64,000 bases of DNA from Bacteroidaceae bacterium (GTDB lineage Bacteria > Bacteroidota > Bacteroidia > Bacteroidales > Bacteroidaceae). The position numbers and the translations under genes are program-made. Positions 1 to 64,000 of the stretch are shown here, one piece after another. The stretch covers positions 16,567 through 80,566 of the forward strand of contig JAZQTU010000006.1 in the NCBI GenBank assembly GCA_045630965.1. The letters are read 5' to 3'. Under the pieces are notes generated by a model. The model had not been told where the DNA came from. It made no database searches and saw only the letters and a list, made by a program, of their open reading frames with translations. The number at the start of each line of letters is the position of its first letter. Positions within the stretch are counted from its first letter, which is position 1.

Positions 1-105
1 TTCTGCTTATGCTTGCCTTGACAAAAACAAATGATTGGAAAACAATACAGGGTTATTTCAATGAGTATTGATATCTGTTTTAAGGTGTAAACAAATTTAC
101 AAATT

Positions 106-1272
106 ATGAAAAAGATTTTTTCTTTATTGTTTATAGCATTAATGGCTTCAACCGTTTTGGCACAGGAGAGTGAGAAATCTCTGTTTGAGCGTGTGGCTAA
201 AATGGAGAAGAAACAGGACTGGTTCAATTTCTACCTGAATATGCAGGGCTCGTTTGACGCAGAGTTCAACTATGCTGGCAAGAGTGGGTTCAATCAAGGT
301 GCTTTTTATATGCGCCAGTTCCGTATCGAGGCTTCCGGAAAGGTGAACGATTGGCTTTGGTACCGTTACCGTCAGCGCCTTAATCGTGGCAATGTTGGCA
401 ATAATATGATTGACAATATGCCAACTTCAATCGACTATGCAGCAATTGGTGTAAAATTCAATAATCAACTCTCGCTCTTCGCCGGTAAGCAGGGTGTGGC
501 ATACGGTGGTTATGAATATGATGAGAACCCAATCAATATATACCAGTACAGCGATATGATCGAGTATATGAGCAACTTTATGACTGGTGTTACTCTTACA
601 TATGATTTCAATCCTAACCAGCAGTTGGCTTTCCAGATACTTGACAGTCGCAACTATTCACAGGAAGAGACCTACGGCAACAACCTTGAATATAGCCGCT
701 TGCCATTGGTTTATACATTGAACTGGAATGCGAATATGTGTGACAGTAAATGGCAAACACGCTATTCGGCTTCAATAATGGAGGAGGTGCACGGAAAGTA
801 TATGTATTATCTTGCACTCGGTAATATGTTCAACTTCTCGAGCAAGTGCAACATGTATTTTGATGTAATGAGCTCGCTTGAACAGCTTGACCGTAAAGGC
901 ATTATTACTAATATGTGTGGCGGAAAGGATAAATACAATGGACATAATGCATACAATGCCTGGTATAACTCTTTTGTCGCAAAAGTAAACTACCGTTTCT
1001 TGCCAAAATGGAACTTCTTTGCAAAGGGTATGTACGAAACAGCATCGGTTTATAAAAAAGAGGGTTCGTTGAAGAAAGGTAACTATTCTTCTACTGTAAG
1101 CTATCTTGGTGGAGTGGAGTACTATCCTATGGAGGACAGCAACCTGCACTTCTTCCTTGCATTTGTGGGACAGACACATCTTTACACTGATATGGCAAAG
1201 GCTTACGGTAACAAGAATTATAGTACACAAAGGGCTACAGTCGGTTTTATATATAAATTGCCGATGTTCTAA
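106..1272 (+). CDS. Outer-membrane beta-barrel porin (OprO/OprP-like)
   Basis: 388-aa ORF with signal peptide MKKIFSLLFIALMASTVLAQ. Tyr/Gly/Asn-rich alternating strand pattern and an aromatic C-terminus (...YKLPMF) are typical of OM barrels. Family assigned by resemblance only. Confidence 0.6.
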   Translation: MKKIFSLLFIALMASTVLAQESEKSLFERVAKMEKKQDWFNFYLNMQGSFDAEFNYAGKSGFNQGAFYMRQFRIEASGKVNDWLWYRYRQRLNRGNVGNNMIDNMPTSIDYAAIGVKFNNQLSLFAGKQGVAYGGYEYDENPINIYQYSDMIEYMSNFMTGVTLTYDFNPNQQLAFQILDSRNYSQEETYGNNLEYSRLPLVYTLNWNANMCDSKWQTRYSASIMEEVHGKYMYYLALGNMFNFSSKCNMYFDVMSSLEQLDRKGIITNMCGGKDKYNGHNAYNAWYNSFVAKVNYRFLPKWNFFAKGMYETASVYKKEGSLKKGNYSSTVSYLGGVEYYPMEDSNLHFFLAFVGQTHLYTDMAKAYGNKNYSTQRATVGFIYKLPMF

Positions 1273-1307
1273 ATAGTGATAAAATAGAGACAACTACTAT
1301 TCAACTT

Positions 1308-2606
1308 ATGCTTTTACAATTATTATTTGTCCTTACATTCATTATACTCGGTACACTTACGGGTGGTATCGGACTCGGTGTAATGGGTGGTATGGGAGTT
1401 GCTGTGCTTACATTCATATTCGGGCTTGAACCTACAGCTCCGCCTATCGATGTGATGCTGATGATTGCTGCTGTTATTTCTGCAGCTGCGTGCATGCAGG
1501 CGGCCGGTGGCCTTGATTATATGGTGAAACTTGCTGAACGTATTTTACGTAAGCATCCACAGTATGTTACTATTATAGCTCCGCTTGTAACATATACATT
1601 CACATTCCTTGCCGGAACCGGTCATGTTGCCTATTCGGTACTTCCGGTGATTGCAGAGGTGGCTACGGAAACGAAGATACGTCCCGAAAGACCTTTGGGT
1701 ATTGCCGTCATTGCTTCGCAGCAGGCTATTACAGCATCTCCTATCTCTGCGGCAACCGTTGCGCTTTTGGGGCTGTTGGCCGGTTATGATATAACTCTGT
1801 TCGATATTCTCAAAATCAGTATACCGGCAACGCTTGTAGGTGTTCTCGTAGGTGCTCTTGCCTCGATGAAGGTAGGTAAGGAACTCGTGGATGACCCCGA
1901 ATACAATAAACGTCTGCAGACTGGTGAATTCGTTAACAAGCATGTTGAGTTGAATGATATCAAGAATGTCTTCAAGGCACGCTTGTCTGTCGTGCTCTTC
2001 ATTTTTGCCACATTGCTGGTTGTCCTTTTCGGCTCAATCCCGTCATTGCGTCCATCATTCAATGGCGAGGCTCTAAATATGCCGTCGTTGATAGAGATTG
2101 TGATGTTGTCGGCTGCGGCAATAATACTGCTCGTGACGCGTACCAATGGTAAGGCTGCGGCGCAGGGTAGTGTCTTCTCTGCCGGGATGCAGGCTGTTGT
2201 GGCTATATTCGGTATAGCATGGATGGGCGATACATTCATAAACGGTAATATCGGAGAGCTTACCGATTCTATAAAAAGTGTTGTAACAGAAATGCCATGG
2301 CTTTTTGGTGGAGCATTGTTCGTTATGTCTATACTGCTTTATAGCCAGGCTGCAACAGTACGCGCAATTGTTCCGTTGGGAGTTGCATTGGGGCTTAACC
2401 CAATGATGCTGATAGCTCTGTTCCCGGCTGTTAACGGATATTTCTTCATACCGAACTATCCTACATTAGTAGCGGCAATAAATTTTGACCGTACCGGAAC
2501 GACACGTATTGGTAAATGGATTCTTAACCACTCATTCATGATGCCTGGGCTTGTTGCTACAGGTGTTGCATTGGCTGTAGGTCTTTTGCTTATACAGATT
2601 TATTGA
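1308..2606 (+). CDS. dcuB: Anaerobic C4-dicarboxylate transporter, Dcu family
   Basis: 432-aa polytopic membrane ORF. The N-terminal half matches remembered E. coli DcuB/DcuA blocks (PPIDVML, AGGLDYM, GTGHVAYSVLPVI, IRPERP, ITASPISAA). Confidence 0.8.
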   Translation: MLLQLLFVLTFIILGTLTGGIGLGVMGGMGVAVLTFIFGLEPTAPPIDVMLMIAAVISAAACMQAAGGLDYMVKLAERILRKHPQYVTIIAPLVTYTFTFLAGTGHVAYSVLPVIAEVATETKIRPERPLGIAVIASQQAITASPISAATVALLGLLAGYDITLFDILKISIPATLVGVLVGALASMKVGKELVDDPEYNKRLQTGEFVNKHVELNDIKNVFKARLSVVLFIFATLLVVLFGSIPSLRPSFNGEALNMPSLIEIVMLSAAAIILLVTRTNGKAAAQGSVFSAGMQAVVAIFGIAWMGDTFINGNIGELTDSIKSVVTEMPWLFGGALFVMSILLYSQAATVRAIVPLGVALGLNPMMLIALFPAVNGYFFIPNYPTLVAAINFDRTGTTRIGKWILNHSFMMPGLVATGVALAVGLLLIQIY

Positions 2607-2629
2607 ATTGATATTTAGACTCTATTATT

Positions 2630-4108
2630 ATGTTTTTTACATCGGGTAATATACTGTTTGTCGGTTCTATACTGATATTCTGCAGTATCCTTATAACAAA
2701 AGCCGGCGGCCGTTTCGGGTTGCCGACTTTGTTGCTTTTTCTTGTTGCCGGAATGTTGTTCGGTAGCGACGGCTTGGGAATACAGTTTGACAATGTAGGA
2801 CAGGCGCAATTCGTGGGAATGATTGCTCTCTGTGTAATACTTTTTACAGGTGGTCTTGAAACGAAAATAGATGATATAAAGCCTGTACTTGGGCCTGGAT
2901 TGACTCTTTCTACAATAGGTGTCCTGTTGACTACTGCATTTACCGGTCTCTTCATATATGCTTTGTCGATGTGGAATGCTGTGTCATTCGAACTTCCTTT
3001 GGTGACCTGTTTCTTGCTTGCAGCTACAATGTCTTCAACCGATTCGGCGACTGTATTCAATATCCTCAGAGGTAAGAATATAAATTTGAAGAATAATCTT
3101 CAGCCGATGCTTGAACTGGAAAGCGGAAGCAATGACCCTATGGCATACATTCTCACAATTGTACTCATACAGCTTGCCTTGATACTGGGTTGTGCCGATG
3201 CTGGTGCTGTTGATATGCATGTGCTGGTAGTTGATTCGCTCAAGACACTTGTCCAGCAGTTTGCTATAGGTGCAATGATTGGTGCCGGCGCCGGCTTTGC
3301 GACCGTGTGGGTCATGCGTAAGGTAAACCTCAGCAATATACCTCTCTATTCCATAATGTTGATGAGCATTGTTTTCTTTACATTTGCGCTGACAGACATG
3401 CTTGACGGTAATGGTTATCTGGCTGTGTATATAGCCGGAATCATTGTCGGTAACAATAAGATAGATAGTCGCAGACAGGTGGTTGCTTTCTTTGACGGAA
3501 TGACTTGGATTATGCAGATAGGTATGTTCTTGTTGCTTGGACTATTGGTAGACCCGAGTGAGATGTGGAAAACAGCACTTGCCGCTTTGCTGATAGGTGT
3601 ATTCATGATGATATTCGCACGTCCGTTAAGTGTATTTTTGTCGTTGATTCCTTTCAAGGGAATATCATTTAAGTCTAAAATATTCACTTCGTGGGTTGGT
3701 CTGCGAGGTGCAGTTCCTATTATTTTTGCAATATATCCTGTGGTGGAGCACGTACCAGGCAGCAGTGCAATTTTCAACATCGTATTTTTTATAACTCTGC
3801 TTTCTATGGTGTTGCAGGGTGGTACTATTGTTTGGCTTGCCGAAAAGTTGTCATTGATGCTTCCTGCTGAGAATGAGAAACAGTTTGATGTTGAATTGCC
3901 CGACGAGGCCGGTGAACAGAGTGAGATTACTGTTACCAAAGAGCTTATTGCCGAAAAGGGAAATACGTTGCAATTGCTTGGATTGCCCAAGGGGGTGCTT
4001 GTGGTGATGATTAAGCGTGGGGACAGATATATCGTTCCAACGGGAACTGTTGAACTGCAACCTGGTGATCATTTGCTTACAATTGCAAGTTCAGATATAG
4101 ATTCCTGA
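2630..4108 (+). CDS. nhaP2: K+/H+ (cation:proton) antiporter, CPA1 family with C-terminal TrkA-C domain
   Basis: 492-aa ORF with a multi-TM antiporter core and a soluble C-terminal RCK-C-like tail (...VLVVMIKRGDRYIVPTGTVELQPGDHLLTIA). Confidence 0.75.
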   Translation: MFFTSGNILFVGSILIFCSILITKAGGRFGLPTLLLFLVAGMLFGSDGLGIQFDNVGQAQFVGMIALCVILFTGGLETKIDDIKPVLGPGLTLSTIGVLLTTAFTGLFIYALSMWNAVSFELPLVTCFLLAATMSSTDSATVFNILRGKNINLKNNLQPMLELESGSNDPMAYILTIVLIQLALILGCADAGAVDMHVLVVDSLKTLVQQFAIGAMIGAGAGFATVWVMRKVNLSNIPLYSIMLMSIVFFTFALTDMLDGNGYLAVYIAGIIVGNNKIDSRRQVVAFFDGMTWIMQIGMFLLLGLLVDPSEMWKTALAALLIGVFMMIFARPLSVFLSLIPFKGISFKSKIFTSWVGLRGAVPIIFAIYPVVEHVPGSSAIFNIVFFITLLSMVLQGGTIVWLAEKLSLMLPAENEKQFDVELPDEAGEQSEITVTKELIAEKGNTLQLLGLPKGVLVVMIKRGDRYIVPTGTVELQPGDHLLTIASSDIDS

Positions 4109-4244
4109 AATAAAGAGGTTGACTAAAAAGGCTCTTTTGTTGTTACGCTCACCCTTAAAATGCTCATTTACGTTTAGTAAACTGCGCTTTTTCGGGTTTC
4201 GCAAGCCTAAAAATAGTTCTTTTTATTCATACCTCGGTAAAGAA

Positions 4245-4285
4245 AGAGGGTGACCCAATTTTATTTTGGATCACCCTCTGTTTTT
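4245..4285. terminator. Bidirectional hairpin terminator just 3' of rnpB
   Basis: 9-bp stem AGAGGGTGA (4245-4253) / TCACCCTCT (4271-4279). A T-run follows on the plus strand (4281-4285) and TTTCTTT follows on the minus strand. Confidence 0.6.
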
Positions 4286-4636
4286 ACAGTCAGCCTATAA
4301 GCCGGGTTCTGTGCCCTTTGCAGGGTGTCTGTCATTCATCTATACTTTATGTCACCATAAAGCTAAAGCGTTCTACCCTCCGGCTCGGACGAGCTACCCT
4401 CAAGCGCCGGTTTACATGAACTTGCAGCCTCCAAGACGCACGGCACGTGCATCGCTGCACGCCCGGTGGGCTCTTACCCCACCTTCTCACCCTTACCTGC
4501 AGGCAGGCGGTTATTTTCTTCTGCGTTACTCTACTCTCACGAACAGCTTTCTGTTAGGAAGTGGAGTGCTCTGTGCTGCCCGGACTTTCCTCCTTTGTCT
4601 TACAACAACGGCGACAGACCGGCTGACTGTTGTTCC
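4286..4636 (-). ncRNA. rnpB: RNase P RNA (bacterial type A)
   Basis: The minus strand carries the universal GGAAAGTCCGGGC (revcomp of 4578-4590) and the 3' ACAGAACCCGGCTTA (revcomp of 4298-4312). P1 pairs ACAGTCAGCC (4286-4295) with GGCTGACTGT (4621-4630). End coordinates are +/-10 nt. Confidence 0.9.
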
Positions 4637-4762
4637 TTTCTGTTTCTGATTGCAAAATTAAGACAAAATCTCCGAATTTTCAAATTGAAATATTTGTTAT
4701 GCTCTTTTCTTTTGTTTACTTTTGCCTATAATGACTAATAATAACCTTAAAATATTACTCCA

Positions 4763-5833
4763 ATGAACACAATTGTTTCTCAATTCAACATTCAAGGCAA
4801 TGTTGTTGAAGTAGCTCCTCTGGGCAATGGTCTTATCAACACAACATACCGTGTAAAGACTGAGGGTGATGCTCCTGATTATGTGCTCCAGCATGTGAAT
4901 AATGCCATATTCCCTGATGTTGACATGCTCATGAACAATATTGTTGCTGTTACTGAGCATATTCATGGTAAATTGGTTGCAGCCGGTGCTGATGACATTA
5001 ATCGCAAAGTACTTAAGTTCGTTCCTGCAAAGGATGGTAAGTATTACCATTTTGATGGCGAAAAGTATTGGCGTGTAATGGAGTTTATTCCTGATACAGA
5101 GGGTATGACTGCTGTAACTCCTGAAACATCTTATATCGTAGGTGAGACCTTCGGTAATTTCCAGGCGATGCTTGCAGATATTCCTGCAGAACTTGGTGAG
5201 ACTATCAAGGATTTCCACAACATGGAGTTCCGTCTTCGCCAGTTGCGTGAGGCTGTTGCTGAAAACAAGGCTGGTCGTCTCGCAGAGGTGCAGTGGCTTG
5301 TTGATGAACTTGAGGCACGTGCCGAGGAGATGTGTAAGGGTGAGCGTCTGTATCGCGAAGGCAAGTTGCCAAAGCGTATCTGTCACTGCGATACCAAGGT
5401 TGACAATATCCTTTTTGACAAGCAGGGCAATGTTCTTTGTGTAATTGACCTTGACACAGTGATGCCTAACTTTATCTTCTCTGATTTCGGTGACTACTTG
5501 CGTTCTGCGGCTAACACCGGTAAAGAGGATGACAAGGATCTTGACAATGTCAACTTCAATATGGAAATCTTCAAGTCTTTTGCAAAGGGTTACTTGAAGT
5601 CTGCAGCTTCGTTCATCACTCCAATTGAGGTTGAGAACCTTCCATATGCAGCAGCGTTGTTCCCCTATATGCAGACTGTACGATTCCTTGCAGACTACAT
5701 CAATGGTGATACATATTACAAGATACAGTATCCCGAGCACAACCTTGTACGTTCAAAGGCTCAGTTCAAATTGTTGCAGAGCGTTGAGGCTCATCAGGCT
5801 GAAATGCAGGCATTTATTGCAGAGCAGATTTGA
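4763..5833 (+). CDS. APH-fold sugar kinase, NahK-like (N-acetylhexosamine 1-kinase family)
   Basis: 356-aa ORF with catalytic loop HCDTKVDNILFD (HxDxxxxN) and metal-binding VIDLDTV. The N-terminal LGNGLINTTYRV nucleotide-loop region fits too. This family is often mis-annotated as 'mucin desulfatase' in Bacteroidota. Confidence 0.65.
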   Translation: MNTIVSQFNIQGNVVEVAPLGNGLINTTYRVKTEGDAPDYVLQHVNNAIFPDVDMLMNNIVAVTEHIHGKLVAAGADDINRKVLKFVPAKDGKYYHFDGEKYWRVMEFIPDTEGMTAVTPETSYIVGETFGNFQAMLADIPAELGETIKDFHNMEFRLRQLREAVAENKAGRLAEVQWLVDELEARAEEMCKGERLYREGKLPKRICHCDTKVDNILFDKQGNVLCVIDLDTVMPNFIFSDFGDYLRSAANTGKEDDKDLDNVNFNMEIFKSFAKGYLKSAASFITPIEVENLPYAAALFPYMQTVRFLADYINGDTYYKIQYPEHNLVRSKAQFKLLQSVEAHQAEMQAFIAEQI

Positions 5834-5849
5834 TACAGATAAACCAACA

Positions 5850-5891
5850 AAAAATACAGCTCGCTTCGTTACTGAAGCGAGCTGTATTTTT
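5850..5891. terminator. Bidirectional terminator between convergent kinase and FKBP genes
   Basis: Perfect 18-bp stem AAAAATACAGCTCGCTTC / GAAGCGAGCTGTATTTTT with a 6-nt loop. A/T runs lie on both sides. Confidence 0.8.
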
Positions 5892-5904
5892 GTTGGTAAT
5901 GTAG

Positions 5905-6930
5905 TTACTTGCCGTTTACTTCGAGCAATTCTACGTCGAAACGGAGTGCTGCGTTAGGACCGATATCCTGACCTGTACCTCTTTCGCCATATGCAAGTTC
6001 CGAAGGAATCCACAATGTGATCTTTCCACCCTTGCCAATGAGCTTCATACCCTCGGTCCATCCTTTGATAACCTGGTTAAGACCGAACTCGATAGGGCTG
6101 TCCTTGCCAGCTTCGTCAGGACGGTATGTCTTCATCATCTCCTGACGCTGCTTAGGCATGTCGTTCCAACGGTTTGAATCGAATACTTTGCCGTTTACAG
6201 TTCTACCGGTGTAAAGAACCTTAACTTTGTCCTCGTCGTTGATAGGCTTGATTGAATCGCAACCAGCTTTTTCAATGATGTAAACAATGCCTGATTCTGT
6301 AACCTGTGCACCTTTCTTCTTGGCCATTGAAGCAAGCCATTCTTCAGACTCTTTCTTGTTCTTCTCTGGAATTACAACTGTGTAGTAGTTCTGCATGAAG
6401 TTCATAGCCTCTGACTGCTCAATCTTGCCTTCGCCATTGCGTGTATCCTCAATTGCAGCGAGAATCCATTTTGTTTCAAGTGGAAGACCGTATTCCGAAA
6501 GGCTGAAACCAATGTTTGCACCCAAAATGGCTGAAGCAATCTTCTTCTCCTTTGCGTCGGCAAAAACTTCTGTCATGCCTGTAGAATCCTGCATTGCAGC
6601 CATAACCTTGTCGTTAAGCTCGGGACCAAGATACTTCTGTCCAAGGTCATTGATTGTCTCCTTTGTAATGGATACACCTCCTGCCTTTACTTTCTCCTTG
6701 CCGAGAGCTGTCTCCTCAAGTGTCTTTATGATAACGTCATAATCAGCCTTGAGCTGTGGCATGATGCCGTTGATGATGGTGTTACCGATGTTCTGGCCAA
6801 GAACATAAGACAATGTATCCATTTCGTTCTTGTCACCCTTGGTAACCTTGGATGCTTTAAGGTAATCGTTGCATGACATTGCCATCATGGCCATTGCGCA
6901 TGCAAAAATTGAAATTGCTACTTTTTTCAT
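5905..6930 (-). CDS. FKBP-type peptidyl-prolyl cis-trans isomerase, lipoprotein
   Basis: 341-aa ORF with signal/lipobox MKKVAISIFACAMAMMAMSC. The C-terminal FKBP domain reads ...VIKGWTEGMKLIGKGGKITLWIPSELAYGERG...ALRFDVELLEV. Confidence 0.85.
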   Translation of the reverse strand: MKKVAISIFACAMAMMAMSCNDYLKASKVTKGDKNEMDTLSYVLGQNIGNTIINGIMPQLKADYDVIIKTLEETALGKEKVKAGGVSITKETINDLGQKYLGPELNDKVMAAMQDSTGMTEVFADAKEKKIASAILGANIGFSLSEYGLPLETKWILAAIEDTRNGEGKIEQSEAMNFMQNYYTVVIPEKNKKESEEWLASMAKKKGAQVTESGIVYIIEKAGCDSIKPINDEDKVKVLYTGRTVNGKVFDSNRWNDMPKQRQEMMKTYRPDEAGKDSPIEFGLNQVIKGWTEGMKLIGKGGKITLWIPSELAYGERGTGQDIGPNAALRFDVELLEVNGK

Positions 6931-6958
6931 GATATTAAATTTAGTTTATTATAATGTT

Positions 6959-7813
6959 TTACTTTTTCTTGTGGTATTCTATAAGTCCTGCCATGGGGCT
7001 TTCAACAATGTTTCCAATTGAAAGGCCAAGGCTTTCTGCAGTCTCCTTTATTTCTGTTGCAAAACTCATTCCAACACCTCCTATTATATGAATGGGGAGC
7101 CATGAACGGCGGTATACCATTGTGTTGCGCTGGAAGAATTGTGTAAAGCAATGTTTCAGCAGCATCTTAATTTCGGGGTTTTCCCTGTTTTCATGAAGGA
7201 ATGGTGTGAAACTTGCAAGCCAACGGTTGGGGAGTGGTGTGTAATATACTCTTTCGAGTATGCTTGCGACATCAAGTTTGTATTGGCTGAAGAATTTCTC
7301 ACAGATATTGCTTGGAAGCTGTTTTTTTATACAGTCACTTACCAGTTGTCTGCCAAGATGTGCTCCACTGCCTTCATCGCCAAGAATGTATCCCAATGAG
7401 GGCGTGTTGTCTGTGATTTTTTCTCCGTCGAAAAGGCATGAGTTTGAACCTGTGCCAAGTATACATGCTATGCCTTCTTCATGTCCGCAGAGGGCACGCG
7501 CAGCAGCCAACAGGTCACTGTATATATATATATCTTTAGTTGAGAAATATTGTTCAAGTGCATTTCTCATGCGGTTGTTGGCTGTTTCGTACGCGCAACC
7601 GGCACCATAGAAATAGATTGTTTCCGGTGCGTCAGGCTGTATGTTGCCTGCAAGTTCCGCGTCAAGTATGCTGTAAATGTCTTCAACGCTTTGCAATGTA
7701 GGGTTCAAGCCTTGTGTGTGGACTCTTGACACAACGCTTTCACCGTCATGCAAAACCCAATCAGTCTTTGTTGAACCGCAATCAGCTATCAGTATCATCT
7801 CTTTAATAATCAA
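6959..7813 (-). CDS. BadF/BadG/BcrA/BcrD-type ATPase (GlcNAc/MurNAc kinase-like)
   Basis: 284-aa ORF with ASKHA-fold phosphate-1 motif LIADCGSTKTDWV and GILGTGSNS. It sits directly upstream of ampG on the same strand. Confidence 0.7.
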   Translation of the reverse strand: MIIKEMILIADCGSTKTDWVLHDGESVVSRVHTQGLNPTLQSVEDIYSILDAELAGNIQPDAPETIYFYGAGCAYETANNRMRNALEQYFSTKDIYIYSDLLAAARALCGHEEGIACILGTGSNSCLFDGEKITDNTPSLGYILGDEGSGAHLGRQLVSDCIKKQLPSNICEKFFSQYKLDVASILERVYYTPLPNRWLASFTPFLHENRENPEIKMLLKHCFTQFFQRNTMVYRRSWLPIHIIGGVGMSFATEIKETAESLGLSIGNIVESPMAGLIEYHKKK

Positions 7814-7841
7814 ATCTTTTGTAAAGATAGTTCAAAAAAAT

Positions 7842-9122
7842 CTATTTCTTGCCAAAGTTAATGTCAATTTTTATTAAAGCTGATACTGCAAATGTTACGG
7901 CAGTGCATGCCATCACCCATATGAAGAAGTTTTCATACCCCAGCCATTCCTGTATCTTGCCTGAAATCATGCCTGGCAACATCATACCTAATGACATGAA
8001 TGCTGTTGATATTGCAAAATGCGCTGTCGGGTATTTTCCTTGTGCAAAGTATATCATGTAGAGGGTGTAGGCTGTGAATCCGAATCCATAACCCAACTGT
8101 TCAATGAATATGCATGTACCTATTATAGAGATGTCACTTGGCAGAGCCATGCTCATGTATACATAAACAATGTCGGGCAACGAAATGGCTATCACCATTG
8201 GCCATAGCCAATATTTCAATCCTTTGCGCGAGATACATATGCCTCCGGCGATACCTCCGGCAATCAATCCGATTATTCCTACAACACCATTCACGAAACC
8301 GATATCTCCGAGGCTTAAAGCCAATCCTCCGGCTTCGTGGCTGTCCATGAGGAACAACTTGCCGATTTTGCCCAACTGTGCTTCGGGAAAACGGAACAAC
8401 AGAAGGAATAAAATAGTAGTAACTATTCCCGGCTTTGTGAAATAGCTTTTTATTATATCGCCAAAATTTTCGAAAACGTTTGAAATGCTCTTTGTATTAT
8501 GGCTTATATCATTTGCAGGGTGGGGTAATCTCTTGTTGTGGTATATGAAAAGCGCAGCCATTATCGCAGCTGTGGTTATGAATGTCGCACTCCATGCCAG
8601 CGTGTTGTTGTTGAACTCTTTGGCTAGTCTGTTGGCGAGCATTACCAGTATGCCGGAACTGAAAACAGTTGCTATGCGGTAGAATGTGTTTCTTATTCCC
8701 GAAAAGAACGATTGTTTTTCCTGTGGTAGTGCAAGTATGTAAAATCCGTCAAGAGCAATATCATGGGTCGATGAAACGAATGCGCCAATCATGAATGCGC
8801 ATAAAGTCAATGGCAGGAAATAGGTAGTAGGCACAGCGAATGCTATGGCTGTGAAACATATTGTCAATGCAATCTGTGAATATAGTGTCCATTTGCGACG
8901 TGTACTTATTATTTCTACAAAAGGACTCCACAAAGGTTTTATAGTCCATGGAATGAGCAGAATGCTTGTGTACAAGGCAATGTCGGTGTTGCTTATGCCC
9001 ATGTCCTTGTACATGATGTCCGAAATAGATGTTATTGCATGGTAAGGAAGACCGGAAGCAAAATAGAGCGTCGGTATCCATAGCCATGCGTTGGCGCTTT
9101 TTGATATATTGTCGTGTTTCAT
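7842..9122 (-). CDS. ampG: AmpG-family MFS muropeptide permease
   Basis: 426-aa ORF with about 12 TM segments. The N-terminal LPYHAI...LLIPWTIKPLWSPFVE block is characteristic of AmpG/MFS_1-like permeases. Confidence 0.7.
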   Translation of the reverse strand: MKHDNISKSANAWLWIPTLYFASGLPYHAITSISDIMYKDMGISNTDIALYTSILLIPWTIKPLWSPFVEIISTRRKWTLYSQIALTICFTAIAFAVPTTYFLPLTLCAFMIGAFVSSTHDIALDGFYILALPQEKQSFFSGIRNTFYRIATVFSSGILVMLANRLAKEFNNNTLAWSATFITTAAIMAALFIYHNKRLPHPANDISHNTKSISNVFENFGDIIKSYFTKPGIVTTILFLLLFRFPEAQLGKIGKLFLMDSHEAGGLALSLGDIGFVNGVVGIIGLIAGGIAGGICISRKGLKYWLWPMVIAISLPDIVYVYMSMALPSDISIIGTCIFIEQLGYGFGFTAYTLYMIYFAQGKYPTAHFAISTAFMSLGMMLPGMISGKIQEWLGYENFFIWVMACTAVTFAVSALIKIDINFGKK

Positions 9123-9197
9123 GTTGCGAAGGTATATATAAAAAAGGAAAAACCTCGCATACCGCGAGGCTTTTCCTTTTTTATATATGGTATCTTC

Positions 9198-10532
9198 TTA
9201 AACAATACCCTGAGCCATCATGGCTTTGGCAACTTTAAGGAAACCTGCAACGTTGGCACCCTTAACGTAGTCGATATAGCCATCTTCGCATGTGCCGTAC
9301 TTGACGCATGAACTGTGTATGTTATGCATGATTTCGTGCAACATCTGGTCAACCTTTTCGCTGCTCCAGTTGATCTTGCCTGAGTTCTGGCTCATCTCAA
9401 GACCTGATACCGATACACCACCTGCGTTTGAAGCCTTTCCTGGTGCATAAAGAATCTTGGCAGCCTGGAATGTGTGTATAGCTTCGGGTGTTGATGGCAT
9501 GTTCGCACCTTCTGAAACGGCAATTACGCCATTGGCAACAAGTGCCTTTGCATCGTCTCCGTTGATTTCGTTCTGTGTTGCGGAAGGGAGCGCAATGTCA
9601 CCCTTTTCGCACCATGGACGTGCATTCTCAACATATTTGCAGCCGTATTTGTCTGCATACTCCTTGATGCGTCCGCGACGTACATTCTTCAATTCCATGA
9701 TGAAATCCAACTTCTCGCGGTCAATTCCGTCCGGGTCGTAGATGTAACCGTTAGAATCGCTCATTGTTACAGGCTTACCACCGAGCTGGATAATTTTCTC
9801 AACTGTGTACTGAGCTACATTTCCAGAACCTGACACAAGGCATGTCTTGCCTGCAATGTCAAGACCGCGTGTCTTGAGCATCTCCTGGAGGAAGTAGATG
9901 TTTCCGTATCCTGTAGCTTCGGGGCGAATGAGTGAACCGCCGAATTCAAGACCTTTACCTGTGAATACACCATTGAATTCGCGTGTGAGTTTCTTGTACA
10001 TACCGAACATGTAACCGACTTCGCGTCCGCCTACGCCAATGTCGCCGGCAGGAACGTCCATTTCAGGACCGATGTTACGCCACAATTCTGTGATGAATGC
10101 CTGACAGAAACGCATTACTTCGTTATCGCTCTTGCCTTTGGGGTTGAAGTCGGAACCACCCTTTGCACCACCCATTGGGAGTGTTGTAAGAGAGTTCTTG
10201 AATGTCTGCTCGAATGCAAGGTATTTAAGTATACCGATATTTACTGAAGGATGGAAACGGATACCTCCCTTGTAAGGGCCAATAGCGTTGTTGTGTTGTA
10301 CACGATAACCAGTGTTTACCTGTACATTGCCGTTGTCGTCAACCCATGTTACGCGGAATGTGAATATGCGGTCGGGGATACACAATCTTTCTATAAGGTT
10401 GTTTGCTTCGAATTCAGGATGCTTGTTGTACTCCTCTTCAATAGAACGGAGAACTTCTTCTACTGCCTGAAAGTATTCAGGCTCATTGGGGAATCTTTTC
10501 TTGAGATTTTCAAGTGTTGTTTCTACTTTCAT
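9198..10532 (-). CDS. gdhA: NAD(P)-specific glutamate dehydrogenase
   Basis: 444-aa ORF with the Glu/Leu/Phe/Val dehydrogenase signature LPMGGAKGGSDFNPKGKSD, plus KGGIRFHPSV and the GSGNVAQY Rossmann motif. Confidence 0.95.
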   Translation of the reverse strand: MKVETTLENLKKRFPNEPEYFQAVEEVLRSIEEEYNKHPEFEANNLIERLCIPDRIFTFRVTWVDDNGNVQVNTGYRVQHNNAIGPYKGGIRFHPSVNIGILKYLAFEQTFKNSLTTLPMGGAKGGSDFNPKGKSDNEVMRFCQAFITELWRNIGPEMDVPAGDIGVGGREVGYMFGMYKKLTREFNGVFTGKGLEFGGSLIRPEATGYGNIYFLQEMLKTRGLDIAGKTCLVSGSGNVAQYTVEKIIQLGGKPVTMSDSNGYIYDPDGIDREKLDFIMELKNVRRGRIKEYADKYGCKYVENARPWCEKGDIALPSATQNEINGDDAKALVANGVIAVSEGANMPSTPEAIHTFQAAKILYAPGKASNAGGVSVSGLEMSQNSGKINWSSEKVDQMLHEIMHNIHSSCVKYGTCEDGYIDYVKGANVAGFLKVAKAMMAQGIV

Positions 10533-10931
10533 TTTTATATTGTTTTATTTATTTGTTCAATTATATGTCTGCCTTTCGGGTGTTTTTTATTCAGACCGCG
10601 CAAAGATATAAAAGAAGTTTTGAAAACATGAAGAAATGTAAGTTTTTTTTTGAATATAAGAGAAAAAAGTTTGTTATTTGCTTTAATTGTTGACAAAAAG
10701 ATTATTGACTGCGTTTGCTTATGGCTTTTTGTACTGCGATTGTCCTTTTTTGCACTTTTTGCTTCGTAAAATGTTACAAAAGCATAAAAATAATTTATAT
10801 TATTTTATCGTTCCGTTTTGTTGGAGTATCTTTGTGGCTGATATTGCAATAATATGCATGTGTGACAGTTGGGGCTTGTTGTCTTGTTTGTTAGGCAATA
10901 TCCCGTTTGTAAAACAGAAAATCGTATTATT

Positions 10932-13900
10932 ATGAGAAGAATATTTACTTCGTTTTTCTTGATGTTGTTTGCGTTTGCAGTACAGGCGCAGTATATTCCT
11001 AACTCTGATTTTGAACAATGGGAGAGTGCCGGAAGTTCATATCAGTCATCTGACGGTGGATATGGAATGCGTACGCGTCCAGGTAACGAACCTACAAGTT
11101 GGGAAGGTTCCAGTGTGAACCAAAAAGTCTCTGGTGTAGAAAAGAAAGAAACACTTATATTTTCATCTACAAGTTACAACGGCTCTACTTCTGTAAAAAT
11201 GATAAATAAATGGGTAGGTGCAAATATCCTTGGAATAAAGATAGGTGACGAGGCTCCAGGTTTCATAAGTTTTGCAACCCCATGGGTGTATGCAGTCAAG
11301 GATGTGAACAGTTGTGATGGCGGCGTTTATGGCGGTTTGAATTTTTCTTATCGTCCCGATGCTATAAAAGGCCGTTTTAAGAGAAGTGGTGGCACGGGAG
11401 AAAAAGCTCATATTATTGTTTACCTCTGGAATGGAACATTCAAGAATGCCATAAAATCGAAAAATTCAAATGATGTCCAAAACAATACAGATCGTGCTGT
11501 TATGGGTAGAGTGTCAAGCACTGACTCAAGCGGTAAACGTATAGCAAGTTGTGACTATGAATTCACTTCAACTAATGATTGGGAAGAAATTAACATACCA
11601 TTGAATTATAACAGTGATGAAGTGCCACAAATGATGAATGTCATTCTTTCAAGCGGTGACTATTGGAATCGTAATAATATAAAAGATGGTAGTATCCTTG
11701 AGGCAGACGATGTTCAGTTCGTATACTATTCAGAACTTGCTTCATTGAAGTTCAATGGAAAAGAGTATTTTGTAAATGGAACAACTTCGTATACAATTGA
11801 CGAGGTGTACAACCCTGACAAACTGGTTGTTGCTTCAAACGGTAAAGGTGCAAGCGTAGAAAGAAAACTTGACTATGCATCAAATGTGTTGACTGTTACA
11901 ATTAAGGGTGGCGACTACAGTCAGAATAGTAGCAACAAGCATGAATACACCATCAAATTCAAGGAGGCAAAATCGGAACTTGCATCGCTTGTGTTCAAGG
12001 GACAGAACTATTTCCTTGCCGGTTCAACAACTTTCAATATCGATGAGTATTATGATGAGAATGCCTTGCAGATAACCTCTGACGGTGAAAACGCAATGAT
12101 AGAAAGGTCTTTTGACAAATTGACGAATGTTCTGACTATTACAATTAAAGGTGAGGATTATGCTGCTAACCCGAACAGCAAGCATGTGTATACTGTAAAC
12201 TTCAGAAAATCAAAATCAGAACTTGCATCATTGTTGTATAATGGTCAGGAGTATTATGAAGCAGGAAAGACATCATATAATATAGATAAGGTATATAACG
12301 AAGCAAAAATTCAGTTAATACCGAATGGGGACGATGCTGTAGTTGAGAAGGTTTATGATGCTTCATCATGTGTGTTGACCATAACTGTAAAGGGTGGGGA
12401 TTATGCATTGAACGACAAGAGCGTGCATGTGTATACAGTCCGTTTCATGCCCGACCCGGGTGTAGCTTATTCGGAGCTTCTCTCTTTGGTTTACAGAGGT
12501 AAGGAGTACTATGAATTCGGAAGGAAAGTGTATGTAATAGACGAAGTATATAACCCCAAGTATCTGAAGGTGGTGTCCAACGGTAGCGATGCTACAATAG
12601 AACTTGATTTTGACGAATCGTCTTCAATTCTTACCATTACAATAAAGGGTAGGGATTATGAAGAGGACAACAGTAATGTACATGTGTATATGGCTGCGTT
12701 CAAGAAGGAGACGATTGACCCTGCACCGGTGCCTGCTCCTGATGCGGAACTTGCGTCACTTGTATACAATGGTAATGAATACTTTGCTCAGGGAACTGTT
12801 TCCTTTGTAATCGATGAACTGTATGATGAGTCTTTGTTGCAGACTGCTGCAAATTATGAAGATGCTACGGTAGAGTATGCATACGATGATACTACTGCAG
12901 TTCTGTCAATTACAGTAAAGGGTAGTGACTATCCTGAAAACTATGGCAACATCCGTGTGTATAAGGTGGCATTTAAGAAGAAGGTACTTAATGCTGAACT
13001 TACATCACTTGTATATGATGGTGAGGATTACTTTGTAGAAGGAGAGACATCATATGTTATCGATGCTGTATATGAAAGAAGCAAACTGTCTTATACATTG
13101 AATGTGGAGGATGCGGTAGTAAGAAAAGAGTATGACAAGTCTTTGGCAATCCTTACTATTACTGTCAAGGGTACAGCATTGGATGGCGATGAGAATAAAG
13201 AGACTGTTTATACAGTACAATTCAAGAGCGAAACAATTGGCGTTCCTGTGTTTGGCGCGTCGTTGAGTTCTATTGCTGATGCCGATGCAAACAAGATGTA
13301 TGTCCTTTACAATGAGACTTATACAGCGTATGCTGTTTATAATCCTGAACATGAGGATGTGATTTGGGTAGCAGGAATGCGAGGCGATAATCAGGACCAC
13401 CAGTTGAAGAATTCTGAATACTCGGCTCCGCTTGATACAACATCGGTGAATTCGTCTTGGAAGGTTATCAACCATGGCAACGGCAAGTATAGTCTTTATA
13501 ATGTAGGTGCCGGCAAGTATCTTACAACACCGGAATATGAAAGTGGTACCGACAGATTGTTTGCATGTTCATTTACATCTGATGTAGTTCAATTGTCTGT
13601 TGTGGAACTGGGTAGCAGCAAGTTTGCTTTCAATGCTACATCGAACAGTAAGAGTTATATGTGTGCAGCTCCGCAGTTGGATGCACCTGTTTCTGTTTGG
13701 GAGAGCAGTGATGCCGGTTCGGCGTGGAAGTTGATTGAGAACCCGAGTGTGAAACCGGATGAGATAGATTATACTCCGGCATTCACAGGTACCAAGACAA
13801 CTGTACATGCAGAACGACTCATTCATAGCATTACTTTGACAAGCGATGCATACAGCGATGAGGAGGGTAATGTACTCAATGTGGACAATAGCGGCAAATT

Positions 13901-14498
13901 ATGTTACAACGATTATACCGGAACTGTTGTAATGAAGGCTGTGGCAGGTGAAGAACTCTCTGTTGAAGTAAATATCGGAGAGGGTTCATGGATACATTCA
14001 TATGTATATATTGATACCGACGAAAATGGATTTACAGCTTCTATTGCAGGTAACGGTTATTCTCCATTGGGTGACCTCGTAAGCTATTCATTCTATAACA
14101 ATGGCGACTCAAGCGACAGTAGCGGACGCAACAGTGAAGGAAAAACTATATCAGGTAATAGCAGAAGTACTGTTTCCCTTCCTTCGTTTACAGCTCCGGA
14201 AATTCCAGGTGTATACCGTATGCGTGTGAAGATTGACTGGTGTAATATCGACCCAATGGGTGACCGCGACGGTAAGTTCGGTGACTTTATGGCGAACGGT
14301 GGACAGATAGTCGACTTTATGCTCAAAGTGGTGGATGAGGAGATTTTCTCTGATATAGAAGATGTTGAAACAGAAAATGAAACTGTTGAGAATAATGCAG
14401 TTGTAGAGGGAATATATGACATGCAGGGCCGTAAAATCGATGAGATAACCAAACCTGGCATTTATATAATAAACGGTAAGAAAGTTCTTGTTAAGTAA
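10932..14498 (+). CDS. Large secreted multidomain protein (PCMD-like N-domain, 6 cadherin-like repeats, T9SS-type C-terminal tail)
   Basis: The ORF opens at 10869, but the ATG at 10932 gives signal peptide MRRIFTSFFLMLFAFAVQAQ. QYIPNSDFEQWE resembles a PCMD-domain start. Six repeats of 81-91 aa follow. The C-terminus ...VEGIYDMQGRKIDEITKPGIYIINGKKVLVK resembles Por/T9SS sorting tails. Confidence 0.8.
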   Translation: MRRIFTSFFLMLFAFAVQAQYIPNSDFEQWESAGSSYQSSDGGYGMRTRPGNEPTSWEGSSVNQKVSGVEKKETLIFSSTSYNGSTSVKMINKWVGANILGIKIGDEAPGFISFATPWVYAVKDVNSCDGGVYGGLNFSYRPDAIKGRFKRSGGTGEKAHIIVYLWNGTFKNAIKSKNSNDVQNNTDRAVMGRVSSTDSSGKRIASCDYEFTSTNDWEEINIPLNYNSDEVPQMMNVILSSGDYWNRNNIKDGSILEADDVQFVYYSELASLKFNGKEYFVNGTTSYTIDEVYNPDKLVVASNGKGASVERKLDYASNVLTVTIKGGDYSQNSSNKHEYTIKFKEAKSELASLVFKGQNYFLAGSTTFNIDEYYDENALQITSDGENAMIERSFDKLTNVLTITIKGEDYAANPNSKHVYTVNFRKSKSELASLLYNGQEYYEAGKTSYNIDKVYNEAKIQLIPNGDDAVVEKVYDASSCVLTITVKGGDYALNDKSVHVYTVRFMPDPGVAYSELLSLVYRGKEYYEFGRKVYVIDEVYNPKYLKVVSNGSDATIELDFDESSSILTITIKGRDYEEDNSNVHVYMAAFKKETIDPAPVPAPDAELASLVYNGNEYFAQGTVSFVIDELYDESLLQTAANYEDATVEYAYDDTTAVLSITVKGSDYPENYGNIRVYKVAFKKKVLNAELTSLVYDGEDYFVEGETSYVIDAVYERSKLSYTLNVEDAVVRKEYDKSLAILTITVKGTALDGDENKETVYTVQFKSETIGVPVFGASLSSIADADANKMYVLYNETYTAYAVYNPEHEDVIWVAGMRGDNQDHQLKNSEYSAPLDTTSVNSSWKVINHGNGKYSLYNVGAGKYLTTPEYESGTDRLFACSFTSDVVQLSVVELGSSKFAFNATSNSKSYMCAAPQLDAPVSVWESSDAGSAWKLIENPSVKPDEIDYTPAFTGTKTTVHAERLIHSITLTSDAYSDEEGNVLNVDNSGKLCYNDYTGTVVMKAVAGEELSVEVNIGEGSWIHSYVYIDTDENGFTASIAGNGYSPLGDLVSYSFYNNGDSSDSSGRNSEGKTISGNSRSTVSLPSFTAPEIPGVYRMRVKIDWCNIDPMGDRDGKFGDFMANGGQIVDFMLKVVDEEIFSDIEDVETENETVENNAVVEGIYDMQGRKIDEITKPGIYIINGKKVLVK
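11730..13232 (+). repeat. Six tandem protein-domain repeats (periods 243/243/255/273/249 nt), cadherin-like beta-sandwich type
   Basis: Repeat starts at 11730, 11973, 12216, 12471, 12744 and 12993. Each has (S/A)EL(A/L/T)SL.(F/Y).G..Y(F/Y) ... LT(I/V)T(I/V)KG.DY ... H(E/V)YT(I/V).F. Conservation is at protein level and the DNA copies are diverged. Confidence 0.85.
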
Positions 14499-14524
14499 TT
14501 TTTTACAAGAGGTATCAAAATATG

Positions 14525-14564
14525 ATCAACCGACAGGAAATCATTTCCTGTCGGTTGATTTTTA
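14525..14564 (+). terminator. Rho-independent terminator of the T9SS-cargo gene
   Basis: 16-bp stem ATCAACCGACAGGAAA / TTTCCTGTCGGTTGAT with a 3-nt loop, followed by TTTTT. Confidence 0.85.
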
Positions 14565-14605
14565 TATCAAAAAGTTGTATTATCTTCGTGCCCGACACTT
14601 AAGAC

Positions 14606-16039
14606 ATGATTGTTATGTTGGAAGATATCAGGAACTTATATATAGATAAGTTTGGGGTTGAACCTTTGGAAATTACCAAACTGTGTGGCGCGGGGTCAAA
14701 CCGTGTATATTATAGACTTTCGGGGGAGGCTGCTTCTGTAATTGGTGTTGTTGGAACGTCGGTTGAAGAAAACAGGGCTTTTGTGGCGCTCTCTATTGCT
14801 TTTGCTGAAAGCGCTGTTCCGGCACCGGAGGTGTTGGCTGTTTCGGATGACGGGTTGTGTTACCTGCAGACCGACTTGGGCGATGATACTCTTTTCTCTA
14901 CAATGAAACAGTCGCGTGATGCCGGATGCTTTTTGCAAAAGGATGTTGATATGCTTTGTGAAGTAATGTCGCATTTGCCACATATTCAGTATCGTGTTCC
15001 GGAGTTTTTTGATTTCTCTCTTTGCTATCCGGTCAGTGACTTCAATCAACGCACTGTAATGTGGGATCTCAATTATTTCAAATATTGTTTCCTGAAAGGT
15101 GTAGGGATTGAATTTGATGAAAACGTTCTTGAGGATGAATTCTGCAGAATGACAGCTTTGTTGTTGGCTGAAAATGAAGATACATTCATGTACAGGGATT
15201 TTCAGTCACGCAATGTGATGATATGTGGCGGCGAACCTTGTTTTATTGATTTTCAAGGTGGCAGAAAGGGGCCGATATATTACGACGTAGCTTCGTTTGT
15301 GGGGCAGGCTAGAGCTTGTTACACGCCCGATGTCGTGGAAAAGATGATTGATGCGTACTTGGCTTCGCTTGAAACCTATAAAAAAGTGGACAGAGCTGAT
15401 TTTGTTGCAAAGTTGTCACTGTTCCGTGTTTTTCGTCTTCTGCAGAATCTTGGAGCGTATGGCTATCGCGGGCTGTTTGAGCGTAAAAAGGCTTTTGTTG
15501 AGGTTATCCCCTCTGCAGTTGAGCAACTGAAAGAACAATTGTCAGCATTTACAAATGAATTCCCTTATATATACTCTCTTGTATGTAAAATAGCTGAACT
15601 GCCATTGTTCGTGAAAGACGAAATAAAAGAATTGACAGTTGACGTTGTGAGTTTCTCTTATCGCAGAGGAATTCCTGACGATACATCGGGTAATGGTGGC
15701 GGTTTTGTCTTTGATTGCCGTGCCATACACAACCCAGGCCGTTATGAACCCTACAAGAAACTTACTGGAATGGATGCTCCGGTGATTGAATTCCTTGAAA
15801 AAGAGAGCAATATTGCAGAATTTTTAGAGAATGCCTATGCTCTTGTCGATGAGATGGTTGTTACATACAAAAGTCGTGGTTTTACCCATATCCAGGTGTG
15901 TTGCGGCTGTACCGGCGGCCAGCATCGCTCTGTTTATGCGGCTGAACATATCGCACACCATGTCGCGGACAAGTTCGGTGTAAAGGTTGTGGTTACGCAC
16001 ATGATGCAGAATGTGAAGTATGTTCTGCCGGCAAAGTGA
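14606..16039 (+). CDS. Fusion protein: AmgK-like APH-fold kinase domain + RapZ C-terminal domain
   Basis: 477-aa ORF. The N-terminal part has YRDFQSRNVM (Brenner HxDxxxxN-type loop, 15191-15220) and FIDFQGGRKGPIYYDVASF, as in anomeric MurNAc/GlcNAc kinases. From about 15629 the C-terminal part aligns with E. coli RapZ-C (SFSYRRGIP..., VFDCRAIHNPGRY, LTGMDAPVIEFL, CGCTGGQHRSVYAAEHIA). Confidence 0.75.
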   Translation: MIVMLEDIRNLYIDKFGVEPLEITKLCGAGSNRVYYRLSGEAASVIGVVGTSVEENRAFVALSIAFAESAVPAPEVLAVSDDGLCYLQTDLGDDTLFSTMKQSRDAGCFLQKDVDMLCEVMSHLPHIQYRVPEFFDFSLCYPVSDFNQRTVMWDLNYFKYCFLKGVGIEFDENVLEDEFCRMTALLLAENEDTFMYRDFQSRNVMICGGEPCFIDFQGGRKGPIYYDVASFVGQARACYTPDVVEKMIDAYLASLETYKKVDRADFVAKLSLFRVFRLLQNLGAYGYRGLFERKKAFVEVIPSAVEQLKEQLSAFTNEFPYIYSLVCKIAELPLFVKDEIKELTVDVVSFSYRRGIPDDTSGNGGGFVFDCRAIHNPGRYEPYKKLTGMDAPVIEFLEKESNIAEFLENAYALVDEMVVTYKSRGFTHIQVCCGCTGGQHRSVYAAEHIAHHVADKFGVKVVVTHMMQNVKYVLPAK

Positions 16040-16082
16040 TTTGTTTATTCCGCTCGTTTTTGCTATATTCGCCAAATTGAAT

Positions 16083-16090
16083 TATATTTG
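16083..16090 (+). promoter_or_regulatory. Bacteroidota -7 promoter box upstream of ileS
   Basis: TATATTTG matches TAnnTTTG and lies 33 nt upstream of the ileS ATG. Confidence 0.5.
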
Positions 16091-16122
16091 CAAGATTAAA
16101 CGAAAAAAGCATACAATACAAT

Positions 16123-19100
16123 ATGAAAAAGAAGTTTTCTGTATATAATCAGTTGAATCTTCCTCAGATAAACAAGGAGGTGCTGAATGAGTGGGAGGAG
16201 AATAATCTTTTCTCAAGAAGTATGACAGAGCGCGAGGGTGCTCCTTCATTTGTATTCTTTGAGGGTCCTCCTTCGGCAAACGGTATGCCTGGTATTCACC
16301 ACGTTATGGCGCGTAGTATCAAGGATACTTTCTGTCGTTTCAAGACAATGAAGGGTTTTCTGGTGAAGCGTAAGGCTGGTTGGGATACTCACGGTTTGCC
16401 TGTGGAGCTTGGTGTTGAGAAAAAACTCAATATTACAAAAGAGGATATCGGCAAGAAGATTTCTGTTGACGATTATAATAGAAACTGCCGTGAGGAGGTC
16501 ATGAAGTACACTAAGGAGTGGACCGACCTTACACGCAAGATGGGTTATTGGGTTGACCTTGAGAATCCTTATATCACATACGAGAATAGCTATATCGAGT
16601 CTTTGTGGTGGCTGTTGAAACAGCTTTACAATAAGAACCTTCTCTATAAGGGATATACAATCCAGCCATACTCTCCGGCTGCAGGTACTGGCTTGAGTTC
16701 TCATGAGCTTAACCAGCCGGGCTGTTATCGTGATGTAAAGGATACTACTGCTGTAGCGCAGTTCCGTATGCTCGATCCTAAACCCGAAATGACAGAGTGG
16801 GGTAAGCCTTATTTCATTGCATGGACAACAACTCCTTGGACATTGCCTTCAAATACTGCGCTTTGCGTTGGTCCAAAGATTGATTATGTTGCTGTACAGA
16901 CATACAATGCATACACAGGTGAGCCTGTTACTGTTGTTCTCGCTAAGGCACTGTTGAATGCGCACTTCAACCCTGCCGGTGCAGAACTGCCTCTTGACAG
17001 CTACAAACAGGGCGACAAGGTTGTTCCTTATAAGGTTATTGCTGAATATAAGGGTGCTGATCTCGTTGGCATGCATTACGCACAGCTCTTCCCATGGGTT
17101 AAGCCTGTTGTAAAGGAAGGTGATAAGGTGGTTGATGCTTCTGCTGACGCTTTCCGCGTTATTCCCGGTGACTATGTTACTACAGAAGACGGTACCGGTA
17201 TCGTACACATTGCTCCTACATTTGGTGCTGATGACGCTTTTGTGGCAAAAGCTGCGGGCATTCCTTCACTCTTCATGGTAAACAAGAAGGGTGAGACACG
17301 TCCTATGGTTGACTTTACAGGTAAATTCTGGTCAATTGATGAACTTGACGAGGAGTTTGTAAACAACTGCATAGACAAGGAACTCTATTCGAAATTTGCA
17401 GGTGCATACGTTAAGAATGCGTATGACCCACAATATACTGTTGACGGAAAATATGATGAGGCTGCAGCTGCAAAGGCTGAAACACTCGATGTTGCGCTCT
17501 GCATGGTTATGAAACAGGGTGGTGTGGCTTTCAAGATTGAAAAGCATGTACACAACTATCCACACTGTTGGCGTACCGACAAGCCTGTCCTCTATTATCC
17601 TCTCGACAGCTGGTTTGTCCGTGCTTCGGAAATGAAGGAGCGCATGAGCGAACTGAATAAGACCATTACATGGAAACCTGAATCTACAGGTACAGGACGT
17701 TTTGGCAAGTGGCTTGAGAATTTGAATGACTGGAACTTGAGTCGTAGCCGTTATTGGGGTACTCCTCTTCCAATATGGACAAGCGAGGATGGCGAAGCGA
17801 AGTGCATCGGGTCTATCGCTGAACTTTACGATGAGATAGAGAAGGCAGTTGCTGCAGGTATAATGCAGAGCAATCCTTACAAGGACAAGGGCTTTGTTCC
17901 CGGTGACTACAGCAAGGCAAACTATGACAAGATAGATCTTCACCGTCCTTATGTCGATGATATTAAGCTTGTCTCTTCAACCGGTATGCCTATGACACGT
18001 GAACTGGACCTTATTGACGTTTGGTTCGATTCCGGTGCTATGCCTTATGCACAGATACACTATCCGTTCGAAAACAAGGAGATACTTGACAATCGTGTGG
18101 TTTATCCTGCAGACTTCATTGCTGAGGGTGTTGACCAGACACGCGGTTGGTTTTATACTCTGCATGCTATCGCTACAATGGTTTTCGATACAGTAGCGTT
18201 CAAGACTGTTATTTCAAACGGTCTTGTGCTTGACAAGAATGGCGACAAGATGTCGAAGCGTCTTGGCAATGCTGTTGATCCTTTCGACACTATCGAGGCG
18301 TACGGAAGTGACCCATTGCGTTGGTATATGATAACAAACTCTGCACCATGGGATAACCTCCGCTTCAACGAAGAGGGTGTGAAGGAGGTTGTGCGTTCGT
18401 TCTTCGGCAAGTTGTACCAGACATACAGCTTCTTTACAATGTATGCAAACGTTGACGGCTTTAGATATGAAGAGCCTGACATGCCGATAAATGAACGTCC
18501 TGAACTTGACCGTTGGATTTTGTCGGAACTGAATACTCTTGTAAAGAATGTGAATGCATGCTTCAACGACTATGAGCCGACAAAGGCGGGTCGTCTTATA
18601 CAGGAGTTCGTGATAAACAATGTCAGCAACTGGTTCGTACGTTTGAGCCGCAAACGTTTCTGGGGCTCAGATATGAGTGCCGACAAGCTTTCTGCTTACC
18701 AGACACTCTATACATGTCTTGAGACTGTGGCACGTTTGATGGCGCCTATAGCTCCGTTCTATGCCGACCGTTTGTATAAGGACTTGACAGCTGTGACAGG
18801 TCGTGCCGAAAGCGATTCTGTTCATTTGGCAAAATTCCCTGAATGTGATGAGGCTCTTGTTGATACCGAATTGGAATATCGTATGGAGTTGGCACAGCAG
18901 ATATCTTCAATGGTGCTTGCGCTCCGTAAGAAAGAGGCGCTCATTGTACGTCAGCCACTGCAGAAGATTGCGATACCTACAACTGATGAGGTCATGAAGG
19001 CGAGAATCGAGGCTGTAAAACAGCTTATTCTCAGCGAGGTAAATGTCAAGGAACTTGTTTTTGTTGAGGGTGACGGAATTCTTGTGAAGAAAATCAAATG

Positions 19101-19602
19101 TAACTTCCGTACTCTTGGTAAGAAGTTCGGTAAGCTCATGAAGAGTGTAAATGCTGCAGTAACAGAAATGTCACAGGAGCAGATTGCACAGCTCGAAAAG
19201 AATGGCAATATAACATTGCAGGTTGAGGGTGTAGATGCGCTCATTGAACTTGCTGATGTTGAAATATTCAGCGAAGATGTTCCGGGCTGGACTGTTGCCA
19301 ACGAGGGCGCTTTGACTGTTGCTCTTGATGTGGAGGTTACCGATGCTCTGCGTCGCGAAGGTATAGCACGTGAAATTGTAAAGAAGATTCAGGCTGTACG
19401 TAAGGATAGCGGCTTTGATATTACCGACCGTATATCTGTCGTTGTATCAAGCAGTGAAATAAGCGATGTTGCTGTTGAGGAATTCAAGGAGTATATCTGT
19501 AATCAGGTCCTTGCCGATTCACTTGTTATCGGTGAAGTAGCCGAAGGTGAAGCAGTTGAACTGGACGGTGCTGTGATAAAGGTTGCAGTAGCGAAATTAT
19601 GA
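16123..19602 (+). CDS. ileS: Isoleucine--tRNA ligase (long, type-2 form)
   Basis: 1159-aa ORF with class I motifs PPSANGMPGIHH (HIGH-like) and KMSKRLGN (KMSKS). An editing-domain insert is present, and lspA follows downstream in the classic order. Confidence 0.95.
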   Translation: MKKKFSVYNQLNLPQINKEVLNEWEENNLFSRSMTEREGAPSFVFFEGPPSANGMPGIHHVMARSIKDTFCRFKTMKGFLVKRKAGWDTHGLPVELGVEKKLNITKEDIGKKISVDDYNRNCREEVMKYTKEWTDLTRKMGYWVDLENPYITYENSYIESLWWLLKQLYNKNLLYKGYTIQPYSPAAGTGLSSHELNQPGCYRDVKDTTAVAQFRMLDPKPEMTEWGKPYFIAWTTTPWTLPSNTALCVGPKIDYVAVQTYNAYTGEPVTVVLAKALLNAHFNPAGAELPLDSYKQGDKVVPYKVIAEYKGADLVGMHYAQLFPWVKPVVKEGDKVVDASADAFRVIPGDYVTTEDGTGIVHIAPTFGADDAFVAKAAGIPSLFMVNKKGETRPMVDFTGKFWSIDELDEEFVNNCIDKELYSKFAGAYVKNAYDPQYTVDGKYDEAAAAKAETLDVALCMVMKQGGVAFKIEKHVHNYPHCWRTDKPVLYYPLDSWFVRASEMKERMSELNKTITWKPESTGTGRFGKWLENLNDWNLSRSRYWGTPLPIWTSEDGEAKCIGSIAELYDEIEKAVAAGIMQSNPYKDKGFVPGDYSKANYDKIDLHRPYVDDIKLVSSTGMPMTRELDLIDVWFDSGAMPYAQIHYPFENKEILDNRVVYPADFIAEGVDQTRGWFYTLHAIATMVFDTVAFKTVISNGLVLDKNGDKMSKRLGNAVDPFDTIEAYGSDPLRWYMITNSAPWDNLRFNEEGVKEVVRSFFGKLYQTYSFFTMYANVDGFRYEEPDMPINERPELDRWILSELNTLVKNVNACFNDYEPTKAGRLIQEFVINNVSNWFVRLSRKRFWGSDMSADKLSAYQTLYTCLETVARLMAPIAPFYADRLYKDLTAVTGRAESDSVHLAKFPECDEALVDTELEYRMELAQQISSMVLALRKKEALIVRQPLQKIAIPTTDEVMKARIEAVKQLILSEVNVKELVFVEGDGILVKKIKCNFRTLGKKFGKLMKSVNAAVTEMSQEQIAQLEKNGNITLQVEGVDALIELADVEIFSEDVPGWTVANEGALTVALDVEVTDALRREGIAREIVKKIQAVRKDSGFDITDRISVVVSSSEISDVAVEEFKEYICNQVLADSLVIGEVAEGEAVELDGAVIKVAVAKL

Positions 19603-19636
19603 AAAACAATAACTAACCATAATAAATTTAATAGAT

Positions 19637-20011
19637 ATGTCTGAAAAAGTTCGTTATTCTGACGCCGAATTGGAAGAGTTCCGTCAGGTGATTTTGAAGA
19701 AGTTGGAACTTGCTAAAAGAGATTATGATGAGATAATGAGAGCTCTCCGTCATGAGGATTCAAATGACGTTGCCGATACATCACCTACATATAAAGGTCT
19801 GGAAGATGGTAGTGATGCTGCATACCTCGAAGAGCAGATGCAGATAGCAAGCCGTCAGGCAAAATTCATTCAGGGTCTTCAGGCTGCGCTTGTACGTATC
19901 CAGAATAAGACTTACGGTATTTGCCGTGAGACTGGTAAACTCATTGCTAAGGAGAGACTTATGGCTGTTCCTCATGCTACATTGAGCATTGAAGCAAAGA
20001 AAAACCGCTAA
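19637..20011 (+). CDS. DksA/TraR-family protein with degenerate zinc finger
   Basis: 124-aa ORF with a coiled-coil N-terminal part. The C-terminal YGICRETGKLIAKERLMAVPHATLS retains only one Cys of the canonical C4 finger. It sits between ileS and lspA. Confidence 0.7.
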   Translation: MSEKVRYSDAELEEFRQVILKKLELAKRDYDEIMRALRHEDSNDVADTSPTYKGLEDGSDAAYLEEQMQIASRQAKFIQGLQAALVRIQNKTYGICRETGKLIAKERLMAVPHATLSIEAKKNR

Positions 20012-20017
20012 GAATTT

Positions 20018-20614
20018 ATGGCAGAAAATACCAAGAAACGTTCCGCGATAATCCTCTCGCTTGTTTTGTTGGCACTGGTTGTAGACCAGGTTATCAAGGT
20101 TGTGATCAAGACCAATATGCAGTTGGGGGAGAGTATCCCGGTTTTTGGTGATTGGTTCAAGATATTGTTCGTGGAAAACAACGGCATGGCATTCGGAATG
20201 GAGATATTCAATAAATATTTCCTTACCAGTTTCCGTATTATTGCTGTTGCTTTCCTTGGATATTTTCTTTGCAAGTCGCTGAAGAACGGAAAGTATCCGT
20301 TCGGTTTTTTGGTGTGTGTGGCGCTTATATTGGCCGGTGCAACCGGTAATATAATCGACTGTCTTTTTTATGGTGAAATCTTCACCCACAGTTATGGTCA
20401 GGTTGCAGATTTCGTTTCTTGGGGCAATGGCTATAGCGAATTCATGCTGGGACGTGTCGTGGATATGTTCTATTTTCCATTGTTTACATGGCCCGACTGG
20501 ATGCCTTTGATAGGCGGTGGTGTCTTTTTTGCCCCGGTATTTAATTTTGCTGATGCGTGTATCAGCTGCAGCGTTGTTGCAATGCTTATTTTTTATAGGA
20601 AATATATCCTTTAG
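20018..20614 (+). CDS. lspA: Lipoprotein signal peptidase (signal peptidase II)
   Basis: 198-aa ORF with 4 TM segments and conserved ENNGMAFG and VFNFADA catalytic-Asp blocks. Confidence 0.9.
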   Translation: MAENTKKRSAIILSLVLLALVVDQVIKVVIKTNMQLGESIPVFGDWFKILFVENNGMAFGMEIFNKYFLTSFRIIAVAFLGYFLCKSLKNGKYPFGFLVCVALILAGATGNIIDCLFYGEIFTHSYGQVADFVSWGNGYSEFMLGRVVDMFYFPLFTWPDWMPLIGGGVFFAPVFNFADACISCSVVAMLIFYRKYIL

Positions 20615-20625
20615 GATTTGCCGTT

Positions 20626-21414
20626 ATGTCCTTCCTCAGGTATCTCTCCATTTCTTTAATCCTGTTTCTTGTAGTTTCTTGCGAGGTCAGGATACCTGAC
20701 AATGTTATCCCTCCCGACAAGATGGAGGCTATTCTGTATGATTATCATCTTGTGCAGGCGATGTCGGGTGAATATGGGTCTGATGCTTATAAGGAGAAAC
20801 TTTTCTATACCTACATCTTCAAGAAACATAATGTTGAAAAGGCTTATTTCGATTCAACAATGCAGTGGTATAACCGCTATCCAAAGCATTTGAGGAAGGT
20901 CTATGAGAATATTTCCGCAAGAATTGATGCTGAAGTTGAAGAACTTAATCTTATAAAAGTCATAGACAAGGAGGGTGTTACCATTGGGCAGGTATCTTTT
21001 ACGGGCGATAATACTGATCTCTGGACAAGTTCAAAAACCAAATACCTCTCTTCAAATTCCTTGAACAATAGATTGTCGTTCTCATTTGATGTACCTGACG
21101 ATACAACTTTTGTCAAAGGAGACAGTCTTGTATTCTCTTTCAGAACGGAATTCGTCTCATGTGATTCGGTTACTCAGGACGCTTTTGCGTCAATCCGTCT
21201 TGATTACGATGACAAATCTTTTTATGCGAAATCGGTTGAAATCGATTCGGCAGGAGGGTATTGCATTGCTGCTCCAAGGTATCATGAATCTAAATTGAAG
21301 TCCATGTATGGCTTTGTCTATTACACAGACAATGATACAACGGCTTGCTCGCGTATGCTGTTGCACGATGTCTCACTCATGAGAATTCACCCGTCAACGA
21401 GTGAAGAAAACTGA
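20626..21414 (+). CDS. DUF4296-type lipoprotein
   Basis: 262-aa ORF with lipoprotein signal ...LILFLVVSC. IPPDKMEAILYDYHLVQAM is typical of the DUF4296 family found downstream of lspA in Bacteroidota. Confidence 0.65.
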   Translation: MSFLRYLSISLILFLVVSCEVRIPDNVIPPDKMEAILYDYHLVQAMSGEYGSDAYKEKLFYTYIFKKHNVEKAYFDSTMQWYNRYPKHLRKVYENISARIDAEVEELNLIKVIDKEGVTIGQVSFTGDNTDLWTSSKTKYLSSNSLNNRLSFSFDVPDDTTFVKGDSLVFSFRTEFVSCDSVTQDAFASIRLDYDDKSFYAKSVEIDSAGGYCIAAPRYHESKLKSMYGFVYYTDNDTTACSRMLLHDVSLMRIHPSTSEEN

Positions 21415-21419
21415 TTTTT

Positions 21420-21677
21420 ATGCTCTATCTCGCAAGAAATCTTCACTTGGTCAACGGTACGGTATTACGCAATATTGTTGTTGATGTCTGCGATGGTGTT
21501 GTAAATGATTTTTATCCTTTTTCTTTCGAAAGGGAATCAATGTTTCTTGTGGATGATATCTATCTCTCCAATTTTGAAAACGATGCTGATAAACAAATAG
21601 CATCTTGCCTTTGTGAAAGCAAGATGCTATACGCTTGTACTCTCTCCGAAGATGGAGAACTTCATCGTTTGAAGTGA
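21420..21677 (+). CDS. Hypothetical small protein (85 aa)
   Basis: The ORF fills the gap between the DUF4296 gene and the convergent trmH-like gene. No recognisable motif. Confidence 0.35.
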   Translation: MLYLARNLHLVNGTVLRNIVVDVCDGVVNDFYPFSFERESMFLVDDIYLSNFENDADKQIASCLCESKMLYACTLSEDGELHRLK

Positions 21678-22436
21678 TTACTTTGCTCTTCTTCGGAATT
21701 CACTGCATATTATTGCTGTTGCTACAGATACGTTCAATGACTCTGACGTGCTCCTCTCTCTTGGATAGTTAGGGATGAGGAGACGGTCTGTTATCAATTT
21801 GCTGCACTCTTCGCTTATTCCATTTCCTTCGTTGCCCATTACCACAAGTCCTTTGTTGGTGATTTCACTTGAGTATATATCTTCTCCGTCAAGGAAGGTG
21901 CCGTAAACAGGTGCTTTGCCATTCAAAGATAGTATCATTTTACTCAGGTCTGTGTAATGAATCTTTACTCTTCCTATGGCACCCATTGTAGCTTGTACAG
22001 TCTTTGGATTGTATATGTCTACGCAACCGTTCGAACAGAATATATTTTCAATGCCGAACCAGTCGGCAATACGAATGATTGTTCCCATGTTTCCCGGGTC
22101 CTGTACATTGTCAAGAGCCAGGCAAAGTTCTCGCTCCGGAGCGTTGTAGTCCGTTGGGTGCTGTAGCTGTTTGAATACTGCAAGAACTCCTTGAGGAGTG
22201 CGCAGGAAACTCGCTTTTTTCATCTCCTCCTCGCTGGCAACTGATATTTCGGCTGTTGTATTGAGTTTATGCGTTTTCAGCCACTCGTCTGTAGCAATGA
22301 TATATTTGGTTTCCACTCCAAGGTCAATGAGGTCCTGAACAGTCTTGCCACCTTCGGCAACGAACAGACCTGTTTCCTTGCGGAATTTACGCAGTTCAAG
22401 AGCTTTGATCTGTTTTAACAGCGATTTGCTAATCAT
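21678..22436 (-). CDS. TrmH/SpoU-family RNA 2'-O-methyltransferase
   Basis: 252-aa ORF with SPOUT motifs LDNVQDPGNMGTIIR, VMGNEGNGIS and SLNVSVATAI. A TAGATTTG -7 box lies on the minus strand at 22465-22472. Confidence 0.85.
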   Translation of the reverse strand: MISKSLLKQIKALELRKFRKETGLFVAEGGKTVQDLIDLGVETKYIIATDEWLKTHKLNTTAEISVASEEEMKKASFLRTPQGVLAVFKQLQHPTDYNAPERELCLALDNVQDPGNMGTIIRIADWFGIENIFCSNGCVDIYNPKTVQATMGAIGRVKIHYTDLSKMILSLNGKAPVYGTFLDGEDIYSSEITNKGLVVMGNEGNGISEECSKLITDRLLIPNYPRERSTSESLNVSVATAIICSEFRRRAK

Positions 22437-22492
22437 ATTTCTGTTTATCTTCGTTAAAGTGGTGCAAATCTACCTTAAATCTTTGATTTTTC

Positions 22493-22671
22493 TGCTATAT
22501 TTGAGATAAATCTCCAATATTGCCTGTACTCGCTGTAAAATATTCAAGCAAGCTTGATTTTATTTTGCTCGTTTCTTGCTATCTTTGAGATAAATCTCGA
22601 AGATATTCTGCACTCGCCGTAAAATATTCAAGCAAGCTTGATTTTATTTTGCTCGTTTCTTGCTATCTTTG
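22493..22671. repeat. 84-bp tandem direct repeat (2 full copies + 11-nt third start), each copy beginning with a TAnnTTTG box
   Basis: Copy 1 is 22493-22576, copy 2 is 22577-22660, and a partial copy is 22661-22671. The last 42 nt of both copies are identical and the first 42 nt differ at 9 positions. The boxes are TATATTTG (22496), TATCTTTG (22580) and TATCTTTG (22664). Confidence 0.9.
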
Positions 22672-22699
22672 TAAGAATTTGTAAAAATTAGGTGTACTG

Positions 22700-25003
22700 A
22701 TGCCAAAAAGATTGTGGACATATATTCTACTCTGTATCCTTATGGTTACGTCATGCTCTGTGAATAAGTTTATTCCAGAGGGTGAGTATCTTCTTAAGGA
22801 TGTGAAGATTGTCTCTAATACCAACGCGTCAAATGTCATCAAGTCGCGTAATTATGTGCGTCAGATGCCTAATGCAAAATGGTTCAGCCTTGTCAAGGTG
22901 CCTTTATACACTTATGCCTTGTCGGGGCGTGATACCACTATGTGGATAAACAATGTTTTGCAGCGTCTTGGTGAAGCGCCGGTCATTTACAATGAAGGAC
23001 TTGCCGAAATAAGCCGAAGGAATATTGAACAGATGCTTGTCAATGAGGGCTATCTCCATGCTACAGTCGATTTCGAGTGTGAGAAGCGTGACGAGAAGAG
23101 GCGTGCTGTTGCTACGTATTATCTGCATGAACGTGAGAGGTATCATGTGTCGGACATAACGCTCAACAGTGCTGACAGTGCGTTATGCTCTATAATTGAT
23201 ATCAATTCCGAAGATTCGCATCTGCGCCCCGGTATGCCATTCAGTGTTGAAGGTATGGAACAGGAGCGTAACCGTTTGACCAAAATGTTGAGAGACAAGG
23301 GATACTATCGTTTTCAAAAAGATTACATAACCTTTACGGCCGATACTGCACACCATTCCGACAAGGTGAAACTTACAATGAATATCGCGATGTTCACAGC
23401 GTCTCCCAATGCTTTGACTACACCTCACCAGCAGTACAGGGTTGGAGATGTGCATTACGTAACCGGTGCCGGTATGCGTTTCGATGAAGCTGCATTGGCA
23501 CAGTGTGATACTTTGTTGTATCGCAATTACAAGATTCTTTATAAAGACAATTCGATTGTACGTCCCGGTGTTCTTGTTGAGAATACATTCTTTCAGCCAG
23601 GTGACATGTTCTCGCAAAATAACGTGGACAGGACTTTCAATTCGTTTGCGCAGCTTACGGCGTTAAAATATACTACAATACGTATGGTTGAGCGTGCCGA
23701 TACTGCATTGCTCGACTGCTACATTATGTTTGAACGTAACAAGAGACGTTCTGTCGGTTTTGAGCTGGAGGGAACAAATACAGCCGGTGACTTGGGTGCG
23801 GCAGCCTCCGTAACATTTTCGGACAAGAACCTTTTCAAAGGTTCTGAATTGCTCTCTTTGCGCATTTTTGGAGCATATGAGGCGGTTTCCAATCTTAGCG
23901 GATATACCGGTGACAGCTATTTCGAATATGGTGCCGAATTGAGCTTGAGATTGCTTGGTGGTATTCCGCAAGCCTTTGTTCCTGCCGAGAAGCGTATGTT
24001 GCTCTCTTCTACGCTGTTCTCTTTGAAACTCAATTCACAGGAACGCCCTGAGTTCGAGAGGCGAATTCTTTCCGGATCGTGGAGTTATATGTGGAGCAAG
24101 CGTAAGGAGGATATGCATAAGCTCGACATAGTTGACCTTAACTACATCTATGTGCCATGGATTTCGGAAACATTCAAGAAAGAGTATCTTGACAGTGTTT
24201 CGAACAGGAATTCAATTCTTAAATACAATTATGAGAACCTGCTGATAACCAAGTTGGGATATACTTATTCGTATAACTCGTCACATAATAATAAAAATCG
24301 TTTTGAGCGTGTCGTATATTCTTTGCGTGCCAATGTAGAGAGTTCGGGAAATCTCCTTTACGGTATAAACAGCGCATTTGGTGGTGCAAAGAACAGTGAC
24401 GGGCAATATACGTTGCTTAAAATTGCTTATGCACAGTATGTGAAGGGTGATTTTGATTTCGCAACGCGTATAAACATGGACGACCGCAATTCAATTGTCC
24501 TGCACTTTGGTCTGGGAATTGCCTATCCGTACGGAAATTCGCGCATATTGCCGTTTGAAAAGCGATATTTCTCGGGTGGAGCCAATGGTATGCGTGGATG
24601 GACTGTGAGGAGCCTTGGCCCCGGTCCTTATCGTAATGAAGGAAGAAGTATTGACTTTATAAATCAGTCGGGTGATATCAAGCTTGACTTGAATGTTGAA
24701 TACCGTACACACCTGTTTTGGAAAATCCATTCAGCGGTCTTCCTTGATGCAGGTAATATATGGACAATACGTGAGTATGAGGAGCAACCTGGAGGACAGT
24801 TCAAGTTCACAACCTTCTATAAGGACTTGGCGTTGTCTTATGGTATTGGTTTCAGGTTCGATTTAGGCCTGTTCGTTTTCCGTCTTGATGGAGCGATGAA
24901 GGCGATAAACCCTGCGTATGACGGCAGGGAAAGATTTCCTGTCATATGTCCTAAGTTCGGACGAGACTTTGCATTGCATTTTGCAATAGGATATCCGTTC
25001 TGA
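22700..25003 (+). CDS. Omp85/BamA-TamA family outer-membrane protein, lipoprotein type (TamL-like)
   Basis: 767-aa ORF with lipoprotein signal MPKRLWTYILLCILMVTSCS. The C-terminal bacterial surface antigen barrel has RYFSGGANGMRGW and a terminal ...FAIGYPF. Confidence 0.8.
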   Translation: MPKRLWTYILLCILMVTSCSVNKFIPEGEYLLKDVKIVSNTNASNVIKSRNYVRQMPNAKWFSLVKVPLYTYALSGRDTTMWINNVLQRLGEAPVIYNEGLAEISRRNIEQMLVNEGYLHATVDFECEKRDEKRRAVATYYLHERERYHVSDITLNSADSALCSIIDINSEDSHLRPGMPFSVEGMEQERNRLTKMLRDKGYYRFQKDYITFTADTAHHSDKVKLTMNIAMFTASPNALTTPHQQYRVGDVHYVTGAGMRFDEAALAQCDTLLYRNYKILYKDNSIVRPGVLVENTFFQPGDMFSQNNVDRTFNSFAQLTALKYTTIRMVERADTALLDCYIMFERNKRRSVGFELEGTNTAGDLGAAASVTFSDKNLFKGSELLSLRIFGAYEAVSNLSGYTGDSYFEYGAELSLRLLGGIPQAFVPAEKRMLLSSTLFSLKLNSQERPEFERRILSGSWSYMWSKRKEDMHKLDIVDLNYIYVPWISETFKKEYLDSVSNRNSILKYNYENLLITKLGYTYSYNSSHNNKNRFERVVYSLRANVESSGNLLYGINSAFGGAKNSDGQYTLLKIAYAQYVKGDFDFATRINMDDRNSIVLHFGLGIAYPYGNSRILPFEKRYFSGGANGMRGWTVRSLGPGPYRNEGRSIDFINQSGDIKLDLNVEYRTHLFWKIHSAVFLDAGNIWTIREYEEQPGGQFKFTTFYKDLALSYGIGFRFDLGLFVFRLDGAMKAINPAYDGRERFPVICPKFGRDFALHFAIGYPF

Positions 25004-25039
25004 CGTATGATGTTGTTTTGAGAAAAAAGAAAATATATA

Positions 25040-25843
25040 ATGGAGATACGATTTATGAGTATTGGTAGCGGAAGCTGCGGCAACTGTTACTATTTGGGGG
25101 TAGGGGATTACGGTATCCTTGTTGATGCCGGAATACCGTCCAAGACTATCAGGACTGCCCTTAAAAAGGAGGGAATACCTTTCGAGAGTATATGTGCCAT
25201 GTTTGTGACACACGACCATGCCGACCATATCAAGTCGTTGGGTGTGATATCGGCAAAGGCGAATATACCGGTGTATGCAACACGTGAGGTGCATGAAGGA
25301 ATAACAAAGAACTATTGTGTGTCCAAGCCAATAGAGCCTGCCTATGTGAGATATGTCAATAAAGAAGATCCTGTGACGCTCCGCGATATGGTTATAACCC
25401 CTTTTGAAGTGCCTCACGATGGTAGTGACAATGTAGGATATTTTATAGAAGTAGGTGACAAGAAGTTCTGTATTGCAACCGACTTGGGTGAGATAACACC
25501 AACTGTGTCATATTATGTCGACCAGGCAAATTACCTTGTAATAGAGTCAAATTATGAGGAGCAGATGCTTGCAATGGGACGTTATCCCGAATTCTTGAAG
25601 ATGCGTGTAGCAAGCGCCCGTGGACATATGAGTAACCAGGCAACGGCAAAATATCTTGCTTCTCATTTCAATGAGCATCTCAAGTATATATGGCTGTGTC
25701 ATTTGAGTGAGGAGAATAACCATCCGGAATTGGCCTACAAGACAGTTGCCATGGAGTTTGGAGACTATGGTATAATACCAGGAAAGGATGTGCAACTGAC
25801 GGTTTTGAAGCGTACGATGCCATCTCAATTGTATCGTCTCTGA
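25040..25843 (+). CDS. MBL-fold metallo-hydrolase (YycJ-like)
   Basis: 267-aa ORF with GSGSCGNCYYL and the HxHxDH motif VTHDHADH. Confidence 0.8.
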   Translation: MEIRFMSIGSGSCGNCYYLGVGDYGILVDAGIPSKTIRTALKKEGIPFESICAMFVTHDHADHIKSLGVISAKANIPVYATREVHEGITKNYCVSKPIEPAYVRYVNKEDPVTLRDMVITPFEVPHDGSDNVGYFIEVGDKKFCIATDLGEITPTVSYYVDQANYLVIESNYEEQMLAMGRYPEFLKMRVASARGHMSNQATAKYLASHFNEHLKYIWLCHLSEENNHPELAYKTVAMEFGDYGIIPGKDVQLTVLKRTMPSQLYRL

Positions 25844-25886
25844 AATGATTTGTTTTGGAAATATTAATAAATAAAATACTATAACT

Positions 25887-27182
25887 ATGAATTTTGTACA
25901 GGAACTTAAGTGGAGAGGCATGATTCAGGACATGACTCCCGGAACAGAGGAACAGTTGCAGAAGGAGATGACAAGCGCATATCTTGGCATTGACCCAACT
26001 GCAGACTCCTTACATATCGGTCACCTTGTAGGTGTTATGATGTTGCGTCATTTTCAGTTGTGTGGTCATAAGCCCATTGCTCTTATCGGTGGTGCTACTG
26101 GTATGATTGGCGACCCTTCGGGAAAGTCAAAGGAGCGTGTGCTTATTGATGAGGAGAAATTGCGTCACAATCAGGAAGCTCTCAAGAAACAGCTTGCACG
26201 TTTCCTTGATTTCGACAGCGATGCACCCAATGCTGCCGTATTGGTTAACAACTGCGACTGGATGAAGAATTTTACATTCCTTGACTTTATCCGTAATATC
26301 GGTAAGATGATTACCGTGAACTATATGATGTCCAAGGATTCTGTAAAGCGTCGTCTTTCGGGTGAAGCCGGTACAGACGGTATGTCATTTACCGAGTTTA
26401 CATATCAGCTTCTTCAGGGTTATGACTATGTACATCTCAACGAGACTCACGGCTGTAAGCTACAGCTTGGTGGTGCCGATCAGTGGGGTAATATAACAAC
26501 CGGTACAGAGATGATCCGTAAGATGTCAGGAAACGAGGTCTTCGCTCTTACATGTCCTCTTATCACTAAAGCCGACGGCAAGAAGTTCGGTAAGACCGAG
26601 CAGGGTAATATATGGCTTGACAAGCGTTATACATCGCCATATCGTTTCTACCAGTTCTGGCTCAATGTAAGCGATGAGGATGCCGACAAGTATATCAAGA
26701 TATTCACATCAATCTGTCGCGAAGAGATTGAGGCTCTTGTAGCAGAGCATGCGCAGGCTCCTCATATGCGTCTGTTGCAGAAGCGCCTTGCAAAGGAGGT
26801 AACAGTTCTTGTTCATGGTGAGGAGGAATACAATAAGGCTGTAGAGGCTTCTAATATTCTCTTTGGCAATGCATCTACCGACGCTTTGCGTTCACTCGAT
26901 GAAGATACATTACTCGCAGTCTTCGACGGCGTACCACAGTTCGAGGTCTCACGTGAAGTGATAAATGCCGGTGTAAAGGCTGTTGACCTTACTACCGACA
27001 ATGCGTCAATCTTTGCATCAAAAGGCGAGATGCGTAAACTTGTTCAGGGTGGTGGTGTTTCAATCAATAAGGAGAAACTCGCAGCCTTTGACCAGGTAAT
27101 TACAGCAGAAAATCTTTTGAACGACAAGTATATCCTTGTTCAGAAGGGCAAGAAGAACTATTACCTGATAATCGTTAAGTAA
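25887..27182 (+). CDS. tyrS: Tyrosine--tRNA ligase
   Basis: 431-aa ORF with HIGH (SLHIGHL) and KMSKS-equivalent KFGKT motifs, plus a C-terminal S4-like domain. Confidence 0.95.
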
Positions 27183-27201
27183 TAGCTTGACTTTTATATA
27201 A

Positions 27202-27243
27202 TTTAGGGGCAATTCGTATTGAATTGCCCCTAAATTTGTTTTT
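27202..27243 (+). terminator. Rho-independent terminator of tyrS
   Basis: 14-bp stem TTTAGGGGCAATTC / GAATTGCCCCTAAA with a 5-nt loop, followed by TTTGTTTTT. Confidence 0.85.
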
Positions 27244-27313
27244 ATATATGGTGTATAGCTTTCCAAGAATAAATTTATAAAAAAAAGACAGCTACCGAAG
27301 TAACTGTCTTTTG

Positions 27314-27386
27314 TACGCCGTCAGGGACTCGAACCCTGGACCCATTGATTAAGAGTCAATTGCTCTACCAACTGAGCTAACAGCGC
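27314..27386 (-). tRNA. tRNA-Lys (anticodon CTT)
   Basis: The revcomp reads GCGCTGT TA GCTC AGTTGGTA GAGC A ATTGA CTCTTAA TCAAT GGGTC CAGGG TTCGAGT CCCTG ACGGCGT A. This folds as a cloverleaf with G-U pairs at 1-72 and 5-68. No encoded CCA. Confidence 0.9.
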
Positions 27387-27403
27387 ATTGCCTTAACGCG
27401 TTG

Positions 27404-27411
27404 CAAAGGTA
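27404..27411 (-). promoter_or_regulatory. -7 promoter box for tRNA-Lys
   Basis: The minus strand reads TACCTTTG (TAnnTTTG) 17 nt upstream of the tRNA 5' end. Confidence 0.5.
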
Positions 27412-27526
27412 CAACTTTATTTTAACTCTGCAAATCTTTTACAAACTTTTTTTTGACTTTTTTTTGCTCGTCTTGCCAACTTGTTGATTATTAATGATAA
27501 AAAATATGATGTTTTTTTATCATTTT

Positions 27527-27934
27527 TTACCACAACCATTTTTTCTTCTTTTTAGGCTGGTCATGTTGCTCGGCGCATATGTCGTGCCAGTCTTTTTTTT
27601 CATTTATCATTCTATAAATTGTTCCCCAATCGGGTATTCCGCCAAGATTACGGTCGTCGATAAAGATTTCGGCATTTACTTTATTGAATGTTGCATCTTT
27701 GCCAATCTCTTCTTCGGGGTAGCTTTTGTTTACGGCATAAAATTCTATACCGCGTTCTTTGCACCAATCAACGGCTTCCTGTAGAAGTTCTCCGCTACGT
27801 ACAGTCCATAATATTATCTGGTGACGTTCCTCTATCAGTTTGCGTATAGTTGCTGTTGCAAACGGACGTTCCCTGCCTATTTGTGGATATTCATGTTCTA
27901 CAATTGTGCCGTCAAAATCTATTGCAATAACCAT
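27527..27934 (-). CDS. Small HAD-like hydrolase-fold protein
   Basis: 135-aa ORF with N-terminal IAIDFDGTIV (DxDGT HAD motif I), followed by ILWTVRSG and IFIDDRN (motif IV-like). Confidence 0.6.
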   Translation of the reverse strand: MVIAIDFDGTIVEHEYPQIGRERPFATATIRKLIEERHQIILWTVRSGELLQEAVDWCKERGIEFYAVNKSYPEEEIGKDATFNKVNAEIFIDDRNLGGIPDWGTIYRMINEKKDWHDICAEQHDQPKKKKKWLW

Positions 27935-27997
27935 AATCTCTATTTTTGTTTGCTAAATTAAGGATTATTTGTTTATAACCAAACAAAAATCAACCTT

Positions 27998-28690
27998 TTA
28001 TATTAGTCCTTCGAAAAGGATGGCGGCGCCAACAGTCATGCATCCCGCAACAGCAACCGACAGGCTGCTCATAGCTCCTTCTACCTCGCCAATTTCCATT
28101 GCTTTGGCTGTTCCCATCACGTGTGATGCAGTGCCTATGGCAATTCCTCTGGCAACTGGGTTTTTGATGCCGAACAGTTTGCATATTCCTGCTCCTGCAA
28201 TGTTGCCGAACAATCCTGTAATCATTATTGCCGAAACGGTTATGGCTACGTACCCGTTGAGCTCTTCGGATAATCCAATTCCAATGGCTGTTGTTATTGA
28301 TTTGGGAAGTAACGTCACATATTCTGTGTGGTTCAGTTTGAACATAAGTGCCATTGCGAATATTGATATGAAACTTGTAAGTACTCCTGATGCGATACCT
28401 GCAAGTATGGCTGTCATGTTTTGTTTGAGCAACCTGACCTGTTCATAAAGTGGTATTGCCAGAGCTACGGTTGCCGGTGTCAGGAGGTAGCTAAGGTATT
28501 TGGCGCCGTTGTTGTACTGTTGGTATTCAATTCCGGTAAGCAATAATGTTGCTATTGTCATTGTTATTGCAAGCAACAATGGGTTGAAAAGAAAAAAGTT
28601 GCATTTTTTCTTTATATATGTGCCAATGAGGAATGTCCCTATGCTCAAGCCTACTCCAAAGAACAGTGAATTTCCTAGAATTTCTTTCAT
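27998..28690 (-). CDS. lrgB: LrgB/CidB-family membrane protein
   Basis: 230-aa polytopic membrane ORF. It overlaps the upstream lrgA-like gene by 4 nt and has LrgB-type GIAIGTASHVMGTAKA and related blocks. Confidence 0.8.
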   Translation of the reverse strand: MKEILGNSLFFGVGLSIGTFLIGTYIKKKCNFFLFNPLLLAITMTIATLLLTGIEYQQYNNGAKYLSYLLTPATVALAIPLYEQVRLLKQNMTAILAGIASGVLTSFISIFAMALMFKLNHTEYVTLLPKSITTAIGIGLSEELNGYVAITVSAIMITGLFGNIAGAGICKLFGIKNPVARGIAIGTASHVMGTAKAMEIGEVEGAMSSLSVAVAGCMTVGAAILFEGLI

Positions 28691-29049
28691 TGCTTTCCCT
28701 CCTTATTCTTTATGTTTATTATCCACTGTGTCATTCTTCCTGTTACAGCCATAACTATAACTGTAGAAACAAGAGATATTATAATAATTGCTGTTAGGAA
28801 GTCCTGCATTATGCTCCATGATTCAAGAAGTCCCACAGTGGCAGGAATGAACATCATTGGCATTATATATATAAGGAATTTGCCGGTTTCCTTTACGGAT
28901 GACAATTTTATAACTCCTGTACAGAGTGCTGTAAACAGAATTATCATGCCGTATATGCTTGCCGGGATGGGCAGTGGAATGAGTCTGTTCAACAGCTCTC
29001 CTATAAGTGATATCGCTATAATTATTTCAAATTGCAGAATATACTTCAT
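28687..29049 (-). CDS. lrgA: LrgA/CidA-family holin-like protein
   Basis: 120-aa ORF with 4 TM segments, translationally coupled to lrgB. Confidence 0.75.
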   Translation of the reverse strand: MKYILQFEIIIAISLIGELLNRLIPLPIPASIYGMIILFTALCTGVIKLSSVKETGKFLIYIMPMMFIPATVGLLESWSIMQDFLTAIIIISLVSTVIVMAVTGRMTQWIINIKNKEGKQ

Positions 29050-29132
29050 TGTACGCTATTTTGTTTGCAGATGCAAAATTAGTGATTTTTATAATATTGT
29101 CGGACGTTTAGACTAGTAAAATGCGTAAAACA

Positions 29133-29157
29133 TACCAGCCCGCTAAGTGGGCTGGTA
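29133..29157 (-). terminator. Hairpin downstream of the 158-aa membrane-protein gene
   Basis: 9-bp stem TACCAGCCC / GGGCTGGTA with a 7-nt loop. A T-rich tract follows on the minus strand. Confidence 0.5.
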
Positions 29158-29181
29158 GTGGATAACGTACTATGTTTATAT

Positions 29182-29658
29182 TTATTTCTTTATAATTTTA
29201 TATTCTGTTATAGGTTCGTATAAATAAGGAACAAAATGGTATGCACGGCAAATGATTATGCTTTTGCTTGCTGTTGCATGCAATGTGACTTTTATTGGTA
29301 AGTTGTCATTCATTCTATCTTTGCTCAGCAGATAATCGATTTCTTCTTTTTCGACCATGTTGGTTACCAACTCTTTCATGCTGAGTTCAAAGAACAACTC
29401 TCTTTTTGTCAGTTTCTCATTTGTTGGTTGGTATATCAAGGATTTTGATGTTATGAACAATTTTATTATACCAATCGTAGCCAATATGAATGCTATCATA
29501 AGCGTTGGCATTTTGGCGCTGTTTTCCACTCCCATGCCTAATGCAATAGCTAACAATACTATTGTTGCAACAAGAAGGAATAAAGGGATATATGGGAATT
29601 TCCTTTTAAGTATTATGTTGTTATTTTCAAGGAATAATTTATCAAAATCTGTATTCAT
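29182..29658 (-). CDS. Hypothetical membrane protein (2 TM + C-terminal soluble domain)
   Basis: 158-aa ORF with TM segments IPLFLLVATIVLLAIALG and TLMIAFILATIGIIKLFI. AT-rich, with no recognisable family. Confidence 0.55.
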   Translation of the reverse strand: MNTDFDKLFLENNNIILKRKFPYIPLFLLVATIVLLAIALGMGVENSAKMPTLMIAFILATIGIIKLFITSKSLIYQPTNEKLTKRELFFELSMKELVTNMVEKEEIDYLLSKDRMNDNLPIKVTLHATASKSIIICRAYHFVPYLYEPITEYKIIKK

Positions 29659-29747
29659 TATTTAGTTTTTTAGAATAGTTATACAAAATATAATTGGGTT
29701 GCCATTTGTAATGGCAACCTGTTTTTAATTTTTTTATATAACAATTG

Positions 29748-30137
29748 CTAAATAACGATATGCCTCAAGGCGTATATATAATATCTGCGTGTGTGGCGAT
29801 ATTGTATTACTGCCTTGTGGCATAGAGCGAAAAGATATTCCGCCTTAATAGTGTTTACATAACTTTTGAAACTGCATCCACTCTTTGTGTTGTCGTAAGT
29901 ACGCCTTGTTGTATTGTTTTTACCATGACGTGTAAACGATATGTTGTTTTGTTGTGGATGCTCGAACTTACAGTGTTGTAAACGTTCTTGTAATTTGCAG
30001 ATACTGTTTTTTGTACTGTTTTTAATCTTACCATACTCTTTGTTGCTATAGTTCTCGGCAGCAATGGTATTGCAATTGCCTATAACAAAAAGTGTTGTAA
30101 GGAACAGTAATATGAATATGTGTATTCTGCGTTTCAT
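29748..30137 (-). CDS. Hypothetical small secreted, basic protein
   Basis: 129-aa ORF with signal peptide MKRRIHIFILLFLTTLFVIGNC. Lys/Arg/Asn-rich with 5 Cys. Confidence 0.45.
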   Translation of the reverse strand: MKRRIHIFILLFLTTLFVIGNCNTIAAENYSNKEYGKIKNSTKNSICKLQERLQHCKFEHPQQNNISFTRHGKNNTTRRTYDNTKSGCSFKSYVNTIKAEYLFALCHKAVIQYRHTRRYYIYALRHIVI

Positions 30138-30195
30138 TAAGTTTAATGTTCTATCTTTTGCAAAGATAGTTATTTTTTAACAATAGTATTGTGCT

Positions 30196-30396
30196 TTAAT
30201 ACTTTTCCTCTTTCATTTTACAATCTCTTAATAGATGTTTCTCGTTTTTGCTTATGTATATGCTACATTTTATGAACAGTAGCAACGATGCTGTGAAGAT
30301 GATTGTGGATATGAGGTTATTGAAAAGATTTTCTGCTGTGCCTAACATGAGTATTAATCCGGCCAACTGTAAAGCTATTATAATTTTTGCATTCAT
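30196..30396 (-). CDS. Hypothetical small 2-TM membrane protein
   Basis: 66-aa ORF with two hydrophobic helices and a charged C-terminal tail (KNEKHLLRDCKMKEEKY). Confidence 0.4.
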   Translation of the reverse strand: MNAKIIIALQLAGLILMLGTAENLFNNLISTIIFTASLLLFIKCSIYISKNEKHLLRDCKMKEEKY

Positions 30397-30422
30397 GTTT
30401 TCTTGGTTTTTGTCAGTAAATA

Positions 30423-30794
30423 CTAAAATCTCCAGTAAATTAATTTTTCTGTTTTCGGGATGTTCCTTTTTGTAATGAGCGTCGCCTTTTCCAGTTCTTT
30501 GTTTTTCCTCATCAGTGTCACTTCGCCTATTACCTCTTCTTCGTCACAGTTCTTGTCAATTCTTACTTCAATCCTGTATCTGTCCGGTCCAACGGTCTTT
30601 ATTCTTCCTTTAAGAAAGTTCTGGACGTATTCCTCATTGATGTATCCTTCCTTGATGCTGTATATCTCAACAAGGTCGCTTCTGTTGCTGTTTTTGTGTT
30701 TTAACTTGAGCTTCAGATATTCCCAAAGTTCCATGATCTTTTCAAGAAACATTACGTAAAGATGTCTGCAATTGTTTATAACTCTGCTTTTCAT
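30423..30794 (-). CDS. Hypothetical cytoplasmic protein
   Basis: 123-aa ORF. It is the first gene of the minus-strand string, divergent from the repressor gene. No recognisable motif. Confidence 0.5.
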   Translation of the reverse strand: MKSRVINNCRHLYVMFLEKIMELWEYLKLKLKHKNSNRSDLVEIYSIKEGYINEEYVQNFLKGRIKTVGPDRYRIEVRIDKNCDEEEVIGEVTLMRKNKELEKATLITKRNIPKTEKLIYWRF

Positions 30795-30939
30795 AGTAAA
30801 TATTTTGTTGTTTTCTGCTACTATTAAATTTCAATGCCTTTTGTCTATCTCATCAGTTTATTATATATTTGTCAATAATGCGTTTTTGTCCTGTTTTATA
30901 GTGAAATTATGGACAAATGTGGTTGAATTTTATATATAA

Positions 30940-30955
30940 TAGCCAAATATGGCTA
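30940..30955. promoter_or_regulatory. Palindromic operator candidate TAGCCAAATATGGCTA
   Basis: 6-bp inverted arms TAGCCA/TGGCTA in the divergent intergenic region upstream of the S24 repressor gene. A near-identical site lies at 56605-56620. Confidence 0.5.
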
Positions 30956-30992
30956 CAAATATAGTTGTAAATTTTCTTATCGAGTTGTAGTA

Positions 30993-31010
30993 TTAGCTAA
31001 AATATGCTAA
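30993..31010. promoter_or_regulatory. Second, weaker palindrome TTAGCTAAAATATGCTAA
   Basis: Inverted arms TTAGC/GCTAA around an A/T-rich spacer, 34 nt upstream of the repressor ATG. It resembles the 30940 site. Confidence 0.25.
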
Positions 31011-31043
31011 TTTGGAATTTGTCTAATCAACATTGGTTTGTTT

Positions 31044-31676
31044 ATGAAAAAAGACAATATAAAAGAGAGGGTAATTGCCGTATTGAAGTATAAAGGTCTT
31101 AACGTGAACAGAGCGAGCAGTATATTTGCAATGCCCCAACGTACATTGAACCGTCAAGTGAATGAAGATGGAAAGGTTGCGATGGAGCTTGTGTATGCCA
31201 TTCTTGATAATTTTCCTGAAATATCCCCTGCATGGCTCATAATGGGGGAGGGTGATATGTTGCGTGAGGAAAGTGTTGTAATGGAATGCGAAACGGCACC
31301 TTTTTACAGTGACATGCCGGTAAGCGCCGGTTTAAGAGAGGCGTTTGACCCTTCTCGTGAAAAAGCAAGTGGTTACATCTCGTTGCCTTCACAGAATGCG
31401 AGTTTCTATTTCCCCGTTTCCGGTACTTCTATGGAACCCGAAGTCTTTGCCGGTGACATTGTCGGAGTGGTAAGGGTTGAACCTGACGACAAGATAACTC
31501 CTGATGCCATATATATGATTGTAACAAATGATGCCAGAATGATCAAACATTGTTACATTGATGAGAATAATCATGAACTTTTATGGTGTGTGTCACCTAA
31601 TTATCCATCTTTCCCTATAAATAAATCGGACATATGTGCTATGTTCCGTGTTGTTTCAAGGATACAGTATTTCTGA
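31044..31676 (+). CDS. S24-peptidase (LexA/CI-type) phage repressor
   Basis: The ORF opens with TTG at 31038, and ATG at 31044 is preferred. The N-terminal HTH-like region reads GLNVNRASSIFAMPQRTLNRQV...ISPAWLIMGEGDM. The C-terminal S24 domain has Ser in VSGTSMEP and Lys in ARMIKHC. Confidence 0.8.
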   Translation: MKKDNIKERVIAVLKYKGLNVNRASSIFAMPQRTLNRQVNEDGKVAMELVYAILDNFPEISPAWLIMGEGDMLREESVVMECETAPFYSDMPVSAGLREAFDPSREKASGYISLPSQNASFYFPVSGTSMEPEVFAGDIVGVVRVEPDDKITPDAIYMIVTNDARMIKHCYIDENNHELLWCVSPNYPSFPINKSDICAMFRVVSRIQYF

Positions 31677-31700
31677 TATACCTTTATATTAAATAAAAAT

Positions 31701-31736
31701 ATCCCAATTGTCATAAAATGGTAATTGGGATATTTT
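31701..31736. terminator. Bidirectional terminator between repressor and 78-aa gene
   Basis: 9-bp stem ATCCCAATT / AATTGGGAT, flanked by an A-run upstream and a T-run downstream. Confidence 0.6.
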
Positions 31737-31747
31737 TGTGCTCTGTT

Positions 31748-31984
31748 TCATTCGATACCCCGTAAGGTCTGTTGCAGAAGCACGCTGATATTTTCATCAC
31801 CCTGGTCTCGTTCCTTGTTCAACTTGACAAGAAAATCTGCAGTGGTTTTCAACGCCTGGTTTATTGTGCCCGGGTCTTCGCAGTTGAGAGTCAGTTTTTC
31901 CAGACGGCCTATCAGACGATGGAACAGAGCTAGTGTCTCGTTGTGTACATCGTCAAGTGTGACATTTTTCTTCTGTTTCTTCAT
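31748..31984 (-). CDS. Hypothetical small helical protein (78 aa)
   Basis: Divergent from the 32128 operon. It is preceded by one arm of the 18-bp inverted repeat. No recognisable motif. Confidence 0.5.
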   Translation of the reverse strand: MKKQKKNVTLDDVHNETLALFHRLIGRLEKLTLNCEDPGTINQALKTTADFLVKLNKERDQGDENISVLLQQTLRGIE

Positions 31985-32002
31985 TTCATTTATGTTTATC
32001 TG

Positions 32003-32114
32003 CTAAGTTATGGCGGATATAATCCTTTGTGGTTGCTGAAATGACAAAAGCATTCGCTGATGCTGCATTTTGTCATTTCAGCAACTTGATTCTTTCGTGA
32101 CCATGTTTCTTTTG
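32003..32114. promoter_or_regulatory. Divergent promoter region: perfect 18-bp inverted repeat carrying two TGTCATTTCAGCAAC boxes, each 21 nt from a -7-like box
   Basis: The arms are GTTGCTGAAATGACAAAA (32032-32049) and TTTTGTCATTTCAGCAAC (32068-32085). The plus side has TTCTTTTG at 32107-32114. The minus side has TAACTTAG (revcomp of 32003-32010). Confidence 0.6.
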
Positions 32115-32127
32115 CGTCAAAAAAACT

Positions 32128-32652
32128 ATGGCACTACCAATGATTTTGACAGGAATAAATGGGGCTTTGGGCCTCTATTCCACAATTAAGGGAATGATTG
32201 ATTCCCATGAGGCTAAAACAAAGCAGAACGCGTTACGTCAGGAAGCCCGTAACGAAGAGAATGCATGGTACAGAAGGAACTACTACGGCAATCTTATGGA
32301 TAACAAGGCCGCAAAGGCCGCCATAAAAAGGGTGGAGAATACCTTGCGCCGTAATAATGAAGAGGGGCGGGCGCGTAGTGTAATAACCGGTGCTACTCCT
32401 GAACATAACATTGCACGCAACGAGCAGGGACTACGTACAATGGAGAATGTTGTTGATAATCTTGCAGCCATTGACAGTAACGAAAAGAAAAGTATCGATG
32501 CTGCGCACAGGCAAAACAAAATCTCTATGATCAACAACGACCGTCAGCAACTTTCAATTGATGAGCGTATGGCCAAGAGTGCTGCATCAAACGGATACAA
32601 CCTTATGCAGAATGCCTTGTTGGGAGTGAACTGGGGAAAGGAGAAAAGATAA
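32128..32652 (+). CDS. Hypothetical virion-associated protein (174 aa)
   Basis: First gene of the operon that ends with the portal. It has a hydrophobic N-terminus followed by a long charged, Asn/Arg/Ala-rich helical sequence. Confidence 0.6.
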   Translation: MALPMILTGINGALGLYSTIKGMIDSHEAKTKQNALRQEARNEENAWYRRNYYGNLMDNKAAKAAIKRVENTLRRNNEEGRARSVITGATPEHNIARNEQGLRTMENVVDNLAAIDSNEKKSIDAAHRQNKISMINNDRQQLSIDERMAKSAASNGYNLMQNALLGVNWGKEKR

Positions 32653-32664
32653 TGTACATTGATT

Positions 32665-32955
32665 ATGAATGGAACTTATAAAGAAAATAAATCTGCGAAC
32701 TTTTGGGATGATTTTTTCAGGCGTCGGGAGAAAATGCTGCATGAACGGCAAGCCCGTGAATATGCTACGGGGGTTATTGGGCTGTTATCACAATTTCTTT
32801 CGCATAAAAAGCCAACAACTGAAACTGTTTCCAGTAAATCTTGTGGATATTTCTTCAACAAAGTGAATTGTATGCCCTGCTGCTATGCAGTCAGTATCAC
32901 TGCGGATATCTTGCCAGGGAAAGTAAAAAAGAACAGGATTAAAAGTAAAATTTGA
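32665..32955 (+). CDS. Hypothetical protein (96 aa)
   Basis: The ORF fills the gap between the 174-aa gene and the 1517-aa gene. ATG at 32665 is preferred, though the ORF opens with TTG at 32659. No motif. Confidence 0.45.
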   Translation: MNGTYKENKSANFWDDFFRRREKMLHERQAREYATGVIGLLSQFLSHKKPTTETVSSKSCGYFFNKVNCMPCCYAVSITADILPGKVKKNRIKSKI

Positions 32956-32958
32956 ATT

Positions 32959-35900
32959 ATGATATCAACGAACAATGACAATAGGAAAAAACGGAGTGAA
33001 AATAAAGATGTGTTCAATGCTGGCTATGAGAATGGGCTTTCGTTGAAAGGTATGGAATTTGGTGGAGAGGAACATGATATGTTTGCTACCGGGATGGATG
33101 CCATGAAAAGCCGTACGGCTGAAAAGTTGAACTATTTGACTGCTCCGGCTAATACCAAACAGCAGGAACTGGCCTTCAGGAACTCTTTTGCAGACTATAT
33201 GTTGCCTAAAGATTCTCAGGAACGTCATCGCAGGAATTATGCACTTTCAAGGGAGGCGCTCGATGATGTAGTCGGCGACTATTACAATAACAGCTTGAAA
33301 AGGAGATTTGAGATGAAGCGTGAGGATGCAAAAAGGGATGGTCGTAATGAATATATGCGTTATACATCTGTTCCTGGTGCCGACCCTGTCAATGCATACA
33401 AGGCTTCTGTGCGTGTCGATGATCCGGAGAGAGTTATTGATGAAACGATGAAAAGTGTGGACGATGATTATCTTATGAAACAGGTGGCGCCTTTGGCTTC
33501 GTATGGTGGCTATGATGCAAAGGAGTATGTCGATAATTTAGTAAAGCCGTCGTTGCGTGACAAAATGGTTAAAGAGTATATTGATGAAAATACTCCACGC
33601 AGCAGTGCTGAGTATGTCATGCGTTCTGCTTTTGACAATTCTCTAATGGGTAAAGTGGGGGCTCTTGGTTTGGCTGGGGATAAGTCTGCCAAGAGTAACC
33701 GTCTGCTTGCTTCCGAAGGAGTTGCCAATTATGATGCCAACAGAATGGAAAATTTTGCGGCAGGTGTCGGAGGTCTGCTTGTTGATACGCCTGCCTTTTC
33801 CGGTTTTGGAAGAGTCTCGGCTTCGATAGTGGGCAATGGAACCAGGAAGGCGGTTGAAAAGATTTCACGCAATGTCTTGTCGCGTTATAAGGACAGGCTT
33901 GTCAGCAAGGAATTCGCCGATGGCGTCGCACGCAAGGTTGTTGTAGAACGGCTGAAGAACCGCATAGTACAAGGTGCTACTGCTCAGGGTCTTACCCTTG
34001 GTGGGTATGACGTGGCAAACAGTGTGGCCGACGACATTCTTTATAACGGAACGGTCGATCCTGTCAAGGCTACAGGTTCTTTTGTCAAAGGATTTGCAAC
34101 GGGCGCGGCAGTTGGTGCTGTCGGTACATCAATGAGAGCACGCGTAAATGGCTTGACATCTGGAAAAAGATTGCTTTCCTCTGCGGGGGTGCTGAGCGCG
34201 GAGTCGGCTGTCTTTACAGCCGGAAGTGAACTGGACAAGCTGGCGCATGGTGTAGAGGTTGAGCCGATAGACCTGCTTTATGATTATGCAGAGAGTTCTG
34301 CAACTCTGCTTACAATGAGAATGGCCAATTGGCGTCCGAAAGGAGCTGCAGAAAAATTGGACAAGGAAGGGCATATAAAAGAAGAACTCAAACTCTCAAA
34401 ATCGCAAGCACAGGAACTTCGTGAGGCGAATGTCAATCCAGAAGAGTTTATGGAGATGATAGAACATGAATTGCGAATTCCTTCTCTCTCCAGCTCCGGT
34501 GCAAGATTGTTGAAGGAGAACTATGCCAAGCTAATGGCTGACAAGAACCTGTCTGCGGCTTCAAAATCAAAATTGATGTATCTTGTAGAGAATAAAATAA
34601 CATCTACACCGCCTGTGGTTTTTGATTATGAGGTTTCGCAAAATGAGCATGGAATATGGCTGGTGAAAATGCTTGATGCCGGCGGAGGGGTTGTTGAAAA
34701 TCTCTCTTTTGATAATGCCGGAGCTGCAAAAAGTCATCTCATTAAAGAGCGCGCAGGTATACGCAGGAACAGGATTGCTCATTTTGAAAATGAGTTGACT
34801 TCTGGTATCAATTCGTATAATTTTCTCCATGAAGCGGGGCTATATGCCAAAGAGAAGGGTGTCAGTGCCGACATCCTTGCTGAAGCAATGTACAAGAGTG
34901 CAAGAAAAGAACAACTCAATAGTACCGAGCAATTTATGATTGATGAGATTCTTGCCCGTTCATCGTATCATGAATCACAGATAAGCAGTGCGCTTTCAAA
35001 CGCAAGACGTAATATTGAAGAAAATTATAAGCTTGACAGAGGTGCTCTTTCGGCAATTGTCGACAAGCATTATTCGAATTGTACATTCACTGAAAATATG
35101 GCTCTTGACGAGTATGAGAACTTTGTACGTTCCGAGGTTGAAAGGATTAAGGAGCGTGCATCCGTGCCTCATCCTGCAGCGGTGCTCGGCATGAGCAATG
35201 CCGAAATCAAGCGTCGTGAGGCTGAAGAATACAATCAACGCCTGAATAATCGTCTTGCTGTGTCTGATGATGCGGTAACAAAACAGGATGCGGTTTTTGA
35301 AAAGTTGCGTGTTATTCCCGAAAACAGACCAGGACATGTCTGGAATGTTTATGGGCATGAGCTAAAGAAGGAGACTGTGGATGAGTATGAAAGACATGCG
35401 AGTGAGTTTTCAAGCAAGTTCGGTCAGGATATAGTATTCATTACAGACGAGCACCAGATTGAGAGACCAGCAGTAGAAACACCCGATGCTGTAAGAGAGT
35501 ACAACAACAGGCTGCATGCACTCGGTTGGGTCCATAAAGGAAAGGTGTATATAAACTTGCCGAATATTAAGGATCATGCTGAACTTGAAACTACAATAGT
35601 ACACGAAGTGGTGGGGCACCTTGGACTGAAGAAACTCTTTGGCCGTTATATGTATGACTTTATCGAGGATGTATACAAGAGCGCCGACGGTTCTGTAAGG
35701 CATGGCATAAACAAGATAAGGGATGCTTATGGCAAGACTGACATGTATACTGCAACAGAAGAGTATCTTGCAAGCCTTGTGGAAAAGGCGTATCCTAATG
35801 CTCAGGAGCGTAACCTTTTGGTCAGGTTCAAGGATTTTGTAAAAGGAATGCTTATAAGGCACAATATTTACAAGCCCAAGTATCGCAGAGTGAATGAAAA

Positions 35901-37512
35901 GGATTTACAGTCGATAATGGAAGCGCATTGCCGTTATGTGTTCAATAACAGGGATGCATCAAAACACCGTGGTGAGGTCTTTGGTAAATTCCGCAGTGCA
36001 ACTCTTGATGCTGAAGCTTATAGTAATCCGGATGATTATGCACGCCGTAAAAGGGATATGATACAGGAAGGCTCATATATGAAATGGACACCCGAAAAAT
36101 TCAAGGGGGCAAAATATCTTGTGAATTATCCCTATCTGCCTGCCAATATACAGGAAAGGATTATGAAGGAGACTGGAATGAGCGATGAGGCTCTTCGTAT
36201 GCAGAGTGAAGCGGCTAATTACCGTTTCGAGGGTAAGAAAGGAGCTAAAAACTACGGTAAAGCATATTATGAAGATATGGAAGAGGTGCTTGAGGATGCT
36301 GTATCCTTTGAGAAAGATGGTCTCTCTCCCTTGCAGATAAAGAAATTGACAGGCTGGGAGCGTGGCGCAGACGGTGAATGGCGTCGTGAAGTGTCGGAAT
36401 ATCCACGTCTGGTAAGAGATTATATATACGCTTCGCTGTTCGACAATAAACCGGAACTTGCAGAACTTTATAAAAAGATAAAGAAGGTGCCTTACGAAGC
36501 ATGGGGAGATACTGAAAAAGATGCTTGGGAGAGGGTTATGAAAGAGGGTAAACGTTATATGAAGAGGCCTGTTCTGCAGGATGTCGTCAACGACTTTGAA
36601 CTCTTTATCTCCTATCCCGAATTTGCAGCTATACCGGTAAGGATTGTTGAGGATGCTCCCTCGCTTGTACGTTACGACAGCAAGGCCAAGGAGATGGTAG
36701 TCGACAGGAAACTTTTTCTTTCTCCCGAGGCAAACGGCTATATGGCTGCAGCATTGCAGAATGTCATACAGGAGTATGAAGGGTTCAGCAAGGCGGTGTC
36801 GTTACGTCTGTTGTCGCTTGAAGGTAGGCTGGCAAAAAAATACAAGAATGCGCAGAAGTGCATTGCACTTGTAGACGGTGTGCGCAGAGAGTTGCCTTCC
36901 TTCGATGAGAATTCACAGATAGAACGCGCTTTTGAACGTGAATTTGGTATGGATATACAAACGTTCAAGAGAATGTATCCTACATACGATGACTATCTTT
37001 TCCATAAACTGACCGGGAAGAATTTCTCGTTCAGCGGTAATGTGGAGATGGAAAACGTACGCAAGCGTTACAAGATGAATGAAAAAGCCCGGAATTCTAC
37101 TCTTGCAGAAGAGACTGAATCGGTTCCTCGTGATAGGCAGGTGGTGGTAAAGAGGCTCGAAGACCTTGAAAAATATTTTACAGGACCGCTCGATGTTATT
37201 AACCGTTACGTGCACGATATACATTCTGACGAGCCTATGAAGGTGAGGTCGCTTGGAGGAAGGTTTGACAAGACAAAAGTGATGCCGGCCGAATTTGCTG
37301 AATTCGACAGTGAACTTGACAGTTATACCAAGTATCTTTTGCGTAATATGGTAAAGGAGAGGAGCGAAACCGGTGACTCTTACGGCTATAGGATGTATAA
37401 AGATCTAAAGGAACTTGGCAAAAAGGATATAAAGAAAAAGTTGGACAATTATGCAAAGGGTAGAGGTTGGTTCTGGAATATGAGTGATGATGACCTCAAT
37501 ATACTCAACTGA
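32959..37512 (+). CDS. Giant phage 'polyvalent'-type protein with zincin-like HExxH motif
   Basis: 1517-aa ORF immediately upstream of the portal gene. HEVVGH lies at 35602-35619 and TGWERGADGEWRRE at 36349-36390. Gly/Ala-rich hydrophobic segments span about aa 250-470. Confidence 0.6.
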   Translation: MISTNNDNRKKRSENKDVFNAGYENGLSLKGMEFGGEEHDMFATGMDAMKSRTAEKLNYLTAPANTKQQELAFRNSFADYMLPKDSQERHRRNYALSREALDDVVGDYYNNSLKRRFEMKREDAKRDGRNEYMRYTSVPGADPVNAYKASVRVDDPERVIDETMKSVDDDYLMKQVAPLASYGGYDAKEYVDNLVKPSLRDKMVKEYIDENTPRSSAEYVMRSAFDNSLMGKVGALGLAGDKSAKSNRLLASEGVANYDANRMENFAAGVGGLLVDTPAFSGFGRVSASIVGNGTRKAVEKISRNVLSRYKDRLVSKEFADGVARKVVVERLKNRIVQGATAQGLTLGGYDVANSVADDILYNGTVDPVKATGSFVKGFATGAAVGAVGTSMRARVNGLTSGKRLLSSAGVLSAESAVFTAGSELDKLAHGVEVEPIDLLYDYAESSATLLTMRMANWRPKGAAEKLDKEGHIKEELKLSKSQAQELREANVNPEEFMEMIEHELRIPSLSSSGARLLKENYAKLMADKNLSAASKSKLMYLVENKITSTPPVVFDYEVSQNEHGIWLVKMLDAGGGVVENLSFDNAGAAKSHLIKERAGIRRNRIAHFENELTSGINSYNFLHEAGLYAKEKGVSADILAEAMYKSARKEQLNSTEQFMIDEILARSSYHESQISSALSNARRNIEENYKLDRGALSAIVDKHYSNCTFTENMALDEYENFVRSEVERIKERASVPHPAAVLGMSNAEIKRREAEEYNQRLNNRLAVSDDAVTKQDAVFEKLRVIPENRPGHVWNVYGHELKKETVDEYERHASEFSSKFGQDIVFITDEHQIERPAVETPDAVREYNNRLHALGWVHKGKVYINLPNIKDHAELETTIVHEVVGHLGLKKLFGRYMYDFIEDVYKSADGSVRHGINKIRDAYGKTDMYTATEEYLASLVEKAYPNAQERNLLVRFKDFVKGMLIRHNIYKPKYRRVNEKDLQSIMEAHCRYVFNNRDASKHRGEVFGKFRSATLDAEAYSNPDDYARRKRDMIQEGSYMKWTPEKFKGAKYLVNYPYLPANIQERIMKETGMSDEALRMQSEAANYRFEGKKGAKNYGKAYYEDMEEVLEDAVSFEKDGLSPLQIKKLTGWERGADGEWRREVSEYPRLVRDYIYASLFDNKPELAELYKKIKKVPYEAWGDTEKDAWERVMKEGKRYMKRPVLQDVVNDFELFISYPEFAAIPVRIVEDAPSLVRYDSKAKEMVVDRKLFLSPEANGYMAAALQNVIQEYEGFSKAVSLRLLSLEGRLAKKYKNAQKCIALVDGVRRELPSFDENSQIERAFEREFGMDIQTFKRMYPTYDDYLFHKLTGKNFSFSGNVEMENVRKRYKMNEKARNSTLAEETESVPRDRQVVVKRLEDLEKYFTGPLDVINRYVHDIHSDEPMKVRSLGGRFDKTKVMPAEFAEFDSELDSYTKYLLRNMVKERSETGDSYGYRMYKDLKELGKKDIKKKLDNYAKGRGWFWNMSDDDLNILN

Positions 37513-37526
37513 TAAATTATGATGTT

Positions 37527-39431
37527 ATGAATAAGTTTCTTGATAAACGTGTCAAAGCGGGCACAAACATGCAGGTGCTTCCCGAAAAGAAGAGTTTCGG
37601 CGCAGCAAGGGAGTTTCTTGATGAATGTGCCGCCTGCTGGAATGCTCTTGATGAGGCTCGCCGCAAACTGCGGCGAAGCCTCATGTACAGCTACGGTGAC
37701 CAATGGGGTGACTATGTCACAGACCCAGACACTCTTTCTCAGATAACGGAAGGTGAACTGATTAAGAAAAACGGCAAGGTTCCGTTGAAGAACAACATGA
37801 TAGCCCCGATACTTAGTAATATCGATGGCCAATTACGCCAGAATCTCATGCGTCCGGTTTGTGTGGCACGTGACCAGACGGAATCCAAGGTCGGTGAGAT
37901 GATGTCTGTTGCGATAGAGTATGTCCATGACATCAATGAACTTGAAGAGTTGGATGCAGACTCAATGCGTATGCTGCTCAATGGCGGCATGATTGCCCAA
38001 AGGATAGAATACGGTGTAAATCCTGCAAAGGAACGTCGTGATGTGTGGGTGCATGGTGTCAATCCTTCGCGTCTGTTTTTCAATACCAATCTTGAGGATG
38101 TACGAATGTGGGATGTGACCTGTATCGGGGAAATTTTTGATTTGCCGCTTGATGAGGTCCTTGCACATTTTGGAACAACACCCGAAATGAAAACACTTAT
38201 TAAGGAGGCGTATGCACATGTCTCATCTTATGCCGACATCAACCGTGCCGTACAAGGTGACGAGTCGCGTAACCTTACGTTCTATACAGCGTCACGAAAG
38301 TCTCTCTGCCGTGTAATTCTCGGTTGGAAACTTGAATCGCGTGACGCCTACTATTGGAATGACGAGAAGAATGGTACATGGGGGTATTTGCCATATAATG
38401 ATGAGAGCAAAAAAGAACTTGATGAAGAGAATGAACGGCGTAGGCAGGAGAATTCTGGCAAGGGTGACGATGAGTTGTTGCTTGTCGATTACAGTTTTGC
38501 AACGGAACGTTACTGGTATTACCGTTATATGACTCCGTATGGTGACGTGCTTCAGGAAGGACGCAGTCCCTATTGGCATGGAGAACATAACTATGTCCTT
38601 CACATGTTTCCACTTGTACAGGGAAAACTGGGCAATTTCGTGGAGCAGTTCATTGACCAGCAGCGTGCAATCAACCGCACGGCTACACTTATTGATTTTA
38701 TTCGCGGTACCTCTTCGAAAGGTGTGCTTGTCGTTGACGACGATGCCTTTGAAAGCATGTCACGCGAGGATGTCATCGATGAGTATGTACGTTATAACGG
38801 CGTGCTTTTTGTCAAGCTCAAGCCGGGGCAGAGCATTGATGGTGTTGTGCGTCAGTACAATAGTGGAGCATCGGTTGCCGGTGACTTCGAATTGCTGAAC
38901 TTGCAGTTACGGTTGATAAATGAGATATCCGGTGTCAATTCGGCAATGCAGGGGCAGGCTCCAAAGGCTGGTACTCCGGCGTCATTATATGCCCAGCAGA
39001 TACAGAACTCGTCACTGAACCTTAAAGGGCTGTTTGACAGTTTCAGAACATTCCGTCGCCGTCGCGATACTAAAGTAATGAAGACGATACAACAGTTCTA
39101 CACCGAACAGCGTTATATCGATATTGCAGGCACACATTATTCTGAAGAGGCAAAATGGTATACCCCTGGAAAGGTACAGAATAGCGAAATTGACATTACC
39201 ATTTCCGAAGGTTACAATACTCCGGCATACCAGATGCTTGCAAATGATTTCCTTATGGAACTGTTCAGGTCGAATGCCGTGGATGTGAAGACAATGCTTG
39301 AGAATACTTCATTCCCATTTGCTGCCAAAATCCTTGAAGCTATAAAACGTAACGAGGAACAGCTAGCCAAAGGTGAACAACTCGAAGGTGTTCCTGAATA
39401 TTCACAAACAACTCCTATGCCAGCATTGTGA
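37527..39431 (+). CDS. Phage portal protein
   Basis: 634-aa ORF. The N-terminal LMYSYGDQWGDY... and NNMIAPILSNIDGQL blocks resemble podovirus-type portals. The acidic C-terminus and the size also fit. Confidence 0.65.
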   Translation: MNKFLDKRVKAGTNMQVLPEKKSFGAAREFLDECAACWNALDEARRKLRRSLMYSYGDQWGDYVTDPDTLSQITEGELIKKNGKVPLKNNMIAPILSNIDGQLRQNLMRPVCVARDQTESKVGEMMSVAIEYVHDINELEELDADSMRMLLNGGMIAQRIEYGVNPAKERRDVWVHGVNPSRLFFNTNLEDVRMWDVTCIGEIFDLPLDEVLAHFGTTPEMKTLIKEAYAHVSSYADINRAVQGDESRNLTFYTASRKSLCRVILGWKLESRDAYYWNDEKNGTWGYLPYNDESKKELDEENERRRQENSGKGDDELLLVDYSFATERYWYYRYMTPYGDVLQEGRSPYWHGEHNYVLHMFPLVQGKLGNFVEQFIDQQRAINRTATLIDFIRGTSSKGVLVVDDDAFESMSREDVIDEYVRYNGVLFVKLKPGQSIDGVVRQYNSGASVAGDFELLNLQLRLINEISGVNSAMQGQAPKAGTPASLYAQQIQNSSLNLKGLFDSFRTFRRRRDTKVMKTIQQFYTEQRYIDIAGTHYSEEAKWYTPGKVQNSEIDITISEGYNTPAYQMLANDFLMELFRSNAVDVKTMLENTSFPFAAKILEAIKRNEEQLAKGEQLEGVPEYSQTTPMPAL

Positions 39432-39479
39432 AAAAGAGATATTGATATAAAAAGAATTTTACCAATCTGCCGACATTGA

Positions 39480-41528
<2,049 letters not shown>

Positions 41529-41537
41529 AATTGTTTC

Positions 41538-41581
41538 AATAAAATAATGGCGCCGGGGCAACCCGGCGCCATTATTTTATT
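41538..41581 (+). terminator. Rho-independent terminator of ligA
   Basis: Perfect 20-bp stem AATAAAATAATGGCGCCGGG / CCCGGCGCCATTATTTTATT with loop GCAA. Confidence 0.85.
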
Positions 41582-41684
41582 GAAATGTTATTTTTTGTTA
41601 TGTGGCATGTGATTTCTTTAATTATTATATAATAATTAGTGAAATTTGATGTAATTTTGCATTCCTAAAATTTAGAATTGATTT

Positions 41685-42566
41685 ATGATGCGAAAAACAT
41701 GTAAAGGTATGGGCGTTGCCCTTATCACACCATTCACAAAAGAGGGCGAAGTTGATTATGCAACACTCGAGAAACTTGTGCAGATGCACTTGGATTGCGG
41801 CACTGATTTTCTCTGCGTTCTTGGCACTACTGCCGAGACTCCAACGTTGACAATTGAAGAAAAACGTGAAATTCGAAAGCGCGTCATAAAACAGGTTGAC
41901 GGTCGCATGCCTATCATGGTTGGCATTGGCGGCAACTGCACACGAGCAGTCGTTGAGGAACTCAAGAATGAGGACTTGACAGGTGTGGATGCAATTCTTT
42001 CGGTTGCACCTTATTACAACAAGCCTGTACAGGAGGGTATATATCAGCATTATAAGGCAGTAGCACAGGCTACAGACCTCCCGATATACATGTACAATGT
42101 TCCCGGACGTACCGGTGTGAACATATTGCCTTCAACAGTTGTACGTGTTGCAAAGGAATGTCCTAATATTGTCGGTTACAAGGCTGCATCGGGCAATCTT
42201 GCTCAAATAAAGGAACTTATCGCTGCAATGCCTGACCACTTTGACCTGTTTTCAGGCGATGACTCACTTACAGTAGATATTATGGAAGCCGGTGGAGTAG
42301 GTGTTATCTCTGTGTTCGGTAACGCATACCCCAAAGAGATGATAGAACTTGTAAGAGCAATGCAGGAGGGACGAGTAAGCGATGCACGTAACCAGCACGA
42401 CAAACTGAATGAATTGTTCCAGCTCATTTTTGTCGACGGTAATCCTTCGGGTGTAAAGGCGCTGATGAATATTCAGGGACGTGTTGAGAATGTACTACGT
42501 CTGCCGCTTGTTCCTGCATGTGATGATACATACAGCGATTTGGAACAGGCTATAACAATGCTTTGA
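41685..42566 (+). CDS. dapA: 4-hydroxy-tetrahydrodipicolinate synthase
   Basis: 293-aa ORF with GMGVALITPF and LGTTAETPTL, and a DapA-like overall pattern. The true start may be a few codons downstream. Confidence 0.9.
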   Translation: MMRKTCKGMGVALITPFTKEGEVDYATLEKLVQMHLDCGTDFLCVLGTTAETPTLTIEEKREIRKRVIKQVDGRMPIMVGIGGNCTRAVVEELKNEDLTGVDAILSVAPYYNKPVQEGIYQHYKAVAQATDLPIYMYNVPGRTGVNILPSTVVRVAKECPNIVGYKAASGNLAQIKELIAAMPDHFDLFSGDDSLTVDIMEAGGVGVISVFGNAYPKEMIELVRAMQEGRVSDARNQHDKLNELFQLIFVDGNPSGVKALMNIQGRVENVLRLPLVPACDDTYSDLEQAITML

Positions 42567-42570
42567 TGTT

Positions 42571-43353
42571 ATGGAACGGCTTAAGGTTTTGCTTGATGAG
42601 AAGGCTGCACAATACAATACACCGGCCTTTATCTCCAATGACCCTATAAGCTTTCCACATTCATTCACACGTCGTGAGGATATTGAGACTGTAGCCCTTT
42701 TGGCTTCGATAATAGCTTGGGGTAACCGCAAGATGATACTGCGTAGCGGTAACAGGATGTTCCATGAAATAATGCATTCCGAACCATACGAATTCGTTAT
42801 GAATGGCGAGTGGGAGAACCTTGATGACGGGGTTAACATCCACAGGACATTCTTTGTCTCCGATCTTAAATATATCTGTCGCGGTCTACGTTCGATATTT
42901 CTACGTTACGGCTCAATGGAGCCTTTGTTTACAGGTTGTTCCACTTGGGAAGGTATTGAACGCTTGCGTAATGAAATGGCCAATGCTAACGGTGGCGCAA
43001 CTACAAGACATATAAGCAATCCTGTAAGTGTCAAAGGTAAGCCCGGGTCGGCCTGTAAGCGAATGCATATGATGTTGCGTTGGCTTTGCCGCAAGGACGG
43101 TATAGTTGATTTGGGCATTTGGCAAGCTGTTTCGCCGTCACAACTTATGATACCAATTGATGTTCATGTAGCCCGCACTGCGCGTATATTGGGGCTTGTA
43201 ACACGCAAGCAGAACGACCGCCGCACAGTCGAGACACTTACAGAACGTCTGAGAGAACTCTCTCCCGAAGATCCTGTACGTTATGACTTTGCCCTCTTTG
43301 GAGTGGGAGAAGCTGGCGACAGTTTTATGGAGAACTTTATAAATGATAAATAA
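42571..43353 (+). CDS. TIGR02757/DUF2400-family protein
   Basis: 260-aa ORF. The N-terminal ...FISNDPISFPHSF...DIETVALLASIIAWGNRKMIL is as remembered for this family. Confidence 0.6.
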   Translation: MERLKVLLDEKAAQYNTPAFISNDPISFPHSFTRREDIETVALLASIIAWGNRKMILRSGNRMFHEIMHSEPYEFVMNGEWENLDDGVNIHRTFFVSDLKYICRGLRSIFLRYGSMEPLFTGCSTWEGIERLRNEMANANGGATTRHISNPVSVKGKPGSACKRMHMMLRWLCRKDGIVDLGIWQAVSPSQLMIPIDVHVARTARILGLVTRKQNDRRTVETLTERLRELSPEDPVRYDFALFGVGEAGDSFMENFINDK

Positions 43354-43385
43354 TTGCACCACAACGTGCATAAAACAGAATAAAA

Positions 43386-45662
43386 ATGGCAAAAATACTA
43401 AAAGAAGATGCACTGAACTACCATGAGGGGAAACGTCCGGGAAAGATAGAGGTAGTTCCTACAAAACCATATTTTACACAGACCGACCTTTCATTGGCTT
43501 ATTCACCCGGTGTAGCTGAGCCTTGTCTTGAGATTCAGAAAGACCCACAGAATGCCTACAAGTACACCGATAAGGGTAACCTTGTTGCTGTTATCTCCAA
43601 CGGTACTGCTGTGCTTGGCTTGGGTAATATCGGCGCTGTTGCAGGTAAACCTGTAATGGAGGGAAAAGGATTGCTTTTCAAGATATATGCAGGTATCGAC
43701 GTTTTCGATATTGAGGTAAACGAAGAGAACCCAGAAAAGTTCATTGAAGCTGTAAAGGCTATTGCTCCAACCTTTGGTGGTATCAATCTTGAGGATATCA
43801 AGGCTCCTGAATGTTTTGAAATTGAGCGTCGTCTAAAGGAGGAACTCGATATTCCTGTTATGCATGACGACCAGCATGGTACAGCAATCATTTCGGCAGC
43901 AGGTCTTTTGAACGCACTTGAAGTGAATGGCAAGAACATTGCTGATGTCAAGGTTGTTGTCAACGGTGCAGGTGCTGCAGCAATCTCATGTACAAAACTG
44001 TATATAGCCCTTGGCGTCAAGAAAGAGAATGTTGTTATGCTCGATAGCCGTGGAGTTATCAGTACATCACGTGGCAACCTGACTCCCGAAAAACTGGAGT
44101 TTGCTACCGAACGTACCGATATCGCAACTCTTGCTGACGCAATAAAGGATGCCGATGTCTTCCTTGGTCTTTCAAAGGGTAATGTCCTTTCAAAGGATAT
44201 GGTCCGTTCAATGGCAAAGGATCCGATAGTATTCGCTCTCGCAAACCCGGAACCGGAAATTACTTACGAGGATGCAATGGAGAGCCGTCCCGACGTACTT
44301 ATGAGTACAGGACGAAGTGACTATCCTAACCAGATAAACAACGTAATTGGCTTCCCTTACATATTCCGTGGTGCTCTTGACGTTGCAGCTACAGCTATCA
44401 ATGAGGAGATGAAGCTTGCTGCAGTGCATGCCATTGCCGACCTTGCGAAACAGCCTGTTCCTGAAATCGTCAATAAGGTATATAAGGTAAGACACTTGAC
44501 ATTCGGACGAGACTATTTTATTCCGAAACCGGTAGATCCACGTCTGCTTGTAGAGGTATCTACAGCTGTTGCAAAGGCTGCAATCGAGAGTGGAGTTGCA
44601 CGCAAGACCATTACCGATTGGGAAAAGTATAAAGAGCATCTTCTTGAATTCATGGGACGTGAGTCAAAACTCACTCAGCAGTTACATGACATGGCGCGTA
44701 CCGAAACACAGCGAGTTGTGTTTGCCGAAGGCGCTCATCCTTCAATGATGAAGGCTGCCGTACAGGCAAAAGAGGAGGGTATATGCCAGCCGATACTTTT
44801 AGGTAACGACGAGATTATCTCAAAACTTGCAAGCGAACTTGGTTTGAGCCTTGAAGGCATTGAGGTTGTAAACCTTCGTCATCCAAGTGAGCGCGAACGT
44901 CGTGAACGTTACGCAAAAATACTTGCTGACAAACGCCAGCGCGAAGGATATACAATAGAGGAGGCGAATGACAAGATGTTCGAACGCAACTATTTTGGTA
45001 TGATGATGGTTGAGACCGGTGATGCCGATGCATTCATAACAGGTCTTTACACCAAGTATTCAAACACTATCAAGGTTGCCAAAGAGGTTATCGGTATGCA
45101 GGAGGGATACAGTACCTTCGGTACAATGCATATTCTCAACTCAAAGAAAGGAACATACTTTGTTGCCGATACACTTATCAACCGTGCTCCGGAGACATCT
45201 ACTCTGATAGATATTGCACGTCTGGCCGAAAAGTCTGTACGTTTCTTTAATCACGAGCCTGTTATGGCAATGGTGTCATACTCAAACTTCGGAACAGACC
45301 AGGGTGGTAGTGCCGAAAGAGTACGTCAAGCAGTGTCACATATTCACAAGAATTATCCCGAATGGAAACTTGACGGTGAAATGCAGGTCAACGTTGCAAT
45401 GAACAGCGAACTGCGTGACAAGAAGTATCCGTTTACCAAATTGTTCGGTAAGGAAGTCAACACATTGGTGTTCCCTAACCTCAATTCGGCAAGTTCTTCA
45501 TACAAGATGTTGCAGGCACTATATCCTGACACCGAAATTATTGGACCTATCCAGATGGGATTGAACAAGCCTATCCACTTCATTGATTTTGAAAGCTCTG
45601 TACAGGAAATCCTGAATGTTACAGCTGTTGCTGCAATCGACGCAATGGTGAATAAGAAGTAA
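43386..45662 (+). CDS. maeB: NADP-dependent malic enzyme (malic enzyme + PTA-like domain)
   Basis: 758-aa ORF with an N-terminal malic-enzyme domain (LSLAYSPGVA, VISNGTAVLGLGNIG, NLEDIKAPECF, VVVNGAGAAA) and a C-terminal phosphate acetyltransferase-like domain. Confidence 0.9.
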   Translation: MAKILKEDALNYHEGKRPGKIEVVPTKPYFTQTDLSLAYSPGVAEPCLEIQKDPQNAYKYTDKGNLVAVISNGTAVLGLGNIGAVAGKPVMEGKGLLFKIYAGIDVFDIEVNEENPEKFIEAVKAIAPTFGGINLEDIKAPECFEIERRLKEELDIPVMHDDQHGTAIISAAGLLNALEVNGKNIADVKVVVNGAGAAAISCTKLYIALGVKKENVVMLDSRGVISTSRGNLTPEKLEFATERTDIATLADAIKDADVFLGLSKGNVLSKDMVRSMAKDPIVFALANPEPEITYEDAMESRPDVLMSTGRSDYPNQINNVIGFPYIFRGALDVAATAINEEMKLAAVHAIADLAKQPVPEIVNKVYKVRHLTFGRDYFIPKPVDPRLLVEVSTAVAKAAIESGVARKTITDWEKYKEHLLEFMGRESKLTQQLHDMARTETQRVVFAEGAHPSMMKAAVQAKEEGICQPILLGNDEIISKLASELGLSLEGIEVVNLRHPSERERRERYAKILADKRQREGYTIEEANDKMFERNYFGMMMVETGDADAFITGLYTKYSNTIKVAKEVIGMQEGYSTFGTMHILNSKKGTYFVADTLINRAPETSTLIDIARLAEKSVRFFNHEPVMAMVSYSNFGTDQGGSAERVRQAVSHIHKNYPEWKLDGEMQVNVAMNSELRDKKYPFTKLFGKEVNTLVFPNLNSASSSYKMLQALYPDTEIIGPIQMGLNKPIHFIDFESSVQEILNVTAVAAIDAMVNKK

Positions 45663-45680
45663 AACGAGATATTTTTCTAC

Positions 45681-45723
45681 AAAATGAACACTCCTGCAAC
45701 TTAGTTGCAGGAGTGTTCATTTT
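45681..45723. terminator. Bidirectional terminator between maeB and convergent MBL gene
   Basis: 17-20-bp stem (AAA)ATGAACACTCCTGCAAC / GTTGCAGGAGTGTTCAT(TTT) with a 3-nt loop. Confidence 0.85.
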
Positions 45724-46360
45724 ATCTTACATACATGTTGTATTTCTTTTCGAATCCTATGGTCGTCTTTTCGCTGTGACCTGGATAGACGACTGTGTCA
45801 TCGGGTAGGGCGAAGAGTCTCTCTCTTATCGCTGTTATAAGTTCCATGTGGTTGGAGTCGGGGAAGTCTGTACGTCCTATGCTTTGACAAAAGAGTGCGT
45901 CGCCGGTGAACAGTACCTTATGCTCTGGTATGTGATATGCGAGGCTGCCTGGAGAATGCCCGGGAACAGCTATTACATCTATCTGTTGGTTTCCGAAGGT
46001 GATTTTATCACCATTTTCAAGAATACGCCCCAAAGCAGGTATTTTTTCATCATATCTTATGCCGAATCTTGCAACGCGTTCGCTAATGCTTTCTGCCCAG
46101 CTCCAGTCCTTGTCGCTTGCCTCTGCTTTTACGCCGAATGTCTCCTCAATATATGCGTTGCCGAATATGTGGTCAAAATGCAGGTGGGTGTTGAGGTAAT
46201 GCTTTATTGCCAGTCCCTGACTCTGTACGAACAGTCTTATGCGCTCGCGTTCTTGGGGCATCCATGCTCCACAGTCGATAAGCACGGCTTCGTTGGTGTC
46301 GTCCCACAGAAGATAGCAATTGACCTCGATAGGGTTTACAACAAATGTCTTTATTTGCAT
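45722..46360 (-). CDS. MBL-fold hydrolase (glyoxalase II-like)
   Basis: The ATG at 46360 (MQIKTFVV...) is preferred because it avoids overlap with rsmG. HLHFDH is the HxHxDH motif, and GHSPGS is also present. Confidence 0.8.
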   Translation of the reverse strand: MQIKTFVVNPIEVNCYLLWDDTNEAVLIDCGAWMPQERERIRLFVQSQGLAIKHYLNTHLHFDHIFGNAYIEETFGVKAEASDKDWSWAESISERVARFGIRYDEKIPALGRILENGDKITFGNQQIDVIAVPGHSPGSLAYHIPEHKVLFTGDALFCQSIGRTDFPDSNHMELITAIRERLFALPDDTVVYPGHSEKTTIGFEKKYNMYVR

Positions 46361-46382
46361 GGCTTGTGGTCTGCTGTATTTA

Positions 46383-47003
46383 TTATATCTGTACGTAGAC
46401 AACCTTTTTGTCTTTGAAGTACTCTTCACTGAACCAGTTGCCGACTTCGATGATTTCGCTGCAGTTCTTGAATGCTCTGGTCTCTGCTGTCATGTCACCG
46501 CCTTTTAGGCATATGATTCCGTTGGGTAGTACGTTGTTCTGCTCCTTTGCTATGTTCTTACGGCATATCTTTACAAGGTCGGGCAACTGCATCACGGCAC
46601 GGCTTACAACGAAACTGTATTTGTCCTTGATCTCTTCGGCGCGGCTATGGCTTGTCTTTACATTAGTAAGCCCAATGCTCTGTGCTATCTCTGCTGCAAC
46701 ACGTACCTTCTTTCCAATGCTGTCGACAAGGTGAAAATCAACGTCTGGGAACATTATGGCAAGTGGTATGCCTGGGAAACCGCCTCCACATCCCATGTCC
46801 ATAATCTTTGTACCGGGCTTGAATGTAATGTATTTCGCAATGGCGAGCGAATGCAGTACATGGTGCAGGTAAAGATTCTCGATATCTTTGCGCGAAATGA
46901 CATTTATCTTGCTGTTCCAGTCGTAATAAAGGTCGTATAGCGCTGTAAACTGCTCTTCTTGTCTCTCGCTCAGGTTGGGGAAGTATTTTTTTATCGTCTC
47001 CAT
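46383..47003 (-). CDS. rsmG: 16S rRNA (guanine527-N7)-methyltransferase
   Basis: 206-aa ORF with SAM-binding MDMGCGGGFPGIPLAI and an RsmG/GidB-like N-terminus. Confidence 0.9.
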   Translation of the reverse strand: METIKKYFPNLSERQEEQFTALYDLYYDWNSKINVISRKDIENLYLHHVLHSLAIAKYITFKPGTKIMDMGCGGGFPGIPLAIMFPDVDFHLVDSIGKKVRVAAEIAQSIGLTNVKTSHSRAEEIKDKYSFVVSRAVMQLPDLVKICRKNIAKEQNNVLPNGIICLKGGDMTAETRAFKNCSEIIEVGNWFSEEYFKDKKVVYVQI

Positions 47004-47815
47004 TATTTCATCAGATCTTTAAGTTCGTTGTATGTTGTCTCAATCATTATGTCTCCTGCCGAATAGGGGGCTATCTCGTATTTGTTGTATATGAATACGA
47101 TTTTTTCTTTGTCAAGAATGAAGTTGTTCGATATGAACATTTCGGTATCCATGTATAAATAGCCTTTCTCTTTTATACCGTCTATATTCTCGACCTCCAG
47201 TTGCTTGGCAAGGTTCTTTACAAGGATATCTGTCAATGGCTCTTCGTATCCTTCTTTGAGTATGTCATTCAATACAACCTCTTCGCCACTCTGTAGGTTG
47301 AAGTTCAGAACGGTGTAATAGCTGTTGGGATGTGCTCCACCGGTAAACTCTTCCCATGTTATTATGTAGTTGATAAACCCTTTATAGCCTTCTACAACCT
47401 CGCTGGTCGCATTGTAATAATTATAGAACCAAACGGAAGGCATGTCGTTATCCTTGTTGTCAATATATACGGGCAGGAGCTCGGAATATTCCTTCTTGCA
47501 TTGCGCTACGAACTCCTCGCATGCCTCTTCAACTGAATTGCTGTGGCTCTCGAAAAGAGTGTAAGCTATCGCCTGGTTGATATTGTTGCTGACTGTTGCA
47601 TCATCGGTCTTAACAAGGGATAGTGACATGTCAATCTTTAATGTAGGTGATTCGATTGCATGCTCGCTGAGCTTGAAAGTCTCGTGATATTCGAATGGTG
47701 TTATTGATATGCTGTTGTCTTCGTTGGCTTCATTACCTTTTTTAGTGTTGTTGCCACAACATATAAAAAGGAGTGCAATAAAGACATATGATATGATTTC
47801 GGTATACTTTTTCAT
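47003..47815 (-). CDS. DUF3298/DUF4163-type lipoprotein
   Basis: The ATG at 47815 gives lipoprotein signal MKKYTEIISYVFIALLFICC. The C-terminal ...TGGAHPNSYYTVLNF... block is typical of DUF3298. Confidence 0.6.
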   Translation of the reverse strand: MKKYTEIISYVFIALLFICCGNNTKKGNEANEDNSISITPFEYHETFKLSEHAIESPTLKIDMSLSLVKTDDATVSNNINQAIAYTLFESHSNSVEEACEEFVAQCKKEYSELLPVYIDNKDNDMPSVWFYNYYNATSEVVEGYKGFINYIITWEEFTGGAHPNSYYTVLNFNLQSGEEVVLNDILKEGYEEPLTDILVKNLAKQLEVENIDGIKEKGYLYMDTEMFISNNFILDKEKIVFIYNKYEIAPYSAGDIMIETTYNELKDLMK

Positions 47816-48038
47816 TTTCAGTCTGTTTGGGGCCAATAGAGCTACCATGTATGGCTCTATTTAGGCTATAAAGGTAGTGTATTTTGTATTTATACACCAA
47901 TATTGCCTCTTTAATTTTTATTTTGGTGATAAAAAAACAGCCTATCTATTGACTTCGGGTGTTTGGGAAATTAACTTCGCATAAAGAAATATCTTTTTCT
48001 TCTAAAGTGATTTTTTTAATTGTAAACATATAAATTTT

Positions 48039-49370
48039 ATGACAGTATCTCTGGTTGTTATTTCGTTTGTTCTGTTTGTATCTGTGGTTGTTATGGTAAT
48101 CTGGTACATATCTCTGTTTGGCAGGATGTCTGATTTGAAAAAAGACAAAAAGTATCTAGAGGAAACAAATTCTGAATTCTGTAATAAAATAATCAGGGAT
48201 TACAAAGATATGACTGATTTGTTTGAACAACGCAAAGAGCTTGCTGTACGTGTAGCTGCTCTTGAGAGTGAGAACAGGATGCTCCTTGAACGCATCGAGG
48301 CTCAAAAGGAGCAGTTCAATATTACTATGGAGCAAATGCGTAAGGAGTTTAAGGATATGGCAGGCGAGGCTCTGGAGAGAAACAGTGAGATGCTTAACCG
48401 TCAATCGCAGGAGAAACTGTCAAATATTCTTATACCTTTTAATAATGACCTGAAACAATTCCGCGAGAAGGTTGAAAATTATTATGGTGAAGAGAGTAGG
48501 CAACGGTTTTCGTTGCAGGAGAACATCAAGAGCCTTGTCGAAGCGAACCAACGCATCAGCCGTGATGCGGTTAATCTTACGAATGCGATAGCAGGAACCA
48601 ACAATAATAAATTCCAGGGCGATTGGGGTGAGACAATCCTTGAACAGATTCTTGAGAATTCCGGACTTATAGAAGGCGAACAGTGGGAGCATCAGGTCGT
48701 TCTGCGCGATGAAAAGGGTAGTGCTGTACTCAATGATGATACGCAACGCATAATGAAGCCCGATGTCATTGTGCATTTCCCGGGAAAGCGTGATATTATA
48801 ATAGACTCAAAAGTTTCGCTTAAAGCTTATATGTCGTATCTGTCTGCCGAGGATGATACAATGCGTGCAATGGCGCTTAAAGAACACGTGGCGAGTGTAC
48901 GTAGACATATCGACGAGCTTGCAGGCAAGCGATACGACAAATACAATATCAATTCTCTTGATTATGTAATGCTGTTCATTCCTAATGAACCGTCGTACTT
49001 CATGGCCATGGAGGCTGACAATGCATTATGGAACTATGCATATAAAAAAGGTATAGTGCTTATATCGCCTTCGAACCTCATATCAACACTTTTTGTTGTA
49101 AACTCTTTGTGGACACGCGAACGCCAGCAACGCGATGTACAGAAAATTGTCGATACTGCAAACTCCTTGTATGACAAGTTCGTGAACTTTACCGAAAACT
49201 TCCGCAAGATTGAGAGCTCGCTCGACAAAGCGCACGAAGCGTATAACGATGCTTTCAAACAGTTGAAAACCGGAAACGGAAGTATAGCGAAGAAACTCGA
49301 TGAACTGAAACAGCAGGGCTTGCTTACAACCAACAAGCAGATACATGATAACTTTATCGAAAACAAATGA
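48039..49370 (+). CDS. rmuC: DNA recombination protein RmuC
   Basis: 443-aa ORF with an N-terminal TM segment, a long coiled coil and a C-terminal RmuC nuclease-like domain (GDWGETILEQILE, PDVIVHFP...IIDSKVSL, MLFIPNE). Confidence 0.85.
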   Translation: MTVSLVVISFVLFVSVVVMVIWYISLFGRMSDLKKDKKYLEETNSEFCNKIIRDYKDMTDLFEQRKELAVRVAALESENRMLLERIEAQKEQFNITMEQMRKEFKDMAGEALERNSEMLNRQSQEKLSNILIPFNNDLKQFREKVENYYGEESRQRFSLQENIKSLVEANQRISRDAVNLTNAIAGTNNNKFQGDWGETILEQILENSGLIEGEQWEHQVVLRDEKGSAVLNDDTQRIMKPDVIVHFPGKRDIIIDSKVSLKAYMSYLSAEDDTMRAMALKEHVASVRRHIDELAGKRYDKYNINSLDYVMLFIPNEPSYFMAMEADNALWNYAYKKGIVLISPSNLISTLFVVNSLWTRERQQRDVQKIVDTANSLYDKFVNFTENFRKIESSLDKAHEAYNDAFKQLKTGNGSIAKKLDELKQQGLLTTNKQIHDNFIENK

Positions 49371-49470
49371 GAATGTCGTTTTGTTTGCAGATGAGAGTCA
49401 AACAGTATGTATTTACAAAATTTATTGCTAACTTCGCGCAACGATATTCAAAAATAGAAAATACAATATT

Positions 49471-50562
49471 ATGGGCAAGATAATACTTACAGGTGACCGT
49501 CCTACTGGCCGCCTTCATTTGGGACACTATGTAGGCTCTCTACGCCGTCGTGTAGAACTTCAGAATTCAGGTCTTTTTGACAAGATTTTCATAATGATTG
49601 CCGACGCTCAGGCGCTGACCGACAATGCCGACAATCCAGAAAAGGTGCGTCAGAACATCATTGAGGTTGCTCTTGATTACCTATCTGTTGGCATCGACCC
49701 TTCAAAGTGTACCATATTCATTCAGTCACAGGTTGCTGAACTCTGTGAACTTGCGTTCTATTATATGAACCTTGTTACAGTGTCACGTCTTCAGCGTAAC
49801 CCCACTGTAAAGACAGAAATCCAGATGCGTAATTTTGAGACAAGCATTCCTGTTGGTTTCTTTACATATCCTATCAGCCAGGCATCGGACATCACAGCAT
49901 TCCGTGCTACAACCGTTCCGGCCGGCGAGGACCAGCAGCCGATGATTGAGCAGGCCCGTGAGATTGCACGTCGTTTCAATGGTATATATGGCGAAACACT
50001 TGTTGAACCTGAGATACTTCTTCCTGACAATGCAGCATGTCTTCGCTTGCCAGGTACCGACGGTAAAGCAAAGATGAGTAAGTCGCTCGGTAACTGTATC
50101 TACCTCTCTGATACAGCCGAAGAACTCCGTCAGCATGTAATGGGTATGTACACCGACCCGGACCATCTTCGTGTTCAGGATCCTGGTAAAGTGGAAGGTA
50201 ACACTGTATTTACATATCTTGATGCATTCTGTCGTCCCGAACACTTTGAGAAATATCTCCCAGAATATCCAAACCTTGACGAACTGAAAGCTCATTACCG
50301 TCGTGGTGGTCTTGGTGATGTTAAGGTGAAGAGATTCCTTATCGCAATCCTCGAAGAAGAACTTGCTCCAATTCGTGCACGCCGCAAAGAGTGGGAGGCA
50401 AAAATCCCCGAAGTATATGCTCTTCTTAAGCAGGGTTGTGACAACGCTCGTGCCGTTGCTGCAGATACTCTTGCCGATGTACGCCGTGCGATGAAGATCA
50501 ACTATTTTGAGGATACTGAGCTTATAGCTGCGCAGGCCGAAAAATTCTCACAAAAAGGGTAA
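49471..50562 (+). CDS. trpS: Tryptophan--tRNA ligase
   Basis: 363-aa ORF with HIGH-type RLHLGHYVG and KMSKSLGN motifs. Confidence 0.9.
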
Positions 50563-50583
50563 TAACTGCGTTATACATATTTT

Positions 50584-50629
50584 CTGCTCCATGATTTTGA
50601 ATGCAAAAATTATGGAGCAGGATTTTTTT
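50584..50629 (+). terminator. Rho-independent terminator of trpS
   Basis: Stem CTGCTCCAT / ATGGAGCAG followed by GATTTTTTT. Confidence 0.7.
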
Positions 50630-50705
50630 ATCATCTCTTTCTTGTCCTTTGTGAATAAAACATTACCTTTATGAAAAATTAGACAAATCAACTGAAAATT
50701 AACGT

Positions 50706-53021
50706 ATGAAAAAGAGTCTTTTATTATTGCCATTGCTTGCTGTGGCTCTTCTTTTGGGAAGTTGTGGCAAGAAACCTCACACGTTTGAGATAAAGGACGG
50801 TAAGTTCCTTTATGATGGCGAAAAGGTGCAGCTCATCTGTGGCGAGATGCACTATCCGCGTATTCCTGTGGAGTACTGGCGCGACCGTATGCAACGTGCA
50901 AAAGCCATGGGCTTGAATACAATTTCGGCATACGTCTTCTGGGCTGTACATGAACCACAACCTGGTGAATTCAACTTTGAAGGACAGGCTGATATTGCAC
51001 GTTTTGTGGAGATTGCCGAGGAAGAGGGACTGTTCGTTCTTTTGCGTCCCGGTCCATATGTATGTGCTGAATTTGACTTCGGAGGTTATCCTTACTGGTT
51101 GCAGAAAGACAGCTCTTTGGTGTGGCGAAGTGATAACCCGGCTTTCCTTGCAGCGTGTGAACGTTACCTGAATGCTCTTGGAAAGGAACTTGCACCACAC
51201 ACAGTTACTAATGGCGGTAACATCATAATGGTACAGGTTGAAAATGAATATGGCTCATACAGCAACGACAAGGTCTATCTTGGTAAGCTTGCCGAAATGA
51301 TAAAGAATGCAGGTTTCAATGTCCCATTGATGACATGTGACGGTTCGGGCCAGATGCCTAACGGATACATTCCTGGTATTCTGCCTACTGTGAATGGTGC
51401 CGTTGGTGAAGATATCATGACCTCTATCGACCGTTTCTATCCTGGTGGTCCTTATTTTGTTGCAGAGTTCTATCCTGCATGGTTCGACGTGTGGGGATTG
51501 CCTCACTCAGCAGTTGATTATAAAGGACCGGCTGCGCAGCTCGATTGGATGCTGAGCCATGATGTTTCAGTAAGTATATATATGTTCCATGGAGGAACCA
51601 ATTTCCATTACACCAATGGTGCAAATACCAATAACGGCTCATACGAACCACAACCTACAAGCTATGATTATGATGCACCGTTGGGTGAATATGGAAATGC
51701 ATATCCCAAATACCATGCGTTCCGTGAGGTGATACAGAAGAACCTTCCCGAAGGTGTTACACTGCCACCAGTACCGGCTGATAACCCTACAACAACATTC
51801 GCCGATGTAGAACTTACAGAGTGGGCACCTCTTTCTGTTGCTTTTGGCGAGAGAGTTAAGTCGGAAAAGACAATGACAATGGAGGATATGAACCAGGATT
51901 ACGGTTACATACATTATGAGACAGTAATTCTTGAACCGGTAAGCGGCAAGCTTGTTGTTGACGAGTTGCGTGACTATGCTGTAGTAGTACTTAACGGTGA
52001 GGTAGTAGGTAGCCTTGACCGTCGTTTCCGCAAAAATGCATTGCAGATCGATGTGAAAGAGCCTAACTCTGTTCTTGAAATACTTGTTGAGAACGGTGGA
52101 CGTGTAAACTATGGTAAGGACCTTATAAACAACCTCAAGGGTATCACAAAGGGTGTTACACTTAATGGTAATGAACTGACAGGTTGGACAATCACATCGT
52201 TGCCACTGCATCTTGCCGATGTTAAAAAATTCAAGTTCCCTAAAATGCGTTACGAAGGCAACCTACCAGGCTTCTATCGTGGTACTATAACCATAGATAA
52301 GGTCGGTGACACCTTCATTGACATGACAGGATGGGGCAAGGGTGCTGTTTGGGTAAACGGCAAGTCACTCGGAAAGTTCTGGGGTATTGGTCCACAGCAG
52401 ACAATGTATCTCCCGGCTCCATGGATCAAGAAGGGAGAGAACGAGATTGTGATATTTGAGATGGAAGCGACCGGCAAGCGTACTGTACGCGGACTCGACA
52501 AACCAATCCTGAGTACACTCGGTCCCGACAAGAACTCATTTGCAACTGCACGTGAATATAACCGTGTTCCTATACTTGATGAATATGACGGAATATTCAA
52601 GGGTACAGTAGAGAAGAAGACTGGATGGCAGGAGTTCATGTTTGACGGAACAAAGACATTGCGTCACTTGTGTATCGACATACAAAGTACATACGACGGT
52701 AAGCACTCATGTATCTGTGAGATTGAACTGCTCGACGAGAATGGCAATCCTATTGACAAGAAAAAGTGGAATATCGTTCACACCAATACCGAAGCAGTAG
52801 GCGAAGGCTTTGCCGAAGATATGATTGACGGCGATGAGAGAACCTATTGGCATTCGGCATGGAAGAGCGATGTAAAACCATTGCCTCACCAAATAATTGT
52901 AGACCTTGGAAATATCCGCAGCGTGAAAGGTTTCCGCATCTGCATGCGCAATGTAAACCTTCCAGGTTGCATAAAGGATTTCTGCCTCTACGGCCGCCCA
53001 CAGTTCTTCCTTTATGAATAA
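50706..53021 (+). CDS. GH35 beta-galactosidase with C-terminal F5/8 type C (discoidin)-like domain
   Basis: 771-aa ORF with a signal/lipobox (...LLLGSC). GH35 blocks GEMHYPRIP, NTISAYVFW and MVQVENEYGSY are present. The C-terminal region has ...IDGDERTYWHSAW.... Confidence 0.85.
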   Translation: MKKSLLLLPLLAVALLLGSCGKKPHTFEIKDGKFLYDGEKVQLICGEMHYPRIPVEYWRDRMQRAKAMGLNTISAYVFWAVHEPQPGEFNFEGQADIARFVEIAEEEGLFVLLRPGPYVCAEFDFGGYPYWLQKDSSLVWRSDNPAFLAACERYLNALGKELAPHTVTNGGNIIMVQVENEYGSYSNDKVYLGKLAEMIKNAGFNVPLMTCDGSGQMPNGYIPGILPTVNGAVGEDIMTSIDRFYPGGPYFVAEFYPAWFDVWGLPHSAVDYKGPAAQLDWMLSHDVSVSIYMFHGGTNFHYTNGANTNNGSYEPQPTSYDYDAPLGEYGNAYPKYHAFREVIQKNLPEGVTLPPVPADNPTTTFADVELTEWAPLSVAFGERVKSEKTMTMEDMNQDYGYIHYETVILEPVSGKLVVDELRDYAVVVLNGEVVGSLDRRFRKNALQIDVKEPNSVLEILVENGGRVNYGKDLINNLKGITKGVTLNGNELTGWTITSLPLHLADVKKFKFPKMRYEGNLPGFYRGTITIDKVGDTFIDMTGWGKGAVWVNGKSLGKFWGIGPQQTMYLPAPWIKKGENEIVIFEMEATGKRTVRGLDKPILSTLGPDKNSFATAREYNRVPILDEYDGIFKGTVEKKTGWQEFMFDGTKTLRHLCIDIQSTYDGKHSCICEIELLDENGNPIDKKKWNIVHTNTEAVGEGFAEDMIDGDERTYWHSAWKSDVKPLPHQIIVDLGNIRSVKGFRICMRNVNLPGCIKDFCLYGRPQFFLYE

Positions 53022-53034
53022 TTGAAATACTTGT

Positions 53035-53080
53035 AATAGAAATCGGTTTCACACAAAATTGTGTGAAACCGATTTCTATT
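53035..53080. terminator. 46-nt perfect palindrome (22-bp stem) between convergent GH35 and terL
   Basis: AATAGAAATCGGTTTCACACAA AA-centre TTGTGTGAAACCGATTTCTATT. The right arm overlaps the terL stop codon (53079-53081). Confidence 0.75.
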
Positions 53081-55067
53081 ACATGCTCGCTTCGCTGACA
53101 ATCCTGCGTTTGCGTTTATTGGGGTTCTCTGTGGTGATTGGTGTGGGCAGTGGGTGGTTGTAGCATATCCACACTAATATGGCTGTTGCCATGACGCGGT
53201 CGTCATGGTTGCCTTCAATGGCGCCCATCTCTTTGCCGTTCTCCTTGTATTCGTAGAGGTCGAGTTCGTATGTTGTCTCAAGGCACCGTTCTATATATAA
53301 CCCGTCGCGCAAGGCCTTGATAAGGAAATTTATCACCATTGGTTTTGTGGAGCTGTTGGTGTGGAATCCCCACCGTCGTGGGCGTCCTTGCTTGACTTCC
53401 TGCAACGATGTACGGCAATAGAGGTTGCTGTATCTGCCCGATATTTCGTTCAGGATATACTCGAAGTTGTTGCCTTCGGTTCCTTCTGTCTCCAGCGTGT
53501 TGGCTTCTATCACAAGCAGGGCATTGTCGTATGCTCGTGCTATCTCCATGGCTTTCCATGCGAGCTTGTCATGTTCAATATGTCCGTGCCAGCATGCTGC
53601 AATCTCCGGCACTCCGCCGTCGGGCATTGCCCCACGGTCTGCTACCACTATGCATGAGTAGTCGGCTTTCTTGCTTGTTCCGCCTACATCTACAGTAACG
53701 ATGTATCTGTCGCGCATGTGCTGTCCGTCGTCGGGCATGAGCCACACGCGTAACATATCGCTTCCTTTGTCCTCACCCGGCAGGCACGGCACGAACTCAC
53801 TCTTGCCGTTTCGCGCGATGATCTCACCTACGAATAGCGGTGGGACGCAGTTCTCTCTAGCGTCGTTGACATACATTGTGCGGAATACTCTCCGTCCTGT
53901 GCTTTGGAACGCTTCGTTGGCTGTTGAAGGAAACTCGGAAAAGAGACGCCACTCGTCGGGCATCTCACGGCGTTTGTCGCGGTACCATGCAATGGCTTCA
54001 AGGGTAGCACCCAGCCTGAACAGCTCGTGCTCATATTCATCCATGCTACCGATGAATGCGCTGTAATCATTTTCTTTCATTGGCTTGCTGTAGAGGTCTA
54101 TGCTGAACCATGGAATAAATACAGGGGTGAAGTTGTTACGCTTTTCTGTGGCATCAATCCATGTTCTGTGAAAGAAATTTCCTACTCCCTTGGCTGTTGA
54201 TTCAATGACTTTCATTGTATAGGGTCCGCTGGCTATTGAACCGAATATTGACTGTACAAGGTCTTCGGGTTTTCGTCCGTGTGTGGCTTTCCACAAGCCA
54301 ACTTCGGTGAGGTGTGCCATGCTTATATCTTCACTTCTCAGGGAGTCGGGCTTTTGTGCCGACCCAAGCGAATAACGGCTGTTGCTCCAGCTTATGACAC
54401 GTGTCTTCTGTGCTCCTTGATAGGGCGAAGTTGTAAGCTGTTTGCCGCCTGTTGCCCATGTGGGGTAGCGCGAAATTACCTTTGCGAGCATTCCTGCCAC
54501 AATTGATGACTGTTTCTCTATGTCGCCACAGATGACGCTGTTCCAGTTGTTTTTGTGGACAAGCTGTATCCATAACATGTACAGCTGCGTCAGGGTAGAA
54601 CCACCCCATTGGCGTGCCTTGCATAAAATGATGTCTATCGGCTTTCCGGCAAGGCGCAACTCTTCCATGGCTTTCAGGTATATGCGTTGCGGACGGTTGA
54701 GGGTGAAGGCTGTGTCGCGTCCTTTGCCTTTGTCCGAAATTGTTGTCATGCTTCTTGCCCAATACTCAAAGTCATGCCTTATGCGTAACAGGCAAAAGTT
54801 GAGCCATAACTTTATAATGTTCCTGTTGTTCGCCTCCTGGCCGGCAATTTCATTGAGGTAGTGCTCGGCACCAAGCTCTGCAATCTGTTGTACAACCGGT
54901 TCGTCAAGCATGCTTGTAGGAAGGTTTATCTTTTCTATAGGAAATCCTTCCATTGTAACCCAGCTGCGTGGCACGGACATTGATCCTTCGCCTGTTATAG
55001 GATTATAAACGGCAGAGATTTCTCTCAGCCGTTCTCTATTCTTCTCTATGATTTTTTCTTTGTCCAT
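53079..55067 (-). CDS. terL: Terminase large subunit
   Basis: 662-aa ORF with Walker-A-like ILCKARQWGGSTLTQ. The C-terminal RNase-H-like nuclease has IVTVDVGGTSKKADYSCIVVADR and the terminal ...EGNHDDRVMATAILVW motif typical of TerL. Confidence 0.8.
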   Translation of the reverse strand: MDKEKIIEKNRERLREISAVYNPITGEGSMSVPRSWVTMEGFPIEKINLPTSMLDEPVVQQIAELGAEHYLNEIAGQEANNRNIIKLWLNFCLLRIRHDFEYWARSMTTISDKGKGRDTAFTLNRPQRIYLKAMEELRLAGKPIDIILCKARQWGGSTLTQLYMLWIQLVHKNNWNSVICGDIEKQSSIVAGMLAKVISRYPTWATGGKQLTTSPYQGAQKTRVISWSNSRYSLGSAQKPDSLRSEDISMAHLTEVGLWKATHGRKPEDLVQSIFGSIASGPYTMKVIESTAKGVGNFFHRTWIDATEKRNNFTPVFIPWFSIDLYSKPMKENDYSAFIGSMDEYEHELFRLGATLEAIAWYRDKRREMPDEWRLFSEFPSTANEAFQSTGRRVFRTMYVNDARENCVPPLFVGEIIARNGKSEFVPCLPGEDKGSDMLRVWLMPDDGQHMRDRYIVTVDVGGTSKKADYSCIVVADRGAMPDGGVPEIAACWHGHIEHDKLAWKAMEIARAYDNALLVIEANTLETEGTEGNNFEYILNEISGRYSNLYCRTSLQEVKQGRPRRWGFHTNSSTKPMVINFLIKALRDGLYIERCLETTYELDLYEYKENGKEMGAIEGNHDDRVMATAILVWICYNHPLPTPITTENPNKRKRRIVSEASM

Positions 55068-55127
55068 GTTGGATCGTGTTCCATTTTTTATATTGCAAGG
55101 AGAACTTGCCCATGCAGTATCATCTTT

Positions 55128-55604
55128 TTATATCCCGGCGAGGTCGGTTGCTCGGCGGCGTATCCTGCGCCTGCCGTATATCTTTGCGAACATCTGCTGT
55201 ACGTTGCTGTAGAGTGCTGCGCGTAGCGATATATGACTTTGTGCCATTTCGGGACGGCGCGTAAGCAACCATTGTGCTGTAACTTCATTGACAAGGTAAT
55301 CCGTTATTGATTGCTGCAACAATGGCAATAGGTAGCTCGGGTATTCACACTCTGTCTCAAATGTTATTCCCAACTCATCGTTGTCTGTGGATGTTGATAT
55401 AAAAGGGAAACGGAGTGCAACGGCAGTAACCAGCTCGTTACATGCCTTTGTCATGAACATGTAAAGCAGTTCTTCATCATCTTTGCTACTTTGTATGGTG
55501 ACGGCATCGATATCCTTGCGCTTTGCCGCCTCTCCCATGTAATAGTTCCTTAAATCAATCTGCCGTAGCAGTCCGTCTTTCCCTATAATAATTGTGTTTT
55601 TCAT
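55128..55604 (-). CDS. Hypothetical phage protein (158 aa), paralog of 55616-56086; Arg-rich C-terminus
   Basis: Located immediately upstream of terL, a position compatible with a small terminase or head-completion role. Ends with ...YGRRRIRRRATDLAGI. Confidence 0.6.
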   Translation of the reverse strand: MKNTIIIGKDGLLRQIDLRNYYMGEAAKRKDIDAVTIQSSKDDEELLYMFMTKACNELVTAVALRFPFISTSTDNDELGITFETECEYPSYLLPLLQQSITDYLVNEVTAQWLLTRRPEMAQSHISLRAALYSNVQQMFAKIYGRRRIRRRATDLAGI

Positions 55605-55615
55605 AGTCTGTTCCT

Positions 55616-56086
55616 TTATGGCTTTTTACGCAGTGCAAGCAGTTCCTGCAACTGTTTCATGCATAGCTGTATCTTGCCTGCCGAAAGGTTGGCATCGTCG
55701 CTTTTGACAAGAATATACCATTGTTGCATGCATCTGTTGAATACAATGTTCGTTATGATGTCTTCAAGTGCTTCGGTAACTCCCTCAGGATAATTGGCTG
55801 GAATAGTTATGCAAAAGCGGTGAATCCTGTAAAGGTTGTTATCCTGTTCTGTGTCGTGCGAAACTGTACATTCACCTAAATAATGTCCTATGGTAACAGC
55901 ACACTCGTTGATTGCTGTCAATACATAATCGTCAAAGAGCCTTTTGTCGTCATCTGTCATTATTAATCTTGCCGACAGCTTTGACGGTTGTCCGGCGCTT
56001 TCCTTTACAAGCGCGCTCTTGCCGCTTTCGTTCTTCATTCTTTCAAAAAGCCTTTTGTCGCTTATACTGATTTCTATCTCCTTCAT
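55616..56086 (-). CDS. Hypothetical phage protein (156 aa), paralog of 55128-55604
   Basis: It shares a collinear pattern with its neighbour: an acidic stretch, A.NE..(V/T)T, a YP motif, I(T/I).(Y/I).(V/F)N, then QW(L/Y). Confidence 0.6.
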   Translation of the reverse strand: MKEIEISISDKRLFERMKNESGKSALVKESAGQPSKLSARLIMTDDDKRLFDDYVLTAINECAVTIGHYLGECTVSHDTEQDNNLYRIHRFCITIPANYPEGVTEALEDIITNIVFNRCMQQWYILVKSDDANLSAGKIQLCMKQLQELLALRKKP

Positions 56087-56150
56087 CCTTTCTCTGTTTT
56101 GTTATTGCACAAAGGTATATATGTCGTTGGCTGTGAAGTTTGCTGTTTTG

Positions 56151-56579
56151 CTAATTCAAGGCAAATTCTCTGTTGCGTTGGCGTATCGTCTTGTAGATTA
56201 TACCTCTGAAGGTCTCCTCTTCAAGGTAGAATGACGGTGCCGGTTCTTCAATAATCTTTTCAAGGATAATATATTTGTAGCGCTTGCTGCAATCTTTTAC
56301 CTGTTGCTTGTATCTGCGGTATATCTCCTTGTACATGGCAATCTTGTTCTCGTTGACTATCGGTAGTTTCTTCTTTCGCGATAACAACGAAACGAACCTT
56401 CGTGCATTCTCAAATGTAACATAGAAACGCGGAGCCTTGCTCTTTACAGCGTACTCAATCACTTCGTTCTGCGTTGCGAACGGCCTTGTTTTTCGTACCT
56501 CCTTGTACGATTCGTAGAAACTGTTGATTACATCCTGTTTACGCATCTCGCGAACAGAATTGTTCATGGTGTTTTTCAT
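56151..56579 (-). CDS. Hypothetical basic protein (142 aa), first gene of packaging operon
   Basis: The ORF opens at 56642, but the ATG at 56579 (MKNTMNNS...) lies 17 nt downstream of a perfect TACTTTTG -7 box. Lys/Arg-rich, and possibly DNA-binding or a small terminase. Confidence 0.55.
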   Translation of the reverse strand: MKNTMNNSVREMRKQDVINSFYESYKEVRKTRPFATQNEVIEYAVKSKAPRFYVTFENARRFVSLLSRKKKLPIVNENKIAMYKEIYRRYKQQVKDCSKRYKYIILEKIIEEPAPSFYLEEETFRGIIYKTIRQRNREFALN

Positions 56580-56596
56580 CTGCTTTTTTTTGAATA

Positions 56597-56639
56597 CAAA
56601 AGTATAGCCGAAAATGGCTAATAGTTTGCTGTTTTGACA
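56597..56639 (-). promoter_or_regulatory. Packaging-operon promoter: TGTCAAAACAGCAAA box, TAGCC-N6-GGCTA palindrome, TACTTTTG -7 box
   Basis: The minus strand reads TGTCAAAACAGCAAA (56639-56625), then a 20-nt spacer containing the palindrome (plus strand TAGCCGAAAATGGCTA, 56605-56620), then TACTTTTG (56604-56597). The ATG at 56579 follows 17 nt later. Confidence 0.6.
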
Positions 56640-56770
56640 CAAGTTTTCAACATATACATAAATGGAAAATGAAACTTTGTTAAGGACAAAATGAACTTAT
56701 GACAGTTAATTATGTACGCGTGCGCAAGGAGCTTCTTTGTGGGTACATATCATAATCCAATCTCTTCTAA

Positions 56771-56815
56771 TTGTCATTTCAGCAACCTTCTCGGGCTTTT
56801 CGTGTTGTTCCTTTG
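56771..56815 (+). promoter_or_regulatory. Head-operon promoter: TTGTCATTTCAGCAAC box + TTCCTTTG -7-like box
   Basis: The 16-nt string at 56771-56786 is identical to 32070-32085. After a 21-nt spacer comes TTCCTTTG (56808-56815), and the ATG at 56837 follows 21 nt later. Confidence 0.6.
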
Positions 56816-56836
56816 CCGTTGAAAAAAATATTGATT

Positions 56837-57619
56837 ATGGAAAAGAATTTCAACAAAGAAAAGAACGGCGCTTACGGCATGTCTGCTGTAGGCAATGGGA
56901 AAATCACTGCTCTTCATGAGCCACTAGCGGAACAGAACGCCTATTCGGCTCTTGACAGTGAACTCAAGAAAATGTTCGGCGAGGGTTTCGAACTCTCCGA
57001 CAGGTTATCACAGGATTTGCTTTTGCAGCATCTTCGTACGAATAGGGAACAGAATGAGCGTCTTGCCGGTATGCTTGAACGTGATCCTCGTCTGGCACAG
57101 TTGCTGACCGATGTTGTCAGTGGCAAGCGCAACGCTCACAGTGCCATGGCGCGCTATTTCGGTACTTCGTTCATGACTGTCGACGAGGACAGCCCTGAAT
57201 TTGAGGAGATAATGCTTGCCGACGAGGAACGAAAGGAGGAGATGATGCGTCTTGCAAACGACCGTAATGAGTATGAACGAAACCTTGCAGAGAGTGTACC
57301 TGTCATTGAAGAATTCTGCAAAGGGAAGGGCTATGATGCCTCTGACTTCATGGACAGGGTGTGGGAGTCACTTGTCTTTCCAATTCTGGCAGGAAAATAC
57401 ACTAACGAGGTGTGTGTGGCTCTCGATCATGCGGTCACATATGAGAAGGATGTCGAGGATGCCTTTATTGCCGGTGACATAAAGGGACGCAATACGAATA
57501 TCCAGCGTATGAAGGAGAATTTTGGGGACGGTATGCCAAAGGGAATGAGCAGCGTTGCTCCCGATACAGAAATAAAGCGCAAAAGGAATTCTCTTATCGA
57601 CAAGGCTCTTAATGCCTGA
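56837..57619 (+). CDS. Scaffolding-like protein
   Basis: The ATG at 56837 (MEKNFNKEK...) is preferred over the ORF opening at 56771. About 260 aa, acidic and helical (Glu/Asp/Arg/Leu-rich). It sits directly upstream of the capsid-like gene. Confidence 0.45.
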   Translation: MEKNFNKEKNGAYGMSAVGNGKITALHEPLAEQNAYSALDSELKKMFGEGFELSDRLSQDLLLQHLRTNREQNERLAGMLERDPRLAQLLTDVVSGKRNAHSAMARYFGTSFMTVDEDSPEFEEIMLADEERKEEMMRLANDRNEYERNLAESVPVIEEFCKGKGYDASDFMDRVWESLVFPILAGKYTNEVCVALDHAVTYEKDVEDAFIAGDIKGRNTNIQRMKENFGDGMPKGMSSVAPDTEIKRKRNSLIDKALNA

Positions 57620-57657
57620 TTGTAAAAAACTCAATTATTAACCTATAAAATTTTACT

Positions 57658-59277
57658 ATGAAAAAAATCATTTCATTCTTGAGGGAGAACCCTCTGTTTG
57701 TAATCATGTCGCTCGCAGCTATCGCATGCTACATTTGGGGTGACGCTGTCAGTGGTATAATAATGGCCGGTGTCAATCTCATGCCTGCCGGGTCGCCAAA
57801 ACCTTCAACCGGTATTGCCGGTTTGCCAACGCAGGGGCTTGGAGAGGCCACTACTGTTTCCAATGCCAGTGAACTAGGCAATGATCTCATTGAAGCCGAT
57901 ACTGATGACCAGATTATTGGCATTGCAAGTGACGAAAGTGTCATCGATACCATTAAGCGCAGGATACGCCGTCAGGTGCGAGTGAACTCATTTGAAGTAG
58001 ACCACTATCTTATCGACGACAAACGTTCCAAGGCCTACACTAACGCAACCTATACAGGTATGAACGCAACACGTGCCGAAATTCCATTCTCAACAACAGG
58101 AGAGAGAAAAATCTTCCAGCAGTACTATACGGCTATCTGTAAGGGTGTCAATGGTTATGACCCGACAGGACAGATAGAGCTTTCGGGAGTCGACCTCATG
58201 CTGTTCTTCGTGGATAAGAACACGACAAGCGAAGCGCCTATTGCCATGGCTGTCAACGGTCCTAAGATAAATGCAACCGATGAGTACTGCGTGATTCCTA
58301 CAATTCCTATGGGTACAGAGATTATTTTGCTCTCTTCGGCAGCATACGAGACACAGAAGTTTATCGCTCCCTCTACAATTGTACCTGTGCCTGAACGCAT
58401 GTACTTGCAAAAACAGTTATGCAACAGCATTGTGAGTGACTATTTCGCTGCACAGAAAAAACGCATCCAGTTCAGCGAGGCACAGATTGCAGAAGCTGTG
58501 TTGCGTCAGTTCCGTCTTGAGAGTTGCCGTACAGCGTGGGTCGGACAGCCCGGAAAGTTTAAGGTACAGGCTATGGACAACGCTATGGGTTATCAGTGGG
58601 ATTACTTCTCAAAAGGTATCCGTTGGCAGTTCAAGCGTCAGTACGATCTCTCTTCGAATATCACATTTGCTGATTTAATCAACCTATCAATGGTGAAGTT
58701 CACAGGTTTCAATTGTACCAAGCGTGCAATATGGCTGTTGGGTAAGCAGTTGTTGAATGATATTCAGAAAATAGACCTGACACTGCACAAGAATATCAGT
58801 GTCACCGGCGACAAGGTTTTTGGTATCGAGTGTACAAAAATACACACAGTGTTCGGTGATATCGACCTCATCCACGATCCTACTCTCGATGCCCTTGGCT
58901 ATGCTCACTGTGGTGGTCTTATTGATGAGAACGGTCTTGTGCGCTACTATATGAAGAACGAGGATGCAAAAACCGAAAATGTCGACGGTGAAGAGGCTAA
59001 ACGCGAGGTTGTTATGACTATCGACTGCTTGTGTCTTAAGGGATATTCTCATATCTGGGTGAACGGCTCTTCTGCCGAAAGCGATATTCCAGGTGCATCG
59101 CGCGTGACAAGTTCTGACAGTTTGCCGTCATCGCCGAATATCAACGATGTGGTAATCCTTACCGCCGATGTCAACCATGAGGTGAATGGTGAGAGCAAGA
59201 AGTGGTTCTGTGCCGGTTCTGTTGTCGCTTTCAACGGAAAGACTTGGGTGGAATATACTGGCGAGATTTTGGTGTAA
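57658..59277 (+). CDS. Major capsid protein candidate
   Basis: 539-aa ORF following the scaffold-like gene and ending at a strong terminator, a typical placement for an MCP. No fold assignment is possible by eye. Confidence 0.55.
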   Translation: MKKIISFLRENPLFVIMSLAAIACYIWGDAVSGIIMAGVNLMPAGSPKPSTGIAGLPTQGLGEATTVSNASELGNDLIEADTDDQIIGIASDESVIDTIKRRIRRQVRVNSFEVDHYLIDDKRSKAYTNATYTGMNATRAEIPFSTTGERKIFQQYYTAICKGVNGYDPTGQIELSGVDLMLFFVDKNTTSEAPIAMAVNGPKINATDEYCVIPTIPMGTEIILLSSAAYETQKFIAPSTIVPVPERMYLQKQLCNSIVSDYFAAQKKRIQFSEAQIAEAVLRQFRLESCRTAWVGQPGKFKVQAMDNAMGYQWDYFSKGIRWQFKRQYDLSSNITFADLINLSMVKFTGFNCTKRAIWLLGKQLLNDIQKIDLTLHKNISVTGDKVFGIECTKIHTVFGDIDLIHDPTLDALGYAHCGGLIDENGLVRYYMKNEDAKTENVDGEEAKREVVMTIDCLCLKGYSHIWVNGSSAESDIPGASRVTSSDSLPSSPNINDVVILTADVNHEVNGESKKWFCAGSVVAFNGKTWVEYTGEILV

Positions 59278-59295
59278 CATAACTTTCTTTTCAAT

Positions 59296-59335
59296 GACAC
59301 CCGGAGGCTCTTTGGGGTAATCCGGGTGTCTTTTT
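59296..59335 (+). terminator. Rho-independent terminator/attenuator after capsid-like gene
   Basis: 10-bp stem GACACCCGGA / TCCGGGTGTC followed by TTTTT. Confidence 0.8.
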
Positions 59336-59354
59336 ATTAAAAACAATATCAGAT

Positions 59355-59789
59355 ATGAAAAAGAGAATAACATACGAGATTCATGGACAGATTGAACGCA
59401 ATAGTTATTTCCGCATAGGCAAGGCTCTTGTGCGTATAGAATTCAGTGGTGGTGCAATAAACTCCACAGGTGTCTATCCGGCACAGTATGTCACCGACAA
59501 TCCATTGTTCCAGAAAGCAATTGAGAGCAGCGATGCTTACCAAAAAGGTGAAATAAAACGAGGAAGGGTAGAAGTGATAGAAGAAACCGGCAAGGATGAA
59601 AATGCTGATGCCGGAACAGTATTGCATGAAACCTCTTTGGCTGTATTTCCCGAAGTACAGAATATGCAGCAGGCACGTTCCGTTTTAATGGATGAACCGT
59701 ACAACTGTACTCTTGCCCAGCTTCAGAACAAGAATATGATAAAGGCTGTGGCGTTGGAGAAGGGTGTCACATTTCCTAACTGGTTATGA
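59355..59789 (+). CDS. Hypothetical virion protein (144 aa)
   Basis: The ORF overlaps the next gene by 4 nt (ATGA coupling). No recognisable motif. Confidence 0.55.
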   Translation: MKKRITYEIHGQIERNSYFRIGKALVRIEFSGGAINSTGVYPAQYVTDNPLFQKAIESSDAYQKGEIKRGRVEVIEETGKDENADAGTVLHETSLAVFPEVQNMQQARSVLMDEPYNCTLAQLQNKNMIKAVALEKGVTFPNWL

Positions 59790-60430
59790 CGGCAACTGAT
59801 ACTCTTGTAAAGAAGGTACGTCGCCTTGTCAACGAGGCTGAGAACGATTCCGATGTCTCGTTGATAACCGAAGACATGCGTTCGCTTGACGATACGATAC
59901 TGGAACTTCTTCCACAGGCTGTAGCTTTGGTGCAACGCTGTTCACATGGAGGACATGTGAATGTCAAGGCTCTGTCTAATGAAGCAAAAAAAGTGCAGGA
60001 AGTTTCTGACGGCTCATACAATGTTGCCTTGCCAGGTGATTTCTTCAAGCTTGTGTCGTTGCAGCTTACTTCGTGGAAAAGGGCCTGCATGGAAATTTCA
60101 TCGCCAGAATCACTGGATGCTGTAAATGCAGTAAATGGCAGTTCTTGTGTTGGAGCTTTCAACCCGGTATGCGTAGAGAGCATCGTGGATGGTGGTGCGA
60201 AAGTTGTAAAACTTTTTCCGTGTAATGCCAGTGATGAAGTTGTACATTTTGTGTACGAGGCACAATTTAATGTTGCCGACGGGTTGGCGATGTGCGACAG
60301 TTACATGGCAGATGCTGTAACATATGCCTGTACCTCTCTTTTGTATACGGTGTTCGAGAAACATGATGCTGCAAAACCCTTCATGTCGTATGCCATGGCG
60401 CTGTGTGGAGGTGAAAAGAGTTCTAATTGA
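59786..60430 (+). CDS. Hypothetical head-completion/connector-like protein (214 aa)
   Basis: Translationally coupled to its neighbours. The function is guessed from position only. Confidence 0.5.
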   Translation: MTATDTLVKKVRRLVNEAENDSDVSLITEDMRSLDDTILELLPQAVALVQRCSHGGHVNVKALSNEAKKVQEVSDGSYNVALPGDFFKLVSLQLTSWKRACMEISSPESLDAVNAVNGSSCVGAFNPVCVESIVDGGAKVVKLFPCNASDEVVHFVYEAQFNVADGLAMCDSYMADAVTYACTSLLYTVFEKHDAAKPFMSYAMALCGGEKSSN

Positions 60431-60444
60431 TAATTGTAAATATT

Positions 60445-60912
60445 ATGGATAGCTTGAAGTTTGTAATGGCATCCTTGTTGGCGAATGTTGCAGGGTTGCT
60501 TTTTCCAATACGCAACGATATTTTCGGTTTGGTGTTGCTCTTCAGTGTTAATTTTATTGTGGGTTTGCTTGCCGACGTTGGAAACCATCGTGACTGGAGT
60601 TTCCGTAAGGCATTCTGTTTCTTCCGTGATGCAGCGATATATTTTGTCATGGTAACATCAATATATATGCTCGGCCGTCTCAAGGGCGAAGAGGTTGCTG
60701 CTGTGTATTGTGTTTCCTTCATGATTTACGTTGCCATATATTTCTACGGGACAAATATACTGCGTAATGCAAGGCTTATCACAAATGAGAAAAGTACGCT
60801 TTACCGCATACTCGACTTTCTCTACTATATTATGAGCCTTCGTGTCCTCGAACGATATGCATGCCTGAAAGATTATTTCGACTATGAGAAACGTGAGGAT
60901 AATAATCGTTAG
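60445..60912 (+). CDS. Holin-like 4-TM membrane protein
   Basis: The ATG at 60445 (MDSLKF...) is preferred, though the ORF opens with TTG at 60427. Four hydrophobic helices and a highly charged C-terminal tail (DYFDYEKREDNNR). The downstream spanin-like gene overlaps it by 29 nt. Confidence 0.5.
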   Translation: MDSLKFVMASLLANVAGLLFPIRNDIFGLVLLFSVNFIVGLLADVGNHRDWSFRKAFCFFRDAAIYFVMVTSIYMLGRLKGEEVAAVYCVSFMIYVAIYFYGTNILRNARLITNEKSTLYRILDFLYYIMSLRVLERYACLKDYFDYEKREDNNR

Positions 60913-61267
60913 CGTCATACTTCTGCTGTTCATCAGTTGCAGGGTAAAGGACACAGTGACGACTGAACGTGCATCGGCAAATATGCGTGTTGAACGGGTG
61001 CTTGTCGACAGCATAATCCTAAGGGATAGTGTGGTGATAAGGGAGAGGTGCGACACTGTGTTCTTTACCAAATACCGTACACTTTACAAGGAACGTCTTC
61101 GTCACGACACTGTAGTCAAATGTGATACGGTATATACCGAGCGCGTGGTTACTGTGAAGGATACCAAAGGCTCTTCATTCTTGTGGCTGTTGCTGCTGCC
61201 ATTGTTGGCTGTGCTTTGGAAAGTTGGAGTCTTTGACCTCTTACGTAAAATTATTTTGAGAAAATAG
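60884..61267 (+). CDS. Unimolecular-spanin-like protein (N-terminal lipoprotein signal + C-terminal TM)
   Basis: 127-aa ORF with lipobox-like IIIVSVILLLFISC, a beta-rich charged middle, and a C-terminal TM segment SSFLWLLLLPLLAVLWKVGVF followed by a basic tail. This architecture matches u-spanins such as T1 gp11. Confidence 0.5.
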   Translation: MRNVRIIIVSVILLLFISCRVKDTVTTERASANMRVERVLVDSIILRDSVVIRERCDTVFFTKYRTLYKERLRHDTVVKCDTVYTERVVTVKDTKGSSFLWLLLLPLLAVLWKVGVFDLLRKIILRK

Positions 61268-61271
61268 ATAT

Positions 61272-64000
61272 ATGCATAAGAATTTTTCATTCAAAGGGGT
61301 GGTGAGGAGCAATGACAATCTTCTTGCCAATGAGGGAGAATGTCTGGAACTGGTCAACCTCCGTATGGTGAACGGCTCTCTTCGCCCTATCCCAACCATG
61401 GTCGAGGAGGCTTGCCTGTATAGTGAATATTCCGCGATATATTGGCATGGAAAGGCATCGTGCTATATGTGTATAACAAAAGATGCTGAACGTAGTGTCG
61501 ATTTCTACGATGCACAATGGAATCTGCTGCTCGGTAATCAGGGAACAAAACTCCATTTCCCGTTGCTTACAAAGGTCAGAAGTGTGGAATTTATGGGATA
61601 TGTTGTTTCGTGTATTACTGACAACGGTATACGTTATCTGCTTTATAGTAACGGAACCTATCGCTGGCTTGGCGAAACTCCCATAATACCAACTTTGACT
61701 ATTACTCCTTCTGCAGCAGTGCATAGCGTGGATACTACTGTCTCCTTTACAACAAATACGGTGGATACGCCTGTCTCTTCGTTGTGGCAGTACAATTCAC
61801 GTGGTTATTTTGACGAATGCATTGCAAAATCCAACAAAGCCGGGTATTACATAGACCGTGCGTTGTTTAGGTTTGCATTGCGCCTGTATGACGGATCGTA
61901 CATTTATGTTTCACATCCAATATATGTGAGCAATGATGCCGAAGTGGATGGTGTCTCACGTGATGCCGGAAACCTTGTGGCCGTAAAGAATGACGCTTCC
62001 TCTTCCTCTTCTACATACAAGGTGAAGGTGGTTGGCTTCAAGCCTCAGCTCAAGTTCGATAACCTGAAAATGGAGGACTGGGAAGGAGTTGTTGTGGGTA
62101 TAGACGTCTTTACCACCGGTTCTATAATGGGTAATAAGGTAGATGAAGCCCTTGTTACTGTACTTGATACAGAAACAAAGGAACACACTACCGAAAGGAT
62201 AGAGGTCTACAAGAATAAGGAACTTGATGAGATATATGCCGAAACAGGTGAAGCTTCGCTATATTATAAGGTGGCTGAATTCAGTATCTGGGGCAAATGC
62301 CAGCACAGTGTCGATGATGTCTCTCAGGCGAATATTGTGTTGCAGGATGCCTTAAGCTCTTTTGAGCAACGACATACAATGTCATCGATAGTCCCGGATT
62401 GCAGCTATATGTTCAACAATAGGTTGCATGTGGCATCGTTGCGCGAATATCTGTTCAAAGGATATGAACGCTCTTCGTTGTTGCCTGTTGGTGTTGGAAA
62501 GGAGATGATTGACATGGTTGTGGTGCGTACAAGGTTAAACACACAGAATGGCATATCAACTGTCTTGAATACTTTTGAGAATGTATTTGTCGGATATGAC
62601 AAGGATACATTCCTATTGCCTCCCTTGCTCTCTTATCCCGATTCGCGCGCATTCGAGATGAGTGTCTTCTTCTACTACGATACGGAATGGTTCGGTAAGC
62701 ATTTTATTCTTACACCTCATAAATATCTTAACATGTCACAGTATATCCATAAAACATCATTTGGATATTCGGTGACTGTGCAATCTATCTTTGCCAGTGG
62801 AGGTGGCATTGCCGGTTCGCTGTCAGCAGCAACGGCAGTAGAACTGTTCGGAGAGCAACCTGCAACCCACGAGGTGGTCTATTCTGCATCTTTACACGGG
62901 TGGACATACAAAGGGAGTGCCTTTCCGCCCAAGGAGTACTCCTCGTTAAGGATTTTTGCAATACCACGTGATGTAAAGGATGGTGACAAAATTGTGATTA
63001 CTATAAGCAAGTCGACATCTTCAACCACATTCATTGACATCGGTAATATACAGTTTGACAGCACATGGGAGGTGTTGGGTAGCATTGACGATTGTGGCAA
63101 AGAGGAGAATGTCTATGAGATACGTGAGAATGTTATGAAGGTATCTGTAGTTGAGAATCCTTTTATATTTCCAGTAAAGTGTACTTATCCTCTTTCTCAG
63201 GGAAAGATAGTTGCGCTCTCGACCAACCGTGCTGCGATGTCCGAAGGACAGTTCGGAGAACATCCTCTGTACATATTCTCACAGGAGGGTATAGCAGTGA
63301 TGTCTGTAGATGCTTCGGGAAAAACGGCTTACAGCAATATTTACCCCGTTTCTCATGAAGTGTGCTGCAATGCAGACATGGTATGCGGAACCGATTCTGG
63401 CGTTCTTTTTCTTGGCTTACAGGGTGTGATGCTCATATCGGGAAACCGTTGTGTAAGGTTGTCTGTTGCCATAGACAATGAAAGTGATGATACGGCATTG
63501 TTGGAGCCGTCGGGTATAATAAGCCGCATAGCCTCCATGCATGGGCTTGGTGATGTGTTGGACAATTTGCATTTCCATGACTTCATGTGTGGTGCAAAGG
63601 TTATACGTAATGCAACCATGGGTGAGTTGTTGTTCTGTAATGCTGACTATGCGTACAGTTATATATATTCACTATCGGCGAATGTCTGGAGCAAAACTGA
63701 TATGAGGCTCTGTGGGTTTGTTCAAAAAAGAGAAGGTGTAGCTATGTTCAATAATACAGCCGGAACCACTAGGGTTCTTGTTCCGGGCGATAATGCTGCC
63801 GGTTCGAATAAGGTATTGCTGATTACGCGCCCACATCACTTTGGAACCAAAATACCAAAGCGCATAATGCAACTGATGCTGCATGCCAGTCTCGCAAAGC
63901 CACAGGGTAGTGGTAGCTCGTCGGCATTTGTCTCTTGCTTTCTGCTGTGTAGCAACGATGGGGTGAATTTCAAACTGGTAACAGGGTGTGAAAAGAAAAA
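61272..64000 (+). CDS. Large virion (tail/adsorption apparatus?) protein, 5' part; open at window end
   Basis: Not in the supplied ORF track. I read the frame from the ATG at 61272 codon by codon to 64000 (909 codons) and found no stop. It starts 5 nt after the spanin-like stop. No recognisable motif. Confidence 0.8.
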   Translation, partial: MHKNFSFKGVVRSNDNLLANEGECLELVNLRMVNGSLRPIPTMVEEACLYSEYSAIYWHGKASCYMCITKDAERSVDFYDAQWNLLLGNQGTKLHFPLLTKVRSVEFMGYVVSCITDNGIRYLLYSNGTYRWLGETPIIPTLTITPSAAVHSVDTTVSFTTNTVDTPVSSLWQYNSRGYFDECIAKSNKAGYYIDRALFRFALRLYDGSYIYVSHPIYVSNDAEVDGVSRDAGNLVAVKNDASSSSSTYKVKVVGFKPQLKFDNLKMEDWEGVVVGIDVFTTGSIMGNKVDEALVTVLDTETKEHTTERIEVYKNKELDEIYAETGEASLYYKVAEFSIWGKCQHSVDDVSQANIVLQDALSSFEQRHTMSSIVPDCSYMFNNRLHVASLREYLFKGYERSSLLPVGVGKEMIDMVVVRTRLNTQNGISTVLNTFENVFVGYDKDTFLLPPLLSYPDSRAFEMSVFFYYDTEWFGKHFILTPHKYLNMSQYIHKTSFGYSVTVQSIFASGGGIAGSLSAATAVELFGEQPATHEVVYSASLHGWTYKGSAFPPKEYSSLRIFAIPRDVKDGDKIVITISKSTSSTTFIDIGNIQFDSTWEVLGSIDDCGKEENVYEIRENVMKVSVVENPFIFPVKCTYPLSQGKIVALSTNRAAMSEGQFGEHPLYIFSQEGIAVMSVDASGKTAYSNIYPVSHEVCCNADMVCGTDSGVLFLGLQGVMLISGNRCVRLSVAIDNESDDTALLEPSGIISRIASMHGLGDVLDNLHFHDFMCGAKVIRNATMGELLFCNADYAYSYIYSLSANVWSKTDMRLCGFVQKREGVAMFNNTAGTTRVLVPGDNAAGSNKVLLITRPHHFGTKIPKRIMQLMLHASLAKPQGSGSSSAFVSCFLLCSNDGVNFKLVTGCEKK

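Follow-up and report, generated by a model that had tools for sequence, protein, structure and literature searches.

Among the described systems closest to the element analyzed here, the gene transfer agents (GTAs) of the RcGTA type in Alphaproteobacteria resemble it in several traits: phage-derived head and packaging genes in the absence of integrase and replication genes, vertical inheritance with host co-divergence and purifying selection, and several chromosomal loci regulated together. Unlike RcGTA, which is an HK97-like siphovirus under host regulators (CtrA/GafA or quorum sensing), the element has an independent podovirus origin (P22-type portal, SU10-type adaptor and nozzle), is apparently controlled by a phage-type S24 repressor, and varies in locus layout between species. 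PBSX, a GTA-like defective prophage of Bacillus subtilis whose DNA packaging is documented (PMC12946183), is likewise repressor-held, probably SOS-inducible, incapable of self-propagation and released by lysis, and packaging of chromosomal DNA is expected for the element as well; PBSX, however, is contiguous, myovirus-like and confined to one species group, whereas the element is podovirus-like, consists of several modules and occurs in many species. FpGTA of Faecalibacterium is another GTA-like system of podovirus type from a gut commensal, and its compact operon with TerL and TerS and its genus-wide conservation can be likened to the element, although it belongs to another phylum and its genes are unrelated (PMC12946183). 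Its packaged fragments of 8.4-8.9 kb were determined experimentally (PMC12946183). None of the known GTAs listed in that work is from Bacteroidota, and literature searches found no GTA from this phylum.

The temperate Bacteroides phages BS-TP4, BKO1-TP3 and BF1-TP2 (PMC12694917) and their IMG/VR relatives share the element's module layout, in the order giant protein, portal, opposite-strand TerL with small genes, scaffold, capsid, small gene and adaptor. Capsid identity to the cultured phages is 22-24%, portal and TerL identity to IMG/VR contigs reaches 63-66%, and no close relative was found in IMG/VR (best identity 66% or less). These phages and contigs are contiguous and span 40-70 kb, and in all of them portal and TerL are neighbors. 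The phages are further equipped with an endolysin, genes for lysogeny and replication, and giant tail proteins diversified by DGRs; the element, by contrast, is only about 20 kb long, has shortened giant proteins (1517 and 958 aa) and is a fixed part of the chromosome. A capsid, portal and terminase of their own, combined with an incomplete tail, are also found in capsid-forming PICIs, but these move horizontally with integrase, replication and helper-sensing modules, none of which was seen in the element.

Gene content of the element

The element lies in a 64,000-nt stretch of a Bacteroidaceae genome (hereafter, the window). It had been proposed from the sequence that one particle gene set is present there as two complementary blocks around core genes, and profile searches and structure prediction agree. 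The set is non-redundant and of podovirus type; block A (29182-39431) and block B (53079 to about 64148) together encode an S24 repressor, an LPD23 giant protein, a P22-type portal, TerL, scaffold, capsid, adaptor, a gp10-like nozzle, and holin-like and u-spanin-like proteins. The features are as follows.

29182-30137, minus strand: s158 and s129, AT-rich small genes (GC 0.32)
30196-30794, minus strand: early unit of s123 and s66
30940-30955: palindromic operator TAGCCAAATATGGCTA in the divergent s123/repressor promoter region
31044-31676, plus strand: S24 repressor, LexA/CI-type, self-cleaving (PF00717, phrog_4)
31693-31739: bidirectional terminator hairpin with a 20-bp stem, between repressor and p78
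31748-31984, minus strand: p78, conserved small gene (75-92% identity)
32032-32085: late motif TTGTCATTTCAGCAAC as an inverted pair, upstream of the portal operon
32128-39431, plus strand: portal operon (p174, p98, 1517-aa LPD23 protein, portal)
39483-53021: host core genes, not part of the element (ligA, dapA, TIGR02757, maeB, MBL, rsmG, a 281-aa gene, rmuC, trpS, GH35)
53079-56086, minus strand: packaging operon (par156, par158, TerL)
56138-56153: degenerate late motif before the packaging operon
56151-56579, minus strand: p163, 142 aa (phrog_27246)
56605-56620: second operator copy TAGCCGAAAATGGCTA, abutting the TAnnTTTG-type -7 box of the p163 promoter
56771-56786, plus strand: late motif TTGTCATTTCAGCAAC upstream of the capsid operon, followed after 24 nt by CTTTG
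56837-64000, plus strand: capsid/tail operon (scaffold, capsid, p144, adaptor, holin-like, u-spanin-like, nozzle)

In block A, s158, which has two transmembrane segments, and s129, which has a signal peptide, gave no matches in family searches and are confined to the window-type lineage (the window and locus L001); they are probably accessory genes. The s123 and s66 pair is kept beside the repressor in all lineages, and s66 (66 aa, 30196-30396) has two transmembrane segments ahead of a charged C-terminus, a topology that appears holin-like. The repressor retains its HTH domain, an A-G cleavage site and a Ser (GTSMEP) and Lys (MIKH) dyad, all intact. A domain search identified LPD23 in the 1517-aa polyvalent protein, which may be internal to the particle or ejected from it. 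The portal (37527-39431) matches PF16510 (P22_portal) at 1.9e-36 and phrog_156 at 2.5e-54.

In block B, TerL (53079-55067, minus strand) matches phrog_2 at 1.5e-22, and the paralogs par156 and par158 both match phrog_19255. The 142-aa protein that had been described as the first product of the minus-strand operon is encoded by p163, the sole block-B gene directly behind the operator; because its counterpart in phage relatives stands immediately upstream of TerL, p163 may encode TerS and/or a regulator of early genes, while its AF2 model is uninformative as to identity. The scaffold (260 aa) starts at the ATG at 56837. A profile built from the 539-aa capsid-like protein finds the solved structure 9in6_M, "major capsid of VP1" (E=5e-7), and the protein also matches capsid genes of Bacteroides temperate phages. 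A 214-aa protein is weakly SU10_adaptor-like (23.5 bits, below the cut-off of 27), a 161-aa protein with multiple transmembrane segments weakly matches holins, and a 127-aa protein combines a lipobox with a C-terminal transmembrane segment, the topology of a u-spanin. The final reading frame, given originally as longer than 909 aa, does run past 64000; at full length it encodes 958 aa, a nozzle of the podovirus P22 gp10/SU10 type (AlphaFold2 and Foldseek), and block B extends about 148 bp beyond the window end before purH, as read from locus L094 (99.6% identical). The portal, capsid and TerL calls of the original prediction thus hold under profile searches, and so do the identities of ligA, dapA, TIGR02757, maeB, MBL, rsmG, rmuC, trpS and GH35 in the 13.6 kb between the blocks.

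What the two blocks encode amounts to a minimal kit for building and filling a podovirus virion, without integrase or replication module: domain and profile searches of the whole window returned no integrase, transposase or replication domain, and a repeat search found no long direct repeats flanking the element, both as originally reported. Other observations on the surrounding sequence were also borne out, namely a tRNA-Lys (27313-27386, minus strand), an AT-rich zone at 29.2-31.0 kb (GC 0.32-0.33 at 29-31 kb, where four small genes sit, versus about 0.44 elsewhere in the window) and, in a hairpin search, no terminator-like hairpin between portal and ligA. No endolysin, tail fibre, receptor-binding protein or clear TerS was recognizable in the element, which could leave the particles incapable of adsorption or injection if no additional loci exist outside it.

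Shared control elements

The suggestion that common cis-elements tie the two blocks together proved well founded. A search for the operator, which stands at the repressor and p163 promoters, gave 42 matches against 4.6 expected, 39 of them at these two promoter sites. The 16-nt late motif precedes all three late operons with an identical 24-nt spacing (the plus-strand copy before the portal operon is followed after 24 nt by TTTTG) and is kept in relatives, as are the promoter and operator motifs.

In the control scheme that these elements suggest, the palindrome TAGYC-N6-GRCTA would serve as the binding site for the S24 repressor in two places, the divergent promoter of the repressor itself and s123, and that of p163. 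DNA damage would lead to RecA-stimulated self-cleavage of the repressor and free the early genes s123, s66 and p163, and the three late promoters (TGTCAnnnCAGCAAC, 24 nt, YTTTG) would then be turned on by a presumptive activator, either an early product or a host factor. Procapsids would assemble, TerL would package DNA via the portal, adaptor and nozzle would close the head, and the holin-like and spanin-like proteins would release the particles.

Conservation and arrangement among relatives

About 45 related Bacteroidaceae loci at species level have undamaged copies of the element genes, with complete reading frames for TerL (39/39), capsid (30/30), nozzle (27/27) and portal (8/8). Thousands of portal and TerL homologs with 77-93% identity occur in Bacteroidaceae MAGs, and TerL relatives in GTDB species genomes number more than 590; all members of the element come from uncultured MAGs. 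The dN/dS values of portal (0.025), TerL (0.042) and capsid (0.031) lie beside those of the host genes ligA (0.026), dapA (0.030), maeB (0.019) and trpS (0.021), all of them approximate since dS, above 1, is saturated; the element genes are thus under strong purifying selection. Portal dN follows ligA dN in three lineages, and divergence correlates with the host-gene mean at r=0.89 for the portal and r=0.94 for the LPD protein (15 non-independent pairs from six lineages). The portal-ligA junction is kept in every lineage examined.

The relative positions of the three late operons and the repressor unit vary between species, with at least five lineage-specific arrangements, of which the 13.6-kb split is one. 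The window-type arrangement recurs in independent assemblies (L001-L004, L088, L094). In L005 the element is contiguous. In one relative an integrase/nSTAND3 island separates its parts, all on one contig of 78.9 kb; in another lineage the ATP-synthase operon adjoins p78 and the repressor stays beside block B, and the hairpin at 31693-31739 is the breakpoint position in other lineages. Some relatives have a solitary TerL operon among queA, rubrerythrin, RHS and ABC genes, and in L006 a tyrosine integrase adjoins TerL; integrase, replication and excision genes are absent from the window and from 44 of about 45 loci. A contiguous element of about 20 kb could in principle fit its own capsid.

The window order of block A, core genes and block B is a lineage-specific block interchange, and the proposal that the system is fixed around essential genes is not supported. 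The alternative proposal of a prophage broken by rearrangement was correct in that a rearrangement broke the element here; what was broken, however, was an already domesticated element, not a recent prophage. Domestication is supported by the intact frames, the housekeeping-like dN/dS, co-divergence, the conserved portal-ligA junction and the cis-elements, and further by the lack of any close relative in IMG/VR.

Competing explanations

On this evidence, the element is rather likely to be an anciently domesticated, repressor-controlled, multi-locus podovirus system that makes DNA-packaging particles, is inherited vertically in a clade of animal-gut Bacteroidaceae and is akin to a GTA. Since excision and replication genes are lacking and the parts lie far apart in many species, the packaged DNA would have to be chromosomal, random or from a fixed start site, and not a self-transmissible genome. 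GTA function proper, that is, packaging and transfer of host DNA, is a prediction of this reading. Points against the reading are the phage-type repressor in place of a host regulator, the tyrosine integrase beside TerL in L006, the lack of a recognizable endolysin, fibre or receptor-binding protein or a clear TerS, and the chance that a contiguous copy fits its own capsid.

The element could instead be a grounded prophage serving as a platform for lateral transduction, with functional particles whose packaging starts at a pac site in the element and proceeds by successive headfuls into the adjacent chromosome, so that the genome would not be sampled at random. Genes and regulation would be the same as in the GTA-like reading, TerL retains candidate small partners upstream (p163 and par158, the latter overlapping the TerL start in L087), and portal stays next to ligA in each lineage examined; yet searches identified no pac site or TerS, and the TerL-side flank differs in almost every species, so that no neighboring cargo is conserved except ligA to maeB. 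We consider this explanation unlikely.

Somewhat less probable is that domesticated particles serve the host in a role other than DNA transfer, such as SOS-induced altruistic lysis or eDNA release, killing, or interference with infecting phage relatives that have assembly parts in common with the element. PBSX-type particles, which package host DNA and do not transfer it, provide a precedent; genuine related phages or prophages share MAGs with the element (L039 with L007, L043 with L030), and no fibre, receptor-binding or endolysin gene was recognized in it. TerL and portal are nevertheless constrained as much as the capsid, and DNA packaging itself is therefore arguably under selection.

A capsid-forming satellite resembling cf-PICIs, with its own heads and with fibres and mobility borrowed from helpers of the BS-TP4 family, would account for head, packaging, adaptor and nozzle genes without recognizable fibres, for the existence of helper-like phages with DGR-diversified giant tail proteins, and for the integrase beside TerL in L006. 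Against it stand the near-universal lack of mobility and replication genes noted above, the dispersal of the parts, the fixed site by ligA, co-divergence with the host and the lack of a close-identity copy in IMG/VR, which together make it very improbable.

A non-functional prophage remnant, freshly broken by rearrangement and decaying, would fit the split in the window, the many missing phage functions and AT-rich, variable regions such as 29.2-30.2 kb, but this reading is largely refuted, and hardly credible, given core genes intact in about 45 species-level loci, dN/dS of 0.03-0.04 at dS above 1, and conserved promoter and operator motifs. Least probable of all is that the split is an assembly artefact in which GH35 and TerL were joined chimerically: the sequence comes from a metagenome-type contig, and a search for an independent assembly across 53022-53080 found none, but other window-type junctions recur in independent assemblies (from lrgB and s158 on through the repressor in L001-L003; the host gene after the nozzle in L094 and L088), L007 shows the same trpS, DUF3298, rsmG and MBL flank beside TerL, and splits at other positions sit on single contigs.

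Significance

The domesticated podovirus system described here, as judged from its genes, is a strong candidate for the first gene-transfer-agent-like system in Bacteroidota, in which about 20 kb of head, packaging, short-tail, lysis and repressor genes, passed on with the host and dispersed among core genes, are kept as ordinary chromosomal genes.

Gene Content of the Two Blocks

The split phage gene set of the original prediction was confirmed, with its coordinates slightly corrected (the scaffold ATG lies at 56837, and block B ends ~148 bp past the window), and its portal, capsid, and TerL calls were upheld by matches to PF16510 and phrog_156, to the 9in6_M profile, and to phrog_2, respectively. 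Domain searches over the whole window also bore out the earlier statement that integrase and replication genes are lacking: no integrase, transposase, or replication domain was found anywhere in it with Pfam or PHROG. The genes of the element, its regulatory sites, and the host genes around them are listed below.

Features of the element and its surroundings, in window order
Upstream of 29 kb: ileS, lspA, tyrS, BamA-like, gdhA, and lrgB; ordinary host genes
Block A, minus strand: s158, s129, a 66-aa gene with two transmembrane segments (30196-30396), and s123; AT-rich small genes
30940-30955: operator copy 1, between s123 and the repressor gene
Block A, after the small AT-rich genes: predicted S24 repressor of LexA/CI type (PF00717 and phrog_4)
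Block A, minus strand: 78-aa gene (p78), next after the repressor
Upstream of p174: inverted pair of late motifs
Block A, plus strand: operon of p174, p98, a 1517-aa LPD23 polyvalent-protein-domain protein (LPD1517), and portal
Between the blocks: ligA, dapA, TIGR02757, maeB, MBL-fold, rsmG, rmuC, trpS, and GH35-like; ordinary host genes
Block B, minus strand: operon of p163 (142 aa), two phrog_19255 paralogs (par156 and par158), and TerL
Before par156: degenerate copy of the late motif
56605-56620: operator copy 2, just upstream of p163, abutting a TAnnTTTG-type -7 box
Upstream of the scaffold-position gene: single late motif
56837 (ATG), plus strand: scaffold-position gene, first of the operon divergent from the TerL operon
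Block B, plus strand, after the scaffold-position gene: 539-aa putative capsid protein
Block B, plus strand, in order after the capsid gene: p144, a 214-aa SU10-adaptor-like gene, a multi-TM holin-like gene, and a gene of u-spanin topology (p127)
Block B, plus strand, last gene: 958-aa predicted nozzle or tail-hub protein (AlphaFold2 and Foldseek)

The portal is of the P22 type (PF16510, 1.9e-36, 126 bits where the cut-off is 26; phrog_156, 2.5e-54), and TerL matches phrog_2 at 1.5e-22. The 539-aa protein is predicted to be a major capsid protein akin to those of podoviruses with solved capsids, as its profile matches the solved VP1 major capsid (9in6_M, E=5e-7) and tblastn matches it to capsid-position genes of Bacteroides temperate phages. 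By structure prediction, the last gene of block B encodes a gp10-type nozzle: its AlphaFold2 model (pLDDT 81.6) matches P22 gp10 (1e-10) and the SU10 nozzle (1.5e-10) in Foldseek, with BFVD support, and also resembles the tail hubs of Sf6, VP1, and GP4. The adaptor-like protein scores 23.5 bits against PF24175, under the cut-off of 27, and its post-capsid position is conserved in phages; the u-spanin-like protein carries a lipobox and a C-terminal TM segment. The S24 repressor is predicted to be self-cleaving, with an N-terminal DNA-binding domain, an A-G cleavage site (VSAGL), and a Ser-Lys dyad (GTSMEP and MIKH). Sequence past 64000, obtained through a 99%-identical nozzle homologue on a contig 99.6% identical to the window, showed that the nozzle gene stops ~148 bp beyond the window and is followed by purH.

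Relaxed-threshold Pfam searches gave no match for the nozzle, p127, p144, or p174, PDB sequence and profile searches returned nothing useful for par158/par156, p163, LPD1517, or the nozzle, and Rfam had no match inside the element. A single-sequence AlphaFold2 model of p163 was set aside (pLDDT 45.6).

Several observations concern the surroundings. Block A adjoins a host holin/antiholin-type pair, lrgB with a 120-aa multi-TM LrgA-like partner (27998-29049, minus strand), which is 92-93% conserved and in the same place in the related locus L001 and lies away from the element in other lineages. Exactly between the GH35 and TerL stops lies a perfect 25-nt inverted repeat (53032-53083), a probable bidirectional terminator that marks the block-B boundary; ligA (41534-41585) and maeB (45681-45723) are likewise followed by perfect hairpins, of 21-24 nt. 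A conserved 139-140-aa gene without family matches lies between portal and ligA in loci of three lineages (L086, 12143-12562; L091, 12141-12563; L198, 13479-13898). The window has no such gene, and its ligA begins 100 bp past the portal stop. Elsewhere in the window are an RNase P class A RNA (4282-4630, minus strand; Rfam RF00010, 239 bits) and, among housekeeping genes, a 1209-aa ORF (10869-14498, plus strand) with no Pfam family at E<=1e-4.

Origin from a Bacteroides Phage Family

A single layout is common to cultured Bacteroides temperate phages (BS-TP4 and its relatives, 64-68 kb) and to IMG/VR contigs of 40-70 kb, which number more than 100: giant protein, portal, convergent TerL and small genes, scaffold, capsid, small gene, and adaptor, with portal and TerL adjacent in all of them. 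The giant protein encoded downstream of the adaptor in BS-TP4 is targeted by a DGR (PMC12694917). These relatives came from portal and capsid scans, as a TerL-alignment scan of IMG/VR matched at 24% only, its patterns being specific to the close clade. Given this common layout and best IMG/VR identities of 63% for portal, 64% for capsid, and 66% for TerL, the element thus derives from the BS-TP4-type phage family and has lost ~40 kb, about two thirds of the genome; its giant proteins are reduced to 1517 and 958 aa. The portal and capsid scans of IMG/VR found no member of the 74-100% identity clade. Two loci (L039 and L043, from the MAGs that also yielded L007 and L030) hold a second, more diverged copy of the module (61-67% for TerL and 63-73% for capsid) amid phage-like surroundings that include additional tail-fibre-like genes; the domesticated element therefore coexists with genuine prophage relatives. 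The element itself does not have the make-up of an intact temperate prophage (contiguous, with integrase, att sites, and replication and lysogeny modules), and its phage relatives measure 40-70 kb.

Conservation and Vertical Inheritance

Homologues at 77-93% identity number in the thousands for portal and for TerL alike, nearly all in Bacteroidaceae MAGs from animal guts, and a scan of GTDB species genomes gave more than 590 TerL relatives. About 40 of 80 retrieved TerL relatives share block B with the window and match its TerL at 74-88% identity. Some TerL relatives lie in MAGs labelled non-Bacteroidota (L022, Eubacteriales; L049, Bacilli; L056, Mollicutes; L059, Dialister); that of L022 (78% identity) is likely bin contamination.

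Across ~45 close loci, the ORFs of all core genes are stop-free, among them TerL (39/39), capsid (30/30), nozzle (27/27), and portal (8/8). Scaffold and p127 copies that had seemed broken reflect an alignment shortfall of divergent genes (coverage 0.66-0.84) and contain no stop codons. Against the nearest relatives, and with dS saturated (>1), dN/dS was 0.025 for portal, 0.042 for TerL, and 0.031 for capsid, like the host genes in the same comparison (ligA 0.026, dapA 0.030, maeB 0.019, trpS 0.021). Pairwise identities in six lineages followed those of adjacent host genes (r 0.89 for portal, r 0.94 for the LPD23 protein) with groupings alike, and ligA-dapA-DUF2400-maeB lies directly after portal in every lineage examined. 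As judged from six lineages and saturated dS, the element is inherited vertically with its host under purifying selection. Thus, neither a decaying remnant, for which intact ORFs in ~45 loci and host-like dN/dS leave little room, nor a horizontally moving phage fits, and the same evidence, with the co-divergence and the kept portal-ligA junction, supports the domesticated-particle reading that had been one of two offered from sequence. A phage satellite is a further alternative, weakened in that the element co-diverges with its host and does not show the integrase, primase, helper-responsive regulator, and horizontal mobility of a capsid-forming PICI.

Rearrangement Among Host Genes

The split described earlier is real, an assembly artefact being very unlikely, but it is not fixed: in locus L005 the element is contiguous (nozzle, s-genes, repressor, p78, p173, LPD, portal, ligA), and other lineages are broken elsewhere. 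One 78.9-kb contig has an L005-like layout with ~13 kb, including a tyrosine integrase and an nSTAND3 gene, inserted between repressor and p78. In two further lineages, an ATP-synthase operon adjoins p78 and the repressor remains with block B, and in the window sub-clade (L001-L004, L088, L094), the repressor remains beside the portal block, while the nozzle is followed by a host gene. The TerL operon stands alone among host genes (e.g., queA, rubrerythrin) in five species. The TerL-side flank of the element differs in nearly every species. Locus L007 shares the trpS, DUF3298, rsmG, and MBL flank with the window but has s123 beyond the nozzle, so that the window order looks like a block interchange; the ancestral order looks like host, TerL to nozzle, repressor to portal, ligA. 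Such lineage-specific breakpoints, with all parts intact, imply that the parts act in trans and are not packaged as one genome. The GH35/TerL junction hairpin had no exact match in JGI metagenomes, and a TerL scan for this junction yielded more block-B loci, none spanning it.

Three further observations concern neighbouring genes. Tyrosine integrases of one family, with 90% identity over their last 51 aa, occur in L091 (1-4118), between repressor and p78 and accompanied by a 1239-aa nSTAND3 NTPase, and in L006 (12009-13208), after TerL, which suggests a defence-carrying island targeting terminator regions of the element; as the family is absent from all other loci of the ~45 and in L091 lies at a different position and accompanies nSTAND3, the L006 integrase was rejected as an ancestral part. 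A BspA-type LRR_5 protein (~1055 aa, phrog_35892 match) adjoins the element in L007 (12083-15250) and also in L006, L012, L017, L018, and L027; this could be a coincidence or a surface or adsorption component. A third phrog_19255 paralog lies just beyond the nozzle in many relatives (L019-L042 lineages) and is missing from the window lineage, with purH in its place.

Probable Shared Regulation

The window contains exactly two copies of the palindrome TAGCC-N6-GGCTA. The relaxed form TAGYC-N6-GRCTA has 42 matches in related loci totalling 1.0 Mb, where shuffles give 4.6, and 39 of the 42 lie at the same two promoter places. The 16-mer TTGTCATTTCAGCAAC has three exact copies in the window, and before each of the three late operons the late motif TGTCAnnnCAGCAAC is followed by exactly 24 nt and YTTTG; it is kept at these three positions in relatives, including solitary TerL operons without p163. 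Both elements are therefore conserved, which strengthens the earlier suggestion that shared cis-elements co-regulate the blocks, and together they support a two-tier circuit in which early units would stand behind repressor operators and three late operons would share a common promoter. The repressor may bind the palindrome, and an early product or a host factor would activate the late promoters. We infer a tie of the repressor to the host RecA/SOS response, the regulator being element-encoded and of LexA/CI type, with conserved operators.

Interpretation and Significance

Three features by which GTAs are recognized were found: structural and packaging genes of phage origin in the chromosome, no integration, excision, or replication module in the window (integrase only in L006 and L091 of ~45 loci), and the vertical inheritance under purifying selection described above. 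The evidence best supports an ancient domestication, with a repressor-controlled, multi-locus system that would build podovirus-like DNA-packaging particles. With no excision or replication and with dispersal in many species, the packaged DNA must be chromosomal, and in the several species whose genes are dispersed, self-packaging would be impossible. Such cargo would group the element in kind with GTAs and PBSX-like elements. Thus, domestication is well supported, and the element is a candidate transfer agent. Two alternatives keep the particles and change their use: a lateral-transduction platform, in which packaging would start from a fixed site, and domesticated particles with a role other than transfer. 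The DNA-transfer reading is weakened in that no fibre or receptor-binding protein, endolysin, or TerS was recognizable among the element genes in Pfam, profile, and structure searches.

No description of a GTA or of a domesticated particle system in Bacteroidota turned up in full-text literature searches. The known GTAs listed in a 2026 paper include none from this phylum, and FpGTA of Faecalibacterium is called the first podovirus-like GTA (PMC12946183). We advance tentatively, giving it nearly even weight, the proposal that the domesticated element is the first GTA-type system of Bacteroidota: an independent domestication of a podovirus of the Bacteroides temperate-phage family, with an SOS-type repressor and a dedicated late-promoter code, whose three trans-acting late operons were repeatedly dispersed between essential genes as a clade of gut Bacteroidaceae radiated.

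Bacteroidales rank with the most abundant bacteria of the gut, and their very high rates of gene exchange have so far been ascribed chiefly to conjugative elements. Experiments, and the search for the remaining loci, have direct handles in the conserved operator and late motif. If the proposal is true, host-owned particles packaging chromosomal DNA would be a new exchange route in Bacteroidota and an independent case of virus domestication with steps readable from genomes—that is, ~40 kb of phage functions lost, giant proteins shortened, the repressor and late-promoter code kept, and the operons progressively scattered.

What the first reader, a model, noticed from the sequence alone, without database searches (positions are those of the whole stretch)
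32003..32114. A TGTCAnnnCAGCAA(C/A) box 20-21 nt upstream of a -7-like box heads all four divergent transcription units of both phage blocks
Seen directly, there are four copies. (i) Minus orientation, 32049-32035: after 21 nt comes TAACTTAG (revcomp of 32003-32010), and the ATG at 31984 follows 18 nt later. (ii) Plus orientation, 32071-32085: after 21 nt comes TTCTTTTG (32107-32114), and the ATG at 32128 follows 13 nt later. (iii) Minus orientation, 56639-56625 (TGTCAAAACAGCAAA): after 20 nt comes TACTTTTG (56604-56597), and the ATG at 56579 follows 17 nt later. (iv) Plus orientation, 56772-56786: after 21 nt comes TTCCTTTG (56808-56815), and the ATG at 56837 follows 21 nt later. In block A the two copies form a perfect 18-bp inverted repeat separated by 18 nt. 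The 16-mer TTGTCATTTCAGCAAC is identical at 32070-32085 and 56771-56786, and the leaders downstream of it are also similar (TTCGTG ... TTC(T/C)TTTGC(C)GT ... A-run). The box sits where the Bacteroidota -33 element (TTTG) would normally be, so it may be the target of an element-specific activator or alternative sigma factor. It ties blocks that are 17 kb apart into one regulon.
Basis: seen in the sequence. Interest (0 to 1): 0.7.

Follow-up and report, generated by a model that had tools for sequence, protein, structure and literature searches.

The report
Promoter box uniting dispersed phage-like genes
A conserved 15-19-base DNA box replaces the usual upstream promoter element in front of every structural operon of a phage-derived gene set scattered among housekeeping genes of an uncultured Bacteroidaceae bacterium. 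It marks these operons, plus tail-fibre-like and toxin-like genes elsewhere, as one co-regulated system that may be a gene-transfer-agent-like particle.

Summary
TGTCAnnnCAGCAA occurs exactly four times in 64 kb, where about none is expected. All four copies lie in the two divergent intergenic regions, each 21-22 nt upstream of a Bacteroidetes -7 box. Copy (i) is 32046-32032, not 32049-32035. A fifth, degenerate copy (56153-56139) heads an internal promoter.

In 11 related chromosomal loci (proteins 60-90% identical, synonymous sites saturated) the box and its spacing are kept while the flanks and spacer have randomised. The consensus is TG(T/G)CA-W3-(C/T)A(G/A)CAAC(CTT).

The two "phage blocks" are modules of one phage-derived set: terminase, portal, capsid, tail, and an S24 repressor switch. 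No integrase or replication genes are conserved. In different genomes the modules are interleaved in different ways with ligA...trpS and the ATP synthase operon, they co-diverge with host genes, and they are under purifying selection.

The box is not element-specific. A metagenome scan found the same box-plus--7 architecture upstream of tail-fibre-like proteins, DUF6973 toxin-like proteins and others. Several of these promoters have a divergent ECF-type sigma gene next to them.

Best reading: a -33-replacing promoter element that defines a regulon. It is read by a dedicated ECF-type sigma (about 0.45) or by a class-II-type activator (about 0.35). The S24 repressor probably binds separate palindromes.

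The parts
32032..32046 (-). Box A- (TGTCATTTCAGCAAC), promoter of the 78-aa gene
   Evidence: conserved in L232, L236, L244, L247, L248-250
32003..32010 (-). -7-like box TAACTTAG of promoter A-
   Evidence: 21 nt downstream of the box; TAnnTTTG in most relatives
32071..32085 (+). Box A+ (TGTCATTTCAGCAAC), promoter of the 174-98-1517-portal operon
32107..32114 (+). -7-like box TTCTTTTG of promoter A+
   Evidence: invariant in all relatives
56625..56639 (-). Box B- (TGTCAAAACAGCAAA), promoter of the 142-156-158-terminase operon
56605..56620 (.). Palindrome TAGCCATTTTCGGCTA filling the spacer of promoter B-; putative S24 repressor operator
   Evidence: same TAGCCA-N4-YGGCTA as in the repressor switch region; conserved in L236, L238, L240, L251
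56597..56604 (-). -7 box TACTTTTG of promoter B-
56139..56153 (-). Fifth, degenerate box B2- (TAGCAAAACAGCAAA), internal promoter of the 156-aa gene
   Evidence: consensus-like at the same place in L238, L240, L251
56110..56117 (-). -7 box TACCTTTG of promoter B2-
56772..56786 (+). Box B+ (TGTCATTTCAGCAAC), promoter of the 260-539-144-214-161-127-~950 aa operon
56808..56815 (+). -7-like box TTCCTTTG of promoter B+
   Evidence: invariant in relatives
31748..31984 (-). 78-aa gene, monocistronic box-driven unit; 79-90% identical in relatives
   Evidence: AF2 model is a helical hairpin
31693..31739 (.). 20-bp-stem bidirectional terminator-like hairpin between the S24 gene and the 78-aa gene
32128..39431 (+). 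Operon A+: 174 aa, 98 aa, 1517 aa (LPD23) and P22-like portal
53079..56579 (-). Operon B-: 142, 156 and 158 aa, then the large terminase (662 aa)
56837..64000 (+). Operon B+: 260 aa (scaffold-like), 539 aa (capsid-like), 144, 214, 161 and 127 aa, then a ~950-aa tail-like gene (61272 onwards) that runs off the window
31044..31676 (+). S24 (LexA/CI-like) repressor gene; no box upstream
30196..30794 (-). Divergent 123-aa and 66-aa (membrane) genes in the 'Cro position'. Their promoter has only the 3' half of the box (CTACAAC), 20 nt upstream of TATATTTG
30940..30955 (.). Palindrome TAGCCAAATATGGCTA next to the -7 box of the 123-aa gene promoter; putative S24 operator, nearly invariant in 6 lineages
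30993..31010 (.). Second conserved palindrome TTAGC-N8-GCTAA in the switch region

Best explanation
The box is the upstream recognition element of a special promoter class. Its consensus is TG(T/G)CA-W3-(C/T)A(G/A)CAAC(CTT). It is fixed 21-22 nt upstream of a Bacteroidetes -7 box, so it covers about -48 to -30 and replaces the usual -33 TTTG.

The box switches on, together, all structural operons of a chromosomally fixed phage-derived particle gene set: packaging, head/tail, portal/ejection and a 78-aa gene. These modules have been shuffled among housekeeping genes. The same box also heads further dispersed loci (tail-fibre-like and DUF6973 toxin/lysin-like genes).

The most likely reader is a dedicated ECF-type sigma factor encoded outside the element. 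Its region 4 would read the GCAAC(CTT) part as a -35-type element. A LexA/CI-like S24 repressor probably acts through separate palindromic operators (TAGCCA-N4-TGGCTA). One operator set lies at its own switch region and one lies inside the spacer of the terminase-operon promoter, which would add SOS-type gating.

Shown: the cis element, its fixed geometry, its conservation, and which genes it heads.
For: - Specificity in the window: four exact copies plus one degenerate copy, all 21-22 nt upstream of T(A/T)nnTT(T/A)G and 13-23 nt upstream of an ATG. Nothing else in the window fits.
- Footprint: in 26 promoter instances from about 9 lineages, information content is 1.5 bit per position in the box and 1.0 in the -7 region, against 0.2-0.3 in the upstream flank and spacer. 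Within orthologous promoters, box identity is 0.76-0.89 against 0.22-0.58 for flanks and spacer. Synonymous sites of neighbouring genes are saturated (pS 0.61-0.86).
- No other box-plus--7 site occurs in about 220 kb of related loci, roughly half of it host DNA.
- The box persists when modules are separated. In L232 the 260-aa operon follows the ATP synthase operon and still carries it.
- The metagenome scan gave 108 matches: about 51 upstream of element genes and about 33 upstream of six other recurring families. Family b shares its C-terminal ~230 aa (37-49% identity) with the tail protein of the true-phage relative L001.
- ECF-type sigma genes (TIGR02937), only 29-40% identical to one another, lie divergently upstream of the box in four such loci: L322, L287, L272 and L294.
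- GCAAC(CTT) resembles the AAC-type -35 of ECF promoters (my own knowledge).
- No protein of the element has a recognisable DNA-binding or sigma domain except S24.
- The S24 switch region has no full box but has invariant palindromes.
Against: - The downstream element looks like the housekeeping sigma(ABfr) -7 box. It is not an ECF-type -10, and no conserved CGT lies 16-17 nt after AAC.
- The conserved TG(T/G)CA block at about -48 to -44 lies beyond a normal sigma region-4 footprint.
- No sigma gene was found in the window or within 10 kb of the element in 11 relatives.
- The sigma adjacency was seen at only 4 of roughly 12 loci of the tail-fibre-like kind.
- Whether those metagenomic loci come from genomes that carry the element is unknown.
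- No transcription start sites are available.
Confidence: 0.45

Rival explanations
1. Class-II-type activation. Housekeeping sigma(ABfr)-RNAP reads the -7 box, and a dedicated activator bound to the box (centre about -41) substitutes for the missing -33 contact. The activator would be the 123-aa product of the operon that the S24 repressor controls. This is the PrtR/PrtN/P-box logic of pyocins.
For: - The -7 boxes match the housekeeping consensus.
- The box is 15-19 bp and bipartite, longer than a sigma -35 element, and centred near -41.
- The S24 gene and the divergent 123/66-aa operon form a CI/Cro-like switch with conserved palindromic operators and no full box. The 123-aa protein is the only soluble product of that operon.
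- The 123-aa, 66-aa, S24 and 78-aa genes were not found within 10 kb of the portal in the true-phage relatives, most of which lack the box.
Against: - The 123-aa protein has no detectable DNA-binding domain.
- It is only 35-59% identical among relatives whose boxes are nearly invariant.
- The box is not palindromic.
- This model does not explain the ECF sigma genes next to box promoters.
- Non-element box loci have no S24 or 123-aa genes nearby.
Confidence: 0.35
2. The box is the operator of the S24 (LexA/CI-like) repressor, which would directly repress every structural operon by occluding the -33 region.
For: An S24 repressor gene lies 400 bp from the block A boxes. In block A the two boxes form an 18-bp inverted repeat.
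Against: - The repressor's own switch region has no box. It has different, invariant palindromes: TAGCCA-N4-TGGCTA and TTAGC-N8-GCTAA.
- The same TAGCCA palindrome sits beside the box in promoter B- as a separate element.
- A single box is asymmetric.
- The two arms are 39 bp apart centre to centre in block A and 146 bp apart in block B.
- Box promoters occur at loci with no S24 gene nearby.
Confidence: 0.04
3. The box is a generic promoter variant of the host, with no special regulon.
For: About a third of the metagenomic box-plus--7 hits lie upstream of genes with no homologue in the element.
Against: - None of about 20 host promoters in the window carries it.
- No site occurs in about 100 kb of host DNA flanking the element in relatives.
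- The non-element targets fall into a few recurring families, one of them tail-fibre-like. They are not a random sample of genes.
Confidence: 0.05
4. The copies are repeats left by duplication, or recombination sites (invertible segment, att-like), with no promoter role.
For: The copies are in inverted orientation in both intergenic regions. Module rearrangements among genomes have breakpoints at unit boundaries.
Against: - The -7 boxes lie outside the inverted repeats, so an inversion would not switch anything.
- The block A arms are only 18 nt apart.
- The spacing to the -7 box is fixed in every copy and lineage while the adjacent sequence has randomised.
- No recombinase is conserved with the element. 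An integrase is seen only in L251-254.
Confidence: 0.03

Closest known systems
Pseudomonas aeruginosa pyocin P box / PrtN / PrtR (my own knowledge)
   Same: Scattered loci for phage-derived particles and soluble toxins share one upstream box. An S24-type LexA/CI-like repressor sits at the top of the cascade, next to a small gene.
   Different: The P box is a set of ATTGnn(n)GTnn(n) repeats well upstream of the promoter. It is not a single asymmetric box at the -33 position. No PrtN-like domain was found in the 123-aa protein. The phylum and promoter architecture differ.
Bacillus subtilis PBSX: Xre repressor and Xpf sigma-like positive control factor (my own knowledge)
   Same: A defective, DNA-packaging phage-like particle whose late operon needs an ECF-like sigma factor gated by a repressor.
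   Different: xpf lies inside PBSX. Here no sigma gene lies in or near the element. PBSX is one contiguous locus.
Rhodobacter capsulatus GTA regulon (GafA/CtrA; dispersed head-tail, fibre and lysis loci; GTA features as summarised in PMC12946183)
   Same: Domesticated phage genes in several loci, with no replication or integration genes, co-regulated in trans. Fibre and lysis functions are encoded away from the main cluster.
   Different: Unrelated proteins and motif. Podovirus-like (P22-like portal) rather than siphovirus-like. Packaging of host DNA is not shown here. No GTA is described for Bacteroidales in the literature searched.
Phage T4 middle promoters (MotA box with AsiA sigma appropriation; my own knowledge)
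   Same: A box replaces the -35-type element at a fixed distance from an intact housekeeping downstream element.
   Different: No MotA or AsiA homologues were detected. The 78-aa helical protein is only a speculative AsiA analogue.
Canonical Bacteroides sigma(ABfr) promoter: -33 TTTG and -7 TAnnTTTG (PMC7366714, citing Bayley 2000 and Vingadassalom 2005)
   Same: The downstream element and the box-to--7 distance (21-22 nt against 19-21 nt) match.
   Different: The -33 TTTG is replaced by CAGCAAC(C), preceded by TG(T/G)CA.

Membership tests
Canonical sigma(ABfr) promoter | -7 box TAnnTTTG | tested here: met
   TACTTTTG and TACCTTTG are perfect. TTCTTTTG and TTCCTTTG have T at position 2. TAACTTAG has A at position 7. 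Most copies in relatives fit TAnnTTTG.
Canonical sigma(ABfr) promoter | -33 TTTG about 19-21 nt upstream of the -7 box | tested here: not met
   That position is occupied by CAGCAA(C) in all five promoters and in all relatives. Host promoters in the window do have T-rich/TTTG sequences there.
Sigma-54 promoter (TGGCAC-N5-TTGCW) | GG and GC dinucleotides exactly 10 bp apart, start site about 12 nt downstream of the GC | tested here: not met
   The GC lies 8 bp after the GG position. Most copies have GT rather than GG. A -7 box follows 22 nt downstream.
ECF sigma-dependent promoter | AAC-containing -35 element at a rigid distance from the downstream element | tested here: met
   (C/T)A(G/A)CAAC, often followed by CTT, with an invariant 21-22 nt spacing.
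ECF sigma-dependent promoter | ECF-type -10 (CGT core) 16-17 nt downstream of AAC | tested here: not met
   Nothing is conserved at that distance. The only conserved downstream element is T(A/T)nnTTTG.
ECF sigma-dependent promoter | Cognate sigma gene next to a target promoter | tested here: inconclusive
   A divergent ECF sigma gene lies upstream of the box in L322, L287, L272 and L294. None lies in the window or near the element in relatives.
Class II (overlapping -35) activator site | Site centred near -41.5 relative to a mapped start | tested here: inconclusive
   The centre is about -41 if transcription starts the usual distance downstream of the -7 box. No start sites have been mapped.
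Pyocin P box / PrtN | Repeated ATTGnn(n)GTnn(n) motif and a PrtN-family activator | tested here: not met
   No such repeats. The 123-aa protein has no Pfam or NCBIfam hit. Only the S24 repressor plus divergent small-gene layout is shared.
LexA/CI-type operator | Palindromic site, present at the repressor's own promoter | tested here: not met
   The box is asymmetric and absent from the S24/123-aa intergenic region. The TAGCCA-N4-TGGCTA palindrome meets both criteria instead.
Invertible promoter (inverted repeats flanking a promoter) | Promoter lies between the inverted repeats; a recombinase is nearby | tested here: not met
   The -7 boxes lie outside the repeats. The gap is 18 nt in block A. 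No recombinase is present in the window's blocks.
Gene transfer agent (for the element that the box regulates) | Phage structural and packaging genes without replication or integration genes, split over loci | tested here: met
   Terminase, portal, capsid-like and tail-like genes are present. No integrase or replication domain was found in the window's blocks. The modules are separated by 13.6 kb of housekeeping genes here and by the atp operon elsewhere.
Gene transfer agent (for the element that the box regulates) | Vertical inheritance under purifying selection | tested here: met
   The portal-ligA-dapA-DUF2400 junction is conserved in 6 loci. Portal identity of 81-89% tracks ligA identity of 82-92%. 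pN is 0.07-0.09 against a saturated pS.
Gene transfer agent (for the element that the box regulates) | Particles package random host DNA and not preferentially their own genes | not testable with these tools
   Needs sequencing of virus-like-particle DNA from a producing culture.

The most novel reading that the evidence does not exclude
The box is the signature of a previously undescribed regulon in uncultured Bacteroidaceae. In this regulon a dedicated sigma factor or activator coordinates a vertically inherited, podovirus-derived, DNA-packaging particle system whose modules are scattered around the chromosome: packaging, head/tail, portal/ejection, tail fibres, and toxin- or lysin-like genes. 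This would be the first gene-transfer-agent-like system in the phylum Bacteroidota, with an SOS-type S24 switch on top.
Probability: 0.35. Interest if true: 0.85.

Novelty: new variant of a known kind. Interest (0 to 1): 0.72.

Why it matters
Very few cis-regulatory elements other than the -33/-7 promoter are known for Bacteroidota, and none for phage-derived particles.

This box gives a searchable sequence tag. It finds all modules of a dispersed, apparently domesticated phage gene set and its accessory loci in genomes and metagenomes. It also gives direct handles for experiments: reporter fusions, pull-downs, and sigma or activator identification.

If the element proves to be a DNA-packaging particle, it would extend gene-transfer-agent-like biology to a dominant gut and rumen phylum. 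It would also show how a host keeps scattered viral modules under one switch.

Tried and rejected
- Megablast of both blocks against GenBank phages: no match.
The source genome was not reached.
- IMG/VR relatives found through the portal and capsid (L001-L024, 55-63% identity): the strict box is absent. Only a box-like TAACATTATAACAT lies 22 nt upstream of TTACTTTG at the 260-aa-type promoter.
- Pfam, PHROGs, NCBIfam and PDB sequence searches of the 78-, 123- and 142-aa proteins: nothing informative.
- AlphaFold2 and Foldseek. The 142-aa model is good (pLDDT 84, two H-H-E-H repeats) but has no match in PDB or BFVD. The 78-aa model is a helical hairpin (pLDDT 73), and no fold search was run on it.
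- Sigma-54 reading of TGGCA...GCA: rejected on spacing.
- S24-operator reading: rejected because different palindromes occupy the switch region.
- ECF sigma homologues in IMG/VR: generic sigmas, with no boxes and no element genes.
- Rfam: only tRNA-Lys.
- The sigma-70-type promoter scan is not applicable to Bacteroidetes. Only its terminator output was used.
- Literature: no Bacteroidales GTA and nothing on DUF6973. The EcfO paper was not held.

Full report
**1. Observation**

Reading the sequence and searching the pattern confirm four exact copies of TGTCAnnnCAGCAA: 32046-32033 (-), 32071-32084 (+), 56639-56626 (-) and 56772-56785 (+). Allowing one mismatch gives 7 hits against 1.9 expected, and 0 of 100 shuffles reach 7. 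Hits with two mismatches are at chance level.

The 15-mer is 32046-32032. All spacings, -7-like boxes, ATGs, the 18-bp/18-nt inverted repeat and the shared 16-mer are as described.

One two-mismatch hit is not chance. TAGCAAAACAGCAAA (56153-56139, -) lies 21 nt upstream of a perfect TACCTTTG and of the ATG of the 156-aa gene. Consensus-like boxes sit at the same place in relatives.

Measured from CAGCAA, the spacer to the -7 box is 21-22 nt in all five promoters.

**2. Gene context**

The window is a Bacteroidota chromosome. It carries tyrS, tRNA-Lys, lrgAB, ligA, dapA, a malic enzyme gene, rsmG, rmuC, trpS and a GH35 beta-galactosidase gene.

- Block A, minus strand: 158-, 129-, 66- and 123-aa genes.
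- Block A, plus strand: an S24 LexA/CI-like repressor gene.
- Block A, minus strand: the 78-aa gene.
- Block A, plus strand: 174 aa, 98 aa, a 1517-aa LPD23 protein and a P22-like portal.
- Block B, minus strand: large terminase and 158-, 156- and 142-aa genes.
- Block B, plus strand: 260 aa, 539 aa, 144, 214, 161 (weak holin hit) and 127 aa, then a ~950-aa gene that runs off the window.

In IMG/VR relatives (portal 55-63% identical) the portal and terminase genes are adjacent and convergent. The two blocks are therefore complementary parts of one phage-type gene set, here split by 13.6 kb of housekeeping genes.

**3. Relatives and footprint**

Homologues of the 260-, 174- and 142-aa proteins are abundant in metagenome assemblies labelled Bacteroidaceae. 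Their contigs show the same modules in different arrangements.

- L236: contiguous, in the order terL...142 | 260...956 | 66, 132 | S24 | 80 | 175...1519.
- L238, L240, L242, L251: terL...950, 66, 123, S24, followed by the ATP synthase operon.
- L249, L250: S24, atp operon, 80 | 176...portal, ligA.
- L232: lrgA, 158, 66, 123, S24, atp operon, 260...866, 80 | 175...
- L244, L247 and the window: 80 | 173...portal, ligA, dapA, DUF2400.

In every one of these loci each unit keeps the box. Over 26 non-redundant promoter instances the consensus is tttTGtCAttaCAgCAAcCTt.

| Region | Information content (bit per position) | Pairwise identity within orthologous promoters |
|---|---|---|
| Upstream flank | 0.2 | 0.22-0.49 |
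| Box | 1.5 | 0.76-0.89 |
| Spacer | 0.3 | 0.28-0.58 |
| -7 region | 1.0 | 0.50-1.00 |

The instances were collected with a loose pattern, which inflates the numbers somewhat. Even so, the pattern matched at nearly every orthologous site. The exception is the internal B2- promoter, which matched in only some lineages. The pattern matched nowhere else in about 220 kb.

Synonymous sites of the neighbouring genes are saturated (pS 0.61-0.86), so unconstrained intergenic sequence should have randomised.

**4. What the element is**

- No integrase or replication gene is conserved with the set. A tyrosine recombinase appears only in L251-254.
- The portal-ligA-dapA-DUF2400 junction and the trpS-side junction recur across genomes.
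- Portal identity (81-89%) tracks ligA identity (82-92%).
- pN of the portal, terminase and capsid-like genes (0.07-0.09) is close to that of ligA and dapA (0.05-0.07).

This is the pattern of a vertically inherited, selected, phage-derived system, not of a prophage. Retention of the terminase and portal suggests that DNA packaging is retained, which would make it GTA-like.

I found no description of such a system in Bacteroidales. PMC12946183 lists the known GTAs, and none is from this group.

**5. The box is not confined to the element**

I scanned the metagenome collection with the reverse complement of TGKCAWWWCAGCAACC-N19-21-TWNNTTTG. My rough estimate is about 5-10 chance hits. The scan returned 98 loci with 108 matches.

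Downstream genes:

| Class | Matches |
|---|---|
| Element homologues: 174-aa type | 17 |
| Element homologues: 260-aa type | 13 |
| Element homologues: 78-aa type | 10 |
| Element homologues: 156/158-aa type | 10 |
| Element homologues: 142-aa type | 1 |
| Six other recurring families | about 33 |
| Chance-like hits inside coding sequence | about 10-20 |

The other families are:

- small (168-170 aa) and large (437 aa) DUF6973 proteins, the large ones followed by lipoprotein paralogues that look like immunity genes;
- 576-712-aa proteins whose C-terminal ~230 residues are 37-49% identical to the tail protein of the true-phage relative L001, preceded by long leaders with a hairpin and a T-run;
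- a 93-94-aa protein upstream of a GT2 glycosyltransferase;
- a few others.

Their neighbours are ordinary host genes.

L139 was the one meaningful hit of the earlier 16-mer genome scan. It belongs to the DUF6973 class.

In four of these loci an ECF-type sigma gene lies divergently upstream of the box. These sigmas score above the cut-off for TIGR02937 and are only 29-40% identical to each other.

**6. Mechanism**

The box occupies about -48 to -30, assuming transcription starts the usual distance downstream of the -7 box. It replaces the -33 TTTG, which host promoters in the same window do show (consensus as cited in PMC7366714). The rigid spacing, single orientation and asymmetry all point to a promoter element that positions RNA polymerase.

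*Reader A: a dedicated ECF-type sigma (my best estimate, about 0.45).*
- For: the AAC-type GCAAC(CTT) core, the rigid spacer, the conserved sigma adjacency, the absence of any DNA-binding protein other than S24 in the element, and the PBSX/Xpf precedent.
- Against: the downstream element looks like the housekeeping -7 box, the TG(T/G)CA block lies beyond a region-4 footprint, and no sigma gene lies near the element.

*Reader B: a class-II-type activator working with sigma(ABfr) (about 0.35).* The 123-aa product of the S24-controlled operon is the obvious candidate, by analogy with PrtR/PrtN.
- Against: no DNA-binding domain, weak conservation (35-59%), and nothing to explain the sigma genes.

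*The S24 repressor* very probably does not bind the box. Its own switch region has no full box. It has nearly invariant palindromes, TAGCCA-N4-TGGCTA and TTAGC-N8-GCTAA. The first abuts the -7 box of the 123-aa gene promoter. The same palindrome fills the spacer of the terminase-operon promoter, at 56605-56620, and is conserved there in relatives. This implies a second, direct, SOS-type lock on packaging.

The promoter of the 123-aa gene carries only the 3' half of the box (CTACAAC), 20 nt upstream of TATATTTG.

*Other candidates.*
- The 78-aa protein is the most conserved lineage-specific product (79-90% identity, with a nearly invariant core) and is driven by its own box. It models as a helical hairpin. 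A regulatory role, for example binding RNAP or sigma, is possible but unsupported.
- The 142-aa protein has an internal AP(R/S)FY duplication and a confident model, but no fold match.

**7. Comparison and novelty**

The logic resembles the pyocin P box/PrtN/PrtR system, PBSX Xre/Xpf, the RcGTA GafA regulon and T4 MotA-box promoters. No membership test for any of those families is met at the sequence level. The motif, its -33-replacing geometry in a Bacteroidetes promoter, and the gene set it controls appear to be undescribed.

I rate it a new variant of a known kind of regulation. The element it regulates is potentially more novel than the box itself.

**8. Limits**

- No transcription start sites and no expression data are available.
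- The source genome outside the window could not be scanned.
- It is unknown whether the non-element box loci come from genomes that carry the element.
- All relatives are metagenomic contigs.

Noticed in passing
window 29182-39431 and 53079-64000; loci L232, L236, L238, L240, L242, L244, L247-L251: The two 'phage blocks' are modules of one phage-derived gene set. In different genomes they are interleaved in different ways with housekeeping genes (ligA...trpS, the ATP synthase operon). The portal-ligA-dapA junction is conserved, divergence matches that of host genes, and selection is purifying. This is a candidate domesticated, GTA-like system in Bacteroidaceae.
   Followed up: partly
window 30940-30955, 30993-31010 and 56605-56620: Nearly invariant palindromes TAGCCA-N4-TGGCTA and TTAGC-N8-GCTAA lie in the switch region between the S24 gene and the 123-aa gene. 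The first palindrome recurs inside the spacer of the terminase-operon promoter. These are probably operators of the S24 repressor.
   Followed up: partly
window 56139-56153 (-): A fifth, degenerate box with a perfect -7 box lies upstream of the 156-aa gene, inside the terminase operon. It is conserved in some relatives.
   Followed up: yes
L322 4505-5050, L287 1130-1603, L272 1830-2291, L294 10988-11485: ECF-type sigma factor genes, 29-40% identical to each other, lie divergently just upstream of box promoters at non-element loci.
   Followed up: partly
L316 1626-3764, L322 5330-7060, L286, L345; L001 18360-21422: Box-driven 576-712-aa proteins share their C-terminal ~230 residues with the tail protein of a true-phage relative. 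They have 110-130-nt leaders with a conserved hairpin plus T-run, which may be an attenuator.
   Followed up: partly
L139 5367-6738; L269 150-726; L274, L276, L312: Box promoters drive DUF6973-domain proteins (170 aa and 437 aa). The large form is followed by two paralogous lipoprotein genes, a toxin/immunity-like layout. DUF6973 might instead be the missing lysin.
   Followed up: partly
L001-L023 (IMG/VR), about 1-10000 in each locus: True-phage relatives encode a giant protein of more than 3300 aa upstream of the portal. The chromosomal element has 1318-1519-aa versions with an LPD23 domain. In these phages the portal and terminase genes are adjacent.
   Followed up: no
window 31693-31739: A hairpin with a 20-bp stem lies between the convergent S24 and 78-aa genes. 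It is a likely bidirectional terminator.
   Followed up: no
L251-L254, about 13005-14204: A tyrosine-recombinase-like gene lies directly downstream of the terminase gene in some relatives. It is absent from the window.
   Followed up: no
window 27998-29049, 30196-30396 and 60427-60912: lrgB/lrgA (holin/antiholin-like) adjoin block A, here and in L232. The 66-aa protein is a small membrane protein, and the 161-aa protein has a weak phage holin hit. No endolysin was recognised in the element.
   Followed up: no
window 56151-56579 (-): The 142-aa protein, first gene of the terminase operon, has an internal duplication marked by AP(R/S)FY motifs. It is conserved even in the true-phage relatives, and its confident AF2 model has no known fold match.
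   Followed up: partly
L325 about 3835-8373: A more distant phage-like locus (tail-like protein 31-34% identical, 158/156-aa-like genes) also carries a box promoter.
   Followed up: no

Follow-up and report, generated by a model that had tools for sequence, protein, structure and literature searches.

The 64,000-nucleotide stretch of a Bacteroidaceae contig analyzed here (the window) carries the palindrome TAGCC-N6-GGCTA at two places, beside the gene for an S24-type repressor (REP) and in the promoter of the operon that ends in terL (Table 1), which raises the question of whether a single repressor acts on both. The two copies, sites A1 and B, are identical at 14 of 16 positions. A sequence-only reading of the window, whose coordinates and letters for both palindromes are confirmed here, had proposed that a dimeric REP binds these sites, regulates its own gene, and occludes the packaging promoter, so that a repressor in one block of phage-derived genes (block A) controls another block (block B) in trans. 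A weaker relative that it had pointed to, site A2, is likewise present and is conserved across species.

Occurrence of the palindrome in the window and in the genus

An exhaustive scan of the window for TAGCC-N6-GGCTA returned the same two matches with no mismatch and with one mismatch allowed, and a search for exact copies in the 2,011,269-base assembly to which the window belongs (G000) gave these two only. The genome holds no additional exact copy in coding DNA or in unrelated intergenic DNA. The expected number of exact matches in the window is 0.02, and two copies were reached in 0 of 100 shuffles, which agrees with the earlier estimate of well under one chance occurrence in 64 kb. At the genome scale, however, the count is not enriched: the genome contains three copies of the reversed control pattern versus two palindromes, and the totals for 41 genomes of the genus are 77 for the palindrome and 201 for the reversed control. 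The palindrome count per genome is no higher than chance, two per genome being the chance level, and the case for a functional site therefore rests on the position of the copies and on their conservation. The feature that goes beyond chance is the location of the two copies, in the two divergent promoter regions of a phage-derived element, together with the conservation of these positions. The roughly 2.6-fold rarity of the palindrome relative to the control in the 41 genomes could reflect the avoidance of spurious operators or a mere dinucleotide bias.

The motif is better written TAGCCA-N4-TGGCTA, which is the consensus at both loci. By chance, a given position matches at least 9 of the 12 fixed bases with a probability of 3e-4, at least 10 with 2.7e-5, and at least 11 with 3e-6; in the G000 genome, only six positions reach 11 or more. 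The other near-matches checked in this genome lie mostly within coding DNA.

Table 1. Features of the window that bear on the palindrome and on the phage-derived element (position 1 is the first base of the window)
Feature	Positions	Strand	Description
Putative operator A1	30940..30955		TAGCCAAATATGGCTA; perfect 6-4-6 dyad; top position weight matrix (PWM) match in the genome
-7 box of the predicted leftward A123-operon promoter	30956..30963	-	TATATTTG; directly abuts A1
Putative operator A2	30993..31010		TTAGCTAAAATATGCTAA; degenerate copy of the dyad, 9/12
Distal rightward -7 box	30864..30871	+	TATATTTG; conserved TAtnTTTG block; faces the leftward promoter; putative function
A123 and A66	30196..30794	-	Genes under the leftward promoter, predicted to be controlled by A1
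REP	31044..31676	+	210 aa; HTH and peptidase S24 repressor
Putative operator B	56605..56620		TAGCCGAAAATGGCTA; 11/12; in the spacer of the terL-operon promoter
-7 box of the predicted terL-operon promoter	56597..56604	-	TACTTTTG; perfect; conserved as TAt(a/t)TTTG
Upstream activator-type box	56626..56639	-	TGTCAAAACAGCAA; common to three other promoters of the element
Other promoters with the upstream box	32033-32045	-
	32072-32084	+
	56773-56785	+
Host genes tyrS, tRNA-Lys, lrgAB	before block A		Pfam/PHROG scans
Block A	29182-39431		Small leftward genes, REP, 1517-aa LPD protein, P22-like portal
Operon A174-A98-LPD giant protein-P22-like portal	32128..39431	+
Housekeeping genes, ligA to GH35 beta-galactosidase	between the blocks		13.6 kb
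Block B	53079 to slightly past the end of the window		terL and three small leftward genes; structural genes rightward
Operon B142-B156-B158-terL	53079..56579	-	Predicted to be under operator B
Structural operon	56838..64000	+	B260, capsid-like B539, B144, SU10-type adaptor, holin-like protein, B127, B909
Host genes purH, guaA, gap	after block B

Layout and inheritance of the phage-derived element

The genes of the element are dispersed among host genes. The terL product matches PHROG 2 (terminase large subunit; E=1.5e-22), the portal protein matches the Pfam family P22_portal (E=1.9e-36), and the last protein of block B is longer than 909 aa. The element is contiguous in G002, G017, G011, G006, and G021, in the order terL<-B158<-(B156)<-B142, B260->capsid->...->B909, A66<-A123, REP->, with A123 and A66 syntenic beside REP and the structural operon lying between sites B and A in this ancestral order. 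Blocks A and B thus make up the two halves of a single old element, which is present in about 39 of 40 sampled species of the genus, is contiguous in most of them, and is rearranged in G000. The proposed action of a block A repressor on block B in trans is supported overall, but the blocks are not independent of each other, and their separation by host genes is a rearrangement of an old circuit specific to G000.

The organisms are uncultured Bacteroidaceae of the ruminant hindgut. The portal gene (75 to 88% identity) and B142, the first gene of the terL operon, are each found in 39 of 40 genomes of the genus, and the capsid gene is sporadic elsewhere in the family, occurring in 6 of 34 other genera. 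The portal-ligA junction is common to G000, G002, G017, and G011, and the identities of the element proteins follow the same species order as those of LigA and TyrRS. Between G000 and every relative, dN is 0.10 to 0.32 and dS is above 2 or undefined (saturated). Together, the shared junction, the order of identities, and the low dN against saturated dS indicate vertical descent with purifying selection. Several species have the portal gene on another contig or 100 kb from REP. The portal gene (37527-39431) and terL (53079-55067) of the window are convergent, with the housekeeping genes between them; in a related, contiguous prophage of another genus (G060), terL and the portal gene are also convergent and only about 117 nt apart, which is the natural phage order.

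Two further observations concern these genes. The portal genes of one sub-lineage (G007, G009, G012, G019, and G022) match in two pieces (residues 1-309 and 306-624) with extra in-frame sequence between them, in open frames of 698 to 741 aa, and the extra sequence looks like an insertion domain or an intein-like insert. In addition, the match to the ligA orthologue at G021:C83:5298-7310 contains two in-frame TAA stops, which may be an assembly error or mark a pseudogene.

Promoter context of the three sites

The promoter positions given here are consensus matches. A common architecture precedes REP in all 20 loci read. It begins with the distal rightward TAtnTTTG block, which is followed by TAGCC-N6-GGCT(A/G) fused to CAAATATA, and it continues with cGAGTTG, then TTAGnnAAAAnnnGCTA overlapping a -7-like TAnnTTGG, then TCTAAATAA and the REP start codon. 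CAAATATA, which is the reverse complement of a perfect Bacteroidetes -7 box (TATATTTG), is invariant in 19 of 20 species, and the leftward -7 box fits the Bacteroidetes consensus TAnnTTTG. Since A1 directly abuts this box, it probably covers the leftward start site. The position of A1 is conserved in 20 of 20 species read, with 8 to 12 of the 12 consensus positions retained. A2 is a conserved block in the same upstream footprint and lies in the spacer of the predicted proximal promoter of REP, which comprises a -33-like GTTG at 30984-30987 and the -7-like TAATTTGG at 31008-31015. One species, G005, has a perfect TAGCCAAAGTTGGCTA at the A2 position. The offset between A1 and A2 is 54 to 55 bp in 18 of 20 species, or about five helical turns.

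Site B lies on the minus strand between a TGTCA...CAGCAA box and a perfect -7 box, as the sequence-only reading had placed it. The box, TGTCA-N4-CAGCAA, is conserved and is present in four copies in the window. The three box-headed promoters without an operator have -7 boxes that match at 7 of 8 positions (TAACTTAG, TTCTTTTG, and TTCCTTTG), and among the four, the terL-operon promoter alone has an 8/8 -7 box and alone has the candidate operator. The position of B is conserved in about 28 of 30 species loci, and nearly all 30 share the arrangement TGTTGATAA..TGnCAAAACAGCAA-N4-5-TAGCCATTTTTG(A/G)CTA-TAtnTTTG-..CAAAAAAGCAG-ATG upstream of B142. Conservation by itself does not set the palindrome apart at this locus, because the entire 75 nt upstream of B142 are highly conserved. 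In G005 and G049, the terL promoter has no palindrome, and G005 keeps REP and A2. In the G060 prophage, the box and the -7 box are the same, but the palindrome is ATTAAA-N7-TTTAAT, and a REP homologue was not found within 60 kb of this prophage. From these sequences, the palindrome appears to be dispensable for the function of the terL promoter, and the pattern in G060 is that expected of an immunity-specific operator.

Comparative evidence on a probable protein-binding site

A PWM built from the A1 sites of 19 other species ranks A1 of the window first and B second among about 4 million positions, and a PWM built from the B sites of 23 other species ranks B of the window first and A1 second in the genome. 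Synonymous sites are saturated even against the closest species, so the conservation of these non-coding positions implies selection. The aligned A1, A2, and B positions score 8 to 12 of 12, with A1 or B reaching only 8 to 9 in several species. About 33 of the 77 exact palindromes in the 41 genomes fall in the two intergenic regions, which make up roughly 0.02% of the DNA; about 21 of them are at the REP intergenic region and 12 at that of B142. Changes in the half-sites are non-compensatory (TAGTC..GGCTA and TAGCC..GACTA), as is expected for a protein site. Moreover, operator B is perfect or near-perfect where the halves of the element are far apart (25 kb in G000 and 21 to 24 kb in G007, G009, and G010), and its retention at such distances is as expected for a diffusible factor. 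On this evidence, the palindrome is very probably a conserved protein-binding operator.

Some extra exact copies in relatives were set aside. One of the extra palindromes in G008 is the core of a GC-rich terminator-like stem, the other is without clear context, and an extra copy in G050 is unplaced.

The repressor REP

REP matches Pfam PF00717 (peptidase S24) with an E value of 5.5e-9 (36.2 bits versus a cut-off of 23.3) and, over residues 3-208, PHROG 4 (transcriptional repressor) with an E value of 3.6e-15. A sequence search of the PDB with REP alone gave no match, and only the search with the REP family profile gave matches, to the NtrC-family HTH domain 4l5e (E=5.7e-4, residues 5-41) and, weakly, to LexA (residues 110-177). 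The HTH (window 31044-31160) resembles the NtrC/Fis type and not the CI/XRE type or the LexA winged helix. The motifs G-x-S129-M-E-P and R-M-I-K168 and the pair A95-G96 within P-V-S-A-G do not vary in 11 to 20 orthologues. PQRTLNRQ, in the recognition-helix region of the N-terminal domain, is invariant as well, in keeping with an invariant consensus half-site. The REP of G005, only 51% identical, keeps the cleavage site, the Ser/Lys dyad, and PQRTLNRQ. The conserved S24 domain, Ala-Gly site, and Ser/Lys dyad suggest that REP is autocleavable, and recA is present in the genome.

REP orthologues occur in all 24 sampled genomes of the genus, with 46 to 80% identity, and the REP gene adjoins A1 and A2. 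REP is also the only HTH-bearing S24 protein in G000; the second S24 match is an open frame of only 160 aa, which is too short for a separate DNA-binding domain and therefore looks UmuD-like. REP probably binds the palindrome and represses both halves of the element.

A role of REP as a host SOS regulator like the LexA of Bacteroidetes was considered and rejected: the published motifs differ from the dyad and no repair gene carries the dyad, so that REP is better regarded as the element's own switch. The best dyad sites genome-wide are A1, B, and sites in a variable island on contig C35.

A variable segment of 7 to 8 kb, possibly a cargo slot, lies directly downstream of REP and before A93 in G017 and G011 (loci L055/L056 and L057); G000 lacks this segment.

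Alternative explanations for the palindrome

The palindrome could be a true operator whose binder is a different protein encoded by the element, acting in place of REP or as its competitor; candidates are a Cro-like or antirepressor-type factor and the reader of the TGTCA-N4-CAGCAA box. Several small conserved genes are under these promoters (A123, A66, B142, and a 78-aa gene), and in lambdoid switches, two proteins use the same operators. Nor does any co-variation tie REP to the sites: A1, A2, and B vary independently between species, and as the recognition helix of REP and the consensus half-site are both invariant, a test of helix/half-site co-variation is impossible. However, REP is always the gene beside A1 and A2, a 16-bp dyad suits a dimeric HTH/S24 protein, and G005 keeps REP together with its perfect A2. 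In addition, the AlphaFold models of A123 (pLDDT 77; a weak thioredoxin-like resemblance) and B142 (pLDDT 83) have no PDB match at E<=0.001 and show no DNA-binding fold. A binder other than REP is thus unlikely, although it is the alternative that deserves the most weight.

A structural role in the promoter, for instance as part of a spacer that RNA polymerase or a dedicated sigma factor recognizes, is quite improbable. It would account for the direct abutment or overlap of the palindrome with the -7 element at B and A2 and for the conservation of the whole promoter, but A1 lies downstream of its -7 box, in a different register, and the same type of promoter exists without the palindrome, both at the other three box-headed promoters of the element and in G005, G049, and the G060 prophage.

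Still less probable is an RNA hairpin, acting as a leader or terminator in transcripts that cross the palindrome. In its favor, the leftward transcript would carry A1 at its 5' end, and transcripts from the distal rightward promoter would carry it in a long leader; some of the substitutions still allow G-U pairing on one strand, and the G008 copy lies within a terminator-like stem, which is 10 bp long. Site B, however, is upstream of its -7 box and of the divergent promoter and is therefore probably not transcribed; the stem is just 5 to 6 bp with an A/T loop, and substitutions such as TAGCC..GACTA and TAGCA..GGCTG break the pairing. Chance resemblance, finally, is what genome-wide counts would suggest, with about two exact copies expected per 2 Mb and three of the reversed control, but it is refuted by the comparative data, as dozens of species whose synonymous sites are saturated keep the positions at both loci, the sites predict each other, and so large a share of the exact copies falls in so little DNA.

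A proposed switch and its relation to known systems

The computational predictions that follow from reading the palindrome as an operator were all borne out, with binding predicted from sequence. In the proposed switch, REP would be a dimeric HTH protein with an autocleavable S24 domain and TAGCCA-N4-TGGCTA its operator, and three operators would hold off three promoters while REP is intact. At the leftward A123 promoter, A1 would act just downstream of the -7 box, probably over the start site; A2 would fill the spacer of the proximal REP promoter and provide autoregulation; and the distance of five helical turns between them suggests cooperative binding. B would fill the spacer between the activator-type box and the perfect -7 box of the B142-terL packaging promoter. 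The occlusion of the packaging promoter put forward earlier fits this position, but autoregulation would more likely act through A2 than through A1. On DNA damage, activated RecA would stimulate the self-cleavage of REP at Ala95-Gly96, which would open the three promoters. The other structural operons, which have the same box, an imperfect -7 box, and no operator, would wait for an activator. The terL promoter would be expected to fire without one and would for this reason need direct repression.

A wider interpretation is that a podovirus-derived particle system kept throughout the genus works as a two-tier SOS switch, in which REP locks the terL promoter and a REP-controlled product activates the dispersed box-headed operons, an action in trans that would have let the system survive repeated rearrangements. 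We offer it tentatively, as a possibility that is open to real doubt. For the activator, the first genes predicted to be under REP control were considered: the models of A123 and B142 gave no match to a DNA-binding fold, and Pfam and PHROGs gave no function for them.

The predicted switch shares several features with lambda CI and P22 C2, including a C-terminal S24 domain with the Ala-Gly, Ser, and Lys residues of autocleavage (for REP, by sequence), 16-bp dyad operators, two of them in phase beside the repressor gene, and autoregulation with a divergent promoter pair, which is predicted here. It differs from them in that the HTH of REP is NtrC/Fis-like rather than CI/XRE, that the element is genus-fixed and dispersed and not a mobile prophage, and that an operator lies inside the promoter of the terminase operon, which CI-type repressors normally leave untouched. 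Direct control of the terminase operon by the repressor is unusual for CI-type switches.

In the pyocin system of Pseudomonas aeruginosa (PrtR/PrtN/P-box), PrtR is a RecA-responsive S24 repressor, and the structural operons carry a common activator box. The element resembles this system in having an S24 repressor, for which a RecA response is predicted, and structural operons of a domesticated phage with a common upstream box. PrtR, however, acts only via the activator gene, whereas here the terL operon itself carries the putative operator, between the box and the -7 element.

RogA, which controls the gene transfer agent (GTA) of Caulobacter crescentus, joins an HTH to an S24-like domain that lacks the catalytic residues, and its binding to GGAA-N4-TTCC is limited to the activator promoter (PMC9632790). 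The RogA-GafYZ system likewise combines a LexA/CI-like repressor, inverted-repeat sites, and a domesticated multi-locus phage-particle system (PMC9632790), which is recognized here from its genes. REP differs from RogA in keeping the Ser, Lys, and Ala-Gly residues and in having a predicted site on the packaging operon; phylum and motif also differ. PrtR/PrtN/P-box and RogA-GafYZ are the closest working analogues.

Non-canonical LexA proteins of Bacteroidetes, with the motifs GGA-N5-TCC and CTAA-N5-TTAG, regulate DNA-repair genes (PMC8565304). They belong to the same phylum and resemble REP in combining a phage-repressor-like N-terminal domain with S24 and in having palindromic operators with a fixed spacer (PMC8565304), but the best sites predicted for REP are confined to the phage-derived element plus the variable island.

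The predicted repressor-operator pair, which is of the CI/LexA type, is textbook material; it is the setting that is unusual, namely, a genus-fixed, dispersed particle system in Bacteroidaceae that is GTA-like in gene content. The layout of the terminase promoter is also unusual, since the predicted operator is embedded between the activator-type box and a -7 box that fits the consensus. The shared operator would explain how the halves could drift 25 to 80 kb apart yet stay co-regulated. Its 16 bp would also offer a precise entry point to the switch that induces this particle system of phage origin, which about 40 sampled species inherited vertically, and the model predicts that DNA damage triggers the expression of particle genes. 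A decisive bench test would require only REP and three short DNA sites, with no need to grow the organism. No GTA is named for this order in a recent survey (PMC12946183), and if the two-tier interpretation is true, the element would represent the first GTA-like or tailocin-like system to be described from Bacteroidota.

Operator-like modules in a variable island

Contig C35 of G000 (locus L065) carries three promoter-like modules, TAG(C/T)AAAAAnnGGCTA-AAAT(A/G)T(A/T)TGCA, at 6483-6509, 10193-10219, and 11969-11995. The variable island around them contains glycosyltransferase genes and a SocA/Panacea toxin-antitoxin pair. An ORF-poor region (9402-10106) upstream of the SocA/Panacea gene holds three copies of a 100-nt repeat that are 66 to 79% identical and have no Rfam match. 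Two of the modules match the REP dyad at 11 of 12 positions, and two precede TATAAAAAAGCAGAATC, a sequence similar to the B142 leader. The module is sporadic, being present in 3 of 41 genomes of the genus (G000, G054, and G010), and is therefore not counted in the conserved regulon; it may be a captured copy of an operator-bearing promoter.
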